From assembly GCA_016871615.1 (NCBI GenBank), contig VHCX01000005.1, positions 21,868 through 85,867 on the forward strand: a DNA stretch of 64,000 nt, read 5' to 3'. The notes beneath the pieces are model-generated. The model saw only the letters and a program-made list of their open reading frames with translations. It was not told where the DNA came from and did not search any database. Positions within the stretch are counted from its first letter, which is position 1; every line of letters starts with the position of its first letter. The position numbers and the translations under genes are program-made. This stretch comes from Verrucomicrobiota bacterium (lineage in GTDB: Bacteria; Verrucomicrobiota; Verrucomicrobiia; Limisphaerales; UBA9464). Positions 1 through 64,000 of the stretch are shown here, in pieces.

Positions 1-1
1 G

Positions 2-457
2 GTGAGGGCGCGGCACCTGACGCCGGAGTCGCTGATCCACGCGGTGGAGCAAGGCGACTTCTACGCGTCCACCGGCGTGGTGCTCGACGACGTGGCCTTC
101 GATGCCGACGCCCGTCGCCTCTCGCTGCGGATCCACGCCCGCCCTGGGGAGCGCTTCACCACCCGGTTCATCGGCACCCGACGGGGCGTGTCACTGGCAG
201 GGAAGCCACGGGTGGACGCGGCCGGAAAGGTGGTGGAGACCACCCTCGACTACCGTGCTGAAACCGGGCCGCAAATCGGGGAGATACTTGCCGAGGTGAA
301 GGGCCCGCGGCCCTCCTTCCGATTGCGCGGCGACGAACTGTACGTCCGGGCGGTCGTCACCTCGTCCCGGAAACCCGAGGTCCCGACGACCGAGGCCGAG
401 TTCCAACAGGCCTGGACCCAGCCCGTGGGGTGGAAGGTTGGGGAACCGCGGAGGTGA
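2..457 (+). CDS. C-terminal fragment of a conserved hypothetical protein; the 5' end lies outside the window. Weak resemblance to the C-terminal region of PHP/CehA-McbA-type metallohydrolases.
   Basis: The frame is open from the window edge to the stop at 455-457. Third-position G/C bias is strong. I cannot name a diagnostic motif with certainty. Confidence 0.45.
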   Translation: MRARHLTPESLIHAVEQGDFYASTGVVLDDVAFDADARRLSLRIHARPGERFTTRFIGTRRGVSLAGKPRVDAAGKVVETTLDYRAETGPQIGEILAEVKGPRPSFRLRGDELYVRAVVTSSRKPEVPTTEAEFQQAWTQPVGWKVGEPRR

Positions 458-551
458 CCGCTGGATCCACCAAGGCCGGTCGCCCCGTCGGTCCCATGGG
501 AGGCTTTGCGGTTTACAGGCCACGTCCATTCGGGACATTAAAGCTTCTCAC

Positions 552-2642
552 ATGAGGTCAGGACACCCGTCGACCACCCCATTCCATGGCCGGAGGACCC
601 CAGGGGCCCTGCCCACGTCCACATGGATCCTCGCCGCCTGGATGGCGTTGGGCTGCCTCGGTCGCCTCGCGGCCCAGGAGCTGACCGTGCGGGAGATCCC
701 GGAACTCACCGTCACCTCGGCCCCCGGATGGACCGAACGCGTGGAGTGGACGGCTTCCGAGTTGTCCCTGCCCTTCTGGTCGATACCGCAGGATCCCCCC
801 GCCCGCGTCACCAACTCCTTCCGCTGGCTGGACCGCTCCCGCCAGCGGCCCGTCGGCTTCTACCGCACCGTGGTCACCGGCTGGGATGCGACGACGCTGA
901 TCCAGTCGATCCCCACCCATGAACCGCCCGGAATCCGGCGGCCCGCCGGATTCGTCTGGATCCGGCCGGGTCTCTTCACCATGGGAAGTCCCGCCGGGGA
1001 ACCGGGCCGGGGGACCAACGAGGTGCGTCGATCGGTGTTCCTGACCCGGGGCTACTGGATGAGCGACCATGAGGTGACCCAGTCCGAATACCGGGGCCTC
1101 ATGGACCGGAACCCGTCCGGATTCCCCGGCGACGACCGGCCGGTGGAGAACGTCTCCTGGACCGATGCCGTCGGCTATTGCGAGGCGTTGAACCGGAAGG
1201 CCTCCGGGCTCCGGGAACTCCCCCCAGGCTACGCCTACCGGCTCCCCACGGAGGCCGAGTGGGAATACGCGGCCCGGGCGGGATCGGGGACCGCCTACCC
1301 GTGGGGTGAGTCCGAGGCGGAGATCGGACGCCATGCCTGGCACGCCGGAACCGCCGAGTTCTCGACCCGGGAGGTCCGTCGCTTGTCGCCCAACCGCTGG
1401 GGGCTCCACGACCTGCTCGGCAACGTTTGGGAATGGTGCCTGGACTGGGGAGCCGTACCGGCCGACACGGCCTCCCTGGAACCGACCGGCCCGGGGACAG
1501 GATCGTTGCGGATCATCCGGGGCGGATCCTACCTGGATGACCCGCGGCTGCTGCGAACGGCCTCGCGGATGGCGTTCCGACCGGACTGGTCGGGCGATTG
1601 CCTGGGGTTCCGACCGGTGTTGGCCGCGACCGATCCCCCGGGCTCGGGCCGATTGGGGCTGCGGATGGTCCCGGAGCTGACCCTTCGCGCAAGCCCTGGC
1701 ACCCGCTACCGCATCGAGAGGACCCGCTCGCCCCGGGTGACGAACTCGTGGGAGACAGCCACCCAACTCGACCTCACAACCAACTCGCTGGTCGTGTGGA
1801 CCGACCTCTCGGAAACCCCGCCGGGGTGGTCCTACCGTGCCGTGCGCATCGTGGAAAACGGCGGGGGTGGCGGCGGTGGCGGCGGTGGCGGCGGAACCGG
1901 ACCGGGCGGCGAGGGCGGAGGCCCGCTCCGACCCGGGGAACCCACGAACGGACGACCCGCCGGATTCGTCTGGGTCCCCGCCGGGACCTTCCGCATGGGC
2001 AGCCCAGAGACCGAGCTCGGCCGTCGATCCAACGAGACTGCCCACACGGTCACCCTGACCCGAGGCTACTGGATGAGCGACCACGAGGTGACCGAGGCGG
2101 AGTTCGAGTCGCAGCTCGGCCGCGCCAGCACACCGGCCCATGGCCCAAGGTTTCCGGTCCAATCCACCTGGGCGGATGCCGAGCGGTACTGCCAGGCCCT
2201 GACGGACAAGGCCCGGGCGGGCGGCACCTTGCCGGAGGGATACGTCTATCGCCTGCCCACCGAGGCCGAATGGGAGAACGCCTGCCGGGCCGGGACCACC
2301 ACCCGGTACTCGTGGGGCGACGACCCCGACGGACTCGACATCGGGAAGCACGCATGGTCCTGGGTCGCGACCTATCGGGAAGTCCGCCAGTTGCAACCCA
2401 ACCCCCTGGGACTCTACGACATGTCTGGAAACCTCTGGGAATGGTGCGCCGACAGCTATCGGGACACCTTTCCGGACACGGCCGTCGACCCGTTGGCAAC
2501 GGGCGGCATCACGCGCCGGTCCATCCGGGGCGGCGGATACCTCGAGAATTTCTCCCGCAGTCGTTCCGCGGCCAGGAACGGCGCAGGGCCCAACGAAACG
2601 CGGGACCTGGGCTTCCGGCCGGTCCTCGCTCGCCCCCTCTGA
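552..2642 (+). CDS. Exported protein with two tandem FGE-sulfatase (SUMF1/formylglycine-generating-enzyme family) domains
   Basis: Each half carries 'RPAGFVW..G.F.MGSP', 'RGYWMSDHEVT', 'YRLPTEAEWE', 'GN(V/L)WEWC', 'RGG.YL' and 'LGFRPVLA'. The halves are joined by a 12-Gly tract (1860-1895). There is an N-terminal hydrophobic signal-like segment. ATG 552 is preferred over the upstream ORF-track start at 438. Confidence 0.85.
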   Translation: MRSGHPSTTPFHGRRTPGALPTSTWILAAWMALGCLGRLAAQELTVREIPELTVTSAPGWTERVEWTASELSLPFWSIPQDPPARVTNSFRWLDRSRQRPVGFYRTVVTGWDATTLIQSIPTHEPPGIRRPAGFVWIRPGLFTMGSPAGEPGRGTNEVRRSVFLTRGYWMSDHEVTQSEYRGLMDRNPSGFPGDDRPVENVSWTDAVGYCEALNRKASGLRELPPGYAYRLPTEAEWEYAARAGSGTAYPWGESEAEIGRHAWHAGTAEFSTREVRRLSPNRWGLHDLLGNVWEWCLDWGAVPADTASLEPTGPGTGSLRIIRGGSYLDDPRLLRTASRMAFRPDWSGDCLGFRPVLAATDPPGSGRLGLRMVPELTLRASPGTRYRIERTRSPRVTNSWETATQLDLTTNSLVVWTDLSETPPGWSYRAVRIVENGGGGGGGGGGGGTGPGGEGGGPLRPGEPTNGRPAGFVWVPAGTFRMGSPETELGRRSNETAHTVTLTRGYWMSDHEVTEAEFESQLGRASTPAHGPRFPVQSTWADAERYCQALTDKARAGGTLPEGYVYRLPTEAEWENACRAGTTTRYSWGDDPDGLDIGKHAWSWVATYREVRQLQPNPLGLYDMSGNLWEWCADSYRDTFPDTAVDPLATGGITRRSIRGGGYLENFSRSRSAARNGAGPNETRDLGFRPVLARPL

Positions 2643-2646
2643 ACCG

Positions 2647-4260
2647 ATGGATCCCCTGACTCCCATGCCGCCCGCCAGCCAACCGGATCCTCACCGGTGC
2701 CGACGGGGCGATCGGCTTCCCTCGTTCGGCCGGTTGCTGGCCGTGTTCTGGATGGTGTTGAGCCCATGGCTGCGGGCCGACGTGTGCGATGTGCGGGTGG
2801 GCATCGACGCCATCGGCCTGACCAACGCGGTGGCCTGGACCGACCGGATCGTGGCCGGCCTGTCGGTGCCCTATTTCCAGTTCGTCAACCGGACCGAGGG
2901 TGCCCCACCGCAGGACATCGGCTCCGATTACCTGGTGTTGGTATCCCATCACCCGAAATTCGGCTACGTGTCGGCACGACTGGTCGAGGTGACGACCGGG
3001 CGCGCCCTCGCGGCCACGGAACCCGCTTCCGATGAGGCCCTCATGACGTGGATCCGGAGTGCGGTCCAGACTCATGCGCAGCCCTTCGAACTGCCGGGCC
3101 GGGGAGACGGGCCCGACGTGGAGATCGAGGCCGGCGGCTGTGGCTGCCTCTACTACTCCGTGGACTCCCCGAAGACGCAATTGGCCGTGCGTTCCGGGTA
3201 CGGGTGGCTGCTGGCCGCCCCATCACCGGAGTACCCATGGCCATGGCGGAGGTATGACGACGCCCCGACGTTCGAATGGTCGGCCGCGGCGAACGGCAAG
3301 CCCCTCCGCCCCAACGGGGAACCCAACGCCGTCGGCTATTACGCCAACCCCTTCATGGCGGGGTTGCGCGACACGGTGCAATTCTTGGCCTACTGCCCGA
3401 AGGATCCCGCGCAGACGGTCCGGCTGTCTCCGGTACGGGTCGCCATCGTGCCTCCCAAGACGAGCGTGATCGTCGCAGGGATAAAACCGATCTACGGCGA
3501 CGGGTCGTTCATCGCAGAGGTGGGGCCCGACGGCGACTCCAGGATCCTCAGTTCCTGGAAGCAGGACTCCAACGCCGGAGAACGGGCGCTCCACCTCTTC
3601 CGGTTCCCGCCATCCGCCAAGAAGCGCGTGGTCTGGGCCAGCCTCGAAGTGCAGGATTACTGCGGAGGCTGCACCATTGTGACCATGGTCGGAAAAACCC
3701 GCTCCTGGGAGGCCAAGACCAACGTCTGGGAAATCCCGAGCGTCTACGGAGCGTGGGAAAACGACCACTGGGTGACGATCGAGGCCATGTCGGCCGACCT
3801 CTACCAGATCGAATCGATCGAGATCACCTCCTACGAGGGGTTCTACCGGAACCTGACGCTCGGTTGGGCCACGTGGGACTGCCCGGACAGCGCCCTGCGC
3901 TACCTGCCGGCCGATGCGGTGCCCCTCGGGGGATCCCCGACCCCGGGGGCGATGCCCGCGGTTGGCCCGGTGCGCCGATCGGCCGCAGGGTCGACGGATT
4001 CCGGGCGGTCCGGCCCGGGCGGCCCTCCAAGGGCCGGCCTTGCCGCGGGGCCGGGCTTTTCCCACACTCCGCCTCCGTTATGGGACTTCTCGAGGGCAAA
4101 CTCGGCATCGTGTTCGGCGTCGCCAACAAGCGCTCCATCGCCTGGGCCATCGCCCAGGCCTGGCACCGCGAGGGGGCCCGCCTGGCCTTCACCTACCAGG
4201 GCGAGCGACTCAAGGACAACGTGGAGGAACTGGCCGGCACCTTCGGGGCCGACACGCTGA
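2647..4260 (+). CDS. Orphan exported/membrane-anchored hypothetical protein. The 3' end is doubtful because the low-complexity tail runs 181 nt into fabI.
   Basis: ATG 2647 lies 4 nt after the FGE-protein stop. An N-terminal hydrophobic stretch 'LLAVFWMVLSPWL' is present. Coding-like GC3 bias holds to about 4040. No in-frame stop occurs before 4258-4260. No recognisable family. Confidence 0.5.
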   Translation: MDPLTPMPPASQPDPHRCRRGDRLPSFGRLLAVFWMVLSPWLRADVCDVRVGIDAIGLTNAVAWTDRIVAGLSVPYFQFVNRTEGAPPQDIGSDYLVLVSHHPKFGYVSARLVEVTTGRALAATEPASDEALMTWIRSAVQTHAQPFELPGRGDGPDVEIEAGGCGCLYYSVDSPKTQLAVRSGYGWLLAAPSPEYPWPWRRYDDAPTFEWSAAANGKPLRPNGEPNAVGYYANPFMAGLRDTVQFLAYCPKDPAQTVRLSPVRVAIVPPKTSVIVAGIKPIYGDGSFIAEVGPDGDSRILSSWKQDSNAGERALHLFRFPPSAKKRVVWASLEVQDYCGGCTIVTMVGKTRSWEAKTNVWEIPSVYGAWENDHWVTIEAMSADLYQIESIEITSYEGFYRNLTLGWATWDCPDSALRYLPADAVPLGGSPTPGAMPAVGPVRRSAAGSTDSGRSGPGGPPRAGLAAGPGFSHTPPPLWDFSRANSASCSASPTSAPSPGPSPRPGTARGPAWPSPTRASDSRTTWRNWPAPSGPTR

Positions 4261-4850
4261 TCCTCCCCTGCGACGTCACCAGCGACGACCAGATCCGCTC
4301 GGTCTTCGGCGCCGTGAAGGAGAGGTTCGGGCGCCTCGACCTGTTGCTCCACGCCGTGGCCTTCGCGCCCAAGGAGGCCCTCGAGGGCGATTTCCTCAAC
4401 ACCAGCCGCGAGGCCTTCCGCGTGGCGCATGACGTCAGCGCCTACTCGCTCATTGGCCTGGCCCGCGAGGCCGCGCCGCTCATGGACCGGGGCGGGTCCA
4501 TCGTGGCCATGAGCTACTACGGCGCCGAGAAGGTCATCCCGCACTACAACGTGATGGGTGTGGCCAAGGCGTCGCTGGAATCGTCGACGCGGTATCTGGC
4601 CTCCAGCCTGGGCCCCAAGAAGATCCGTGTGAACTGCATCAGCGCCGGCCCGATGAACACCCTGGCCGCCCGCGGCATCGCCGGCTTCACCGACATGCTC
4701 AAGCACTACGAGGCCCACGCCCCGCTGCGGCGCAACGTGGAGCCCTCGGAACTGGGCCATACCGGGGCCTTCCTGGCCTCCGACGGCGCGGCGGCGATCA
4801 CCGGCCAGGTCCTCTACGTGGACTGCGGCTACGAGATCATGGGCATGTGA
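4080..4850 (+). CDS. fabI: Enoyl-[acyl-carrier-protein] reductase (NADH), FabI
   Basis: Canonical FabI N-terminus 'MGLLEGKLGIVFGVANKRSIAWAIAQ', 'SYYGAEKVIPHYNVMGVAKASLE' (Tyr/Lys catalytic region) and 'RVNCISAGPMNTLAA'. Confidence 0.93.
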   Translation: MGLLEGKLGIVFGVANKRSIAWAIAQAWHREGARLAFTYQGERLKDNVEELAGTFGADTLILPCDVTSDDQIRSVFGAVKERFGRLDLLLHAVAFAPKEALEGDFLNTSREAFRVAHDVSAYSLIGLAREAAPLMDRGGSIVAMSYYGAEKVIPHYNVMGVAKASLESSTRYLASSLGPKKIRVNCISAGPMNTLAARGIAGFTDMLKHYEAHAPLRRNVEPSELGHTGAFLASDGAAAITGQVLYVDCGYEIMGM

Positions 4851-5368
4851 GCCCGACCCCGGGAGCAACCGATCGCGGGGCCCTCTTCCTCGTCCTCATG
4901 GGGGTGGCGGGCTCGGGCAAGACGACGCTGGGCCAGGCGCTGGCCAGTCGCCTGGGCTGGGAGTTCCGCGACGCCGACGGATTCCACCCCCCGGCCAACA
5001 TCGCCAAGATGTCGGCGGGCACGCCCCTGCAGGATGCCGACCGGTGGCCCTGGCTGCAGGCCATCCGCAGCCACATGGAGGCGGAGCACGCGGCGGGCCG
5101 CAGCGGCATCATCGCCTGCTCGGCGCTCAAGCAGTCGTACCGGGACCTGCTCGGGGGCTCAGGCGACCCCTGGGTGCGCTTCGTGCACCTCTGCGGTCGC
5201 CGGGAACTCATCGAGGGACGGATGCGCGCGCGCGAGGGCCACTTCATGCCGGTGAGCCTGCTCGACAGCCAGTTCGCGACGCTCGAGTCGCCCGCCGACG
5301 CCATCACGCTGGACATCGCGCTGGCCCCGGAGGCGCTGGTCGACGAGGTGCTCCGGCGCCTGGCCTGA
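4847..5368 (+). CDS. gntK: Gluconokinase (GntK/IdnK family)
   Basis: P-loop '[11 protein letters not shown]', '[21 protein letters not shown]' and 'ACSALK..YRD'. The GTG start overlaps the fabI stop (ATGTGA). Confidence 0.85.
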
Positions 5369-5393
5369 GCGGCCACCGGACCGGGGCCCCGGG

Positions 5394-5852
5394 TCAGCGC
5401 GACACATCGCCCTGGTAGAGCACGGCGAACTGGTGCCGGCGCAGGCTCTCCACCGCGACCTCGGGGTGCTCGACATTGATCACCAGGGCCGACTTGCCGG
5501 CGGGGCGGTTCAGGAACGGGTAGGTGTAGTGGATGTTCAGCTCGGCCTCGACCAGCGCCGCCAGCACGTCCTGCAATTGGCGTTCGCCGGCGATTTCCAC
5601 CACCACCACGGCGGTCTCGGTGAAGGCGAAGCCATGCTCCTGCAGGAGGCCCCGCGCCAGGTCGGGATCGTCGACGATGATGCGCAGGATGGTGCTGTCG
5701 GTGGTGTCGAGCACCGTCAGCGCCAGGATGTGCACCGAGCGCTCGAAGAGCCGGCGGGTGACCTCGTGCAGGCGGCCCAGGCGGTTGGGGATGAACACGG
5801 TGAACTGCAGCACCGGATCGGAGGGCGGCAGGCGGGTGACGGCGACGGCCAT
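5394..5852 (-). CDS. ACT domain-containing protein
   Basis: 152 aa from ATG 5852. Two ACT-like beta-alpha-beta-beta-alpha-beta segments ('[19 protein letters not shown]' and '[26 protein letters not shown]'). The upstream part of the ORF-track frame is discarded. Confidence 0.7.
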
Positions 5853-5972
5853 GGCACCGGGGAGTCTCCGCGACGGCCGGGCCGGGGGCAAGTTGGGGGC
5901 GTCCACCCAAGAGCCTTTGCCGACCGGCCCGGCCTGTGGTTGATTGGGGACGTGGCCAGTCCCTCCGACGAG

Positions 5973-6335
5973 ATGTGCGCGATCGCCGAGAATCTCGGCA
6001 TCCCGACCCTCCAGCGGCACATCCTCCTGTGCGCCGACGCCTCGAAGCCCAAGTGCTGCGATCCGGCGGCCAGCCTGGAATCATGGGAGTACCTCAAGCG
6101 GCGGCTCAAAGAACTCGGGTTGGTCGGGCCGAAGGGCTCGGTCTTCCGGACCAAGGCCAACTGCCTGCAGTGCTGCGCGCAGGGCCCGGTGGCGGTGGTC
6201 TATCCCGAGGGGACCTGGTACCGCCACTGCACCCCCGACGTCCTCGAAACCATCCTCCAGGAGCACCTCATCCATGGCAGGCCCATGCTGGAAAACGCCT
6301 TTGCGAGTCATCCGCTCGGCCCTTGCGCCCGCTGA
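5973..6335 (+). CDS. Thioredoxin-like [2Fe-2S] ferredoxin domain protein
   Basis: 'HILLCAD..KPKCC' ... '[22 protein letters not shown]' gives the Cys pattern typical of thioredoxin-fold 2Fe-2S ferredoxins. ATG 5973 is in frame with ORF 5433..6335. Confidence 0.75.
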
Positions 6336-6336
6336 A

Positions 6337-7104
6337 GTGCAACTGGAGCTCTTCCAGCGCCTGAAGGCCGGCGCGCGTGGGGCGCCGATGCCGGGGGGCG
6401 GCACGTGGGTGGCCTCCGAGACGTTGGTCGTCGGCGAACGGTCGATCGAGGTGCACTTCGTGCGACACCCCCGCGCCCGGGCCTTCCGGCTGACGCTCTG
6501 CCGCGACGGCTCGGGCCGGGTCACCCTGCCGCGCTACGGCTCGATGCCCGGGGCGCGCAACTTCCTGCTGAAGCATGTGCCATGGCTGGCCGAGCGGGCG
6601 GCGGCGCAGCGGGAGGGACAAGGCCCGACCGACCCGTCCAAGGGACCCGTGCAGGTGCGCTTCCGCGGCGAGTTCGAGGGCGTCTCGGCCTCCGGGGACG
6701 GCAGGGTGCTGCACCTCGGGACCCATTCGCTGCCCATGCCCCGCACGGCGGCCGGGTCGGACCTGATGGCCCGGGCGCAGGCCGCGCTCCAGCGCCTGGC
6801 CCGGCGCGAGCTGCCGGCGCGGGTGCGCGAGCTCGCGCAAGTCCATGGCATCCCGGTGGGCACCGTCTCGGTGCGCGCCCAGCGCACGCGCTGGGGTTCC
6901 TGCTCGCCCGGTGGCGGGATCTCGGTGAACTGGCGCCTGGTGCAGGTGCCCGAGTGGGTGCGCGACTACATCATCCTCCATGAACTGGCGCACCGGCGGC
7001 ATCTCAACCACTCGCCCCGGTTCTGGAAGGAGGTCGAGCTCCTGTGCCCCGGCTACGAGGCCGCCGAGGCCTGGCTGCGGGAAACCGGCCGGCACGTGCT
7101 GTAG
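6337..7104 (+). CDS. YgjP/DUF45-type (SprT-like, M48-related) zinc metallohydrolase
   Basis: C-terminal 'RWGSCS..G.ISVNWRL...P..V.DYIILHELAHRRHLNHS..FW' with an HExxH motif. The start is uncertain: GTG 6337 (coding-like GC3 from here) or ATG 6388. Confidence 0.75.
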   Translation: MQLELFQRLKAGARGAPMPGGGTWVASETLVVGERSIEVHFVRHPRARAFRLTLCRDGSGRVTLPRYGSMPGARNFLLKHVPWLAERAAAQREGQGPTDPSKGPVQVRFRGEFEGVSASGDGRVLHLGTHSLPMPRTAAGSDLMARAQAALQRLARRELPARVRELAQVHGIPVGTVSVRAQRTRWGSCSPGGGISVNWRLVQVPEWVRDYIILHELAHRRHLNHSPRFWKEVELLCPGYEAAEAWLRETGRHVL

Positions 7105-7142
7105 GCGGGGCCGGGCGGCGGCGGGGCCGCCCATAGGGGCGC

Positions 7143-7691
7143 TCAGCGCCGGAGCACCTCGAACTCGATGTCGAACCAGAGCCCGTTGAACTCGAAGCGG
7201 GCCTGGCCCAGGTCGATCCCGCCGTCGAACCAGTGGAACTCGTTGCGCTCGCGCACCAGCCCGCAGAACTCCTGGAAGAAGTCGGGATCGAGCGCGACGA
7301 CCCCATAGCGCCCGCGGCGCAGTTCCTCCTTCTCCATGGCGGCCAGCAGGTGGTCGGCGTCGGCACGGCTGCGCTTGACCACCCAGATCGCCGCCTCCGG
7401 GCACTTCACGGCCAGCTTGTGGAGCTTGGAGACGGTGCACTCGCCACACTCCACCCAAAGCGTCGGCCGCATGTCGTAGCCGATGACGGCCAGGTCGGGC
7501 ACGAAGGGGATGGAGTCGTCCTGGACCTCGGTCTCCACCTGGAGGCGCTCGTGGAAGAACAGCACGTACGCCAGGAACTTGAGGGCGACATGGCGCACCG
7601 ACTCGTTGACCCCCTGGCCGATGAGGACCTTGTGGGGGAACGGCCGGTGCCGGTCCTCGCTGCGGAGCTGGAAGGTGTATTTGCTGGCCAA
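7143..7691 (-). CDS. YaeQ-family-like protein (PD-(D/E)XK-fold family)
   Basis: Only the 3' 549 nt of the 819-aa ORF looks genuine. The layout parallels E. coli YaeQ: 'ASKYTFQL' N-terminus, 'ES.RH.ALKFLAY.LF..ERLQ' and 'LWVECGE'. A TTG start at 7691 gives an M-ASKYTF N-terminus. Confidence 0.5.
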   Translation of the reverse strand: MASKYTFQLRSEDRHRPFPHKVLIGQGVNESVRHVALKFLAYVLFFHERLQVETEVQDDSIPFVPDLAVIGYDMRPTLWVECGECTVSKLHKLAVKCPEAAIWVVKRSRADADHLLAAMEKEELRRGRYGVVALDPDFFQEFCGLVRERNEFHWFDGGIDLGQARFEFNGLWFDIEFEVLRR

Positions 7692-7829
7692 GCGGAGAAA
7701 GCACCCAACCAACCGGCTCCCAGCGGCCTTGTCCACGACAAAGCCGACCGGTGTCCCCGAACGGGGATGGTAACCGGCGGGCGGAAGTTCCGGTCTTCCC
7801 GTTACATCCCCAAGATCCGTCCCCTCGCC

Positions 7830-8576
7830 ATGAAGACCTTCGGCTCCCCAATGTCCCTGCTCACCGCCACCCTCCTCCTCGGCGCCACCGGTGCCCTGGC
7901 CGACATCACCGACGACCTCAAGTCGGCGGCCCGCAAACTGGCCGATGCGGCCAGCTACTCCTGGACCGCCACGACCGAGATCGAGGGAGGCCAATGGACG
8001 CCCGCCCCGGTCCAGGGCAAGGCCCTCAAGGGAGGCGCGGCGGTGCTGACCACCGAGCGGGACGGCTCGACGACGACCGCCGTGCTGCAGGGCACCAACG
8101 GGGTGGCGAGCACGAACGACGGCTGGAAGACGGCCGAGGAACTGCGCCAGGCCGGGGGTGGTGGCGGCGGCGGGGGCGGCAACCGCGGCGGCATGCGGGC
8201 CGGGGCCCTGCTGCGCAATCCGTTGCCGGCGGCCTCGCTGACCCGATTGGCCGACAAGGCCCGCGACCTGAAGGCCGGGGATGGCGGCAGCGTCGCAGGC
8301 GAACTGCCCGAGGACGTCGCCAAGGAGTTCGCCGTGCTGGGCCGGGGCGGCCGCCCGGGTGGCCAGACGCCGCCGGAGCCCCGCAACGCCAAGGCCTCGG
8401 TCCGGTTCTGGCTGAAGGAGGGCATGGTCTCCAAGGCGCAGCTCAAGGTGTCGGCGACCATGACCTTCAACGGCGAGGACCGCGACATGGTCCGCACCAC
8501 CACCTGGGAGTTCCGGGACGTGGGTACCACCACGGTCGAGGTTCCGGCCGAGGCGAAGAAGCGCCTGGGGACCTGA
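7830..8576 (+). CDS. Secreted hypothetical protein
   Basis: ATG 7830. Clear signal peptide 'MKTFGSPMSLLTATLLLGATGALA'. Internal 9-Gly tract. No recognisable family. Confidence 0.7.
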   Translation: MKTFGSPMSLLTATLLLGATGALADITDDLKSAARKLADAASYSWTATTEIEGGQWTPAPVQGKALKGGAAVLTTERDGSTTTAVLQGTNGVASTNDGWKTAEELRQAGGGGGGGGGNRGGMRAGALLRNPLPAASLTRLADKARDLKAGDGGSVAGELPEDVAKEFAVLGRGGRPGGQTPPEPRNAKASVRFWLKEGMVSKAQLKVSATMTFNGEDRDMVRTTTWEFRDVGTTTVEVPAEAKKRLGT

Positions 8577-8642
8577 ACACCGGCGCGGGGGAGACCTCCA
8601 GACGCATTGACCCTGCGGGAGCGCGTTCCTAGGGTGGGGCCC

Positions 8643-9662
8643 ATGAGAGGACAGCGCCTGTGTCGGCAGGGAGTGGGTCGGGGTCTCGGGTGGATGCTCG
8701 GGCTGGCCGCGGCGCTGCTGGCGCCACTGGGGCTCCTCACCCCGCCGGACCTCGCGCGGGCGCAGGCCCCGGTGCCCTTCAACGGCATCCAGGCCATCGT
8801 CAACGACACGGTCATCAGCCGCGACCAGGTGCTGGGCGCCGCGCAACGCGAATTGGTCGCGGCGGGGCGCACGGCGACCTCCGAGCAGCAGTACCTGGCG
8901 CGCCGGGCCAAGATCCTGGAAGACCAGCTCGAGCAGCTCATCGACCGCCAGCTCATCCTCGACGAGTTCAAGGAGAAGGGCTACGCGTTCCCCGAATCCT
9001 ACGTCGACGACCAGGTGCGGGATCGCATCCGCCGCCAGTTCGGTGGCGACCGGGTGGCACTGACCCGGACCCTTCGGGCCGAGAACCGCACCTTCGAGCA
9101 GTTCAAGAAGGAGGAGCGCGACGACATGATCGTCTACTCGATGAGCGCACGGAACATCCGCGACGAGCTGATCATCTCGCCGAAGAAGATCCAGAACTAC
9201 TACCAGACCAACCAGGCCCGCTTCCGCATCGGCAACCGGGTCAAGCTGCGGATGATCGTGATCGACCGCGCCAAGCACACGCCCGAGGACGCGGCTCGCC
9301 TGGCCTCCGAGGCCCTGGCCAAGCTCCAGGCCGGGGGCGACTTCGCCAAGGTGGCGACCGAATACTCCGACGACGCCCGGCGGTACAAGGGCGGCGACCG
9401 CGGATGGACCGAGGAGAGCGCCCTCAACGAGGCCCTGCGCGAGGTAGCCTTCGGCCTGCCCACGGGACAGATGAGCGGGATCGTCGAGGTCCAGGGCTCG
9501 CGCTTCATCCTCAAGGTGGAGGACAAGCAGGCCACCGGCGTCCGGTCGCTGGCCGAGGCCCGGCAGGAGATCGTGACGCTCCTGAAGGACTCGGAACGGC
9601 AACGCCTCCAGAGGCAGTGGCTAGCCAAGCTGCGCAAGAAGGGCTTCGTCCGGTATTTCTGA
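8643..9662 (+). CDS. SurA-like periplasmic chaperone / parvulin-type peptidyl-prolyl isomerase
   Basis: Signal-like N-terminus, a SurA N-terminal-like helical region and a PpiC rotamase block 'VKLRMIVI....A...L..GGDFAKVA.EYSDD.....GGD.GW......L......A.F.L..G..S.IVE......ILKVED'. It lies directly upstream of pdxA, as in the enterobacterial surA-pdxA arrangement. Confidence 0.8.
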   Translation: MRGQRLCRQGVGRGLGWMLGLAAALLAPLGLLTPPDLARAQAPVPFNGIQAIVNDTVISRDQVLGAAQRELVAAGRTATSEQQYLARRAKILEDQLEQLIDRQLILDEFKEKGYAFPESYVDDQVRDRIRRQFGGDRVALTRTLRAENRTFEQFKKEERDDMIVYSMSARNIRDELIISPKKIQNYYQTNQARFRIGNRVKLRMIVIDRAKHTPEDAARLASEALAKLQAGGDFAKVATEYSDDARRYKGGDRGWTEESALNEALREVAFGLPTGQMSGIVEVQGSRFILKVEDKQATGVRSLAEARQEIVTLLKDSERQRLQRQWLAKLRKKGFVRYF

Positions 9663-9739
9663 ACCCCACGGGGCCCGGCACCGATCCCGGGCCCGCTCGG
9701 GCAACCCGGCCCGCTTCCCGGGGCAACCCTTCACGCCTC

Positions 9740-10771
9740 ATGATCCTCGGCATCCCCTTGGGCGACGTCACGGGCATCGGCCCGGAGGTGGCACTGCGCG
9801 CCGTGGCCCGGCTGGCAGGCGAGGAGGCCGACATCCGCCACGTGCTGGTGGGCGACCCCGGGGTGGTGCGACGCCTCTGTGGGTTGATGGGCCTCGAATC
9901 GGACCTGCCGCTCTGGCGGGGCACCGCTTCGGAACCCTCGCGAGTCTACCTGCTCCCCGTGTCGGACACCGAATTGCCCGAGGACCTTCGCCCGGGCGAC
10001 CCGCTGGCCGCGCTGTCGGCGGTGGCCGCGCTGCGCGAGGGGGCCACGCGCTGCCTCTCGGGCGAGTTCGACGGGCTGGTCACCGCCCCGGTGAACAAGG
10101 CCTCGATCCTGGAGGCCGGAGTACCCTTCGTGGGTCAGACGGAGTTCCTGGCGGAGCTGGCCGGGGTGTCCCGGGTGGCGATGATGCTGCTCGGTCACGA
10201 CCCGGCCGGCCGCTGGCTGCGGGTGTCGCTGGCCACCACGCACCTGCCCGTGGCGAAGGTCCCGGCAGCCTTGACCGTGTCGGCAATCGCCGAAGTCGTC
10301 GCCCTCACCGCCGAGGCCTGCGGCCTGCTGGGCCTGCCCCGGCGGCGCGTGGGGGTCTGCGGGCTCAACCCGCACGCCGGCGAGGGCGGCCACCTGGGCC
10401 GCGAGGAGATCAAGGTGGTGGCCCCGGCCGTCGCCCGGGCCCGGGCCGCCGGCGGCGACGTGCACGGGCCGTTCGCGGCCGACACGCTCTTCCACCAGGT
10501 CTACCGGGGCGACTACGACGCGGTGGTGGCGATGTACCACGACCAGGGCCTCGTGCCCCTGAAGATGGTGGCCTTCGACACCGGGGTGAACTGGACCCTC
10601 GGGCTGCCCTTCGTGCGCATGTCGCCCGACCACGGCACGGCCCACGACATCGCCGGCAAGGGCCTCGCCGACCCGGCCAGCATGGAGTCGGCCCTGCGAC
10701 TGGCCGCGACGGTGGCCTCCACCGGCATCCCCTGCTGGCGTGCCCGGGCCGGGGATGGCAGACTGACTTGA
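9740..10771 (+). CDS. pdxA: 4-hydroxythreonine-4-phosphate dehydrogenase PdxA
   Basis: 'GD.TGIGPEV', 'LVTAPVNK', 'GQTEFLA', 'GLNPHAGEGG.LG.EE', 'MYHDQGL.PLK' and 'SPDHGTA.DIAGKG.ADP'. Confidence 0.92.
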   Translation: MILGIPLGDVTGIGPEVALRAVARLAGEEADIRHVLVGDPGVVRRLCGLMGLESDLPLWRGTASEPSRVYLLPVSDTELPEDLRPGDPLAALSAVAALREGATRCLSGEFDGLVTAPVNKASILEAGVPFVGQTEFLAELAGVSRVAMMLLGHDPAGRWLRVSLATTHLPVAKVPAALTVSAIAEVVALTAEACGLLGLPRRRVGVCGLNPHAGEGGHLGREEIKVVAPAVARARAAGGDVHGPFAADTLFHQVYRGDYDAVVAMYHDQGLVPLKMVAFDTGVNWTLGLPFVRMSPDHGTAHDIAGKGLADPASMESALRLAATVASTGIPCWRARAGDGRLT

Positions 10772-10787
10772 GTCACCCCATCCCGAC

Positions 10788-12035
10788 ATGACCCCGACCG
10801 AGATCCTCCGATTCGGCCTCCGCGGCCTCTGGACCGCCACGCTCCTGGCCCTCGGCCTGACGGCCGACTCGGCCAAGGAGGCCAGCCTCCTGGGTTCGGC
10901 CCAGGGGTCGCCGGTGCCCGGCGCCATCGCCGCAAACCCCGGGGGATCCGGCCACCGCCTGAGCCTCTCCAACGGCGTGGCCCGCGTGCCCGTGGCCGTG
11001 GTGCGGGGCACGCCCCACCAGATGGGCCGCCATCTCGGGCGGCTGATGCGCGAGGAGATCGCACGCCTGGCGCCGGCGACCCTGGCGGGCTTCAAGAGCG
11101 AGCTGAAGGTGGGCGACGAGACGCTCGACCAGGCCTGGGCGCTGACCGCCGGACACACCGACCCGAGGGTGCTCCAGCAAATCGCCGGGCTGGCCGAGGG
11201 CAGTGGCCAGCCGGTGCGCCTGCTCCAGCATCTCCACTGCCTGCCGCTGCTCATGCCCTACTCGTGCAGCAGCATCGCCGCCTGGGGCGAGGCCACCGAG
11301 GACGGCCACCTCTACCAGACGCGCAACCTCGACTGGTCGCTCAAGGCCGGTGCCCACGAGTTCCCCGTGCTGGTGGTGTACATCCCGGATCGCGGGCACG
11401 CCCATGTCACGCCTTCCTTCGCCGGGTTCCTGGGCGCCCACTGCGGCATGAACTCGCGCGGCATCGTGCTCTCGGAGATCGGCGACGCCTCGGCCAAGGA
11501 GATGCCCTACGACCTGCACGCCCCCCATTTCACCTCGTGGTTCCGGTCGATCCTCTTCGACGCCGACTCGCTGGGCGGGGCCATCGACCTGTTCGGCCGG
11601 ATCCCCCCGACCAAGGCCTACCACTTCGTCTTCGGCGACGGGCGCACCGAAAAGCGGTCGGTGAAGATCCGCGCCCACACCGGGGGCGGGCGGCCGAAAC
11701 CGCTCATCGACGTCTGGAAGGACAACGACGCGGCCGACGAGCTGGCGCCGAGCGTCCTCTCGTGCGTGGTGTACCACGACGAGGGCCGGGGGGCCTTCCC
11801 GACCCTGCGGGAGCAGCGCGGCCGGCTCAACGGGCCGCGCCTGATCGACCTGGCCAACCGCATCCCGATCCGGGGCAGCAACGTGATGAACGCGGTCTTC
11901 GACGCCAGCGCGCTGCGGCTCTGGGTGAGCTATGCGGGCGGAGAACTCGAGGCCTACCAGCGCCCTTATGTCTTCCTGGACCTGGCCACGCTGGATGCCG
12001 ACCGCGACGGCCGGTCGGACATCACGGGGCGATGA
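10788..12035 (+). CDS. Peptidase C45 family protein (acyl-CoA:6-aminopenicillanic-acid acyltransferase-like Ntn hydrolase), exported
   Basis: Signal-like N-terminus. 'YSCSSIAAWGEAT.DG.LYQTRNLDW' carries the candidate nucleophile Cys. 'FAGFLGAHCGMNSRGIVL' matches the C45 core. Confidence 0.7.
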   Translation: MTPTEILRFGLRGLWTATLLALGLTADSAKEASLLGSAQGSPVPGAIAANPGGSGHRLSLSNGVARVPVAVVRGTPHQMGRHLGRLMREEIARLAPATLAGFKSELKVGDETLDQAWALTAGHTDPRVLQQIAGLAEGSGQPVRLLQHLHCLPLLMPYSCSSIAAWGEATEDGHLYQTRNLDWSLKAGAHEFPVLVVYIPDRGHAHVTPSFAGFLGAHCGMNSRGIVLSEIGDASAKEMPYDLHAPHFTSWFRSILFDADSLGGAIDLFGRIPPTKAYHFVFGDGRTEKRSVKIRAHTGGGRPKPLIDVWKDNDAADELAPSVLSCVVYHDEGRGAFPTLREQRGRLNGPRLIDLANRIPIRGSNVMNAVFDASALRLWVSYAGGELEAYQRPYVFLDLATLDADRDGRSDITGR

Positions 12036-12069
12036 CCGAAGGCCGGTCAACGGGACAGGCGGGTGTCGT

Positions 12070-12516
12070 TCAACCGCCCGTCACCGCCAGAAGGATCCGG
12101 GCGATCGCCTCGTTCTGGGGTCCGACGGCGACGTCGGCGATCGTGTATTGATCCAGGGTGGCGTAGAAGGCGGACATGGCCTGGGTCAGGGCGCCCTGGA
12201 CCCGGCAGTGGCCGGCGATGCGGCAGGAGTTGGTCTTCGGATCGAAGCATTCCATGATCGTGTGCTGGTCCTCGGTCTGCCGAAACAGCTTGCCCAGCCG
12301 CACCTCCGAGGCGGGCTGGGCCAACCGGCAACCGCCGCCCCGACCCCGGCGGGTCTCGAGGTACCCCAACTGGCCCAACCGGTGGACGACCTGGGCGAGG
12401 TGGTTGCGGGAGATGCCATAGGCCTTGGATACGTCCTTCAGTTGAAACTGACCCTCCCTCAGGGAGGCGTAGATGAGCACCCGAAGCGAATAATCGCTAA
12501 AAAGGCTGAGTTTCAT
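12070..12516 (-). CDS. Rrf2-family transcriptional regulator (NsrR/IscR-like, predicted Fe-S binding)
   Basis: 'MKLSLFSDYSLRVLIYA', a wHTH 'ISRNHLAQVVHRLGQLGYLETRRGRGGG' and the three-Cys cluster ligand motif 'CFDPKTNSCRIAGHC'. Confidence 0.9.
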   Translation of the reverse strand: MKLSLFSDYSLRVLIYASLREGQFQLKDVSKAYGISRNHLAQVVHRLGQLGYLETRRGRGGGCRLAQPASEVRLGKLFRQTEDQHTIMECFDPKTNSCRIAGHCRVQGALTQAMSAFYATLDQYTIADVAVGPQNEAIARILLAVTGG

Positions 12517-12593
12517 GCAAAGGAGGGTGAGACGGGAGAACCCATCGGGCGACTCGGGCCCCCGGCGCCCGGTTACAATCAAAAGACAGGTTT

Positions 12594-12620
12594 TTTGGGG
12601 GACCCCAAATCCACGCGTAA
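12594..12620. promoter_or_regulatory. Candidate operator: palindrome TTTGGGG-GA-CCCCAAA followed by CCACGCGTAA, in the Rrf2/TPMT divergent region
   Basis: Read directly: 12594-12609 is a 7+7 palindrome. 12611-12620 'ccacgcgtaa' recurs as its reverse complement 'ttacgcgtgg' at 12773-12782. It lies about 80-100 nt upstream of the Rrf2 start in a locally low-GC stretch. Confidence 0.3.
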
Positions 12621-12751
12621 GAAACGATGGTGTTCTCTTCCGCCCCGCTGGGTTAAGACCTCAAACCCTGTGCCAACTCTTCGATGTAGCGCTCGGCGCT
12701 TCGTAGGAGGTTCGGACGCCAACCCGCTCTCTTCCGGCTCGGAGTGCCCGA

Positions 12752-12799
12752 CCGAGGTCCCCAAAAAAGTGTTTACGCGTGGTTCATGGGGGACCTCGG
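12752..12799. promoter_or_regulatory. 11-bp-stem inverted repeat (ccgaggtcccc / ggggacctcgg) with a 26-nt loop, 44 nt upstream of the TPMT start
   Basis: 12752-12762 is the exact reverse complement of 12789-12799. The loop contains 'ttacgcgtgg', the mate of 12611-12620. The function is unknown: it could be an operator, a 5'-UTR hairpin or an attenuator. Confidence 0.3.
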
Positions 12800-12842
12800 C
12801 GGCTTTCCATCAGGCCCCCGGGGTGATCCCATCGGAACGGGC

Positions 12843-13511
12843 ATGAAACACGGGTTCTGGGACGAGCGCTGGCGGCAGGGGCAGATCGGATTCCATCTGG
12901 GCCGGCCCCATGACTGGCTGGTGGAGGCGGCCCACCGGTTCCCGCCGCAGGCCCGGGTGTATGTGCCGCTCTGTGGCAAGGCCGTCGACCTGGTCTGGCT
13001 CCGGGACCGGGGCCACGAGGTCATCGGTTGCGAGTTCGTGGCCCGCGCCATCGAGGAGTTCTTCCGCGAACAGGGCCTTGAGGCGGCGACCGAGCACCGG
13101 GTGGCCGGCAGGGGCACGCCGTTCGAGTGCCACCGGACGCCGGGCCTGAGCCTCCTCCGGGGCGACGCGCTGGAAACCGACCCGGATCTCCTGGGAGGCC
13201 CCGTGGACGTGATCTTCGACCGGGCCGCGCTCGTGGCGCTGGATCCCGCCTGCCGGACCCGCTACGTCGACGGCCTGCACCGGCTGCTCCGCCCGGGAGG
13301 GCACGTGCTGCTCATCGCCTTCGCCTACGAGCAGTCCCTCGTCGAAGGCCCCCCCTGGTCCGTCGACGCCGGCACGATCGAACGACTCTTCAGTGACCGG
13401 TTCCGCCTCGAAACGCTGGCGGTCCGGGCCGAGGAGGGAAGCCCGCGGTTCCAGGCGGCCGGAGTCGCGGCCATGGAAGAACGCTGCTGCTGGCTGACCC
13501 GAAGGGATTGA
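12843..13511 (+). CDS. tpm: Thiopurine S-methyltransferase (TPMT/Tpm family SAM-dependent methyltransferase)
   Basis: 'FWDERW..GQIGFH', 'VYVPLCGKAVDLVWL...GHEV.G.E....AI..FF', 'D.IFDRAALVAL....R..Y' and 'GPP.SV'. Confidence 0.85.
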   Translation: MKHGFWDERWRQGQIGFHLGRPHDWLVEAAHRFPPQARVYVPLCGKAVDLVWLRDRGHEVIGCEFVARAIEEFFREQGLEAATEHRVAGRGTPFECHRTPGLSLLRGDALETDPDLLGGPVDVIFDRAALVALDPACRTRYVDGLHRLLRPGGHVLLIAFAYEQSLVEGPPWSVDAGTIERLFSDRFRLETLAVRAEEGSPRFQAAGVAAMEERCCWLTRRD

Positions 13512-14004
13512 CCCCCGAAGGTCGGACCGCCCGCGGCGGGTGTCCCGCTGGCTGGCCCATGGCGCGCTGGCCCGCCCACGGGCCGATCACTTCCCGACCC
13601 TACCCCCGACCCTCCCCCCGGACCCGACCCGGACCGGCATCGCGGCATCCCGCCCCATGGCGGAGAGGCGGAGGGCCGCCGACGGTGCATCCGGCAAACC
13701 CCGGTGTGGGTTCCGATTCGGGTCCCGATCGGGACCGGAGACCCCGGCCGCAGATCCCAAGCCGCAACCGACGAAGGCCCCAATGCAACCCATCCATCTC
13801 CGAGGCGGAGCCTCCCCGATCCACCATCCCTGCCAGGCCGCCGTGGCCATCAAGGGACCGTCCGCCATGGCCTTCCTCCGGCGATCACGGGAGCGGAGTC
13901 GCCGCCGAGGCCACCGGCCGGAGGAGGCCGCACGGAAGCATCGCCCCCCCGGGCCACGATTGCCTGCCCCAGTGAGCGCGGGCCGGGCCTCCTGGACGGC
14001 GGCC

Positions 14005-16893
14005 TCAGCCGGTGGTCCGGAGGCCGCTGGCGATGGCGTTGACCGTGAGCAACAGGTCCGGCAGGCAGGCCTGCGCCCCCTCGACATCGCCCAAGCGGTG
14101 AAGGGACCGCCACCGCCGAAGCAGTGCGATCTGTTGCCGGTGGAGCAGCCGCAGGGGTTCCACCCGGAGCGCGAGCGTCCGTCCCAGGCGGGGCCGGTGG
14201 CGGGCGAACTCGGTCCCCAGCACCCGCGCCAGGTGATGCTGGGTCCGGTGCCACTCGGCCTCGATCCGCGCCCACAGGCGTTCCCGGAGGGCCTCGTCCT
14301 CCACCAGCAAGGCGTAGTCGCGCATCACCTCCAGGTCGCTGCTGGCCAGCGACGTCTCGATGTTGGTGACGAGGTAGCGCAGGAACGGCACCGACCGGAC
14401 ATGGTCGCGCAGCAGGGCGGTCCCGGCCTCCGGGAGGGTCTCAAGGGCGCTGCCGGCCCCATACCAGCCGGTGAGGTAGAACCTCGCCTGCGTCCAGGAG
14501 AACACCCAGGGGATGGCCCGGAGGTCCGCGAGGCTGGCCTGCCCCGTGCGCCGCGAGGGCCGGGAGCCGATGCGGGTGTTCTCGAGGGCGTCGAGCGGCG
14601 TGGCCTGTCGATGGAAGGTCAGGAAACCCTCGCTCTCCAGCAGGGATCGATACTCGCGGCTGGACTCGGCGGCCAGGCGGTCCATCACCGGCACCAGACC
14701 TTCCGGGAAGGCGCCTCCCCGCCGGTGATGCCAGGTGGTCGCGGTGACACCGGCCAGGAGCAGCTCGAGGTTGTAGCGGGCGGTGCCCGGGTTGCCGTAC
14801 TTCTGCGCGATGGTCTCGCCCTGCTCGGTCAGGCGGATCGAGCCGCCCAGGGAACCCGGCGGCAGGGCCTCGAGGAACCGATGGGTCGGACCCGCTCCAC
14901 GGCTGATGGTGCCGCCGCGGCCATGGAAGAACTGCACCTGGACCCCGGCCTGCTCGCCGACGCGGGCCAGACGGGCCTGTCCCCGCTGGAGGGCCCACTG
15001 GCTGGCCACGATGCCGGCGTCCTTGTTGGAATCGGAGTATCCGACCATGACCTGCTGGCGGGGGTGGCCGGGCCGGCCCGCACGGGCGGCGTGGTATGCC
15101 AGGCTCGCCCGCGTCACCGGGAACTCCAGGAAGGCACGGAGCATCTCCGGGCCGCGCTCGAGGTCCTCGACCGTCTCGAGCAGGGGCACCACGGGCAGCA
15201 GGCACACCATGCCCTCGGGATAGAGGCGCAGCAGGCCGGCCTCCCGGGCGAGCACATAGACGGCCAGCAGGTCGGAAAGCCGGCGCGTCATGCTCACGAT
15301 GAGCGCCCCGAGCCCGTCCACGCCATGGGTGCCCAGGTGGCCGGCCAGCACGCGGTAGGTCGCCAGCACGGCGTCGGCCTCCGGACCGGCCGAGGCCGAC
15401 GGGTGCAGGAACGGGCGGGGCGAACGGATCTCGCGCTCCAGCAGGCGCAGCCGCTCGGTCTCGGTCCACTCCTCCCACTGCGAGGCGTCGAGCCCGGCCG
15501 CGCAGAGCAGCTGCCGCAGCGCCCGGTCGTGGAAGGCGGAGTTCTGGCGGATGTCGAGATAGGCGAGATGGAAACCGACCGTCGCCAGCACCCGCCGCAC
15601 GGGGCCCACGTCGTGTTCGGCGAGGCGCGATGCGCCCGCCTCGACCAGCGAGGTCTGGAGGGTGCACAGGTCGGCGTCCAGCTCGGACGGGTCGCGGTAG
15701 CGCCCGGGCGCGTCGCACACCTTCGCCAGCTGGCCCGGCTGGACCTCGACGGGCAGCCGGGCCGCGAGCAGCTCGACGGTCTGCCGCCAGGGTTCTCCCG
15801 GGTGAACCTTCAAAAGGGGCCGGGCGGCGTCGCCCAACAGGGCCAGCGAGCGCTCGCGCAACGCCGTCAGGCTCGCCGGCGCGGGCTGGACCCACTCGGA
15901 GAGCGGCAACCGCTCGGCCAGCGCCCCGAGCTGGCGGTGTAGCACCACCAGGGCGTTGGCCCGAAGCCGCTCGAGGGTCTCGGCCGTCACCTCGGCCGTG
16001 ACCCCGGGATGGCCGTCGCGGTCGCCGCCCACCCAGGTGCCGAAGCGCAACGAGGGCACGCCGGGGCCCCTCTCGAGGGCCGACGGCGCGAGACCGGCAC
16101 GCTCCCAGGCCTGGCGCAGGCGGCGGTCCAGCTCCGGCAGCACCCCGGGCAGCACGTCGCGCAGGTAGTTGAGGACGTTGCGTCGCTCGTCGGCCACGGT
16201 CGGTTTCTCGAGGAGGATTTCGCCGGTCCTCCACAGGCGCTCGAGGAGGGCCGTCAGCTCGTCAGTGAGCCCGCGTCGCGCCGCCGGGTCGGAGGCGGCC
16301 TGGAGCAGCTGCATGAGGCGCCGGTGCTGCTCGAGCACCGAGGAACGCTTGGCCTCCGTCGGATGGGCCGTGAAGACCGGCTCCACCTCGACCGCCCGGA
16401 GCGCCTCAAGAAGGGATTCCGGGGTGGCCCCGGCGCGCACCAGCTCCATCAGCTGGTCGGACCACAGCCCGCGCTCGGCCTCGGGCGACCCGGAGAGCTC
16501 GCGCCGGTCGCGCAAGGTCTCCGAGACGCGCTCCTCGACGGTGTTCAGCAACTGGAAGGCCAGGGCCAGGGCCAGGCCCAGCCGCGGCGGCGGCTCGGCC
16601 ACGGCATCGGCGACGCCCGGCGCCCCGGGGCGCCAGGGAACCCACCGGGCCAGCTCCGGCTCGCCCAGCGCCGCGAGCACCTCGGCCAGCGCGCCAGAGA
16701 GCCAGCGGATGTCCTCGTCCATGCGCTGGAATCCCCATTCGATGGAATCGGCGGGGGCGATGGCGGCCGTTGCTGCTGCTGCAGCGGTGGTTTCCTGGGC
16801 GGGAACGGGGAGGGACGCTAGCATGGCGGGAGCGTGCTGGGGACCAGGTGTTTGGGCGACCGACGCCGGAGCTACTGCCACCCTTCGGGCCAT
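14005..16893 (-). CDS. ppc: Phosphoenolpyruvate carboxylase
   Basis: 'VFTAHPTEAKRSSV', 'MVGYSDSNKDAGI', 'FHGRGGTISRGAGP', 'RLTEQGE' and the C-terminal 'NAIASGLRTTG'. The start is ATG 16893; the alternative is ATG 16824. Confidence 0.95.
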   Translation of the reverse strand: MARRVAVAPASVAQTPGPQHAPAMLASLPVPAQETTAAAAATAAIAPADSIEWGFQRMDEDIRWLSGALAEVLAALGEPELARWVPWRPGAPGVADAVAEPPPRLGLALALAFQLLNTVEERVSETLRDRRELSGSPEAERGLWSDQLMELVRAGATPESLLEALRAVEVEPVFTAHPTEAKRSSVLEQHRRLMQLLQAASDPAARRGLTDELTALLERLWRTGEILLEKPTVADERRNVLNYLRDVLPGVLPELDRRLRQAWERAGLAPSALERGPGVPSLRFGTWVGGDRDGHPGVTAEVTAETLERLRANALVVLHRQLGALAERLPLSEWVQPAPASLTALRERSLALLGDAARPLLKVHPGEPWRQTVELLAARLPVEVQPGQLAKVCDAPGRYRDPSELDADLCTLQTSLVEAGASRLAEHDVGPVRRVLATVGFHLAYLDIRQNSAFHDRALRQLLCAAGLDASQWEEWTETERLRLLEREIRSPRPFLHPSASAGPEADAVLATYRVLAGHLGTHGVDGLGALIVSMTRRLSDLLAVYVLAREAGLLRLYPEGMVCLLPVVPLLETVEDLERGPEMLRAFLEFPVTRASLAYHAARAGRPGHPRQQVMVGYSDSNKDAGIVASQWALQRGQARLARVGEQAGVQVQFFHGRGGTISRGAGPTHRFLEALPPGSLGGSIRLTEQGETIAQKYGNPGTARYNLELLLAGVTATTWHHRRGGAFPEGLVPVMDRLAAESSREYRSLLESEGFLTFHRQATPLDALENTRIGSRPSRRTGQASLADLRAIPWVFSWTQARFYLTGWYGAGSALETLPEAGTALLRDHVRSVPFLRYLVTNIETSLASSDLEVMRDYALLVEDEALRERLWARIEAEWHRTQHHLARVLGTEFARHRPRLGRTLALRVEPLRLLHRQQIALLRRWRSLHRLGDVEGAQACLPDLLLTVNAIASGLRTTG

Positions 16894-17007
16894 CCGTCAA
16901 CCGGAGGACGCCGGAGGCCGGGCGCCGGCAGGATCGATTCCATCGATGCGCTTGCCCGGATTATCGATTGAACGGTCCACGCAACTTCAGGTCACAATCC
17001 GGTCGCC

Positions 17008-20000
17008 ATGAACACCCCTTCCCGCCGGACCGACCGTCGCCGCGGCCCACTCCTGGCCTTCCTGTCCGCCTTGGTGCTCCTCATGGCGGCACCCGCCGCC
17101 GCCACGGCCCAGGAGTCGCGGTCGATCCCGCCGGCCCTGCGGCCTTGGGAATCATGGGCGACCTGGAACGACACGCACCGCTTCTGCCCGACCCCGTACT
17201 CCGACCCGAAGATCCATCGCTGTCACTGGCCGAGCCGCCTCGAGCTGCAGGTGACCAACTCCGGCGGCCGCTTCACGCTGTTCCTCACGGCGTTCCACGA
17301 GACGTGGGTGCCCCTGCCCGGCGGGGCCGACGCCTGGCCCCAGGACGTGCGCGTGGCGGGCCGGCCGGTGGTGGTGGTGGAACGCGACGGGGCGCCGGCG
17401 GTCCGGGTCGGGCCCGGGGACGCCCGGCTCGAGGGCGTGTACCGGTGGAACGAATTGCCTCAGGGCCTGAAGATCCCGGGCTCGCTCGGCATCCTGTCGC
17501 TGGTGCGGGATGGCCGGGCCGTGGACAACCCCGTGTGGGACGCGCAGGGACAACTCTGGCTGCGGCGGGACGCCTCGGCCGAGACGACCGAGCGCAACTT
17601 CCTCGAGGTGAGGGTCTCGAGCCTGCTCGAGGACGGCATCCCGATGTGGTGGCGCCAGGAGGTCGAGCTGACGATCGCCGGCAGGAGCCGCGAGGAGGAC
17701 CTCGGCCACCTGCTGCCCGAGGGCTGGAGACTGGCCTCGGTGAAGTCGCCGATCCCCGTGAGCGTGGACGCCGAGGGCCGGGCCAAGGCGCAGGTGCGTG
17801 CGGGCACCTGGACGGTCCGCCTGGAGAGCTTCCGCCACGACAACCCCACCGAGGTGCGCTTCGCCCCGGGCACGCGCCCGGCCGTGCCGGAGCAACTGGT
17901 GGCCTTCCGGGCGAAGCCGGAGTTCCGGGTGCTCGAGTTCACCGGACCGCCGTCCATCGACCCGTCGCAGAACCGCTTCCCGGCCGACTGGAAGAACCTG
18001 CCCGTGCACCGCTGGGATCCGAAGGCCCCGGTGCGGCTGGTCGAACGGCTGCGCGGCATGGGCGCGCAGAAGCCGGCGGGCCTGGCCATCGAGCGGACCC
18101 TCTGGCTGGACGAGGACGGCCGTGGGCTCACCTTCCAGGATCGCCTCGAGGGCCAGATGCAGCAGGTGTGGCGCCTGGACGCGGCGGAAGGCCAGGAACT
18201 TGGCTCGGTGAGCAGCCAGGGCGAGGGCCAGCTCATCACCATCAATCCCGTGACGCGGGCGGCGGGCGTGGAGCTGAGATCCCGGTCGGTGGAGGTCGAG
18301 GCCACCGGGCGGCTTGGGAACCCGGCCTCGCTGCCGGCGACCGGGTGGCGTTCGGACGCCGAGTCGGTCCGGGTCACCCTGCACCTGCCGCCGGGGTGGC
18401 GGCTGCTGGCCCTCTTCGGCGCGGACTGGGTCCAGGGCGACTGGCTCACGGCCTGGACACTGCTGGACCTCTTCCTGCTGCTGGTCTTCTCGCTGGCGGT
18501 GTTCCGCCTCCGGGGCTGGGCGACGGCGATCCTGGCCTTCGCCGCCTTCGGGCTCGCCTACCATGAGCCGGGCGCGCCGAGGTATCCGTGGCTGGCGCTG
18601 CTGGTTCCCCTGGCCCTCGCGCCCCGGTTGCCCCAGGGCACGGGCAGGCGCCTGGTCTCGGTCGGCCAGGCACTGGCCGTTGGGCTCCTGCTGCTGGGCC
18701 TCGTGCCCTTCGTCACGCGGCAGGTGCAGCAGGCGCTCTATCCCCAGCTCGAGCCCTCCGGGGATCACGGCTTCGCGCCACCCGAGGCCCGCCAGAAGGC
18801 CCGGATGGAACAGGTGCCCAAACAGGTGCCCACAGACACGGTCCCGACCCCCGGCAAGCCCGGGATGTCCCCGGAGATGCTCCGCCGCTACGGCCTGGTC
18901 GCCGCCGCCCGGGCGACCGGCGACGCATCGGCCGCTGGCCCCACGGCCCTGGCCGCCTCGGGCTTCATGAACAACCTCGGCCAGGACGACAAGGCGCGGA
19001 TCCAGACGGGGCCGGGGATTCCCGAATGGACCTGGCGATCGGTGAGCTTCGGCTGGAACGGGCCGGTGGGAGCGTCCCAGCGCCTGCGCCCCGTGCTCGT
19101 CCCGCTGGGGCTGGAGCGGGCGCTGACCGTCCTGCGCACGGGACTGCTCATCGCGCTGGCCGCCCTGCTGCTGCGCGGTGTCCGGCCCGGCGGCGGATCC
19201 CGGACGACCCCGGAGGACGACGCCCCGCCGATCCCGCCGATCCCCCAAAACCCGCAAATCCCGCAAATCCCGCAGGCGACACCGCCACCGCCCCCCGTTG
19301 GCCCGTCCGCGACGGCCTCGCTGGCGGTGGCGCTGCTGGTCCTCGGGGGCATGGTCACCATCCTTCCGGCAGCCCGGGCCGACGACGCCATCCCCCGGGC
19401 GGCGGAGGCCGTGGCCAGCCCGGCAGACGGCGCGACGATCCCCGATGCGGCAACCCTCGAGACGCTCCGGCGGCGCCTGCTGGAAACCTCCGATGCCTTC
19501 CCCAATGCGGCCAGCATCGCGCGCGTCAACCTCGGGATCCGGGGCCAGCGGCTCCGGATGGAGATGGAGATCCATTGCGCGACCCAGACGGCCGTCCCGC
19601 TGCCCGGCCGCCTGCCCTCCCTCTCGCCGCTCACGGTCGGCATGGACGGCCAATGGAGCGCCGCGGTGCGCCGGGACGACGGCTACCTGTGGGCGGTGGT
19701 TCCCGCCGGCGTGCACACCCTCCGTCTGGAGGCCCAGCTGGCCGGGGCCGGCGACTGGGAGTGGACCTACCTGCTCAAGCCCCGCCAGGTGAACATCGAT
19801 GCGCCCGACTGGACGGTGGTCGGCGTGCGGCCGGACGGCGTGCCCGAGGCGCAGGTGTTCTTCTCGCCCAAGCAGAAGGCCACCGCCGAGGCCGCGAGCT
19901 ACGACCGGCAGGACCTCCAGCCCATCGTCGCCGTCGAGCGCCGGATCGAACTGGGGCTGCAATGGCGGGTGCGAACGGTCGTCCGCCGGCTCTCGCCTGC

Positions 20001-21339
20001 CGGGCGCGCGGTGTCCCTGCGCATCCCCCTCCTGCCGGGGGAGAACGTGCTGACGACGGGCCGTTCCGTGCAGGACGGCGGGCTGGAGGTGCGGCTCGGT
20101 GCCCAGGAGGAGACCTTCGAGTGGGAGGGGGGCCTGGCCCCGGTCGAGACCCTGGCGCTGGCCTCCCGAGTGTCCGACACCTGGGTGGAGCGCTGGCACC
20201 TGGCGACCTCGCCCGTGTGGCATGTGGAGCTGTCCGGGCTGGCTCCGGTCTTCGAGTCGGGGAACACGATGCTGGAACCGGTCTGGCGGCCGTGGCCCGG
20301 GGAGTCGGTGAGCCTGGCGGTCCGCAGACCGGAGGCCGTCGCTGGATCCACGATGACCGTGAACCGGGTCGAGCACGGGGTGACCCTCGGCCAGCGGCAG
20401 CGCCTCTCGACGCTGGACCTGACGATCCGCTGCAGCCTGGGTGAGGACTTCCGGCTTGAACTGCCCGCCGACGCCGAGATCACCACCCTCACCCACCTCC
20501 GCCAGGAGATCCCGGTGCGGCGCGAGGGCACCCGCCTGATCGTGCCGCTGCGCCCGGGCGAGCAGACGCTGACGGTGGGCTGGAAGGAGAACCTTCCGCA
20601 GGGCCTGCGCGCCGACAACGGCCGGGTGCGGCTGCCGGTCGAGGGGGCCAACGTGCACAGCTCGATCGGCGTGGGCCAGGACCGCTGGGTGCTCTGGGCC
20701 TCCGGGCCGAGGCGCGGACCGGCCGTCCGATTCTGGGGCATCCTCGCGGTCTCGCTGCTGGCCGGGCTGGCGCTGGGCCGGCTGCCGGGCTCACCCCTGG
20801 GCGTGGCGCCCTGGATGCTGCTGCTCGTGGGGCTGACGCAGGTGCCGCTGCCGGCGGCGGCCGTCGTCATCGGATGGTTCTTCGTCGTGCGGTGGCGCGG
20901 CCAGCCGGCCTTCCAGGGCCTGCCCTGGCTGGCCTATGACGCGGCCCAGGTGCTCCTGGCCGCCCTGACGCTGGCCGCACTGGGCATCCTGGTCTACGCC
21001 GTGAGCGCCGGCCTGCTGGGCAACCCACGGATGTTCATCATCGGCAACGAGTCCACCAGCACGCTGCTGCGGTGGTTCCAGGCGCGGACCGCCGGCGAGG
21101 CGCTGCCGGTCTGCGAATGCGTCTCGGTGTCGATCTGGTGGTACCGCTTCGCGATGCTGCTGTGGGCGCTCTGGCTGGCCGTGTCGGTGCTGGGCTGGCT
21201 GGGCCTGGCCTGGAGGAACTTCGCCAGCGGCGGATTCCTGCGGCGCCATCCCGGGAAGCAGGCCGAGGCGGCGACTCCTCCGGCGCCGCCGACCCTGGGT
21301 GCCGTGGCTTCCGGATCCGCCCCGGGGTCGGACCACTGA
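17008..21339 (+). CDS. Very large (1443 aa) orphan multi-pass membrane protein with two large extracytoplasmic regions
   Basis: ATG 17008. The signal peptide 'LLAFLSALVLLMAAPAAATAQE' is followed by hydrophobic clusters near 18440-18720, 19090-19170, 19320-19370 and 20700-21250, and a Pro-rich tract at 19210-19300. GC3 bias is consistent throughout. The antisense 1168-aa ORF is a shadow. Confidence 0.8.
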   Translation: MNTPSRRTDRRRGPLLAFLSALVLLMAAPAAATAQESRSIPPALRPWESWATWNDTHRFCPTPYSDPKIHRCHWPSRLELQVTNSGGRFTLFLTAFHETWVPLPGGADAWPQDVRVAGRPVVVVERDGAPAVRVGPGDARLEGVYRWNELPQGLKIPGSLGILSLVRDGRAVDNPVWDAQGQLWLRRDASAETTERNFLEVRVSSLLEDGIPMWWRQEVELTIAGRSREEDLGHLLPEGWRLASVKSPIPVSVDAEGRAKAQVRAGTWTVRLESFRHDNPTEVRFAPGTRPAVPEQLVAFRAKPEFRVLEFTGPPSIDPSQNRFPADWKNLPVHRWDPKAPVRLVERLRGMGAQKPAGLAIERTLWLDEDGRGLTFQDRLEGQMQQVWRLDAAEGQELGSVSSQGEGQLITINPVTRAAGVELRSRSVEVEATGRLGNPASLPATGWRSDAESVRVTLHLPPGWRLLALFGADWVQGDWLTAWTLLDLFLLLVFSLAVFRLRGWATAILAFAAFGLAYHEPGAPRYPWLALLVPLALAPRLPQGTGRRLVSVGQALAVGLLLLGLVPFVTRQVQQALYPQLEPSGDHGFAPPEARQKARMEQVPKQVPTDTVPTPGKPGMSPEMLRRYGLVAAARATGDASAAGPTALAASGFMNNLGQDDKARIQTGPGIPEWTWRSVSFGWNGPVGASQRLRPVLVPLGLERALTVLRTGLLIALAALLLRGVRPGGGSRTTPEDDAPPIPPIPQNPQIPQIPQATPPPPPVGPSATASLAVALLVLGGMVTILPAARADDAIPRAAEAVASPADGATIPDAATLETLRRRLLETSDAFPNAASIARVNLGIRGQRLRMEMEIHCATQTAVPLPGRLPSLSPLTVGMDGQWSAAVRRDDGYLWAVVPAGVHTLRLEAQLAGAGDWEWTYLLKPRQVNIDAPDWTVVGVRPDGVPEAQVFFSPKQKATAEAASYDRQDLQPIVAVERRIELGLQWRVRTVVRRLSPAGRAVSLRIPLLPGENVLTTGRSVQDGGLEVRLGAQEETFEWEGGLAPVETLALASRVSDTWVERWHLATSPVWHVELSGLAPVFESGNTMLEPVWRPWPGESVSLAVRRPEAVAGSTMTVNRVEHGVTLGQRQRLSTLDLTIRCSLGEDFRLELPADAEITTLTHLRQEIPVRREGTRLIVPLRPGEQTLTVGWKENLPQGLRADNGRVRLPVEGANVHSSIGVGQDRWVLWASGPRRGPAVRFWGILAVSLLAGLALGRLPGSPLGVAPWMLLLVGLTQVPLPAAAVVIGWFFVVRWRGQPAFQGLPWLAYDAAQVLLAALTLAALGILVYAVSAGLLGNPRMFIIGNESTSTLLRWFQARTAGEALPVCECVSVSIWWYRFAMLLWALWLAVSVLGWLGLAWRNFASGGFLRRHPGKQAEAATPPAPPTLGAVASGSAPGSDH

Positions 21340-21378
21340 GGCGGGCGACCCCGGGGTCGCCCCGGGGCGCCTCGGAGC

Positions 21379-23096
21379 TCAGCGCCCGGCGGCCTTGAGT
21401 GAGGCCTCGCGGGCCGCCCGGAACTCGCTGGACGGGTTCCAGCGGGGGGCGCGGCGGTCGTCGGCCAGGCGGCGGAGGATGTCGTGGTACAGGCGCAGGT
21501 CCTCGGCCGCGCCGGTGAGGTCCCAGCCGGGCTTCACCTCGTCGCTGACCTTGTGGTAGTCGCGCTCGATGTACTCGTTGACCTTCGACTCGCCGTACCC
21601 GGTGGGCTTGCCGAGGTACTCGTCGCCGGCCTTGAGGTACAATCCCGGCACGCCGCCCTTCATGAACTCGAAGTGGTCGCTGCGGTAGAACATGCCGCGC
21701 TCGGGATGGGCGTCAGGAAGCACCACCCGTCCCCGGGAGCGGGCGACGGCGTCGACCACCGCATCGACGGTCGAGGCGCCCCGGCCGATCTGACGGAGGT
21801 CCCGGGTCCGACCCCATCGACGGTCGAGGCGCCCCGGCCGATCTGACGGAGGTCCCGGGTCCGGCCCCAGGTGTTCATGCCGTCGATGTTGAGGTTGGCG
21901 ACCGTCCTGGCCAGCGGGTACACCGGCCGGGCCACGTAGTGCGCCGCGCCCAGGAGTCCCTGCTCCTCGGCCGTCACCGACAGGAAGAGCATCGAGCGCC
22001 GGGGCGCCCGCGCAGCCGTCCCGAATGCCTCGGCCAACTCGAGCAGACCCGCCGTGCCGATGGCATTGTCGGCGGCCCCGTTGAAGATCTGGTCGCCCTC
22101 GAGGCTCGCGTTCCGGCCCAGATGATCCCAGTGGGCGGTCACCACGACCCACTCGTCACGGAGCTTCGGATCGCGCCCCCGAACCACCCCGAGCACGTTC
22201 CTGGACTTCAACGGGCGGGACTCGTTGCGCGCCGTGAAGGCGGCCTTCTGCTTCAGGGTCACCGCGCGGAACCCGGGCCTCCGCGCCGCCTCCTTCATCG
22301 CCTCGTAGGTGGTGCCGTTGGCGGCGAAGAGTTTCCGGGCACGGTCCAGGTGCATCCAGCCGGCGATGGCGGTCTTGGGCGATCGATCGCTGGCGAGGTC
22401 GAAGCGCTCCCGCCCCCAGGAGTTGATGACCACGAACCACGGATACGCCGCCGGGGCCGTCTCGTGGATGATCAGGGCCGCGGCCGCACCCCGGCGGCCG
22501 GCCTCCTCGAACTTGTAGGTCCAGCGGCCGTAGTAGGTCATGGCCTTGCCGCCGAACCACTTCGGGTCGAGCTGGTCGGGACGCGCCGGGTCGGGGATCG
22601 GCGGGTCGTTGACGAGGACGACGAGGGTCTTGCCCCGAACGTCCACGTCGCGGAAGTCGTTCCAGCCGTATTCGGGGGCGTCGATGCCATAGCCCACGAA
22701 GACCACGTCGTTGTCCGGCACGGAGACCTCGACCCCGGGGCCCGGGCTCCAGGCCACGTAATCCTGCGGCCCCATCAGGTCCTCTCCGCCGAGGGTGAAT
22801 CCCACCGAGGACTTCACGCCCACGATCGGGACATCCTGCGTCCACGACCCGTCGGGCATCCCCGGCTGGAGACCGGCCCGACGGAACTGCTGGATGAGGT
22901 AGTCGATGGTCTTGGCCTCGCCCGGGGTGCCCGGACCGCGCCCCTCAAACTCGTCGCTGGCCAGCACCCCGGTGCGCTCGAGGAGGTCCTCCGGCCGGAT
23001 GGATCCGGCGCCCCGGGGTTCGGCGGCGAAGGCGAGGAGGGGCATCGCGGCCGCGAGCGCGGCGGCGATCCGTGGCACCCATGGGGTCGTGGGCAT
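21379..23096 (-). pseudogene. M28-family aminopeptidase (PA-domain containing), frame broken by a 53-bp tandem duplication
   Basis: Two overlapping ORFs (21660..23192 and 21379..22152) both read 'WGRTRDLRQIGRGASTVD'. The N-terminal part has a signal peptide, a PA-like insert, 'VVVTAHWDHLG', 'GA.DNA.G' and 'LF...T.EE.GLLG'. The C-terminal part has 'ERGMFYRSDHFEF'. The span is 1718 nt, and 1718-53=1665=3x555. Confidence 0.85.
21762..21867. repeat. Tandem direct duplication, 2 x 53 bp
   Basis: 21762-21814 and 21815-21867 are identical apart from one base (A at 21811, G at 21864). On the coding strand that is GGT versus GGC, both Gly. Two bp of junction microhomology (ca). Confidence 0.95.
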
Positions 23097-23380
23097 GACC
23101 TCGCCAATGGAATGCCAATCCATCCCGCAAGCAACCCTCCAACCAACCACCAGACACCCCGCTCGAACGGCCGCCAGTCGGGTGCGCGACACCCCGCCCC
23201 CGACGCACGAGACTTCCGGGATGGCACCTCGGTCGCAGGATCTGCAGGTTTGACAACCGCCGGGATCCCCCGCTCGTATTCGAAGCGCCCTCGGGATGTA
23301 TTTCGGATCTGCCGATCGGCCACGCCCCCGGACCTGATGGCGGCGGTGGGTGCGGGAGGAGTTGAACCGAGTTTCCGCCC

Positions 23381-24835
23381 ATGACCCCGGATTCCCACGA
23401 CGACGAACAACGCCTGCGCGAACTCGGCTACCGCCAGGAGCTGGCCCGGCGGATGGGCGGGTTCTCCAACTTCGCCATCTCGCTGGCCATCATCTGCATC
23501 CTGTCGGGCGGGATCACCTCGTTCCATGTCGGCTTCAACAGCGCAGGCGGCGCGAGCCTCGGGCTGGGCTGGCCGCTGGTGGGCCTCTTCTCGCTGTGCG
23601 TGGCGGCCACCATGGCCCAGGTGGCCAGCGCCTTCCCCACGGCGGGCGGGCTCTACCACTGGGGCAGCCTGCTGGGCGGACGGGCCTGCGGGTGGGTGAC
23701 GGCATGGTTCAACCTGGCAGGCCTCGTCACCGTGCTCGCGGCCATCAACACGGGCACCTACGACTTCGCCACCGCGGCCTTCGGGTGGACCCCGGCACCG
23801 GACTCCGCCAGCATGACCCGCGTCGTCGCCGTGTCGGCGATGACGCTGTCGCAGGCGCTGCTCAACCACCACGGGATCCGCTGGACCACCCGGCTCACCG
23901 ACTTCAGCGGGTGGCTCATCCTAGCGGTGTCGACGGTGATGACCGCAGCGTTGCTCGTGGCCACGCCGCACTGGGAGTGGTCGCGCCTGTGGACCTTCAC
24001 CAACTTCAGCGGATTGCCGGAGGGGGCGCCGGTGTTCCCCCGCCAGGAGTCGTTGCCGTGGCTCTTCTGCCTGGGATTCCTGCTGCCCGCCTACACCCTC
24101 ACGGGGTTCGACGCCTCGGCCCACACCTCGGAGGAGACCCGGGAGGCCGCGTGCAACGTGCCCCGGGGCATCGTCCGGTCGGTGGCCGTGTCGGCCGGAT
24201 TCGGCTGGGTGATGATCGTAGCCCTGCTGCTGGCCATGCCCGACCTGAAGGGCGGCGCGGCCAAGGGCTTCGAGATCGTGCCCTGGATCCTGCGATCGGC
24301 GCTGGGAGAACGCGTCGCGCAGGCGCTGCTCGTCGGCGTGGTGACGGCCCAATACCTCTGCGGACTGGCCGCGCTGACCTCGGCCTCGCGCATGACCTAC
24401 GCCTTCGCCCGGGACGACGGCCTGCCGGGCTCCGCCTGGCTCAAGTCGGTCGATCCGACCACGCAGTCGCCGTCGGCGGCCGTCTGGACCAGCGCCCTGG
24501 CCTCGGTGGCCCTGGTGGTGATGCTGCGCTACGAGACCATCGCCGCGGTGTGCGCGGTGTTCCTGTACCTCAGCTACGTGCTTCCGGTCGCGGCCGGGGC
24601 CTGGGCCCACGGTCGCACCTGGACCCGCTTCGGCCCCTTCCAACTGGGCTCGGCCTTCCGGCCCCTGGCCGTGCTGGCGGTTCTCGGATGCCTGTTCCTG
24701 CTGGTGATCGGTGTGCAACCGCCCAACCAGCAGGCCCTGCCCATCCTGGTCGGAAGCACGGCCTTGCTGGTGGCGGTCTGGTTCGGTCTCGAGCGCCGCC
24801 GCTTCAAGGGCCCACCGGGTGGTCGCCTGTCCTGA
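23381..24835 (+). CDS. APC-superfamily amino acid permease
   Basis: 'FSNFAISLAIICILSG', 'AQVASAFPTAGGLYHW' and about 12 hydrophobic segments; typical amino-acid/polyamine/organocation transporter layout. Confidence 0.88.
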   Translation: MTPDSHDDEQRLRELGYRQELARRMGGFSNFAISLAIICILSGGITSFHVGFNSAGGASLGLGWPLVGLFSLCVAATMAQVASAFPTAGGLYHWGSLLGGRACGWVTAWFNLAGLVTVLAAINTGTYDFATAAFGWTPAPDSASMTRVVAVSAMTLSQALLNHHGIRWTTRLTDFSGWLILAVSTVMTAALLVATPHWEWSRLWTFTNFSGLPEGAPVFPRQESLPWLFCLGFLLPAYTLTGFDASAHTSEETREAACNVPRGIVRSVAVSAGFGWVMIVALLLAMPDLKGGAAKGFEIVPWILRSALGERVAQALLVGVVTAQYLCGLAALTSASRMTYAFARDDGLPGSAWLKSVDPTTQSPSAAVWTSALASVALVVMLRYETIAAVCAVFLYLSYVLPVAAGAWAHGRTWTRFGPFQLGSAFRPLAVLAVLGCLFLLVIGVQPPNQQALPILVGSTALLVAVWFGLERRRFKGPPGGRLS

Positions 24836-24953
24836 ACGATGCCGTTGGATCGGTCGTGCTGGCTGAGAGCCCGGGGTCGAGGGCGCCAACCGAGCCCCCA
24901 GGGGCGATCCCGCGCGCGGAACGGTCCGGCGACCCATTTTTGGGCATTCCTTC

Positions 24954-26135
24954 ATGCGAACGACCTGCTTTGCTCAGGCCATGCAACGACCGATCCATGC
25001 CCGGGGACGCTCCGGGCGGTCCTGGCCGGCCCTGGCCGCGCTGGTCTGGCTGCTCGGGATCGCAGGCGTCTCCCCGGCGGTCGCCCTCGACCGGGAACGC
25101 CTCTTCGGCCCCGAGGTGAAGACCGGCGACTACAAGCACCCGGCCAGCTTCACCGAGCTGGGGAACGGGGACCTGTATGTGGTCTTCTTCAGCGGCCGGG
25201 GGGAGTACAAGGACAACCAGGCGGCGGTCTTTGGGTCGCGACGGAAAGCCGGGACGCGCCGATGGTCCAAGCCCGTCTCCATCGCCAGCAACCCGTTCCA
25301 CGCGCTGGGCAACGCGGTGGTCTGGGAGGCCCCGGACGGGGTGGTTTGGCTCTTCTACGTCACCCGCCACGGCGAGCTGTGGAGCGATTCCCGCATCACG
25401 GCGAAGATCTCGCGGGATGGTGCCGCGACCTGGTCCGAGCCCTTCCAGGTCACCTTCGAGGCCGGCACCATGGTGCGCAACCGGCCGATCGTCCTCTCGG
25501 ACGGCCACTGGTTGCTGCCGGTGTACCACGAGGTCGGCACGGACCCGGAGCTGGACGATCCCCGCAACCGTTCGTTCTTCCTGCGCTACGATCCCACGAG
25601 GAGGACCTGGACCGAGAGCAATCGCGTCGGCTCGCGCCTGGGCAACATCCAGCCCGCCCCGGCGGTCATCGACGGCGACCACCTGGTGGCCTTCTGCCGG
25701 CGGGGTGGCGATTATCAGGGACGCCCGGACGGCTGGATGGTGCGCACCGAGTCGCAGGATGGCGGACGCACCTGGAGCGAGGGCACGGACAGCCCGCTGC
25801 CCAACCCGAACGCCGCCGTGGAATTCCTGAGGCTGCGCTCCGGCCGGCACCTGCTGGTGTACAACCACAGCTTCACCAACCGGACCCCTCTGACGGCAGC
25901 CCTGTCGTCGGACGGCGGGAGAACCTTCTCCCGGCGCCTCGACCTCGAGGCCGACCCCAAGGGGGACTACGGCTATCCCACCGCCCTGCAGTCGCGCGAC
26001 GGCCGGATCCAGGTGCTGTACACCAGCGACGAGCGCACGGTGGTGCGCCGCATCGTGCTGACGGAGGACGAGTTGCTGGGCCAGGCAACCCGTCCCCCGG
26101 AGCCGGCGCACGGGACGGCTGCCCCGGGTCGTTGA
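24954..26135 (+). CDS. Exported BNR/Asp-box repeat protein, sialidase (exo-alpha-sialidase, GH33-like) family
   Basis: Signal-like N-terminus. Asp-box motifs 'SRDGAATWSEP', 'SQDGGRTWSEG' and 'SSDGGRTFSRR'. The beta-propeller-like repeat spacing fits. Confidence 0.75.
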   Translation: MRTTCFAQAMQRPIHARGRSGRSWPALAALVWLLGIAGVSPAVALDRERLFGPEVKTGDYKHPASFTELGNGDLYVVFFSGRGEYKDNQAAVFGSRRKAGTRRWSKPVSIASNPFHALGNAVVWEAPDGVVWLFYVTRHGELWSDSRITAKISRDGAATWSEPFQVTFEAGTMVRNRPIVLSDGHWLLPVYHEVGTDPELDDPRNRSFFLRYDPTRRTWTESNRVGSRLGNIQPAPAVIDGDHLVAFCRRGGDYQGRPDGWMVRTESQDGGRTWSEGTDSPLPNPNAAVEFLRLRSGRHLLVYNHSFTNRTPLTAALSSDGGRTFSRRLDLEADPKGDYGYPTALQSRDGRIQVLYTSDERTVVRRIVLTEDELLGQATRPPEPAHGTAAPGR

Positions 26136-26257
26136 CGGAGCCGGGGAACGGCACCGAGGGACCGGGCGGCGGATTGGACGGATGGGCCCAGCCGCTGGCC
26201 CATGGGGGTGGTCAAAACCATGGAATTTGTGCGGGAGGGAATTGGGGCCGGAGGGGG

Positions 26258-27142
26258 TTAGGGCGGCAGTTCGGTCGGGGTGGGGGGCGATTCCACGGCC
26301 TCGAGGGATCGGAGGGCCGACAGAGCGATGAGGCCGGCCTCGGCCAATTCGGAGCCGGGCGAGGTCTCCACCAACCGGAGAAGGCCCTGGACCGCCTCCG
26401 GATTGCGGATGCGCTCGATGGCCCAGGCCAACGCGGCGCGGGCGGCCGGCCGGCCGGCCGCCTCCGCGTGGCCACGGATCAACCCCTCGACCGTGGCCGG
26501 ACGAGCCCCCCGGGCGAGGGTTTCGACGATGGTCTCGATGAGGTCGACGTCGTCGATCCGGGACAGGGCGATCGCCAGGGCCTCCATGTCTTCCTCGGTG
26601 GAAAACCCCTTGAAGGCCTCCAGCAGCGCCGCGGTGTCGGCAGGAGACCGCCGCTCAAGACTGGCCCGGACCAAGGCGTCGACGGCGCCGGCACCGCCGA
26701 GTGAAGCCATGCGGTCGGCCCAGAATCCCCGCTGCTCCGGGGTGGCGGCCGATGCAAGTCCCTCCTCGAGCGACGGCAGGCCCGGCGATCCCGGGTCGAC
26801 GCCGCCGTCCAAGAAGGGCCCAGGGCCGTCGAGGGAGGACTCGTGGGACGACGCATTGAGGCTTCCGGGCGTTCCCGCTGGAGACCACGGATCCCCAGGA
26901 TCAACTCCCATACCGACTGCTCCTACTCCTACTCCTCGGGGTCCCCGGCCGACGAAGAACGGCGAACCCTCCCGGCGGGAACCTCGGCCCGGGGTCCCCG
27001 ATGCGCTTGCCATGGCCTCCGGCCCGCGCCCGGCCGGACCGGAGATCCCCTCCGGATCGGGGAGGACCGGGTCACGGCGCCAGCCGAGCGGGATCACCAG
27101 GATGAGACCCAAGAGCAGCAGGAGGATTCCGGTGGAGTTCAT
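26258..27142 (-). CDS. Membrane-anchored HEAT/PBS-lyase-like repeat protein
   Basis: ATG 27142. N-terminal TM 'ILLLLLGLILVIPLGW', a Gly/Pro-rich linker, then a C-terminal helical repeat region ('AVDALVRASL', 'IETIVETLARG', 'AVQGLLRLVE'). Confidence 0.6.
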   Translation of the reverse strand: MNSTGILLLLLGLILVIPLGWRRDPVLPDPEGISGPAGRGPEAMASASGTPGRGSRREGSPFFVGRGPRGVGVGAVGMGVDPGDPWSPAGTPGSLNASSHESSLDGPGPFLDGGVDPGSPGLPSLEEGLASAATPEQRGFWADRMASLGGAGAVDALVRASLERRSPADTAALLEAFKGFSTEEDMEALAIALSRIDDVDLIETIVETLARGARPATVEGLIRGHAEAAGRPAARAALAWAIERIRNPEAVQGLLRLVETSPGSELAEAGLIALSALRSLEAVESPPTPTELPP

Positions 27143-27200
27143 GGGGCCGTGGACGGGAAGGGCGATTCCAGAAGACAGAGGACAGGCCGTGAACCCCGGA

Positions 27201-29351
27201 TCACGGGGAGACCTGGAGGACGTAGGCTCCGGTCTCGGTGCCGGACGAACCGCGGACCTCGATCGAGTAGGTCCCCGCAGGCAGCTTGCGCCGGATGCGG
27301 AAATTGGAGCCGACGCCCAGGTCGTCATCCTCGGCGAGGGTCCGGCCGGAGGCGTCCCGGAGGATTCCCCGGGTGTCGAGCGGGCCCGTCGTCGTCAACG
27401 CGACGGTGGCGGCCTGCGTCAGGACGAAGCGGAACACATCCAGGTCCCGTGCGGTCTCAAGCCGGGCCTGGGTGGTCGAGGGCACGGCCACGCGGGCGGC
27501 CGTGGCCGGGGTGTTGCCCACGTCGTCCTTGGGTGCGGTGCCGGTGCCGGCGACCACGAAGTCGAAGGGCGATTCGTCGGCATCGTTGTTTGGCAGGCTC
27601 ACGGAGGCCACGTGCCGGCCCGGATTGAGCGGGTTGAAGGTGATCTGGAACGACGCCGAGCGACCGGGAGCCACCGCGGCGGGCGCCTGCGTGGTGATCC
27701 GGAACTGGGAGGCTCCCGGACCCCCGAGACGCACCGCCCCCAGGAGAAGCGTGGCCTTGCCGGTGTTGCGCACCGAGAAGGAGGTGGCCCGGCCCCCGTC
27801 CCCAAGCTCCACCGATCCGAAATCGGTGCCATCCGGGGTCCTGGCCGCCATGGCCCCGTCGGCGATCGGCGTCGCGGCCAACCCCAGGAGCCCGATCTCC
27901 GGAGTCCCCGTGGCCTCCGGCGCGGCCGTCCACTTGGCCAGCACCGTGTAGGCCCCCCGGGAGGACCCGTTGCCGGTGACCTTCAGGAAACAGGTTCCGG
28001 CGGCAAGTCGGGTGAGGATGAGGAAGTTGGGGGTTCCCGCCCCGTTGTCGTCGGAGGCCAGGACCGTGCCGGAGGCGTCGACCAGGACCGCCTGGACGTC
28101 GTTGGTGCCCGAACTGCCGAGGCTCACCGTGCCGGGGCCGTCCACCTCGAGACGGAACCAATCCTGGTCGGCGGTGCTCTCCAGGAGAGCCCGCATGGGG
28201 GTGTTCCAAGCCAGCAGGGTGGCCGTGGCCGCGGTGTCGCCGTGATCGTCGGCGGCCGCCCCGGAAGCGGGGCCTCCGATCTGCCCGAGGATCCAGGAAC
28301 GCTGGGAGAGCGTGTTGCCGTAGATGCCCGGGACGCCATCGCGACCACATCCGTCGCCAAAGCTGACGGTGCCGGCATGGCGCCAGCCACCACGGCCATC
28401 GGAGACGACCAGCGGGCCGCCGCTGTCGCCCTGGCAGGTGTCCCGGCCGCCGCCCGGGACCCCGGCCGCCAGGTGCACCGAGGACAACCCGGGATAGACC
28501 CGGGAGGCCTCGTCGAGACCGACGAGGTTCAGGTCGACCTCGAGCAGCACCGCCGACAGGCGCCCGTCTTCCGAGATCGTGCCCCAGCCCATGCCCCGGA
28601 CCGCGGTTCCCGGGGCGATCTGTGCGGCCGCATCCACCAGCGGAAGGACCGGCACCCCGGTCAATGGCTTGGAGAGCCGGAGCAGGGCGAAATCGTTGAC
28701 CAGCGATCCCATAACCGTGCCGAAGCGCGGATGGACCACGATCTGCGACACGGCCACCCGCGGGCCGTCCCGGGACGACCGCAGGTCATGGCCGCCCACG
28801 AGCACGTCGAGCGAGGAGGCCGACAATCCTTCGACGCAATGGGCCGCCGACAGCACCCACTGCGGATGGATGAGCGCACCGCCGCAGAATTGTCCGTCGA
28901 TCGGTGCCTGACCCCGCCGGAGGAGGGCCGTCATCCAGGGATAGGCCCCTTTGGGCGCGGCCTGCCCTCCCACAATCTTGGGGGCGGCCTCCTGGCGGGA
29001 TGAGGCGGCCGGGAGGGACCCGGTCCAGAGGGCGACGGCCAGGGCCACGGCGCCCTGGGCCACCCGGGCAGCATGGAGGGCCTGTCCTGGCAGACGCAGC
29101 AGGAGGCCAAGGGCCCGCGCCGGGAACTCGGAGCCTGCCTGGAAACTCGAGGGGGTCCTGCCGGGAGGAATATTGGTGACGGCCACGGCGGGGAGACCAG
29201 GGCAGCCCCGAAGCGGGCCAAACGACGTTCGTGGCCCAGGCGGGGTTCGGGACCCGGAGGGAGGGTGTGCGGACGGAGGTTGGAGGATCGGAGGGAAGAA
29301 GGGAGGGAAGGAGGTGGGAGGCAAGCTCCTGGGAACAGGCATCGGTTTCAT
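27201..29351 (-). CDS. Secreted trypsin-like (S1 family) serine protease with C-terminal PPC-type and choice-of-anchor-D-like domains
   Basis: 'IVGGQAAPKGAYPWM', 'LSAAHC' (His), 'DFALLRL' (Asp) and 'CQGDSGGPL' (Ser). Then two 'DD.G.T...A........D.D.F.......G.....' pre-peptidase C-terminal-like modules flank a 'FG.VELG......F.V.N.G...L......L.G.GASQF' module. The true start within the ORF is uncertain. Confidence 0.85.
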   Translation of the reverse strand: MKPMPVPRSLPPTSFPPFFPPILQPPSAHPPSGSRTPPGPRTSFGPLRGCPGLPAVAVTNIPPGRTPSSFQAGSEFPARALGLLLRLPGQALHAARVAQGAVALAVALWTGSLPAASSRQEAAPKIVGGQAAPKGAYPWMTALLRRGQAPIDGQFCGGALIHPQWVLSAAHCVEGLSASSLDVLVGGHDLRSSRDGPRVAVSQIVVHPRFGTVMGSLVNDFALLRLSKPLTGVPVLPLVDAAAQIAPGTAVRGMGWGTISEDGRLSAVLLEVDLNLVGLDEASRVYPGLSSVHLAAGVPGGGRDTCQGDSGGPLVVSDGRGGWRHAGTVSFGDGCGRDGVPGIYGNTLSQRSWILGQIGGPASGAAADDHGDTAATATLLAWNTPMRALLESTADQDWFRLEVDGPGTVSLGSSGTNDVQAVLVDASGTVLASDDNGAGTPNFLILTRLAAGTCFLKVTGNGSSRGAYTVLAKWTAAPEATGTPEIGLLGLAATPIADGAMAARTPDGTDFGSVELGDGGRATSFSVRNTGKATLLLGAVRLGGPGASQFRITTQAPAAVAPGRSASFQITFNPLNPGRHVASVSLPNNDADESPFDFVVAGTGTAPKDDVGNTPATAARVAVPSTTQARLETARDLDVFRFVLTQAATVALTTTGPLDTRGILRDASGRTLAEDDDLGVGSNFRIRRKLPAGTYSIEVRGSSGTETGAYVLQVSP

Positions 29352-29479
29352 GACGCCCGCCAGACTCGGCCATCGATGTTACCTCCGGATGACGGCGGGC
29401 CGGATTCCTCAGGCGGTGACCCCGGGGTTTGCGAAGGCGCGGCCCTGCAGGACCGGAGGAGACCCGCCTGGCCAGCGCT

Positions 29480-30181
29480 TCAGGCGGCTTGGGGGCCGTC
29501 GCCGGGGGCCTCGAAGCGGTATCCCACCTGGGGCACTGTCTGGATGAGGCGGGGACGGTTGGGGTTCTCCTCGACCTTGGCACGCAGGGTCGTGACGGCA
29601 CGGTCCACGCTGCGGTCGGTCACGGCGGCCTCCGACCAGACCGCTTCCAGGATCTGTTCGCGGGTGAGGGCCCGACCGGCCTTGCGGGTGAAGAACTCGA
29701 GCAACCCGTACTCCTTGGGGGTCAGTTCGATCTCGACGCCGCCACGGCGGACCCGCCGCGCACCCCGGTCGATCTCCAGCGAGCCGATGCGCACGAGGTC
29801 GGGAAGCGCCCGGCGGTGTCGGCGGAGCAGCGCGGCCACGCGGGCCAGGAGTTCGCCGATGCCGAAGGGCTTGGTGACGTAGTCGTCAGCCCCGAGGTTC
29901 AGGCCCCGCACCACCTGGGCCTCCTCGCCCAGGGCCGTCAGCATGACCACCGGCATCTCGAGGCCGTCGGCCCGGAGCCGCCGGCAGATCTCGTGGCCCG
30001 AGAGGCCGGGCAGCAGCAGATCCAGCAGGATCAGGTCGGGCCTCAGGGTCCGGGCCTGCTCGAGGCCCTGACGGCCGTCGCCCGCCGAATGCACCCGGTA
30101 GCCGGCTCGCCGGAGGTTGTCGGTGAGGCCGAAGAGGATCGAGGCGTCGTCCTCGACCACGAGGATGAGTTCAGGCGTCAT
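29480..30181 (-). CDS. OmpR/PhoB-family two-component response regulator
   Basis: 'ILVVEDD', 'DLILLDLLLPGLSG', 'MLTA', 'GADDYVTKPF', and the winged-helix 'LTPKEYGLLEFF.......L.REQIL..VW', 'VGYRF'. The ATG overlaps the kinase stop (ATGA). Confidence 0.93.
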   Translation of the reverse strand: MTPELILVVEDDASILFGLTDNLRRAGYRVHSAGDGRQGLEQARTLRPDLILLDLLLPGLSGHEICRRLRADGLEMPVVMLTALGEEAQVVRGLNLGADDYVTKPFGIGELLARVAALLRRHRRALPDLVRIGSLEIDRGARRVRRGGVEIELTPKEYGLLEFFTRKAGRALTREQILEAVWSEAAVTDRSVDRAVTTLRAKVEENPNRPRLIQTVPQVGYRFEAPGDGPQAA

Positions 30182-32206
30182 CGGGAGGGTCGATTCTTGG
30201 GAGTCGGGCGGGCACCGGAGGGCCCAAGGGGACCGGGGGGTTCGTCGGGAACCGCCGGCACGACCAGGGCGAAGCGGCTGCCGCGGCCCGGGGTGGACTC
30301 CACCTCCACCTCGCCGCCGTGGGCCTCGACGATGGAGCGGACGATATGGAGGCCGAGGCCGGCGCCAGTGACCGTGCCCGCCGTACCACCCGGGCCGTCG
30401 AGCCGGTGGAACTTCCCGAAGATGTGGTCGCGCTGGGCCGGGTCGAAGCCGATCCCGTTGTCGGTGACCGAGAAGCGGACCCGCTCGCCGCACCGGTCGA
30501 CCGCCAGGACGATGCGCTTGTGGGGGCCCGTGTACTTGTGGGCGTTCTCGAGCAGGTTCAGGAGCGCGGTGGTGAGGGAGGGGGCGTCGGCGAGGACCCG
30601 GGGCAGACCGCCGGCGACCTCCGTGCGGAGGTCGCAGCCGGGGGCGGCGAAGCGGGGCCTGACGCTCCGGACCGCCACCTCGACCACGGTCTCGGGCGCG
30701 GTGGGCTGGAAGTCATAGGCCATGGCCCCGCGCTCCAGGCGGGCGAAGGTAAGGTAGTCGTCGACGAGGCGGCCGAGCCGGACCGTCTCGCCGGAGACGA
30801 CCTCCAGGTAGGCACGGGTGCGACCCGGCTCCGGTTCGGGATCAGCCACGAGGCTGTCGACCAGCATCCGGAGCCACGAGGCTGTCGACCAGCATCCGGA
30901 TGGAGGTCATGGGGGTGCGCAGCTCGTGGGAGATGGTGGTCAGGAAGTCATGGCGCACCTCGGCCAGACGGACCCGGCGCAGGAAGCGCTGGATGGCCAG
31001 GAAGGCCAGCACGGCCCCGAGCAGGGCGGCGCTTGCGGCCGAGCCCACCTGCAGCACGGCCTCGCGGCGGGCCGACCCGGCCCAGCGGGCCTCGGCGACC
31101 GAGGGATCCAGGCTCAGGGCCCATCCCGGGAGGCTGGCGCCGAGGGAGGCCGAAACCCCGGCGGCGCCGGCGTCCGGGCCACCGGCCACACCGCCGGCAG
31201 GGACGAGACGGGCCGCGTATCCGAGGGAACCCAGCTCGCGGTCAATCCGCTGCTCGAGGGCCGCGTGGAGCCGGTCGCGGCGGTGCAGCCAGGCCGCGCC
31301 GCCGCCCGGCGCGGGGAGCGACCACACCTGCCCCCGGGGTTCCGAGGCGTCGAACCGGAACAGGTGGCGCGTGGTCCGGAGGTCGGGACGCGCCAGGGCG
31401 GGCATCCCGACAAGGCTCTGGGACACGGCCACGCCGAGCGCCTCGGCCGGCTCCGTGGGCAGGGCCACCGGATGGCCGATGCGCCGCAGCTCCCGCGCCA
31501 GGTGGAGCCGCTGGCTGGCCGGCAACAGGGGCGCCCCGTGACCGGCGACCTGGCGGCCCAGGACCTCGACGGTGGGCAGGAACCTCGGATCATCGCGGGA
31601 CATCCGTTGCAGCGCGGCCCATCGGATGCCCGGCAGGTAGAGCCGACCGGACGGCGAGCGGCTGGCCTCCAGCCGCTGCTCCACCCACCGGGCGGCCAGG
31701 TCGAGGTAGGCGTCGGACATCGGCTGCGTGATGAGGCGCTGGTGGAAGTCGCCGATGAGGGCCTCGCCCCGGGCGTCCACCTCCGGGGGGTCAAGCCCAC
31801 CCGTGGCGGGCGCGGGATAGGCCGGGAGGCCGTCGGCATCGAGGACGAGCAGCCCGTCGGGAAGCTCCTCCGGGATGCGGCCGGCGGCCGCCGCGGCCAG
31901 CAGCGTGGCGAAGGCGACGCCCGACTCGGACGGGTCGACGGGCGGGAGCCGCCGACCAGCCCGCTCCGCCAGCACCCCGAGGTCCCGCTCCACGGTCCGG
32001 ACCGCCTGCTCCACCCGGAGCCGGTGCAGGGCCTGCCGGGCCCGGGGGCCATCCCTCCGGTCGCGATCCCATCCGCGGAGCGTCGTCCACAGCAGCAGCG
32101 CCGCCGGCAGGGCGACGGCCAGGCCGATGGCCGCGAGGGACAACAGGAGTTCCCCCCGCGGTCTCAGGCGCAGCGCGGGCAGGCTTGGGAGGAGTCGATC
32201 CGGCAC
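30178..32206 (-). pseudogene. Sensor histidine kinase (two TM segments plus a large periplasmic domain), frame broken by a 28-bp tandem duplication just after the H-box
   Basis: The upstream ORF ends '...FLTTISHELRTPMTSIRMLVDSLVA|PDAG..'. The downstream ORF begins 'MLVDSLVADPEPEP...' and carries HATPase motifs ('LLENAHKYT', 'DNGIGF', 'GAGLGL'). GTG 32206 is preceded by GGGAGA at a 9-nt spacing. The span is 2029 nt, and 2029-28=2001=3x667. Confidence 0.85.
30844..30899. repeat. Tandem direct duplication, 2 x 28 bp (perfect)
   Basis: 30844-30871 and 30872-30899 are both 'agccacgaggctgtcgaccagcatccgg'. The next base (30900, a) extends the match by 1. Confidence 0.97.
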
Positions 32207-32231
32207 GAGTCGTGGTCTCCCGGGTGGGGGC

Positions 32232-33740
32232 TCAGAGTCCGTAGGGCTTGAGCAGTTGTCGGGCACGGACGAGGTCGCCGGCCCGCAGCGTGTCGACCAC
32301 GACGGCCCAGTCGTCGAGCCAACGGCGGAGCCGGGCGCGGACAGGGCGGTCCGGGTCGGGCGCGACGGGTCCGGTGGCGGCGCCGAGCCGGGCGTCGATC
32401 GCCCGGACGCGGTTGATCGCCTCGGCCAAGGGAGGCACCGGATCTCCGGAATCCTCCGGGGACTCGAGGGCGCGCAGGGATTCGTCGACGCAGGCGAGGA
32501 CGGCCACCAGCTCGGGCGTGAGTTCGGGCGGGAAGTCCGACAGGCCCGGCACATGCAGGGTGAAGGCGCCGAAGGAGCGGCGGAGGGTGCGCACCGCCTG
32601 CAGCCAGACGGCCCGCGCCTCGGCCAGGCGTCCCTCGGACATGCGGGCCGACACCGCCTCCGCCGCCTGCCGGACCATCCCGAGGTAGTCGGCCGTGAGC
32701 GACGGCCGGCCGTCGCGGTTGATCGGCCCGGCCCATCGGGCGGCACGGTCGGCCTCATGGCGCACCCCGGCCGGGTCGCCGGCGGCGAGGGCCCGGGCCA
32801 GTCGGTCCCGGCATTCGACGACCCGGGCATTGGCGTCGTCCGGGGCGAAGAGCGCGGTCCGGTCGACCAGCCACGCCCTGGCCGCGCTGAGGGCCCAGGC
32901 GGCGCGGACCGGCACGGGCCCGGCCGGGCCATCGACGGCGACGGAGGGGCCGGAGACGCCGGGGCCCCCGGGGACATCGGGGGCGAGCAGGGCCTCGAGG
33001 GCGGGGATGGCACGTTCCACGGCCTCGAGATCGCCCCCGACCACCTGACGTCGCAGGGCCCCGAGCGCGTCCAGCATCTCGCCGACGAGTTCGCGCACGG
33101 CTCCTTCCTGGGCGACGCCGGACGGATCCAGGAGCGGGTCCAGCAGCAGCGCCAGCTCGCCGAGGAAAAGCCGCTCGTCCTGGAACCAGCTCCGGTCCCT
33201 CGGGCTGGCCTCGGGCGAGAGGAGCAGGAGGTTGTGGGACGCCTTCCGGGCGAAGGGCTCGGTCTCGGGGAATTCGCGGACCAGGCGGAGGAAGAGGGCC
33301 ACGGCCGGGGTGAAGTTGCCCCGCATCGAATGGCAGACGCCCAGGCGGTGCATGGACTCGACGCGGACCCGGTCGGGCAGCCGGGGTTGCCCGAGCAGGC
33401 GCTCGTGGAGGCCGATGGCGCCCGCGCCATCCCCGAGGATCTCCTCGCGCCACGCCGCCTCCTCGAGGGTCATCTGGGCGTCGATGGCGGACGTCGACCC
33501 TCCGGGAGGAACAGGTGGGGCGGAGGCCTCGCCGGCGCCCGCCAGGAGGAGCAGGGTGCCCAGGACGGTCAGGACGGCCAGGACGGCCACAGCATGCCCG
33601 CGACCGCGGCCACGACGGCCATGAGGCACCCGCCACGGCGACCGGAAACAAGACCGTGGGCTCCGCCACCGCTGCGCGCCCGGGCTGGAGGCGCTCGCGA
33701 CGGATCCGGGCGATGGGTTCGGGACGGGGAAATTCCTCAT
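32232..33740 (-). CDS. Membrane-anchored hypothetical protein (helical, TPR-like N-terminal part), immediately upstream of the sensor kinase
   Basis: TM 'AVAVLAVLTVLGTLLLLAGAG'. The composition is helical and Ala/Leu/Arg-rich. The stop lies 26 nt before the kinase GTG. The start is ATG 33740, with 33791 as the alternative. Confidence 0.6.
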   Translation of the reverse strand: MRNFPVPNPSPGSVASASSPGAQRWRSPRSCFRSPWRVPHGRRGRGRGHAVAVLAVLTVLGTLLLLAGAGEASAPPVPPGGSTSAIDAQMTLEEAAWREEILGDGAGAIGLHERLLGQPRLPDRVRVESMHRLGVCHSMRGNFTPAVALFLRLVREFPETEPFARKASHNLLLLSPEASPRDRSWFQDERLFLGELALLLDPLLDPSGVAQEGAVRELVGEMLDALGALRRQVVGGDLEAVERAIPALEALLAPDVPGGPGVSGPSVAVDGPAGPVPVRAAWALSAARAWLVDRTALFAPDDANARVVECRDRLARALAAGDPAGVRHEADRAARWAGPINRDGRPSLTADYLGMVRQAAEAVSARMSEGRLAEARAVWLQAVRTLRRSFGAFTLHVPGLSDFPPELTPELVAVLACVDESLRALESPEDSGDPVPPLAEAINRVRAIDARLGAATGPVAPDPDRPVRARLRRWLDDWAVVVDTLRAGDLVRARQLLKPYGL

Positions 33741-33872
33741 GGGACGGGACCTGGATCGTCGTCTCGGGGAAGTTGCCGGGTGTGGTGCCACGCTAGTCCG
33801 CGCCGCACCGCAGGTTCAAGCGTTCTGCGCTGGCCAGGCGTGGTCCGTCCGAATGAACCTCGTGGCCACCTC

Positions 33873-35111
33873 ATGTCCCACTCCATCCTCCCGACGCGAC
33901 GCAGCGTCCCGGCGCAACTGGCAATTGTGTGGAACCTGGGCCTCGGGCTCGGCCTGGCCCCGGGACTCGGCACCGCGGGGCTGGACGCCGCGGGGCTGGG
34001 CCTGTCCTCGCCCCAGGCGCACCAGGTCCTCCAGCGGCGGACCGTCGACCGGGGCACGGTGGTGCTTGAGGGGACCGACGGCACCCTGGCCGACGGCGCG
34101 ATCGCCCTGGAGACGCGCTGGCTGGCCGGGGACCGGCCGGGTCCCTGGGTGCGGATCGACACGCCGACCTCGCGGGGCCGCTTCCGCTGCCCGGTGGAGA
34201 TGCCCGCCGGCGGATGGTTCCGGATCGAGGTGCGCCAGCTCGGGCCGGCCGGTCCCGGCACCACCGCCGCCGCGGCCCCGGCCGTGCTGGCCGAGGTGGC
34301 GGTGGAACCGGTGGGCGTCGGCGAGGTGTTCGTGGTGGCGGGCCAATCCAACTCGGCCAACCACGGCGAGGAACGCCAGGTGCCGCAGACCGGCTGGGTG
34401 AGCACCTTCGACGGCACGCGATGGCGTCCGGCCCACGACCCCCAGCCCGGCGCCAGCGGCGACGGAGGCAGCTTCCTGCCGCCCTTCGGCGACGCGCTGG
34501 CCCGACGCCTGGGGGTTCCGGTGGGCCTGGCCGCCTGCGGCATCGGCGCCACCAGCGTGCGCGAATGGCTCCCGAAGGGCTCGCGGTTCCCCAACCCGCC
34601 GACCCTGACGGGCCGCGTACGCCGGCTCGAGTCCGGCGAGTGGGAGAGCGATGGCGCGGCCTTCGAGGGCCTCGTGCGTCGATCGACCGCCTTCGGGCCC
34701 GGCGGCTTCCGGGCCGTGCTCTGGCACCAGGGCGAGAGCGACGCCAACCAGGCCGATCCCTCGCGCACCCTCGCCGGCGACCGCTACCGGGAATCGCTGG
34801 CCACCGTGATCCGGGAATCCCGCCGGCGCATCGGCTGGGAAGCCCCCTGGTTCGTGGCGCAGGCGAGCTACCACGTGCCCGGCGACGAGGGCTCCCCGGA
34901 GATCCGCGCCGCGCAGGCCTCGCTGTGGCGCGAGGGCATCGCCCGGCAGGGCCCCGACTCCGACGCGCTCAAAGGCACCTTGCGCGATTCCGGCGGCAAG
35001 GGCGTCCACTTCAGCGGACCGGGCCTCCGGGAGCACGGACGGCGCTGGGCCGAAGAGGTCGGCGCCTGGATCCAGTCGCCCGGACCCTGGGACGGCGGCG
35101 GCCGGCGGTAG
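33873..35111 (+). CDS. SGNH/DUF303-type carbohydrate esterase (sialate O-acetylesterase-like)
   Basis: 'VFVVAGQSNSANHG' (GQSN catalytic Ser block), 'WHQGESDA' and 'GVHFS'. The N-terminal region is signal-like. Confidence 0.7.
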   Translation: MSHSILPTRRSVPAQLAIVWNLGLGLGLAPGLGTAGLDAAGLGLSSPQAHQVLQRRTVDRGTVVLEGTDGTLADGAIALETRWLAGDRPGPWVRIDTPTSRGRFRCPVEMPAGGWFRIEVRQLGPAGPGTTAAAAPAVLAEVAVEPVGVGEVFVVAGQSNSANHGEERQVPQTGWVSTFDGTRWRPAHDPQPGASGDGGSFLPPFGDALARRLGVPVGLAACGIGATSVREWLPKGSRFPNPPTLTGRVRRLESGEWESDGAAFEGLVRRSTAFGPGGFRAVLWHQGESDANQADPSRTLAGDRYRESLATVIRESRRRIGWEAPWFVAQASYHVPGDEGSPEIRAAQASLWREGIARQGPDSDALKGTLRDSGGKGVHFSGPGLREHGRRWAEEVGAWIQSPGPWDGGGRR

Positions 35112-35139
35112 CCGAACACCCCGGGATCCCCGTCGGCCC

Positions 35140-36651
35140 TCAGAAGGCGATCCCCCAGCGGCGGCGGGCGAAGCCGTGGGCGACCGGCTTCACCTCGGCC
35201 AGCCGGGCACGCCAGTCGTCGCCACCGAAGCGCTTCTCGAAGGCGCGCACGTCCCGCTCGTACTCGGCCATCAGGCGCGCCTTGGCAGGCTCCTCGAGGA
35301 AGGACCACTTCAGCGAATCGCGCCCACAGCGGAGGAGCTCCTCCCAGGTCAGCTGGAACTCGGTGACGGCCGTGAAGTACTCGTCGGTCATGCCGGAGTC
35401 CCACATGCCCGAATCGTCGGTGGAGAGCCCGCAGGGCACCCCCAGGCGGAGCATCTCGGGGAAATGGTGCTGGGAGTAGTCGCCCACGTACTCCAGCAGG
35501 AGGTTGCTCACGAGATTGATCTCCATGAAGGCCAGGCCGTGTCGGAGGTGCAGCACGAGGTCGTCGTCGGTCAGCACGTTGTTGCCGTGGCCCAGCCGGG
35601 TCGCGCCGAGCATCAGCGTGTCGCGCAGGTGGGCGTTGGGCTCGTCCACCTCGCCGGCGTGGATCGACAGGCCGATGCCGGAGTGGCGGTGGCGCATGCG
35701 CCGGTACACGTCGAGGAAGCGCCGCGGGTGGCCTTTGTCGTTGTCCTCGCGGCCGGCCATGTTGACGCCCACCCAGAGGTCGCGGTGGCCGGCCACCCAG
35801 TCGTGGGCCTCCTCCACGCGACGGACGGCGTTGGGCGTGAAGCGCAGCACCACGTACTGCAGGCGCAGGGTGACGCCGGTGGCCAGAGCATCCGGCCGCG
35901 CGAGCCGCCGGCGGAGGATCCGCTCGCCCTCCTCGGGGTCGAGCATCGTGCCGTCGGGGGCGCCGAAGAGGTCGGGGATGGTCTGGGCCTCGATGTAGCG
36001 GACACCCTCGGCCCCGTAGCGGCGGAGGGTGCGGACGGTCATCTCGGCCATCAGGTGCGGATCGCGTCCGAGCGCGCCGAGCCGCGGCCAGATCCTCTCG
36101 AAGAACTCCTCGCGCCCCTCGCCCGGCCGGTCCAGGCGCAGGGAATCCATCCACTCGCGGGCCTGGGCGGGCGACAGGGCGTCGAGGGCCGTGTAGTCGG
36201 CCCTGCGGCAGGCGTCCATGGCGCCCCACTGGACGGCCGAGAGGGTCGCGAACCGGACCCAGTCGTTGGTGTCCCCGTCGCACCCGCCCGCGCGGAGCCG
36301 GGTGTAGAACCGGTTGGTTCCCACGATCGAGCGGTCGGTCGCCACCGCATACAGGTCCTCCATGCGCCAACAGCCCGCCGCATGGTGGTGCAGGTCGCCG
36401 CCCTTGGGCACGGCGTAGAGCAGGCGGTACAGGTCGGGCTTGGAGAGGGTCCGACGGAGTTCCCCAAACCGGTCGCCGAAGCCCTCGGCCAGCGCCGACG
36501 GCGGCAGGCCGGCGACGAGGGCCAAGGCCAGGGCCGTTCCGAGGGACAGGAGGCCATGGAACAGCGACGGGGCCCGGCCCGGCCGGGGGCCGGGGAGCCG
36601 ACGGGTCGGTCGATGGGTCGGTCGATGGGAGAAGGTCGGGCGGCGGGTCAT
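35140..36651 (-). CDS. Exported adenosine/adenine deaminase family protein (ADGF/CECR1-like long form)
   Basis: Signal peptide 'LLSLGTALALALVAGLPPSALA'. Metal ligands 'GGDLHHHAAG', 'SIHAGE' and 'LSTDDSGM'. The ATG overlaps the stop of the upstream NUP gene (ATGA). Confidence 0.8.
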   Translation of the reverse strand: MTRRPTFSHRPTHRPTRRLPGPRPGRAPSLFHGLLSLGTALALALVAGLPPSALAEGFGDRFGELRRTLSKPDLYRLLYAVPKGGDLHHHAAGCWRMEDLYAVATDRSIVGTNRFYTRLRAGGCDGDTNDWVRFATLSAVQWGAMDACRRADYTALDALSPAQAREWMDSLRLDRPGEGREEFFERIWPRLGALGRDPHLMAEMTVRTLRRYGAEGVRYIEAQTIPDLFGAPDGTMLDPEEGERILRRRLARPDALATGVTLRLQYVVLRFTPNAVRRVEEAHDWVAGHRDLWVGVNMAGREDNDKGHPRRFLDVYRRMRHRHSGIGLSIHAGEVDEPNAHLRDTLMLGATRLGHGNNVLTDDDLVLHLRHGLAFMEINLVSNLLLEYVGDYSQHHFPEMLRLGVPCGLSTDDSGMWDSGMTDEYFTAVTEFQLTWEELLRCGRDSLKWSFLEEPAKARLMAEYERDVRAFEKRFGGDDWRARLAEVKPVAHGFARRRWGIAF

Positions 36652-37816
36652 GGGGTGAGGGAACCGGGGATGCGGTCGGCGTGGAGAGACCAATGGTCGA
36701 CCAGTTCTCGGACCACCCGGCTGCCGACCCGATGGGCGGCCTCGAGGCTGGGAAGGTAGGCCGAGAACTTGCCGCTGTTCTCCTCGACGAGGTTCTCGGC
36801 GGCGGTCCGTCCGGGCGGCTGCATGTCGAAATTGCTGGCCGTGCGCAACACCAGCACGCGCCGGAGGTCCACGCTGCCATCCTGGCCGAGGAAGGTCAGG
36901 GCCTGCAGCGTGCCGCTGTCCTCCATGGCCGTGGTGACGTAGTTGCCGCGTCCCCCGGTCCAGTAGCGGGTCCAGTCGTTGGCCCACTGGTTCATGAGGC
37001 GACCGTGCCAGAAGGTCGAGGCGCTCAGGTTGTCGCCCTTCAGGACCGAGGGCGACAGGCGGGCCTTGGGATGCCCGGTGTACCGCATGCGGTTCTGGAT
37101 CATCACGTCGGTCTCCGGCAGCGGCGTGTCCCGGGTGAGCCGGTAGGCCCAGTCCACCAGGCCGGGGTCGAGGGTGAACAGCACCTCGCCCACGCGGTTC
37201 CTGCGGGGCTCCTCATAGGGCCGGGACTGGCTCAGGGGCACGTACCCGGTGGGCCAGTCGGCGGGCATCTCCCGCGGGTCGATCTCGTGGGCGAGGTCGC
37301 CGTCGACGACATGCTCGGCCCAGGCGGCGCTGCCGAGGGTGCCGTCGGCCGGGTCGATGCCGGCGATGCCGGCGGTGATCCAGTAGGCCTTGCGGAAGTC
37401 GAAGCGCGGATCCCGAGCCAGCGCGGCGATGACGGCCGCCGACCGCGCGATGCCGCCGCCGGTGCAGACGCCCACGACCCCGTCGTCGCGGTAGCGCACC
37501 GGACGGAAGGTCCCCGGGACGGCCACCTTCCGCCCGAGCCGCTCCCGCTCGACCCAGAACTGGAACTCACCGGGCCGGTCCCCGGTGTCCTCAACTCACC
37601 GGGCCGGTCGCCGGTGTCCTCGCCGATCTCGAAGAGGGTCACGATGACCACCTTGACGGGCAGAGGCGAGGCGCGGCCCGGCAGCATGGGACCGGCGGCC
37701 GGGGTCCCGCGCCGGGTGGAACACCCCGCCACGAGCAGGGCGATCAGGAGCACCCGCACGATCGGCCGCAGGGAGACCGACGGCAGGATGAAATCGCAGG
37801 GAACCGGGGAGGTCAT
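36648..37816 (-). pseudogene. NUP-family 'purine nucleoside permease' lipoprotein, frame broken by a 29-bp tandem duplication
   Basis: The N-terminal piece 'MTSP...LLIALLVAGCS' (lipobox) '...VKVVIVTLFEIGEDTGDRPGE' is in one frame. The remainder, 'AVPGTFRPVRYRDDGVVGVCTGGG...WITAGIAGIDP...', is in ORF 36648..37526. The span is 1169 nt, and 1169-29=1140=3x380. Confidence 0.8.
37564..37621. repeat. Tandem direct duplication, 2 x 29 bp
   Basis: 37564-37592 is 'aactcaccgggccggtcCccggtgtcctc' and 37593-37621 is 'aactcaccgggccggtcGccggtgtcctc'. The single mismatch is synonymous on the coding strand (GGG versus GGC, Gly). Confidence 0.95.
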
Positions 37817-37932
37817 GGGGAGATCCGGGGTGGGGACGACAGGGGCCACTGCGGGGCGAAAAGGGGCGGCGACCCGAAGGTGCGCCGCCCCTGTGGAGCC
37901 CGGGTCCCGGCCATTGGCCGGGGCATTCGGGA

Positions 37933-40343
37933 TCAGAACCGGTACGCCACCCGCCCCTCGAGGCGGAAGGGCAGCTCGGCGATGATCGACTCGTTGCCGT
38001 AGACGCCGTTGGGGGCGCCCCAGTTCTTCTCGTCGGTGACGTTCAAGAGCATGATCCGCGCGTCCCAGTTCTGGCGGGCGTAGAACACCGTGAGGTCCAG
38101 CGTGTACTGTGGCGGGATGACGATGGAACCGACCGTGTTGTTCCAGATGTCGCCGGTGGCCACGAGGTTGGCGGTGACGCCGGCGCCGCAGTCGAGCTTG
38201 TACGTCGTGAGCAGGTTGAAGAGATGCTCGGGCATGCCCTGCCGGCGGATCGGACCCGGAGGTGCCGAGAAGAACCGGCTTCCCGGGGGCACCAGCGTGG
38301 TGTTGCCCACGTCGAAGCCGGCCGGGCTGGAATCGGCCTGGATGTACGAGTAGCCCAGCGTGGCGTAGAAGTTGCGGTTGGGCTTCCCGGGGGCACCAGC
38401 GTGGTGTTGCCCACGTCGAAGCCGGCCGGGCTGGAATCGGCCTGGATGTACGAGTAGCCCAGCGTGGCGTAGAAGTTGCGGTTGGGCTGGAGGTTGACCT
38501 CGAACTCGACGCCACGGGTGTCGATCTCCGAGAGCACCCGCGAGACGGTGTTGAGGTCCGAGCGGGTCTGCTGGAACACCGCGAGGTTCACGTAGCCATG
38601 GCCGTCGAGGAAACCACGCTTGGTGCCGACCTCGAAGAGCTCGGCCTCGGTGTGGAAGCCGCCCGAGGAGAACTTGGCATCCCCCTGGGTGGTGATGCCA
38701 CCGCCGTTGCCCACCGTGCCGGCGGGATTCTGGCTCCAGTTGTAGGTGGCATAGCCGCTCCAGGTCGGCTGGAACTTGTACACCGCGCTGGCGTTGGCGT
38801 TGAACATGCCGATGGTCGTGGTGTCGCCCGGGATCCAGCCGGCCGGATCCATGTAGTCGGCGAACATTACGTCCTCGCGCACGCCCGCCAGGAACGAGAA
38901 CTTGTCGGTGACCTTCCAGTCGTGCTGCCAGTAGGGGCCGATCTGCCAGTTCTTGCTGACGCCCGAGTCGCCGTTGACCGGCATGAAGTAGCGGTTCGGC
39001 CATCCAGGCACCGGGGCGAAGCGGCCCCCGGCCTTATAGTAGTCGGCGTTGTAAATGTTGATGAAGTTGCGGTCGCGGGTGATGTCCCATGCACCGGCCG
39101 GTTCGTTGAAGAAGTCGTTGTAGGCCTCCACCTGCTGGTAGCGAACGGAGATGCCGGTGTTGATGTTGTGCTTGTCGCCGGCGAAGCGGGCCTCGGTGCG
39201 GTTCTCCAGGGAGAGGCTGGGGTCGATGATCTCGGAGTAGTAGTACGAGGACATCGTCTCACGCCGGATGTAACGGAAGAAGGTGTTGTTCACGAACTCC
39301 CAGTCGCCCCCGGGTTTGATAGTTTGGACGACTTGGGCGTTGTAGCCGAAACCCTCAGAATCATCGCCGGGACGTAGCAAGCGAAGCCGGCGGTTGATCG
39401 GCACCTCGGGGCCGACCTGGATCTTGTTGACGGTCGGGAAGCCAGAGGTGACGTACTTCGAGTTCTGCGGATCGGACGGGAGGCCGGGGAAGTTGTTGGT
39501 GTTGATGCCCGTCTGGTAGAGCCCGTTGTTGATCAGGTTCATCGTGGGCCGATTGATACCAAAGTTCTCGGTATAATTGCCCCAAAGATACTCGTTGTTG
39601 AAGTCGAGGGTGTAGGTATCGCTGGCGACCCAAGTGATGGCCCCGTAGCCGGCCTGCGTGCGCCGGAAGCCGTCGTAATAGTAGCTGCCGGACTGCTCAC
39701 CGGAGTAGCTCAAGCGGTAGGCGAGATTGTCCTTGACCGGGCCGCCGACGTCGGCAGTCCAGCGGCGCTGGTCGTACATGCCGAAGGTGCCGATGATCTC
39801 GCCGTGGAAGCCGTCGAAGTAGGGCTTCTTCGACTGCATGTCGATGTAGCCGCCGACGTACTGGGAGGGGCCGTACACCACCGAGGCGGGGCCCTTGACG
39901 ATGTTGACCGACTCCACCGCGTTGAAGTTCACCGGCAGGCCGTTGCCATTGCTGGTGAGGCCCGAGCGCATGCCGTTGATGAAGGTGTCGGCGATCTGGC
40001 CGCGGATGTCCGGCGTGGTCGGGGCGCCGAAGTTCGAACGGGTGTAGGAGCTGCTGGTCAGCTTCGAGAAGTCGCGGACGTCGAAGATGTTGATCGCGTC
40101 GAGCTGCTCCCGGGAGATGATCGTCACGTTGCGCGGCGTGTCGATGACGCTGCGGTCGGTGCCATACACCGAGTTGACCGGCCTCACCGTGGGCATCACG
40201 GACTCCTCGAGCGGCACCGCCTCGATGAGGGTCTTGTCGAGGACGTTGGTCGTGCTCTGGGCCTGAGCGGTGTCCCGGGCACTGATCGCGAGGGCGGCGG
40301 CCGCCGCGATCGTGAGGCGATGGGTGTTCATTTTGTTCAGCAT
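37933..40343 (-). pseudogene. TonB-dependent outer-membrane receptor, frame broken by a 104-bp tandem duplication
   Basis: Signal peptide, plug domain ('DRSVIDTPRNVTIISREQLD', 'IRG') and a beta-barrel ending in the typical '...RLEGRVAYRF'. ORFs 38043..40343 and 37933..39003 both read 'NRNFYATLGYSYIQADSSPAGFDVGNTTLVPPGS'. The span is 2411 nt, and 2411-104=2307=3x769. GC content is visibly lower than in neighbouring genes. Confidence 0.88.
38277..38484. repeat. Tandem direct duplication, 2 x 104 bp (perfect)
   Basis: 38277-38380 and 38381-38484 match base for base. A 4-bp junction microhomology 'ggct' continues to 38488. Confidence 0.97.
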
Positions 40344-40435
40344 GGTGATTTTCGGCCATGGCCCCCCGGCCGATCAGGGGGATCGACCGCAGGATTTGGC
40401 GTTTTCAGACCGATGGTGGCGGGGGAGCAACGTCG

Positions 40436-42076
40436 ATGCCACCCTTGGCAGACAAGCTGCATCCGCCGCCGACCGGCGGACACGCTGCCGATCCCATGCC
40501 CTCCGACAAGCCAAAAACATCGCGATCCCGCCCGTCCCGCCCCCGTTCCCTCGCCGCGGGCGACCTGAAGGAGTGGCTCCGACGCCTCGAGGCCCCACGG
40601 GTGGACACGACCCGCCGACAGGCCCGGCTCAACCGCCCCATCCACGGCACGACCCTCTACGTGGCCTCCTGCTCGGTGGAGACCCGCCATGGCCCCTTCC
40701 GGGCGCACGTCTTCCAGGATCTCATCCACAAGGGCTACGTGATCGCCCTAGCCCATGGCGAACTCTCCGCGCGGCGGCCGCTCTACACCCGGATCCATTC
40801 CTCCTGCGTCACCAGCGAGACCCTGCGGGGCTGCGACTGCGACTGCGTGCAGCAGCTCGAGGGGGCCCTGGAGACCATCGCGCGCCGCGGGCATGGCATC
40901 CTCTTCTACCTCATGCAGGAGGGCCGCGGCGTGGGCTATGTCGCCAAGGCGCGCGACCGCATGATCGTGCAGGCCAGCCGGGACAAGGTATCGACCTTCG
41001 AGGCCTATGCCGCCATGGGCCTGCGCAAGGACTACAGGGATTACGAGGACGTGATGCACGCGGCCACGCTGCTCGGCCTCAAGACCTCGAGGTTCATCCT
41101 CCTGACCAACAACCCCGACAAGATCGAGGCGATGCGGGCGCAGGGCCTCAAGGTGGTGCGGGCCGAGCCGATCGAGTTCGAGCCCTCGCCCTTCAACCTC
41201 GCCTACCTCGCCTCCAAGGCCACCTCCGGCCACCGCCTGAACCGGCCGGGACAGACGCCGGTCAAGTCGATGCAGCCGCCCGAGCCGGTCGAGCCGGTCG
41301 AGCCGAAGGCCCTGGAGACGGCCCAGCGATTCATCCACACCGCGAGCTACTTCCTGCCGGTGAAGCCCGTGGACAGCGAGATCCTGATCACCGAGGCGCA
41401 GTTCCGGGCCAACAAGGACGGCATCGAGGCCCACATGACCGGCCACCGGCCGATCGTCAAGGACTGCTACCTGATCCGCGACAACCGGTTCATCGTCACC
41501 ATCGACTACGAGCGCTATCTCGAGCACCGCAGGGGCCGCGAGGGCGACCCGCTCGTGTCCCTCCTGAGCACGCCGTACTGGTTCCGGGTGCACGTGTATT
41601 TCGACATCGTCACCGGCCAGGAGTTCGTGGTGCTCACCCATGGCCGGCCGAAGATCTACGACCTGCCGGTGATCCGCCTGCAGAGCGAGTCGCTCTTCAA
41701 CCGGCTGCCGCTGACCAACACCGACAACCGCGACAAGTTCAAGCGCTCGGTGCGCGAGATCGTCCACTACGGGGTGGGCGCCATCTGCCTGCTCTACTTC
41801 GACGGCCGGGGCGCCGGCTTCGGGGCCCATGCGGTGGACCGGATGCTCACCGAGCGCGGCCAGGCGCTGTCCAGCGACGAGGCCTACCGGATGCTCGGCG
41901 TCGACTACGACAGCCGCGACTACGAGGCCTGCCTCATCCTCCTGCGGCACCACCTGCCGCACTCCCGGGTGCAGATGATCATGAACTCGCCTTCGAGCCT
42001 CATCCGGAAGCCGGAGTACGCGGCCGCCCTGAACCGCCACCGCATCGAGGTCGAGAAGTGGATCTTCCTCGAGTGA
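40436..42076 (+). CDS. Two-domain GTP cyclohydrolase II (RibA)-like protein: an N-terminal domain with the Zn-Cys triad plus a C-terminal degenerate copy
   Basis: Domain 1: '[19 protein letters not shown]', '[15 protein letters not shown]', 'DYRDY' and '[12 protein letters not shown]...G.KV'. Domain 2: '[16 protein letters not shown]', '[12 protein letters not shown]', 'DSRDY' and 'IMNSP'; it is collinear with domain 1 but lacks the three Cys. The start is uncertain (ATG 40358, 40436 or 40496). Confidence 0.75.
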
Positions 42077-42194
42077 AGGGCCGGACGGCCCCGGGTGCAC
42101 CGGCGACGGCGGCGACGGCAACCACGACAGCCGTCCCCGATCGGGGGAAGTTTTCCTTGATGCCCGGGTCGGCGCCTTGGGACCGTACCATCCC

Positions 42195-43808
<1,614 letters not shown>

Positions 43809-43922
43809 ACGCCGACCGGACAGCCGCCCACGGGCGCCCGTGACGGGGTCCGATCCGGACGGCGCGCCCAGGGAAGGTTCCGGATCCGGCGCACCGGATC
43901 CAGGTCTGCGGGCCTCCGGGCT

Positions 43923-44729
43923 TCAGAACCGGGTGTCCGGCTTCTTGAGGTTCAGCTCGCGGATCCAGATGTTGCGGTAGCGCACATCGTGGCCCTCGTT
44001 CTGCAGCTTGAGACCGCCGGGCGTGTCGGTGATGCCCTTGCCGCCGTCGTTGCCGCCGTCGATCCCGGAATTGGGGCCGCCCCAGACCTGCTGGATGGTC
44101 ACGTTGGTGTGGACCAGTTGGCCGTTGAAGTACACCGAGACCAGGGGCTTCTCGACGAGCTTGCCGTCCTTGAAGCGGGCGGCTCGGAAGGTGATGTCGT
44201 AGGCGTTCCACTTGCCGGTGCCGTTGTAGGCGTGGTAAGGCGAGGGCGTCTCGTTGATCACCGCGGCCATCCCGTGCGGGGTCTTGTCGCCGTCGAGCAC
44301 CTGGATCTCGTAGCGGTTCTGCAGGTACACGCCGCTGTTGCCGTTGGGCTTGGCCACCCGGAACTCCACATGCACGCGGCAGTCGCGAAACTCCTGGAGG
44401 GTGACCAGGTCGGACGTGCCGAACTTGCCCCCGTCACCCGCCCGGTCGTCGGTCATCATGACCGTGCCGCCGTCGACGGGATCGTCGACGATGGGCCACT
44501 TGACCGGCAGGGACGACTTGAAGCCCGGCCCCTTCCAGTAGGTCCACTTCGAGTGGAGCATCTCCTTGGATCCGTTGAAGAGCACCTGGGCCCCCTTCTC
44601 GGGCTTGGCCCCCACGCCGATGTGGGGCGATGGGGAGGCCGCACGGGCCGCGGGGAGGGCGGCGATCGAGACGGCGAGGGCGGCGGCGGCGGCGGCAGCA
44701 ACGGCAGCGAGGGGCTTCCGGGAGTTCAT
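43923..44729 (-). CDS. DUF1080 (3-keto-disaccharide hydrolase family) exported protein
   Basis: Signal peptide 'AAAAAAALAVSIAALPAARA'. 'LFNG...' 'F.D..V..EFR.......NSGVYL..RYE.QVLD' and 'L.LQ..G..V.YRNIWI.EL'. The start is ATG 44729, with 44753 as the alternative. Confidence 0.8.
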   Translation of the reverse strand: MNSRKPLAAVAAAAAAALAVSIAALPAARAASPSPHIGVGAKPEKGAQVLFNGSKEMLHSKWTYWKGPGFKSSLPVKWPIVDDPVDGGTVMMTDDRAGDGGKFGTSDLVTLQEFRDCRVHVEFRVAKPNGNSGVYLQNRYEIQVLDGDKTPHGMAAVINETPSPYHAYNGTGKWNAYDITFRAARFKDGKLVEKPLVSVYFNGQLVHTNVTIQQVWGGPNSGIDGGNDGGKGITDTPGGLKLQNEGHDVRYRNIWIRELNLKKPDTRF

Positions 44730-44890
44730 GTCGGGGAGGGGAGGCTGTGCCATCCAACATCCTTCGCCCGGCCGACAAGAGTCAACCGCCCGCTGGGCGG
44801 AAGTCCGCACCAGCGATCCAACGCCCGGGAAGGGCTTGCCGCCACGGCGCCTTGCGCCCCGCGCCGCCTTGCGGGCACCCTGCCGCCCGC

Positions 44891-45736
44891 ATGAGCGGGG
44901 AATTCTCCGATGCCGACCTGGTGCTGCTGGGACACGGTTCCACGCTGAACGCCGACTCGGCCGCAACCACCCACCAGCACGCCGCCGAGCTGCGCCGCCG
45001 GGGCGACTTCGCCCGGGTGCTCACCGGATTCTGGAAGGAACACCCGGCATTCTGCGGTGTGCTTCGCGGGGCCCACGGCCGGCGGGTGTTCGTGGTGCCG
45101 CTCTTCATCAGCGAGGGCTACTTCACCGAGGAGGTGATCCCCCGCGAGCTGGGCCTGGCCTCGCCGGGCCAGGGCGAATTTCCCCGGGTCCAGGACCGCG
45201 ACGGGCGCCGCCTGCACTACTGCGGGCCGGTGGGCACCCACCCGCGCATGGCCGAGGTGCTCGTCGCGCGTGCCCTCGAGGCGGTGGGAACCGGGCCCGG
45301 TGCGCCTTCGCCGGCCGACACCTCCCTCTTCGTCGCCGGCCACGGCACCGGAAACCACGAGAACTCGCGCCGGGCCATCGAGGACCAGGTGCTGCGCCTC
45401 CGGCAAGGGGGCCGGTACCGCGACGTGCACCCGGTCTTCATGGAGGAGGACCCGCGCATCGTCGACGCCCACGGGCTGGCCCGGACGCCGAACCTCGTGG
45501 TGGTGCCCTTCTTCATGAGCGACGGGCTGCACAGCCACGAGGACATCCCGGTCCTGCTGGGGGCCCCGCCCGGGGTCGTCCGGGAGCGTTTCCTGCGCGG
45601 CGAACCCACGTGGGTCAACCCCACCGAGCTGCACGGCCACCGGGTCTGGTACGGGCGCTGCGTCGGCAACGCGCCGCTGGTCGCCGACGTGGTGATGGAG
45701 CGCGTGCGGGAGAGCGCCGCGACGGCCCCATGGTGA
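44891..45736 (+). CDS. CbiX-type (long form) sirohydrochlorin chelatase family protein
   Basis: Two half-domains, each with the 'L(L/V)(L/A)GHG(S/T)' signature ('LVLLGHGSTLN' and 'LFVAGHGTGNHEN'), plus 'VVPLFISEG' and 'VVPFFMSDG'. Confidence 0.7.
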   Translation: MSGEFSDADLVLLGHGSTLNADSAATTHQHAAELRRRGDFARVLTGFWKEHPAFCGVLRGAHGRRVFVVPLFISEGYFTEEVIPRELGLASPGQGEFPRVQDRDGRRLHYCGPVGTHPRMAEVLVARALEAVGTGPGAPSPADTSLFVAGHGTGNHENSRRAIEDQVLRLRQGGRYRDVHPVFMEEDPRIVDAHGLARTPNLVVVPFFMSDGLHSHEDIPVLLGAPPGVVRERFLRGEPTWVNPTELHGHRVWYGRCVGNAPLVADVVMERVRESAATAPW

Positions 45737-45807
45737 GCCTGCGGCCGAAGACGCCTCCGAGGCTTGGCTTTTGCCCAGGCCCGCCGGTGGGCTACTGTGG
45801 TGGACCA

Positions 45808-46764
45808 ATGAAGCGGCTCCCGCGATCGATGTCGGCACTCCTCGCCACGATGGTGTCCCTGGCTTGGTTCCTGTCGGGTTGCGGGCCCGGTCCAGGCGCG
45901 CCGGCCGGCGGGACCGCCTCCGCCCCGGAGACGCCCCGCGAGTACGCGGTCACCGGCGTCGTGCGCCGCGTGGAGCCCGAGCGGCGGTCGGTGGTGGTCA
46001 AGCACGAGGAGATCCCGGGCTTCATGCCGGCCATGACCATGCCCTTCGACGTGAAGGACGCGAAGGAGCTCTCCGGGCTCAAGGCGGGCGACCGGATCGC
46101 CTTCCGCATGCTGGTCACGACCAACGACGGGTGGATTGACACCGTGCGCGTGGTCGGTTCCGACACCAACACCCCCGCTGCGGACGCCTCCCCGGTGCGC
46201 CTCACCTCGTCGGTCCCGCTGCTGGAGGCCGGGGCGGCGCTGCCCGACTACACGCTGACCAACGAGCTGGGGAAGGTCATCCGCCTGTCGGACTTCCAGG
46301 GCAAGGTGCTGGCCTTCACCTTCATCTTCACCCGGTGCCCCTACCCCGACTTCTGCCCGCGCATGACCGACCTCTTCGCCCGGGCGCAGAAGGCGCTGGC
46401 GGACCAGGCCGATGCGCCGAAGAACCTCAAGTTCCTTTCCATCTCCTTCGACCCGCAGAACGACACGCCCGACCTCCTGCGAGCCTACGCCGAGCGGTAC
46501 GCCTACGATCCCGGGCAATGGAGCCTCGCCACCGGGGCCTGGGACCAGCTCGAGCCGCTCACCGGGAACTTCGGGCTTCTCTTCGGCCGCGACGTGCCGC
46601 CGGAGAAGATGGAACACAACCTCCGCACGGTGGTGGTGCGCCCGTCGGGGCGGATCCACGCCATCCTGCCGAGCAACGAATGGGCGGTCGACGACCTGAT
46701 CCGGGAGATCCGGGCGGCGGCGGCCACGGCCGGGGACGCCCCGACGCCGGACCGGGGACGCTAG
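45808..46764 (+). CDS. SCO1/SenC copper chaperone lipoprotein with an N-terminal CusF-like metal-binding domain
   Basis: Lipobox 'FLSGC'. 'VKHEEIPGFMPAMTMPFDV' is a CusF-like Met-rich motif. The thioredoxin-fold part has 'FIFTRCPYPDFCP' (CxxxC) and 'SFDP..DTP..L..Y'. Confidence 0.82.
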   Translation: MKRLPRSMSALLATMVSLAWFLSGCGPGPGAPAGGTASAPETPREYAVTGVVRRVEPERRSVVVKHEEIPGFMPAMTMPFDVKDAKELSGLKAGDRIAFRMLVTTNDGWIDTVRVVGSDTNTPAADASPVRLTSSVPLLEAGAALPDYTLTNELGKVIRLSDFQGKVLAFTFIFTRCPYPDFCPRMTDLFARAQKALADQADAPKNLKFLSISFDPQNDTPDLLRAYAERYAYDPGQWSLATGAWDQLEPLTGNFGLLFGRDVPPEKMEHNLRTVVVRPSGRIHAILPSNEWAVDDLIREIRAAAATAGDAPTPDRGR

Positions 46765-46812
46765 GGCGGCGGCACCGGGGGGGCCCCCTCGGCCTGTTTA
46801 GCCGGGGAGGGC

Positions 46813-47700
46813 CTACTTCTTTCGCCCCAGCTTCCGGGCGGCCGGGGCCTTGAGGCGCTTGAACTCCTTCGTGAGGTTCGTGAGCGAGGCCTCCACGCCC
46901 ATGCGCTCGAGCGAGCTGGCGCCGACGAAGCCCACGGCGTCGGTATGCTGCATCACACGTTCGGCGTCGGCCGGCGTGTTGATGGGTCCGCCATGGCAGA
47001 GGAAGAAGATGTCCTTCCGCACGCGCGAGGCGGCGTCGATGATCTCCTGGGTGCGCTGGAGGGTGAACTCCCAGCTCACCACGGCCTTCTGCACCCCGAT
47101 GCTGCCGCCTACGGTGGTCCCGACATGGGCGATGATGGCGTCGGCCCCCGACTTGGCCATCTCGACGGCCTCCTCGGGCGACCCGACGTACACGATGGAG
47201 AAGAGGTCCATCTTCCGGGCCAGGGCGATCATCTCGTACTCCTTCGTCACGCTCATGCCGGTCTCCTCGAGCACGCCGCGGAAGTGGCCGTCGACGATGG
47301 TGTGGGTGGGGAAGTTGTTCACGCCGCTGAAGCCCATCTCCTTCACCTTGCCCAACCAGTGCCACATGCGGCGGCGCGGATCGGTGGCGTGCACGCCACA
47401 GATCACCGGCACCTCCTCGACGACGGGGAGCACCTCGTACTCGCCGATCTCCATGGCGATGGCGTTGGCGTCGCCGTAGGCCATCATGCCGCAGGTGGAA
47501 CCGTGACCCATCATGCGGAAGCGGCCGGAGTTGTAGATGATGATCAGGTCGGCCCCGCCCTTCTCGATGAACTTGGCACTGATGCCGGTGCCGGCGCCGG
47601 CGGCGATCACCGCGTCGCCCTTCTTGATGGTGTCCATCAGGCGCTCTCGGACTTCCTTGCGGGTGTAGGGGTTTCCTTTGCCGGTCCAGGGATTGGGCAT
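46813..47700 (-). CDS. PEP-hydrolase-like TIM-barrel protein (PF09370-type; C-terminal-domain homologue of Tm-1/UPF0261 partners)
   Basis: 'IAAGAGTGISAKF.EKGGADLIIIYNSGRFRM.G.GS', 'YGDANAI', 'GV.NFPT....DG.FR..LEETGM....E.EMIALA' and 'LCHGGPI..P.DA'. Confidence 0.8.
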   Translation of the reverse strand: MPNPWTGKGNPYTRKEVRERLMDTIKKGDAVIAAGAGTGISAKFIEKGGADLIIIYNSGRFRMMGHGSTCGMMAYGDANAIAMEIGEYEVLPVVEEVPVICGVHATDPRRRMWHWLGKVKEMGFSGVNNFPTHTIVDGHFRGVLEETGMSVTKEYEMIALARKMDLFSIVYVGSPEEAVEMAKSGADAIIAHVGTTVGGSIGVQKAVVSWEFTLQRTQEIIDAASRVRKDIFFLCHGGPINTPADAERVMQHTDAVGFVGASSLERMGVEASLTNLTKEFKRLKAPAARKLGRKK

Positions 47701-47873
47701 GGTCTGTCGGGATTGAAGATTGAACGGGAGCCAACGGAGCCATCGAAGCGGCCGGGCGTCAATCTCCCGCGCCCGAGCCTCGGGGTCGGGGGTGCCCGTC
47801 GCCACCTCGGACGGGATCGACAGGCCCACGACGGGCTCGCACCGGGATCCCGGATGGCCCATGATCCCGGCCG

Positions 47874-48335
47874 ATGAGCCGCATCGAATCCAAGCTGGCC
47901 GAACTCGGCCTCACCCTCCCCGCCCCACCGCCCCCCGGAGGCAACTACCTGCCCTTCCGCATCGAGGGCAAGACGCTCTACCTGCCCGGGGCCATCCCCA
48001 GCCGCGAGGGCAAGGTCCAGTTCGCCGGCAAGGTGGGCGAAACCTTCACGATCGAGCAGGGCTACGAGTCGGCTCGGCTGTGCGCGCTCAACCTGCTGGC
48101 CTGCGCCAAGCTGGGCCTGGGCGACCTCGACCGCATCGACCACGTGATCTCCGTCGGCGGCTACGTGAACTGCGTGGCCGGGTTCGCCGACAGCCCCAAG
48201 GTCATCAATGGCGCGAGCGACCTGCTCGTGGCGTTGATGGGCGATGACGGCCGCCATGTGCGCGCCGCCGTGGGCGTGGCCGGCCTGCCGGCCAACTCGG
48301 CCACCGAGGTGCAGATGATCGTGGCCCTGAAGTGA
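47874..48335 (+). CDS. RidA/YjgF/UK114-family protein
   Basis: 153 aa. '...GKTLYLPGAIP' ... 'VGGYVN' ... 'HVRAAVGVAGLP.NS..EV' shows typical RidA-family spacing. Confidence 0.8.
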   Translation: MSRIESKLAELGLTLPAPPPPGGNYLPFRIEGKTLYLPGAIPSREGKVQFAGKVGETFTIEQGYESARLCALNLLACAKLGLGDLDRIDHVISVGGYVNCVAGFADSPKVINGASDLLVALMGDDGRHVRAAVGVAGLPANSATEVQMIVALK

Positions 48336-48391
48336 GCCGTCGCGCCTAGGGTCGCTCGGATGGTCGTGCAGAGGGTCGCGCGGTGCCCCGC

Positions 48392-49915
48392 TCAGCGGGG
48401 GAACCGTTCGGCCAGCGAGACGGCCTTCCGCATGGCCTTGGACTTGTTGACCGTCTCCTCGAACTCGGCCTCGGGATCGGAGTCGTTCACCCAGCCGCCA
48501 CCGGCCTGCACGTGGGCCATGCCGTCCTTCACCAGCGCGGTGCGGATGGTGATGCAGTGGTCGGCGTTGCCGTTGAAGCCGAAGTAGCCCACGCACCCGC
48601 CGTAGGGCCCGCGGGTAGTGCCCTCCAGCTCGGAGATGATCTGCATGGCCCGGATCTTCGGGGCGCCGCTCAGGGTGCCCGCCGGGAAGGTGGTGCGCAT
48701 CAGGTCGAAGGCGCTGCGGCCGTCCGAGAGCCGCCCGTTGACCTGCGACACGATGTGCATCACGTGGCTGTAGCGCTCGATGACCATGAGGTCGCGCACG
48801 GCCACCGTGCCGTAGTCGCAGACCCGTCCGATGTCATTGCGGGCGAGGTCCACGAGCATGACGTGTTCGGCGCGCTCCTTGGGGTCGGCCAGCAGCTCCT
48901 TCTCCAGGGCCAGGTCCTCGGCCTCGCTGGCCCCGCGGCGTCGCGTGCCGGCGATGGGGCGGATCTCCACGGCGCGGTCCTCGCAGCGCACATGCAGCTC
49001 GGGCGAGGCCCCGACCAGCGCGAAACCCTCCAGCTCCAGCAGGAACATGTAGGGTGACGGGTTGATCGAGCGGACCGCCCGGTAGATCTCCATGGGCGAG
49101 GCCTTCACCGGGGCGCTGAAGCGCTGGGAGCCCACCGCCTGGATGATGTCGCCCGAACGGATGAACTGCTGGGAACGGGCCACGTTGGCCAGGAACTGCC
49201 CGCGCGGGGTGTTGGAGACGAAGGGGGCGTCGGGAGCCTGCGGCTCGAGGGTCACCGCCGGGCTCTCCAGCGGCTGCTCGAGCAGGGCCACCAGCCGGTC
49301 GATCTCGGAGACCGCATCGTCGTAGGCGGCTTCCGGGTCGCCACCGTCGGGCACCACGGCGTGGACGATGACCGTCAGGGTCTGGGCCACGCGGTCGAAG
49401 ACGAGCACCTGGTCGGCGATGAGGAAGTACAGCGTCGGGGTGCCCAGCTCATCCTTGGGAGGACGCGGGACCACCGGTTCCACATCGTGGATGAACTCGT
49501 AGCCGATGAAGCCCACCGCGCCGCCGGTGAAGCGCGGCATGCCCGGGACGGGCACCGGGACGAATCCCGACAGCACCGACTCCACCACCGCGAGCCCGTC
49601 GCGCACGACCTTCTCGCCCGGCCCGCACGGCTGGGGGGAGACGCGGTACGCATCGACCACACGGCCCTGTTCGAGGACCTCCACCCGGTCGGCGGTCTGG
49701 CGGATCACCGACCGCGGACCGCAGCCCACGAAGGAATAGCGGCCCAGGTGCTCGCCGCCCTCGACCGACTCGAAGAGGAACGACTCGCCCTGTCCGCGAA
49801 GCTTCCGGTAGGCGGACAGTGGGGTTTCGAAGTCCGCGAGCAGGCGGCGGGCGACCGGGATGCAGTTGCCCCGGCGGGCCAGCGCCGCGAACTCTTCTCG
49901 GGTCGGCGTGTCCAT
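48392..49915 (-). CDS. trpE: Anthranilate synthase component I
   Basis: 'LADFETPLSAYRKL......FLFESVEGGE..GRYSF.G', 'GAVGF.GYE', 'PSPYMF', 'RGPYGG.VGYF' and 'IRT'. ATG 49915 is preferred over the ORF-track GTG 49927. Confidence 0.93.
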   Translation of the reverse strand: MDTPTREEFAALARRGNCIPVARRLLADFETPLSAYRKLRGQGESFLFESVEGGEHLGRYSFVGCGPRSVIRQTADRVEVLEQGRVVDAYRVSPQPCGPGEKVVRDGLAVVESVLSGFVPVPVPGMPRFTGGAVGFIGYEFIHDVEPVVPRPPKDELGTPTLYFLIADQVLVFDRVAQTLTVIVHAVVPDGGDPEAAYDDAVSEIDRLVALLEQPLESPAVTLEPQAPDAPFVSNTPRGQFLANVARSQQFIRSGDIIQAVGSQRFSAPVKASPMEIYRAVRSINPSPYMFLLELEGFALVGASPELHVRCEDRAVEIRPIAGTRRRGASEAEDLALEKELLADPKERAEHVMLVDLARNDIGRVCDYGTVAVRDLMVIERYSHVMHIVSQVNGRLSDGRSAFDLMRTTFPAGTLSGAPKIRAMQIISELEGTTRGPYGGCVGYFGFNGNADHCITIRTALVKDGMAHVQAGGGWVNDSDPEAEFEETVNKSKAMRKAVSLAERFPR

Positions 49916-50038
49916 GACGGGCGGCACGGTAGGTCAAAAGCCCGCCCGACCAGAAGCCCGAAGCTCGGCGCGGGGCGGAAAGCCGTCGGCGGAAACTGCT
50001 CGCCCCCGGCCGGGCCCTCGGGTTGTCTCAAGGCCGCG

Positions 50039-50887
50039 ATGCCCTCGACCGAGGCACAGCCCCAGGTGGATGTCCCATGGCCCCGGCAGATCCCCTGCCT
50101 GGGGACGCCGCTGACCGTGACCGACCACCCCGGCGCGCTGGCCCTGTGCCGCCGACTGGCCGCGGGCGGGGCGCCGTCGGCCATCGAGTTCTGCAACACG
50201 CAGATCGTCACGCTCCGCCGATCGGACCCGGACTACCGGCAGACCAGCGGGTGCTTCGACCGCTTCATCCCCGACAGCACGCCCCTGCTCTGGCTGCTGA
50301 ACCGCGCCGGGGCCGGCCTCCGGGACCGGGTGTACGGCCCGGCCTTCCTCCGGCACGCCCTGACCCATTCGCCGGCCGACCTGACCCACTACCTGCTCGG
50401 CGGCTCGGATGCCTGCGGGCGGGCGCTGGCGGAACGCTTCACCGCCCTGAACCCGGGCCTGCGGATCGTGGGCTCCTTCCACGGCCGCTGCGATGCCGGG
50501 GGAATCCTCGGGGCGGACGACGCGGCGGTCCTCGCGGACCTGAGGCGGCTGCGGCCCGACTTCATCTGGGTGGGCCTCGGCACGCCGAAGCAGCAGCGCT
50601 GGATCGCCCGGGTCAAGCCGTTGCTGGAACATGGGGTGCTGCTGTCCGTGGGCCAGGCCTTCGACGTGAACGCGGGCCTGAGACCGGACGCTCCGGCCTG
50701 GATGCAGCGGGTCGGGCTCACCTGGCTTCACCGGCTGGCGTCGGAACCCCGCCGGCTGGCCGGCCGGTACCTGAAGCACAACTCCCAGTTCCTGGTATGC
50801 CTGCTTCTGGACACCCTCCGGGGCCGGGTCTTCGCCCCGACCGGGCCGGACCGGATCAGGACGGATGGGACGGACGGGCCGCGATGA
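50039..50887 (+). CDS. WecB/TagA/CpsF-family glycosyltransferase
   Basis: 'PDS.PLLWL', 'RV.GP.F', 'LLGG', 'PD..WVGLGTPKQ..WI', 'GVG.AFD..AG' and 'W.....L.WLHRL..EPRRL..RY'. Confidence 0.85.
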   Translation: MPSTEAQPQVDVPWPRQIPCLGTPLTVTDHPGALALCRRLAAGGAPSAIEFCNTQIVTLRRSDPDYRQTSGCFDRFIPDSTPLLWLLNRAGAGLRDRVYGPAFLRHALTHSPADLTHYLLGGSDACGRALAERFTALNPGLRIVGSFHGRCDAGGILGADDAAVLADLRRLRPDFIWVGLGTPKQQRWIARVKPLLEHGVLLSVGQAFDVNAGLRPDAPAWMQRVGLTWLHRLASEPRRLAGRYLKHNSQFLVCLLLDTLRGRVFAPTGPDRIRTDGTDGPR

Positions 50888-51803
50888 CCGCCTCGGCGCG
50901 CAGGAGGTTGGCGGAGGCCGTCCGGCACAATGCGAGGAAGGTCTCCTCGGCGAGGGTCAGCCGCCGGGTGCGCCAATGGAGGACACCCCAGTCCCTCCGC
51001 ACGCTTCGGGGCCCGAGAGGCAGGGCGACCAGCGATCCGGACCGCAGCTCCGGCTCGGCCACCCAGGGAGCGAGGATGCCGACTCCCAGGTCCAGCTTCA
51101 CCAGTTCCTTGAGCGCCTCGAAGCTGCCCATCTCGATGACCGAGTTGAGGGTGATCCCCTCCGAGCGGAAGTGCGCGTCGAGGATGCGCCAAGTGAGGCT
51201 GCGCTTGCCGTAGACGACCATGCTCTGCCGGGGGATCTCGGCACGGGGCACCTCGCCGGCGCGGGCCCAGGGGTGGCTTGGCGCCGCGATGAAGACCAGC
51301 TCGTCGGAGAACAGCGGGGCAAACTCGAGCCGCTCCTCGGCCTTGTGCTCGAGGGTCAGGGCGAGGTCGGCGAGGTTGGCCTCGATGAGCCCGACGGCCG
51401 CGGCCGAATCGCCCGCCTCGACGCTGATGAGGTTCTGCGGAAAGCTTTCCTTGAACTCCCGGATCACCTTCGGCAGCAGGAATGCGCAGAGCGCGGCCGG
51501 GGCCACGACACGGATCCGGCCTGCGCCCCATCGGCCCAGCCGCTCGAGGCCGGTCCGGGCGAGATCCATCTCCCGCAGCACCCGCTCGGCATGCACCAGC
51601 AACTGCTCGCCCGCCTGCGTCATCAAGACCTTCTTGCCCACCCTGTCCAAAAGGCGACACCCAACATCGGTCTCCAGCGCCTTCATGGAATGGCTGACGG
51701 CCGACTGGGTGAGGAAGAGCTCACGGGCCGTCAGCGTGAAGCTGCCCGTTCGGGCAAGGATCGAAAACGCGTGGAGCTGCCGGCTGTCGAGGGGCGTCTT
51801 CAT
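50856..51803 (-). CDS. LysR-family transcriptional regulator
   Basis: wHTH 'LHAFSILARTGSFTLTARELFLTQSAVSHSMKALE' followed by a LysR substrate-binding domain. The 3' end overlaps the convergent glycosyltransferase by 32 nt. Confidence 0.9.
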   Translation of the reverse strand: MKTPLDSRQLHAFSILARTGSFTLTARELFLTQSAVSHSMKALETDVGCRLLDRVGKKVLMTQAGEQLLVHAERVLREMDLARTGLERLGRWGAGRIRVVAPAALCAFLLPKVIREFKESFPQNLISVEAGDSAAAVGLIEANLADLALTLEHKAEERLEFAPLFSDELVFIAAPSHPWARAGEVPRAEIPRQSMVVYGKRSLTWRILDAHFRSEGITLNSVIEMGSFEALKELVKLDLGVGILAPWVAEPELRSGSLVALPLGPRSVRRDWGVLHWRTRRLTLAEETFLALCRTASANLLRAEAVIAARPSHPS

Positions 51804-51937
51804 GCGGGGACGTGTTAAACCGACTCTGGTCCCCCGCCCGGAAGCAACTGACGGGCCGTTCTCCCCCAACCTGTTCCCGGCCCTTTCCCCGGCTTGGGTG
51901 GGACCGGAGTGGGATTCCGGGCGCGTCGCCCGGCCCC

Positions 51938-53512
51938 TCAAGGCTCGGTGAGGCCGCGGAAGCGGTCGGTGCGGAAGGGCGAGGCGGGCAGGCCCTGGGC
52001 GTTGACCAGGTTGACCACCGGGAAGTCGTCCCAGCCATACCGGACGTGGAGCGGGTGCGACACCTGCGGCGAGCCCAGCCGGACGCTGGAACCCGAGACC
52101 TCCGTGGCCGAGGCCCGGTGCCAGACGCCGTCCTTGCCCGCCACGGAGAATCCCGTCGGGGCCGCGCCGTCCGAGGTCTTCAATCCCCGGACGTGGTTGA
52201 AGTTCAGCACCAGGGTCGAGCCCGAACGGCCCATCGAGGCGAAGGTCGGGCCGCTCGATTCCACGGCCTGACCGTAGGCGATGGTCCGGGCCAGGAGCGC
52301 CAGGCGCGCGCCCACCGGAGCCTTCCTGGTGGGATGGATGTCGTCCTTGTCGCCGACATCGGTGATCACGGCGACGCCCACCCGGGGCAGCGTCGCGGCC
52401 ACGTGGTTCTGGGCCTCGCGCAGTTCGGCCCAGTCGCTCTCGACCGGCCTGGCGGTGATGTCGGCGATGGAGCGCTTGCGGTTCTTGTCCCACGGGGCGA
52501 GCTGGACGGCCAGGAAGGGGAAGTCGCCCTGGCCCCAGTCGCCGCGCCAGTTGCGGATCATGTTGGCGAAGAGGCTGCGGTACTGCCAGGCGCGGCCGGC
52601 ATTGGACTCGCCCTGGTACCAGATGGCCCCGGCGATGGCGTACGGCATCAGCGGCCGGAGCATGCCGTTGTACAGCTCGGACGGGCGCCACGGGGCCCAC
52701 GGCGAACCCTGGTTGAAGTTCTCGCCCTTGGCCTCGGCCGCGGCCTTGGCGGCACGCCACTTGGACATCGCCGCCTCATGGACCTTCAGGGACGGCACAT
52801 ACGGTTCGAGGATGTCGCGGGCGTAGAGGTGGTCGTCCTCCAGCGTGTCCTGGCTCATCCAGACCTCCGCCGGCGAACCCCCCCAGCTGGTGTGGATCAG
52901 GCCCACCGGCACGCCGAGCGCGGGCTGCAGGTCGCGGCCGAAGTAGTAGCCCACGGCCGAGAACCGGCGGACGGCCTCCGGCGAGGCGGCTCCCCAGGCG
53001 TGGGAGGCGTGGTCCAGATCGGTCTGCGGCACCGGGGAGCGACGCTTGACGACCGTGAAGAGGCGCAGGTTGGGGTTGGCGCTGGTGGCGATGTCGGCGG
53101 CAGGCTCGTGGCTGGCCGACAATGGCCACTCCATGTTGGACTGGCCGGAGCAGATCCACACCTCGCCGACGACCACATCGCTCACCACCACGGCGGTCCG
53201 GCCCTGCACCCGCAGGCTGCGTCCCTCGGCCGAGGCCTTCAAGGGCCGCAGGCGCACCGACCATCGGCCGTTCCGGGCCACGGTGGAGACGCTCTGCCCG
53301 GCGAACTCCACGGTGACCTCCTCGCCGTCGTCCGCGCGGCCCCAGACCGGCACCGGCCGGCCCCGTTGGAGCACCGCGTGGTCGGTGAAGAGGCCATGGA
53401 GGGAGACGTCGGCATGGAGGCAGTCCCGGCCGGTGGCCAGGAAGGCCAGGGCCGCGACCGGGACGAGGAGGGCGGAAGGGAGGCGCATCAGAGGGGAGTT
53501 GAACCGCAGCAT
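51938..53512 (-). CDS. Sialate O-acetylesterase (9-O-acetylesterase) family protein, exported
   Basis: 'LF.DH.VLQR..P.PVWG', '[15 protein letters not shown]', 'SWGGSP.E.W', 'AIWYQGESN' and 'VITD.GD..DIHP..K..VG.RLA'. The start is ATG 53512 (the ORF-track start 53527 is TTG). Confidence 0.88.
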
Positions 53513-53688
53513 CGCCCCCCGGGTCAACGAGGGATTTTCCGGCGATCCCCCCGGGGGGCCGGGGGAGGAACCGGGCAGGAACCGGGCAGGAACCGGGGAG
53601 TGGCCGGGCCGGCGGGGCGACCCGCGACGAGCGGTTCGACCCGCCGGCCGCGCGATTTCCGGGATTGCGAAACGGGCGCGCCGCCCCG

Positions 53689-54516
53689 ATGACCTCCGGG
53701 GTGAGCGATTCCATCCTTCCGCTGTGGCGGACCCTGAACCGTCGCAAGGGACTCTTCCTGATCTCCGGACCCTGCGTCATCGAGAGCGAGGACGTCTGCC
53801 TCGAGATCGCGCGGACCCTCAAGGCCGTGTGCCGTCGCCTCGGCATGCCCTATGTCTTCAAGGCCAGCTTCGACAAGGCCAACCGCTCGTCGGGGACGTC
53901 CTTCCGCGGACCCGGGATGGCCGAAGGCCTCGAGGTGCTGCGACGGATCCACACCGAGGTCGGGGTACCGGTGCTGACCGACGTCCACACGCCTGGGCAG
54001 GCGGTCGCCGTCGCCGGGGTCTGCGACATCCTCCAGATCCCGGCCTTCCTGTGCCGCCAGACCGACCTGGTGCAGGCAGCCGCCGCCACCGGCCGGATCG
54101 TGAACCTCAAAAAGGGCCAGTTCCTCGCCCCGGAGGACATGCGGCATGTGGCGGCCAAGGCGGTCGAGACGGGCAACCGCCGCCTCCTGCTCACCGAGCG
54201 CGGCACCACCTTCGGCTACCACAACCTCGTGGCCGACATGCGCTCGCTGCCGATCCTGGCCGGCCTGGGCTTCCCCACCGTCTTCGACGTGACCCACTCG
54301 GTGCAGTTGCCCGGCGGACGGGGCGACTCCTCCGGGGGGCAGCGCGAGTTCGGCCCGGTGCTGGCCCGATGCGCGGTCGCCGCCGGCGTGGACGGCCTCT
54401 TCATCGAGACGCACCCGGAGCCCGACCGGGCCCTGAGCGACGGTCCGAACATGATCCCCCTCGACGAGCTGCCGGCGCTGCTACGGCAACTCCAGAGGAT
54501 CCGGCGGGCCCTTTGA
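53689..54516 (+). CDS. kdsA: 3-deoxy-8-phosphooctulonate (KDO-8-P) synthase
   Basis: 'ISGPCVIES', '[12 protein letters not shown]', 'TDVH', '[13 protein letters not shown]', 'NLKKGQF', 'TERG..FGY.NLV.D.RSL', 'DVTHSVQ.PGG' and 'G.F.ETHP.PD.ALSDGPN'. Confidence 0.95.
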
Positions 54517-54541
54517 CCCCTCCCGGCGTCGGGCCGGGCCG

Positions 54542-55399
54542 TCAGGCCCCGGAGACCGGCCACCCGAAGAACCTTCGCCCGTTGGCCTCGCACCTTGCGG
54601 CCAGTTCCTCGGCGGGCAGTCCCAGCCGGTCGGCCAGGCCGACGGCGATGCGGGGCAAGTTGGCCGGGCAGTTGACGGGGCGTCCCCCGGGCGCGGCCGC
54701 CGGATGCGTAATCCACTCTGCCGGCGGGAGCTGGTCCGGCGCATCGGTCTCGACCAGCCACCGGGCGCGGGGAATGGCCCGGAAGACCCCGATCTGGTGT
54801 GCCTTGCGCGGATGCAGGGAGTGGCCCGAGAGGCTGAAGTGGCCCCCGAGCCGCACCAGTTCGGCGACGAGTTCGGCCGGACCGCCGTAGCTGTGCAGGA
54901 GAAATCCCCGGGGCAACGGGCCCCGGCCACGGAGAACGGCCAGAAGGGGTCCCCAGGCCCGGAGGCAATGCAGCGAAACCGGAAGGCCCCGGGCCTCGGC
55001 CAGGTCAAGCTGCGCGCGGAGGACCGCGATCTGCTCCTCCATCGGGGCGGGCCCCGACGGTCCGGTGCCCAGCTCGAGGCATCGGTCGGCCGGCTGGTCG
55101 AGAATCCAGCCATCCAGGCCCGCCTCGCCCAGTCCGGCCCGGGAACACCGGACAAGGCATCCTTCCAGCTCCTCGCGCCAGACCGGCGATCGGGTGGAAG
55201 CCCGCCACGGATGCAGCCCGAAGGCCGGGATCACCTCGGGAAACCGTTGCGCGAGCCCGAGAACCGCCGGCCAATCGCCCTCCCCGGTGCCGTTGACCAC
55301 CATGGCCTCGACGCCGGAGGCCAAGGCCTCGGTCAACCGTCGGGTCGGATCACCGAGACGGGGATCCTGAAGATGATTGTGGGCATCGAACCAGCGCAT
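54542..55399 (-). CDS. TatD-family metal-dependent hydrolase
   Basis: 'WFDAHNHL', 'FGLHPW', 'GE.GLD', 'P.SLHC..A', 'LLHSY.G' and 'L.ETDAPD'. ATG 55399 is chosen; the upstream part of the ORF (WTWMWTW...) is repeat-derived and rejected. Confidence 0.85.
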   Translation of the reverse strand: MRWFDAHNHLQDPRLGDPTRRLTEALASGVEAMVVNGTGEGDWPAVLGLAQRFPEVIPAFGLHPWRASTRSPVWREELEGCLVRCSRAGLGEAGLDGWILDQPADRCLELGTGPSGPAPMEEQIAVLRAQLDLAEARGLPVSLHCLRAWGPLLAVLRGRGPLPRGFLLHSYGGPAELVAELVRLGGHFSLSGHSLHPRKAHQIGVFRAIPRARWLVETDAPDQLPPAEWITHPAAAPGGRPVNCPANLPRIAVGLADRLGLPAEELAARCEANGRRFFGWPVSGA

Positions 55400-55460
55400 C
55401 ACTCCGCAGGAAACGTGAACCGCCTCCCGCAGCCGCATCCTCGTTCCCGTTCCCCTCCAT

Positions 55461-55502
55461 GTCCACATCCAGGTCCAGGTCCAGGTCCACATCCACGTCC
55501 AG
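55461..55502. repeat. Imperfect hexanucleotide array (RTCCAS)x7 in the tatD upstream intergenic region
   Basis: Read directly: gtccac atccag gtccag gtccag gtccac atccac gtccag. Confidence 0.8.
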
Positions 55503-55636
55503 GCCCTTCGAGGGGCCGGCAACGTGAACCGCTTCACGGTGAAGGTGGAGAACCCCGCATCCGCCCCCAAGTCGCCGCCGCGCTCCCCGGATGGCCGGGC
55601 CAGTTGAGTTTCTCGCCACCGGTGGCAGCTTGCAAA

Positions 55637-56116
55637 GTGCCGTTTTCAAGACTCAGTCGAACCACCGATGCCGCCGTCGGTTACTTCGAGTTGGGAATGA
55701 TCGAGGCGGCGCTCCAGGAGCTGGACAAACTTCCCCCGGCCGAGCAGTTGGAGCCGGAGGTGCTCGAGCTGCGTTCGGTGATCCACCAGCACACCGGCCG
55801 TTGGTCCGAGGCGGCCCAAGCCTTCGGGGCCCTGTGCGCCCGCCGCGACGCCGAGCTCGAGCATTTCATCGGCTGGGGATGCTGCCTGTATGAACTCGGG
55901 GCCCATGAGGAGGCTCGGGCGGCGCTGCTCTCGGCCCCGGAAACGCTCCGACAGAACGGCCTCTGGCATTACCATCTCGCCTGCTACGAGGCGCTCACCG
56001 GTCGGGCGGTGGCGGCGCGGGAGCGGATCGACCGGGCCCTCCGGCTCGATCCCTGCCTCCAGCGCATGGCCGAGCAGAACTCCAACCTCGCCCCCCTGCT
56101 GCGCGGGGCCGCCTGA
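55637..56116 (+). CDS. Small TPR-like repeat protein
   Basis: Helical-hairpin pattern ('GRWSEAAQAF..L', 'LYELGAHEEARAAL', 'LACYEALTGRAVAARERIDRALRLDP'). The start is uncertain: GTG 55637 or ATG 55697. Confidence 0.55.
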   Translation: MPFSRLSRTTDAAVGYFELGMIEAALQELDKLPPAEQLEPEVLELRSVIHQHTGRWSEAAQAFGALCARRDAELEHFIGWGCCLYELGAHEEARAALLSAPETLRQNGLWHYHLACYEALTGRAVAARERIDRALRLDPCLQRMAEQNSNLAPLLRGAA

Positions 56117-56145
56117 CGGGCCGGGACGGTCGTCCGGGGGAGCGC

Positions 56146-57282
56146 TCAACCCGCCGGACGACGGGCGCACGCCGGCTCGCCAGACCGGACCGGACCGAGG
56201 TAGTCGTAGAGCGGGGCGTCGAGCCCCCGGCCAGGCCAAGCTGTCTGGTCGAGCGCCCCGTGCACGATGCCATCCAGCAGGGCCTCGACGAAAAGGCCCT
56301 CGGCCTCGAAGACCAGCAGGTCGGTCGGAGACACCAGCCCGGAGGCCGTTGCCAGGCAGTCGAGGCAGGCCGCCCGCGCCATCTGCCGGATCCTCCGGAG
56401 CTGGTCCGACTCGGTCTCGCAGCGTCGGTGCAGCACCACGACCGGACGGGGCGACGCGGTGAGCTGCTGGAAGGGCCCGTGCGCGAACTGGAGCAGTTCC
56501 TGGAGGGCGGGTGCCGGACGGAAGAGGCCCTCCACGAACTTGTAGACGACATTCTGCAGGTACTCGCTCAGGTCCGGCGAGGCCAGCAGCACGAAGCCCC
56601 GGCTGAAGGCCGCACCGTCCATCCGGGGCCACGCCTCGTGGCCGGCGTCCCGGCCGGCCCGGAACGCCCGGGCCGCCTCGATCCCCAGCGACCGGGGATC
56701 GCCGCAGAAATCCCCCGGCCTGGCGAAGCTGCCGGCCCACAACCGCGCGGCGAGGAACCCGAGGGCCGGGCCGACCACCCGGATCAGGATCGTGTACTCG
56801 TCCTCGAGGGGGAAACGGATGATCTCGACCGTGTCGTCGCGCTCGAGCAGTTCGAGGCATTCGAGCCGCTCGGTCCTGCCGGAGCGCCGAAGACCCTCGG
56901 CCGTGGCCGAGGTGAAGAGCACCGTGGAGTCGAACCCTGCCCGGTGACCGAAGGCAATGCGCCCCGCCGCCGACAGGCCTTGGCTGAAGACCACCAGGGT
57001 GCGGTCCCGGAACCGCGCCGGGTCGACGGGTTCCACAAGCGCCCCGGTCGGCAGGAATTCGGCGGGGATGTCGGTGAAGCGGTTGAGGAACCAGACCAGG
57101 TAGCGGGCATGGGCCTCGGAACTGCCCAGCCCCGTGGCCACGACCCGGCGGGGCCTCAGGCGGGGTCGCGCCGCGAGCTTCGCCTCGTCCGAGGCACCCC
57201 AGCTCTCCAGGAGCCCGGGAATGGATCGCATCCGCTCGCGCAACAGGCGGATGCCACTGTCAGGGGAACCGTCGGACGGCAT
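56146..57282 (-). CDS. SIS-domain (sugar isomerase/aminotransferase-like) protein
   Basis: 'RVVATGLGSSEAHARYLVWF' (SIS Gly-Ser loop), 'LVVFSQGLS', and a second SIS-like half. The substrate is unknown. Confidence 0.55.
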   Translation of the reverse strand: MPSDGSPDSGIRLLRERMRSIPGLLESWGASDEAKLAARPRLRPRRVVATGLGSSEAHARYLVWFLNRFTDIPAEFLPTGALVEPVDPARFRDRTLVVFSQGLSAAGRIAFGHRAGFDSTVLFTSATAEGLRRSGRTERLECLELLERDDTVEIIRFPLEDEYTILIRVVGPALGFLAARLWAGSFARPGDFCGDPRSLGIEAARAFRAGRDAGHEAWPRMDGAAFSRGFVLLASPDLSEYLQNVVYKFVEGLFRPAPALQELLQFAHGPFQQLTASPRPVVVLHRRCETESDQLRRIRQMARAACLDCLATASGLVSPTDLLVFEAEGLFVEALLDGIVHGALDQTAWPGRGLDAPLYDYLGPVRSGEPACARRPAG

Positions 57283-57354
57283 GCCCTTGGCCTACGCCGA
57301 CATGGGCCGGAATGCAATGCGGCGAAGGGGTCGCCCATCGGGTGGGGCCACCGC

Positions 57355-58914
57355 TCACTCGGCGCCCGGTAGGCCCCCGGGGACCAACCCGGGCACGGGT
57401 CGTTCCGGGACCTCGGAGGGCCGCGACGTCCCGGAAGGGGTCGACCGGAGGGCTTGGGTCGACGGGGCGGGGGCGGCCGCGGGGGCGACGTTGGTCAGGC
57501 CGGCGGCGGACGTCACGACCGATGCCCCCGGAGGCGTCGGCGCCTCGACGCGGACCGGCAACCCGGGCCAGGCCATCCGCCGCAGCAGGTCGGCGTTCCA
57601 GTTGGCCAGGCGGAAGCAGCCGTGGCTTTCCGTGCGACCGACCTCCTCGGGCCGGGGCGTGCCATGGATCCCGTAGCCCGGCCGGTTCAGGCCGATCCAC
57701 GCGACGCCCACGGGATTGTTCGGCCCCGGCGGCAGCCTGAGCTTCCGCCCGACGCTGCGGGCCTCCAGGGATTCCGGGAAGACCTCCGGATCCCACGTGT
57801 AGTCGGGATTGGGCACGGTCACCACCACCTGAAGCTCCCCGACCGGGCGCTTCTCGACCCGCCGGGCGATGCTGCAGGGGAAGTGGGCCATCAACTCCCC
57901 GGCGGCATCGTACACCCGGAGAAACCGTCCCCCAAGATGGATGCGGATCAGGGCCGCGCGGCGGGCGGCGACCTGGGACGGGGACGGCATGACGAGGTCC
58001 TGCGCCTCGGCGACCCGTTCCCAGTCCAGCCCGGGGTTGAGGCGGCGAAGCCACGCCGGGTGGGCCTGGAACCGCTCGGCCAACCGCTCGAGCAGGGACT
58101 CGTGGTCGAGGGCGGCCGCCTGCGACTTGCCCACCCACGAATCAGGGACCGGGCCGAGCCCGAGCAGGTCCTCGGCGCGCACGCGGTAGGTCGCCAGCGG
58201 CGCCCGCCGCAGGACCAGGGCCCTGCGGGTCTCCCGGTCGAGCGCCCCGGTCGGCTCCAGCCCCTTGCGGGTCTGGAAGGCCCTCAGGGCCGCCGCGGTC
58301 TGCGCGCCGCCCACCCCGTCGATCGAACCTGGCGAGAGGCCCAGGCCCGCGAGGGCGATCTGGGCCTCGAGCAGGTTTGTGGGGCCGCGGGGCACCCAGC
58401 CCGCCGGGGCGTTCGACACCGCGGCCATCGGCACCGGGACGGGGACCACGGTCCCGGGGGCCAGGGTCATCACCGGCACCGGGACGCGGAAGACCTGGGT
58501 CGAGAGGACGACCGGCGGGGCCGAGGTCACCGCGACGACCGGCGGGGCGGGGGCATTGGACCGCGGCAGGACCGGGACGAGCGCGTTCGACGTCACGACC
58601 GGCCGGGAAGGATCCCGGGGACCGACCGGCGATGGCACGGACCCCGGCGGGGCATTGGAGGGCCCGGCGGGGCGAACGACCGTCGATGGCACCGGGCGGG
58701 ACGTGTCCACCGGGGACATCCGCCACCCTCGGAGGAAGGCCCAGACGAGACCCGCGAGCAGCGCCAGGAGGAACAGCATCGGCGCGACGGCACGACGGCG
58801 TGCCGGCGGTCTTGCCCGCGGTCTTGCCGGAGGATGGCTGAAGGGGGAGCGCACGGGGTGGAGTCTGGGGGGGGGCAGGCGGTCCCGAGGCGGTCCCGGG
58901 GACCCGTCAGACAT
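57355..58914 (-). CDS. L,D-transpeptidase (YkuD domain) with a peptidoglycan-binding domain, membrane anchored
   Basis: TM 'MLFLLALLAGLVWAFL', a Pro/Val-rich spacer, PG_binding_1-like 'GSIDGVGGAQTAAALRAFQ...GL..TG.LD..T' and the YkuD catalytic 'GIHGT...E.VGR.ESHGCFRL'. The start (ATG 58914) overlaps the upstream stop by 8 nt. Confidence 0.85.
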   Translation of the reverse strand: MSDGSPGPPRDRLPPPRLHPVRSPFSHPPARPRARPPARRRAVAPMLFLLALLAGLVWAFLRGWRMSPVDTSRPVPSTVVRPAGPSNAPPGSVPSPVGPRDPSRPVVTSNALVPVLPRSNAPAPPVVAVTSAPPVVLSTQVFRVPVPVMTLAPGTVVPVPVPMAAVSNAPAGWVPRGPTNLLEAQIALAGLGLSPGSIDGVGGAQTAAALRAFQTRKGLEPTGALDRETRRALVLRRAPLATYRVRAEDLLGLGPVPDSWVGKSQAAALDHESLLERLAERFQAHPAWLRRLNPGLDWERVAEAQDLVMPSPSQVAARRAALIRIHLGGRFLRVYDAAGELMAHFPCSIARRVEKRPVGELQVVVTVPNPDYTWDPEVFPESLEARSVGRKLRLPPGPNNPVGVAWIGLNRPGYGIHGTPRPEEVGRTESHGCFRLANWNADLLRRMAWPGLPVRVEAPTPPGASVVTSAAGLTNVAPAAAPAPSTQALRSTPSGTSRPSEVPERPVPGLVPGGLPGAE

Positions 58915-59362
58915 CGATCCAGGGACCCCCGTCATCGTCCCCGCGACGGGCGCGGCGACGGGATCGCCCCGGCCCCCCGGGGTCGCCGCCGGGGCGTACC
59001 ACGGCACCGCGCCCGAGGAATCCGTTCACCACCAGCGACACGAGGCTGATGATCACCCCGCCCCAGAAGGCGGCGCCAAAGCCCTCCACGACAAATCCCG
59101 GCTGGAGCAGGCCACCCACCAGGCCCAGGAGCACCGCGTTGATGACCAGCACGAAGAGCCCCAGGCTGAAGATCAGCAGCGGCAGCGACAGGACCATGAG
59201 CAGCGGACGCACGAAGGCGTTGAGCAGGCCGAGCAGCAGCGAGGCCTCGAGCAGGGACCCGAAGGACTGGTGGCGGATGCCGTCCACCCAGACGTCGGCC
59301 AGCAGCACGCCGAGGGTCGTCACCAGCCAGCGCTGCAGGAACTTGAGCACACCTTCCGGCAT
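58907..59362 (-). CDS. Four-TM 'phage holin family 4' (PF04020-like, YvlD-type) membrane protein
   Basis: 'LLGLLNAFVRPLLMVLSLPLLIFSLGLFVLVINAVLL' with four hydrophobic helices and a basic C-terminal tail. There is no phage context. Confidence 0.75.
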   Translation of the reverse strand: MPEGVLKFLQRWLVTTLGVLLADVWVDGIRHQSFGSLLEASLLLGLLNAFVRPLLMVLSLPLLIFSLGLFVLVINAVLLGLVGGLLQPGFVVEGFGAAFWGGVIISLVSLVVNGFLGRGAVVRPGGDPGGPGRSRRRARRGDDDGGPWIDV

Positions 59363-59395
59363 GGAGTTGATCCTAGTCCACGGTTGCCGGCCGCG

Positions 59396-62300
59396 TCAGT
59401 CGGCTTTCTTGGACGGGCCGCCCGGGGCGTCCTTTCCAGCCAGCGACAGGAGCAGCCGCCGGATCTCCGCCAGCCGGCCCTTGGCGTCGGGCTGGGTCAG
59501 CCTCGGGAACCGCCCGCCTACCGTGACCAACTCCCCGCGCTGCAGGAGCTTCACCTTGCCCTCGGTCACCTCCACCGAGGCGACCCCGCACTCGGCGGCG
59601 AGCACCCGCAGCTCATGCACCCGGAGCAGCAGGTCCACCGGCCCGGGCAGCGGCCCGAAGCGGTCCCGCAGCTCTTGCCGCAGGCCCTCGACGCCGGCCT
59701 TGTCGCCCACCTGGGCTAGACGCCGGTGCACCTCGACGCGCTGCGCCGGCTCGCGGACGTAGTCGAGCGGCAGGTAGGCCGGGAACCGTCGGCCGTCGTC
59801 CCCCGGCTCGTCGTCCCGGCCGGTGTCGGAGCCGCTCCAGGAGGTCGCCACGCCTTCGTCCCTCGGGATCTCGATGCGCTGGCCGGCCCGCCCGGCCTTG
59901 CCGGGCCGGTGCCTCGGGGCCGCGGTCTCCGGGTCGGCCTCCTGGCCCGGATGGGTGGCCAGGAAATCGAGCGAGACACGGACCTCGACCCGGGGCCGGA
60001 CCCGCTCGCCCTTGAGGGCGGAGATGCTCTGGCCCAGGAGCTGGCAGTAGAGGTCGAAGCCCACCGCCGTGATGTGCCCGCTCTGCTGCGGGCCCAGCAG
60101 GTTGCCCGCGCCGCGGATCTCCAGGTCGCGCATGGCGATCTTGAAGCCGCTGCCCAGCGCGCTGTACTGCTTGATGGCGCTCATGCGCTTGCGCGCCTCG
60201 GTGAGCAGCTGGGCGTGCCGGGGCAGCATGAGGTAGCAGTAGGCCTGGTGCTTGTATCGGCCCACCCGGCCCCGGAGCTGGTACAGCTCGCTCAGGCCGA
60301 AGCGGTCGGCCCGGTCGATGATCATCGTGTTGGCGTTGGGGATGTCCAAGCCGCTCTCGATGATGGTGGTGCTCACCAGCACGTCGGCCTCGCCGTCGAC
60401 GAAGCGGGTCATCACCGCCTCGAGCTCGTCGTCGCCCATCTGGCCGTGGCCCACCACGACCTGGGCCTCCGGCACGAGGGCCTTCAGCTTGAGTGCCAAG
60501 CGGGTCATCACCGCCTCGAGCTCGTCGTCGCCCATCTGGCCGTGGCCCACCACGACCTGGGCCTCCGGCACGAGGGCCTTCAGCTTGAGTGCCATCAACT
60601 CGATGGTGGAGACGCGGTTGTGCAGGAAGTACACTTGGCCGCCCCGGTTGAGCTCGCGCTGGATGGCATCACGCACGACCCGCTCGTCGTAGTTGCCGAC
60701 GACCGTCTCCACCGGCAGGCGGTCCTGCGGCGGCGTCTCGAGCGTGCTCAGGTCGCGGGCCCCGGTAAGGGCCAGGTAGAGCGTGCGCGGGATCGGCGTG
60801 GCGCTCAGGGTCAGCACGTCGACCGTGCGCCGCAGCAGCTTGAAGCGCTCCTTGTGCTTCACGCCGAACTTCTGCTCCTCGTCGACGACGACCAGGCCGA
60901 GGTCCTTGAAGACCATGTCCGCCGACACGATGCGGTGGGTGCCGATGACGATGTCCACCGCGCCGACGGCCGCCGCCTCCATCACCGCCTTCTGCTGGCG
61001 GGCCGTCCGGAAACGGCTCATCAGTTCGATGCGCACCGGGTACTCGGCCATGCGCTCGCGGAAGTGGTGGTAGTGCTGCTGGGCCAGCACGGTGGTGGGC
61101 ACGAGCAGCGCCACCTGCTTGCCGCCCATCACCGCCTTGAAGGCGGCCCGGATGGCCACCTCGGTCTTGCCGAAGCCGACGTCGCCGCAGACCAGTCGGT
61201 CCATCGGGCGGGCCAGCTCCATGTCGGCCTTGGCCGCCGCGATGGCACGGACCTGGTCGGGGGTCTCCTCGAACTCGAAGCTCGCCTCGAATTCCCGCTG
61301 CCACGGCGTGTCGGTGGAGAAGGCGTGGCCGGGCTGGGTGGTCCGGGCCGCCTGCACCGCCAGGAGGTCGGCGGCGAGGTCCCGCACGGAGCGCTGGGCC
61401 TGCTCCTTGGCCTTGGTCCAGCGGGTGCCGCCGATGGTGCTGAGCTGCGGCCGCGCCTTGCCCGCGCCCACGTACTTGCTCACGAGGTGCGCCTCGGTGA
61501 CCGGCACGTGCAGCCGGGGTGCCTCGTCATGGGCCGAGCCCGCGGCGTACTCGATCACCAGGCATTCCTGCCCCCCGCCCCCGCCGCCGGCCCCCCGGGG
61601 CGCCAGGGTCTGAAGGCCCCGGTAGATCCCGACGCCGTGCTGGAGGTGCACCACGAAGTCGCCGGGCTCGAAGTCGGTGAAGTCGACATCGAAGGCGTTG
61701 CGCACCGAGGCGGCCTGGTGCGACTTGAGCCGCCGCGGACGCGACACCTTGTAGCGGCCGTAGATCTCGGCGTCCGAGACGACCACGGTGCGCGCCGCCT
61801 CGCACAGGAACCCCCGCGACAGCGTGCCGGTGACCACCTCCGGCCGCGCGGCCGTCCCGGGGTCCGCGGGCAGCAGCTCGGTCCACAGCTCGCCGAAGCG
61901 CTGGACCTCGCCAGCGTTGTTGCAGAAGACCTGAAGGCAGTGTCCCTGGCGCAGCCAGCGCTGCATCTGCTGGAAGAAGGCCCGGCGCTGCGCCTCGGCG
62001 ACCTGGGCCGCCGGCAGGGTCGCGCCGATGGGCCGGAACGCGTCGAGCGACTCGAACCTCGGGCCAGCTGGTCCGTCGTCGGGATCGGACACCCCGTCCT
62101 CGAGGCGGATCCACGCCACGCCCGAGGCCTGCGCCCGGAGCTGCAAGGCCTCCCACGGCTCATGGAGCGGGTCGCCCTCCCGGACCTGGGAGGCGTGGTG
62201 GGCGGCCTGCAGGGCCAGGGCCTCCGGACCGCAGAGCACCACCAGCGCGTCGGGCCCCCAGTGGGCGTCGAGGGCGGAAACCGGGGGCGGCGGCGGCGCC

Positions 62301-63064
62301 TCGGAACCGGGCCTTGGCCGCAGCAGGCTCAACTCCCCCGCCGGGGGCACCTCGCAGGTCTCGATGGTCTCGAGCCGGGTCTGGCGGTGCGGGTCGAATT
62401 CGCGCAGCGACTCGAGTTCGTCGCCGAAGAATTCCAGCCGGACCGGCCACGGCCGGTGGAGCGGCCACAGGTCGATGATGCCGCCGCGCCACGACAGCTC
62501 CCCTTTGGCCGACACCTGGGCCTCGGGCTCATAGCCCTGCGCCTCGAGCCATTCGATGAGTTCGAGCGGATCGACCGACTGCCCGCGAGCCAGCCGGCGG
62601 GTTCGGAGCTGCAGATCGTCGGGGGCGAAGGTGCGTTGCTGGAGGGCGGTCACCGAGGTGACCACGAGGCGGCCGGCCGCCTGGCCCGGTACCGGGAGGG
62701 CGCCCCCCGGCACGGGCCGCTGCAGCGCCATGAGGGTCTCGAGCCGCTCGCTGACGAGGTCGGCCGCGGGCAGGCGGGAGTCCTGCGGGAGGATGTCCCA
62801 GGCCGGGAAGAACAACGGCCGTTCCCCGTCGAGCCAGGTGGCGGCGTCGGCGTGGAGCTGCTCCTGCGAGCGGAGCGTGTCGGCGACGGCCACCACCGTG
62901 CGGCCGGGATGCAGCCGGTGCAGGGCGGCCACCAGCCAGGCGTGGGCGGCCGGGGCCACGCCGTGCAGGCCCAGGGATCCGCGCACGGATCCAGCCTCGC
63001 GGAGCCGGACGGCGGCGGGCGAGTCGAGCCAGTCCCGCAGGGCGCTGGGGGTTGCAGGTTCCAA
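59396..63064 (-). CDS. mfd: Transcription-repair coupling factor Mfd, carrying an in-frame 32-aa tandem duplication in the helicase C-terminal lobe
   Basis: 'FEFEETPDQ..AI', Walker A 'LVCGDVGFGKTEVA', 'VVDEEQKFGV', 'LTLSATPIPRTL', 'VGHGQM', 'LVSTTIIESGLDIP.ANT', 'QLRGRVGR' and a TRCF C-terminal domain. The likely start is TTG 63064; the upstream part of the 1474-aa ORF overlaps the neighbouring gene and is rejected. Confidence 0.9.
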   Translation of the reverse strand: MEPATPSALRDWLDSPAAVRLREAGSVRGSLGLHGVAPAAHAWLVAALHRLHPGRTVVAVADTLRSQEQLHADAATWLDGERPLFFPAWDILPQDSRLPAADLVSERLETLMALQRPVPGGALPVPGQAAGRLVVTSVTALQQRTFAPDDLQLRTRRLARGQSVDPLELIEWLEAQGYEPEAQVSAKGELSWRGGIIDLWPLHRPWPVRLEFFGDELESLREFDPHRQTRLETIETCEVPPAGELSLLRPRPGSEAPPPPPVSALDAHWGPDALVVLCGPEALALQAAHHASQVREGDPLHEPWEALQLRAQASGVAWIRLEDGVSDPDDGPAGPRFESLDAFRPIGATLPAAQVAEAQRRAFFQQMQRWLRQGHCLQVFCNNAGEVQRFGELWTELLPADPGTAARPEVVTGTLSRGFLCEAARTVVVSDAEIYGRYKVSRPRRLKSHQAASVRNAFDVDFTDFEPGDFVVHLQHGVGIYRGLQTLAPRGAGGGGGGQECLVIEYAAGSAHDEAPRLHVPVTEAHLVSKYVGAGKARPQLSTIGGTRWTKAKEQAQRSVRDLAADLLAVQAARTTQPGHAFSTDTPWQREFEASFEFEETPDQVRAIAAAKADMELARPMDRLVCGDVGFGKTEVAIRAAFKAVMGGKQVALLVPTTVLAQQHYHHFRERMAEYPVRIELMSRFRTARQQKAVMEAAAVGAVDIVIGTHRIVSADMVFKDLGLVVVDEEQKFGVKHKERFKLLRRTVDVLTLSATPIPRTLYLALTGARDLSTLETPPQDRLPVETVVGNYDERVVRDAIQRELNRGGQVYFLHNRVSTIELMALKLKALVPEAQVVVGHGQMGDDELEAVMTRLALKLKALVPEAQVVVGHGQMGDDELEAVMTRFVDGEADVLVSTTIIESGLDIPNANTMIIDRADRFGLSELYQLRGRVGRYKHQAYCYLMLPRHAQLLTEARKRMSAIKQYSALGSGFKIAMRDLEIRGAGNLLGPQQSGHITAVGFDLYCQLLGQSISALKGERVRPRVEVRVSLDFLATHPGQEADPETAAPRHRPGKAGRAGQRIEIPRDEGVATSWSGSDTGRDDEPGDDGRRFPAYLPLDYVREPAQRVEVHRRLAQVGDKAGVEGLRQELRDRFGPLPGPVDLLLRVHELRVLAAECGVASVEVTEGKVKLLQRGELVTVGGRFPRLTQPDAKGRLAEIRRLLLSLAGKDAPGGPSKKAD
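60403..60594. repeat. Tandem direct duplication, 2 x 96 bp (perfect, in frame)
   Basis: 60403-60498 and 60499-60594 match base for base. They encode 'LKLKALVPEAQVVVGHGQMGDDELEAVMTR' twice (32 aa per unit). Confidence 0.97.
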
Positions 63065-63183
63065 GACCGCGAAGGTTACCCCGGTCCGGGCGGTTGGCGA
63101 TTTTGGATTTGCGTCCGAAGGCGGAGTCTCCCGGTGCCCCGGTCCCCGCTGGCGGGTACCGGCGGCCGGCAGCGCCGCCCCGA

Positions 63184-64000
63184 TCAGAGGCCGCGGAAGT
63201 TCGGCAGGTGCAGCTTCTCGCCGCCGCGCATCGCGCTCTCGTGGGCCAGGATGCCGACGAGCGTCCAGTTCACCGACTGGTGCAGGTCGGGGAAGCTCGG
63301 GCGGTCCTCGATCACGCTCATCACGAACTCGTGCGCCAGGTGCGGGTGGCTGCCGCCGTGTCCGCTGCCCTGAACGAAGCTCAGGTGCACGTTCTCGCTC
63401 ATGTCGTACACGCCCTGGGTGGTGAACGGACGGATGGCCTCGGGCAGGAGGTGCGCGTAGTCGGGGATCTTCACCTTCTCCACCGCCTCGCCACCCACGT
63501 GCAGCACGGGGTCGTCGTGCTCGGTGAGCTGCCACTCGAAGGAGGTCTTGGAGCCGTAGCAGTCGAAGCTCTCCTGATACTGGCGCGCGGCGTCGAAGAG
63601 GTAGCGGGTGACCTCGCCGGCCACATCCTGGCTGCGGACCTTGAACTGGGCCGTCTCGAAGGAGAACGGCGAGCCGTACCTGGCGATGCGGGACTCGGCG
63701 ATGCGACCCGAGCCCAGGCAGGACACGAATTCGGCCTCGCCGTTGACGATGCCCAGGCAGGGGCTCACGCAATGCGTGGCGTAGTGCATCGGGGGCAGGC
63801 CCTCCCAGTAGCCCGGCCACCCCTCCATGTTCTGCAGGTGGCTTCCGCGCACGAACTGGATGCGGCCCAGGCGGCCGGTGTCGCGCAGCTCCCGCACGTA
63901 CAGGTACTCGCGGCTCCAGACCACCGTCTCCATCATCATGTACTTCTTCCCGCTCTCGCGGGCCGCCTTCACGATCTCGCGGGCCTCCTCGGCCGTGGTG
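63184..64000 (-). CDS. Gfo/Idh/MocA-family oxidoreductase, C-terminal part; the 5' end lies beyond the window
   Basis: The frame is open to the window edge. 'KKYMMMETVVWSREYLYV..L...G.LG.I' and the alpha/beta dimerisation-domain layout are typical of this family. The stop is at 63184-63186. Confidence 0.65.
   Translation of the reverse strand, partial: TTAEEAREIVKAARESGKKYMMMETVVWSREYLYVRELRDTGRLGRIQFVRGSHLQNMEGWPGYWEGLPPMHYATHCVSPCLGIVNGEAEFVSCLGSGRIAESRIARYGSPFSFETAQFKVRSQDVAGEVTRYLFDAARQYQESFDCYGSKTSFEWQLTEHDDPVLHVGGEAVEKVKIPDYAHLLPEAIRPFTTQGVYDMSENVHLSFVQGSGHGGSHPHLAHEFVMSVIEDRPSFPDLHQSVNWTLVGILAHESAMRGGEKLHLPNFRGL

Follow-up and report, generated by a model that had tools for sequence, protein, structure and literature searches.

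Short tandem duplications and their closest known counterparts

Scaffold joins that keep both overlapping flanks are a kind of local assembly error already on record, a problem reported for IDBA-UD and CLC by Chen et al. (PMC7111523). The DNA considered below is a 64-kb window of a publicly available contig of 95,256 bp, which belongs to a metagenome-assembled genome (MAG) of the Verrucomicrobiota. It contains duplications that resemble this error: an adjacent duplicate at a putative join between pieces, short (below the read length or k), breaking reading frames and found in a strain-mixed metagenome. They differ from it in that there are no Ns here and in that the contig was most likely assembled with metaSPAdes, not with IDBA-UD or CLC.

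The window also resembles the chimeras that strain heterogeneity produces in MAGs, being a mosaic of alleles with haplotype switches at two joins. However, ordinary haplotype switching leaves the length unchanged, whereas the joins here keep 11–108 bp twice. Tandem repetition in or near genes is likewise a property of VNTRs and contingency loci. [quoted passage not shown]

Short tandem duplications are, in addition, a known class of reversible loss of function. Those that arise by genuine slippage have copies that are identical at origin, are single events, are accompanied by point divergence and deletions, and show up in the reads behind several assemblies. The duplications in the window are similar to slipped-strand or microhomology duplications in being head-to-tail, tens of bp long, coding, mostly frame-breaking and repaired by the exact loss of one copy, but none of the traits expected of the latter holds for them.

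Tandem repeats were checked throughout the window by TRF, an exact period scan and base-by-base extraction. A sequence-only reading of this DNA had described five head-to-tail duplications, of 53, 28, 29, 104 and 96 bp. All five are present, with copies that base-by-base extraction shows to be adjacent and identical or nearly so; a sixth, of 11 bp, was overlooked by that reading. The duplications and the genes concerned are as follows.

21379–23123, minus strand: M28 peptidase gene, including the extra copy; frameshift gives 487-aa and 257-aa products
21762–21867: 53-bp unit, two copies, A/G mismatch (21811 versus 21864), in the M28 peptidase gene
30178–32206, minus strand: sensor histidine kinase gene
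30844–30899: 28-bp unit, two perfect copies, in the sensor histidine kinase gene
36648–37816, minus strand: NUP (purine nucleoside permease family) lipoprotein gene, 379 aa when intact
37564–37621: 29-bp unit, two copies, C/G mismatch (37581 versus 37610), in the NUP lipoprotein gene
37933–40343, minus strand: TonB-dependent receptor gene; the frameshifted product is 766 aa long and ends in an out-of-frame tail of 112 aa
38277–38484: 104-bp unit, two perfect copies, the match continuing 4 bp further to 38488, in the TonB-dependent receptor gene
57355–58779: YkuD-domain gene, neighbour of the 11-bp duplication
58877–58898: 11-bp unit AGGCGGTCCCG, two copies, intergenic and private to the window, with a poly-G change from 8 to 9 at 58867
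58907–59362: holin-like gene, neighbour of the 11-bp duplication
59396–62986, minus strand: mfd
60402–60593: 96-bp unit, two perfect copies, in frame, in mfd

As had been claimed, the 28-, 104- and 96-bp duplications are perfect, and the 53- and 29-bp pairs each contain one mismatch, which is synonymous in both cases (Gly codons). The exact period scan revealed no further repeats of this kind with periods of 12–1200 bp in the window, and an origin by chance of exact adjacent repeats of at least 28 bp in 64 kb is impossible. Microhomology at the junctions amounts to 2, 1, 0, 4 and 1 bp (53-, 28-, 29-, 104- and 96-bp sites, respectively), within the 0–4 bp given previously and approximately what is expected by chance at 70% G+C. 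The units have no motif in common, the longest shared k-mer being at most 8. The window consists of the letters A, C, G and T only, with no Ns between copies, and the gene products called by IMG and NCBI run uninterrupted through the junction. An example of the novel junction sequence is GGCGTAGAAGTTGCGGTTG joined directly to GGCTTCCCGGGGGCACCAGCG, and one junction 40-mer that is new at the 104-bp site is GGCGTAGAAGTTGCGGTTGGGCTTCCCGGGGGCACCAGCG.

Two further origins were considered and rejected. An overlap of constant length, equal to k or k-1, is not indicated, as no one value of k accounts for the periods (53/28/29/104/96/11) or for the lengths of the matches (55/29/29/108/97). Target-site duplications or excision footprints of transposons are repeats of 2–14 bp, whereas the five larger units measure 28–104 bp and are directly adjacent with nothing between them; the 11-bp duplication falls within this size range, but no element is present.

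Removal of one copy restores a single open frame in all five genes. The sequence-only reading gave the same result and the same lengths for three of them (2001, 1140 and 2307 nt), but its values of 1665 and 3573 nt reflect another choice of start codons; under the starts that independent gene calls use, the repaired frames measure 1692, 2001, 1140, 2307 and 3495 nt. Pfam domains are continuous over the repaired sites (Peptidase_M28; HisKA and HATPase_c; NUP; Plug and TonB barrel; Mfd domains). The 96-bp duplication adds 32 aa to the Helicase_C domain of Mfd (aa 799–862). All five genes lie on the minus strand, as stated earlier, but this is without statistical significance (p ~0.11), because genes on the minus strand occupy ~64% of the region by a hand count from the gene tables. 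The location of two duplications in one operon, also singled out, is not statistically upheld as significant.

Copy number in independent assemblies and relatives

The 95,256-bp contig is present in both NCBI and IMG. It is probably a product of the JGI metaSPAdes workflow, run on a single sample from Lake Tanganyika, an origin made likely by the IMG copy having its own gene calls; the JGI assembly uses metaSPAdes with k=33–127. Comparison contigs were reached through neighbouring intact proteins, which gave 7–12 distinct contigs per site. They were drawn from JGI metaSPAdes 3.12 assemblies of 2x150 bp reads (18 samples), from ENA (one MEGAHIT k141 contig of 88.7 kb) and from Logan. These contigs are 99.5–99.97% identical to the window and belong to the same Lake Tanganyika population.

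All comparison contigs have one copy at each of the six sites, together with full-length gene calls: the M28 site is single-copy, with a 563-aa gene, in 8 independent contigs, and the same holds for the 666-aa kinase (12 distinct contigs), the 768-aa TonB-dependent receptor (11) and the 1164-aa Mfd (7). Neither the 11-bp duplication nor the accompanying poly-G change is found in any of the 10 contigs that cover 58867–58898. In blastn alignments of the window with independent contigs each of the five reported sites appears as a plain insertion of one unit. In a collection of 15 billion proteins the frameshifted products trace to a single contig, the one of 95,256 bp in NCBI and IMG, and neither Logan nor ENA has them.

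Such uniformity would also result if the population commonly carried genuine duplications that the other assemblies had collapsed. Short-read assemblers may collapse tandem repeats with a unit longer than k, and the 96- and 104-bp units do exceed the k=31 of Logan and the smaller k values of metaSPAdes. However, MEGAHIT k=141 and metaSPAdes k=127 contigs cross the 96- and 104-bp sites unbroken and with one copy, and the 28- and 29-bp units, shorter than every final k, are nevertheless single-copy throughout. MEGAHIT at k=141 should resolve the 104-bp duplication and Logan at k=31 those of 28–29 bp; both have one copy. The contig breaks expected at a collapsed unit were not seen, and the orthologues of other species are uninterrupted. 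The probability of such a collapse is close to negligible.

Orthologous loci, which the sequence-only reading had suggested aligning, run without interruption across the sites in related MAGs (63–89% amino acid identity). When genome contigs were scanned with a neighbouring protease, the relatives among the matches listed were at most 75% identical. Wider searches add little. The 104-bp junction had no match in a metagenome-contig collection that evidently holds no Lake Tanganyika assemblies, so that little weight attaches to this result; the same applies to a gapped 29-bp pattern (one or two copies), which retrieved from that collection one unrelated single-copy contig only. Protein searches found no carrier of the duplicated Mfd peptide or of the out-of-frame TonB tail, a weak result, as they covered cluster representatives only and missed the known carrier too. 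A plasmid search with mfd returned distant homologues only.

Population alleles at the duplicated sites

No one independent contig matches the window throughout; it is a mosaic of population alleles, and haplotypes switch exactly at two joins. The first of these is the 53-bp site, where the following feature lies.

21709–21816: divergent strain-haplotype patch, 108 bp, ending exactly at the first join (53-bp site)

Seven SNPs private to the window fall within the patch (21709, 21715, 21718, 21720, 21730, 21763 and 21811), and none of the 8 contigs at the M28 site carries these alleles. As all seven are synonymous in the M28 peptidase gene, the patch represents an actual strain haplotype rather than error. 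A comparison of the private alleles with those of related species was uninformative. The divergent patch closes with copy 1 of the 53-bp unit, and from copy 2 onwards the window follows the common haplotype. At the 29-bp site the mismatch between copies (C in copy 1, G in copy 2) is a natural biallelic SNP of the population: C is found in 3 contigs and G in 7, all single-copy. Allele C is completely linked to 37503-A, which is also present on the left flank of the window's duplication. The probability that a mutation after duplication would match a population allele by chance is ~1% for the 29-bp unit and ~0.6% for the 53-bp unit. Planted duplications and duplications due to random error were rejected, because natural, synonymous and phased alleles make up both the mismatches between copies and the patch of private SNPs.

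The perfect duplications (28, 104 and 96 bp) are uninformative as to the haplotype of their copies. Their surroundings are variable, with a tri-allelic population site at 30831–30832, 12–13 bp to the left of the 28-bp site, a population SNP at 38254, 23 bp to the left of the 104-bp site, and population SNPs near the mfd site at 60386 and 60392 and within its unit (60494/60590). After a one-base rotation of the 28-bp unit, a private SNP (A, 30844) stands immediately before it. At least four of the five sites have a SNP that segregates among other contigs no more than 25 bp away (p ~0.005, computed by hand from per-site probabilities), the fifth has a private haplotype of its own, and the 11-bp site adjoins a poly-G run. 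Ends of independent contigs cluster near 22.0–22.5 kb and 60.1–60.6 kb, those of several falling at 60137–60641.

Genuine in vivo tandem duplication, by slippage or through microhomology, in a sub-lineage dominating one sample would imply that four genes are inactivated and Mfd altered, possibly reversibly. The sequence is a deposited one, in both IMG and NCBI; its units, all below 127 bp, could in principle be carried by a k=127 graph if real, and 0–4 bp of microhomology is compatible with illegitimate recombination. Nevertheless, the duplications are missing from 7–12 independent contigs per site, from 18 samples and three assemblers, and their copies differ precisely at pre-existing population alleles phased with the flanks. 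The mutation spectrum would also be unnatural: in 64 kb there are six private duplications, but no private deletion and, outside the joins, a single private SNP (3487). Such a density would correspond to hundreds of disrupted genes per genome, yet there is almost no point divergence. We consider this origin very unlikely.

Unequal or illegitimate recombination between the DNA of two strains within a cell, for instance after natural transformation, would leave one parent in each copy and so account for the different natural haplotypes of the 29- and 53-bp copies. It would, however, require 5–6 independent rare events in 39 kb, with none in the adjacent 21.7 kb and none in other samples. Moreover, the foreign tract at 21709–21816 measures 108 bp, less than one 150-bp read, which fits a contig tip better, and there is no further trace of imported DNA. 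Hybrid duplications of this kind appear extremely improbable. Slightly more broadly framed, as duplications that are real in one Lake Tanganyika sub-lineage through repeated inter-strain unequal or illegitimate exchange, each copy representing a different parental haplotype, the proposition is still highly improbable. If true, it would amount to an undescribed 'hyper-duplication' mutational mode producing clustered, potentially reversible gene knock-outs, possibly caused by the disruption of the lineage's own Mfd helicase domain.

Proposed origin of the duplications and their consequences

The duplications are very probably assembly-join artefacts at strain-variation breakpoints and not reversible knock-outs. 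Unmerged contig-end overlaps or haplotype joins were the explanation favoured by the sequence-only reading, and it is now strongly supported by the absence of the duplications elsewhere, by copies that represent different haplotypes and by the variable sites at which they lie. Its second explanation, slippage duplications acting as reversible knock-outs, found no support, given that the copies differ at existing population alleles and that no other contig contains the duplications. In the living bacteria there is almost certainly one copy per site, and the M28 peptidase, the sensor kinase, the NUP lipoprotein, the TonB-dependent receptor and Mfd are intact.

Such artefacts might arise as follows. 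In the interval from 21.7 to 60.6 kb there would be six points of difference among co-existing strains, at which the assembly graph would have broken. The pieces flanking each break would have had 11–108 bp in common; an overlap below 127 bp, the final k-mer, would give them no graph node in common. Joined end to end with the overlap uncollapsed, they would produce a perfect or near-perfect tandem duplication, and pieces from different strain haplotypes would produce copies that differ at a natural SNP. The resulting junctions would presumably lack support from reads, and the joins without Ns would have been made at some step of the software. The kept overlaps, at 11–108 bp, all fall below 127 bp, the largest k used by JGI with metaSPAdes. 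Three observations argue against an artefact: in the published error type Ns separate the duplicated flanks, and there are none here; the perfect overlaps of 97 and 108 bp are long enough for an overlap-aware joiner to merge; and the overlap lengths agree with no single k-mer size.

The biological change is small, in that the purine-nucleoside uptake cluster (TonB-dependent receptor, NUP and adenosine deaminase), the two-component kinase, the M28 peptidase and Mfd are to be treated as intact. The probable artefact is, however, already in public protein databases (nr) under normal-looking names, namely the two M28 fragments (MBM3848987.1 and MBM3848986.1, each an 'M28 family peptidase'), the C-terminal kinase fragment (MBM3848993.1, a 229-aa 'histidine kinase') and the 766-aa frameshifted 'TonB-dependent receptor' (MBM3848997.1). 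The presence of six such joins in 39 kb suggests that many more exist in the rest of the genome and possibly in other scaffolds of the assembly run, in which case pseudogene counts would be inflated and metabolic reconstructions distorted. As an automatic quality check for MAGs one can look for short, perfect tandem duplications that disrupt conserved genes at strain-variable sites, further marks of this signature being copies with different population alleles and a length below the assembly k.

Minor length variation was also seen in the comparison contigs. Single-G indels occur elsewhere near 58867–58898 in two neighbouring contigs (L023 and L024), and an 11-bp repeat at 53562–53597, an example of a true VNTR, has one extra unit in contig L004.

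Tandem duplications and the affected genes

The sequence-only reading had reported five head-to-tail duplications, and all of them were recovered by Tandem Repeats Finder, by an exact period scan and by direct extraction. The scan, covering periods of 12–1200 bp, revealed no other repeat of like behaviour in the 64 kb. A sixth, shorter duplication is private to the window, i.e. found in none of the independent contigs with which it was compared.

Tandem duplications in the window
21762–21867, minus-strand M28 peptidase gene: 53 bp ×2, one A/G difference
30844–30899, minus-strand sensor kinase gene: 28 bp ×2, perfect
37564–37621, minus-strand NUP lipoprotein gene: 29 bp ×2, one C/G difference
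38277–38484, minus-strand TonB receptor gene: 104 bp ×2, perfect, with 4 bp of extra match beyond
60402–60593, minus-strand mfd: 96 bp ×2, perfect
58877–58898, intergenic (holin-like gene on one side, YkuD-domain gene on the other): 11-bp unit AGGCGGTCCCG ×2

As had been claimed, the mismatch between the copies is synonymous at both imperfect sites (Gly codons), the five units compared have no common motif, and deletion of either copy regains one open frame at each of the five sites. As read in the window, the M28, kinase and NUP frames stop after 487, 454 and 194 aa, respectively, the TonB receptor (38043–40343) is 766 aa long including a 112-aa out-of-frame tail, and Mfd carries a 32-aa in-frame insertion within its Helicase_C domain. 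In the repaired proteins the Pfam domains are uninterrupted: Peptidase_M28 in the peptidase, HisKA and HATPase_c in the kinase, Plug and TonB barrel in the receptor, and UvrB_inter, CarD_TRCF_RID, DEAD, Helicase_C and TRCF in Mfd; the NUP protein gives a clean NUP match. Two other features that had been singled out are unremarkable. With 64% of the region coding on the minus strand, the location of all five sites there has a p of ∼0.11. The TonB receptor and NUP sites, which fall in a single operon, are separated by just 0.8 kb, and their pairing calls for no particular explanation.

Independent assemblies of the same population

Contigs 99.5–99.97% identical to the window were reached via intact neighbouring proteins and aligned by blastn. 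These were JGI contigs from the Lake Tanganyika metagenome series, of which 18 samples are represented (PMC8245535 gives the IMG identifiers; 2×150 bp reads, JGI metaSPAdes 3.12), one 88.7-kb ENA MEGAHIT contig (k141) and several Logan contigs of individual sequencing runs. Every distinct contig was single-copy at the 53-bp (8/8), 28-bp (12/12), 29-bp (10/10), 104-bp (11/11) and 96-bp (7/7) sites, with full-length gene calls for M28 (563 aa), the kinase (666), NUP (379), the TonB receptor (768) and Mfd (1164). The orthologues are likewise uninterrupted in related freshwater Verrucomicrobiota MAGs (63–89% aa identity). The 11-bp duplication and the poly-G 8→9 change adjoining it (together 58867–58898) were present in none of 10 independent contigs. 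The other assemblers cannot have collapsed a real repeat: k=141 and k=127 are larger than the 96- and 104-bp units, and the 28- and 29-bp units are smaller than any k in use, Logan's 31 among them. Scans of a metagenome contig collection from which the Lake Tanganyika samples are absent, and two protein searches against cluster representatives alone, gave null results that carry little weight.

Away from the joins between copies, the window has one private SNP (3487) and no private deletions in 64 kb relative to the compared contigs, and six private tandem duplications. All remaining differences are alleles common to at least one contig; the window, joins apart, is ordinary population consensus.

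Allele content of the copies and probable origin of the duplications

The decisive evidence is the allele content of the copies (copy 1, left; copy 2, right). The mismatch at the 29-bp site is a natural biallelic SNP (C in 3 and G in 7 of 10 contigs), linked in all ten to position 37503, C occurring with 37503-A and G with 37503-G; the window reads 37503-A, copy 1 with C, copy 2 with G. At the 53-bp site, copy 1 ends a 108-bp stretch (21709–21816) with seven alleles found in 0/8 contigs. All seven are synonymous (six third codon positions and a CTT/TTG leucine pair), and the stretch is therefore a genuine divergent strain haplotype, not error. Copy 2 has the common allele, and from there onward the window is the common haplotype. 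Once its unit is rotated by one base, the 28-bp site has a private SNP on the directly preceding base; a tri-allelic position lies 12–13 bp further left. Planted or random changes are excluded by the natural, phased and synonymous character of the differences. In the most likely reading, then, each duplication consists of the tail of one assembled piece and, directly after it, the overlapping head of another.

Genuine slippage duplications within a sub-lineage are contradicted by this allele content, the chance that a post-duplication mutation lands on the population's other allele being ∼1% at the 29-bp site and ∼0.6% at the 53-bp site, as well as by their absence from all other samples and by a mutation spectrum in which six duplications stand against a single SNP. 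Unequal exchange between strains inside the cell would explain the hybrid copies, but calls for a rare event five or six times over within 39 kb and for a foreign tract of 108 bp, less than the length of one read.

Four of the five reported sites are within 25 bp of a SNP segregating among the other contigs (the chance of at least four lying so near is ∼0.005, calculated by hand from per-site probabilities), and the fifth carries the private haplotype. Independent contigs tend to end near 22.0–22.5 kb and 60.1–60.6 kb, and these regions therefore fragment assemblies; at least nine end at 22428–22512, including four Logan contigs exactly at 22428.

Thus, the duplications are very probably assembly joins which kept overlapping ends at strain-variation breakpoints, and the 11-bp duplication looks like a join of the same kind. 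Of the two explanations originally put forward, an artefact or haplotype join is borne out by the population alleles and the single copies elsewhere, while reversible knock-out is not upheld. The JGI workflow runs metaSPAdes with k=33, 55, 77, 99 and 127, and the six retained overlaps (11, 28–29, 29, 53–55, 96–97 and 104–108 bp) are all shorter than 127. Graph edges overlapping by less than 127 bp would share no 127-mer and would be joinable solely in a later paired-end or gap-closing step; such a step may have abutted the edges with the overlap unrecognised, and the junctions would then be without read support. In the published account of this class of error, Ns are placed between flanks that in fact overlap, leaving a duplicate to be removed (PMC7111523); the joins described here, in contrast, contain no Ns. 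Other scaffolders have also been noted to fragment or duplicate features when overlaps are not taken into account (PMC8352505).

By exact-sequence look-up, the frameshifted TonB product is NCBI MBM3848997.1, 'MAG: TonB-dependent receptor [Verrucomicrobia bacterium]'. The M28 fragments (gene span 21379–23123) are MBM3848987.1 and MBM3848986.1, both 'M28 family peptidase', and the kinase C-terminal fragment (30178–30867) is MBM3848993.1, a 229-aa 'HAMP domain-containing histidine kinase'. Each of these products is on a single 95,256-bp contig, the IMG copy of which has different gene calls, including a 104-aa M28 tail. The duplications are therefore in a real public record and were present already when IMG annotated the contig. 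The artefact has already spread into nr, truncated or frame-shifted products standing as ordinary proteins in public databases, and other parts of this genome probably bear the same signature.

Population variation and neighbouring genes

In contrast to the six joins, real copy-number variation exists among the population contigs: at 53562–53597 the 11-bp repeat GGGCAGGAACC has one unit more in contig L004. Other length polymorphisms (44659; 44679–44696; 49809–49829) are a 12-bp insertion in L007, a (GGC)n run 6 bp shorter in L016 and a ∼18–21-bp deletion in L009. Some independent contigs have dense SNP clusters at 21993–22065, 22265–22427 and 24220–24458, within the M28 peptidase and neighbouring amino-acid permease genes (e.g. 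L046/L047 with 17 SNPs in 73 bp, L037 with 9 and L041/L042/L045 with ∼10); the clusters look as if co-existing strains had recombined over short tracts. Position 4077 is the exact start of three independent assemblies, the ENA MEGAHIT contig and those of two JGI samples, and two further ones start at 3394 and 3571, in or beside a short-chain dehydrogenase gene; the window passes this shared 3394–4077 assembly breakpoint without duplication.

A conserved minus-strand cluster at 35140–40343 comprises the TonB-dependent receptor, the NUP-family lipoprotein and an adenosine deaminase (35140–36651) that overlaps NUP by 4 bp; it is plausibly a module for outer-membrane-to-periplasm uptake and salvage of purine nucleosides. 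The receptor–NUP adjacency is retained in related Verrucomicrobiota MAGs (L049 and L051). Precomputed Pfam matches are lacking for a 452-aa protein encoded immediately upstream of the kinase and for the 378-aa product of 56146–57282, which some sources assign to the creatinine amidohydrolase/creatininase family. The 1443-aa hypothetical protein MBM3848985.1 (17008–21339) has no Pfam domain and is full length in many population contigs.
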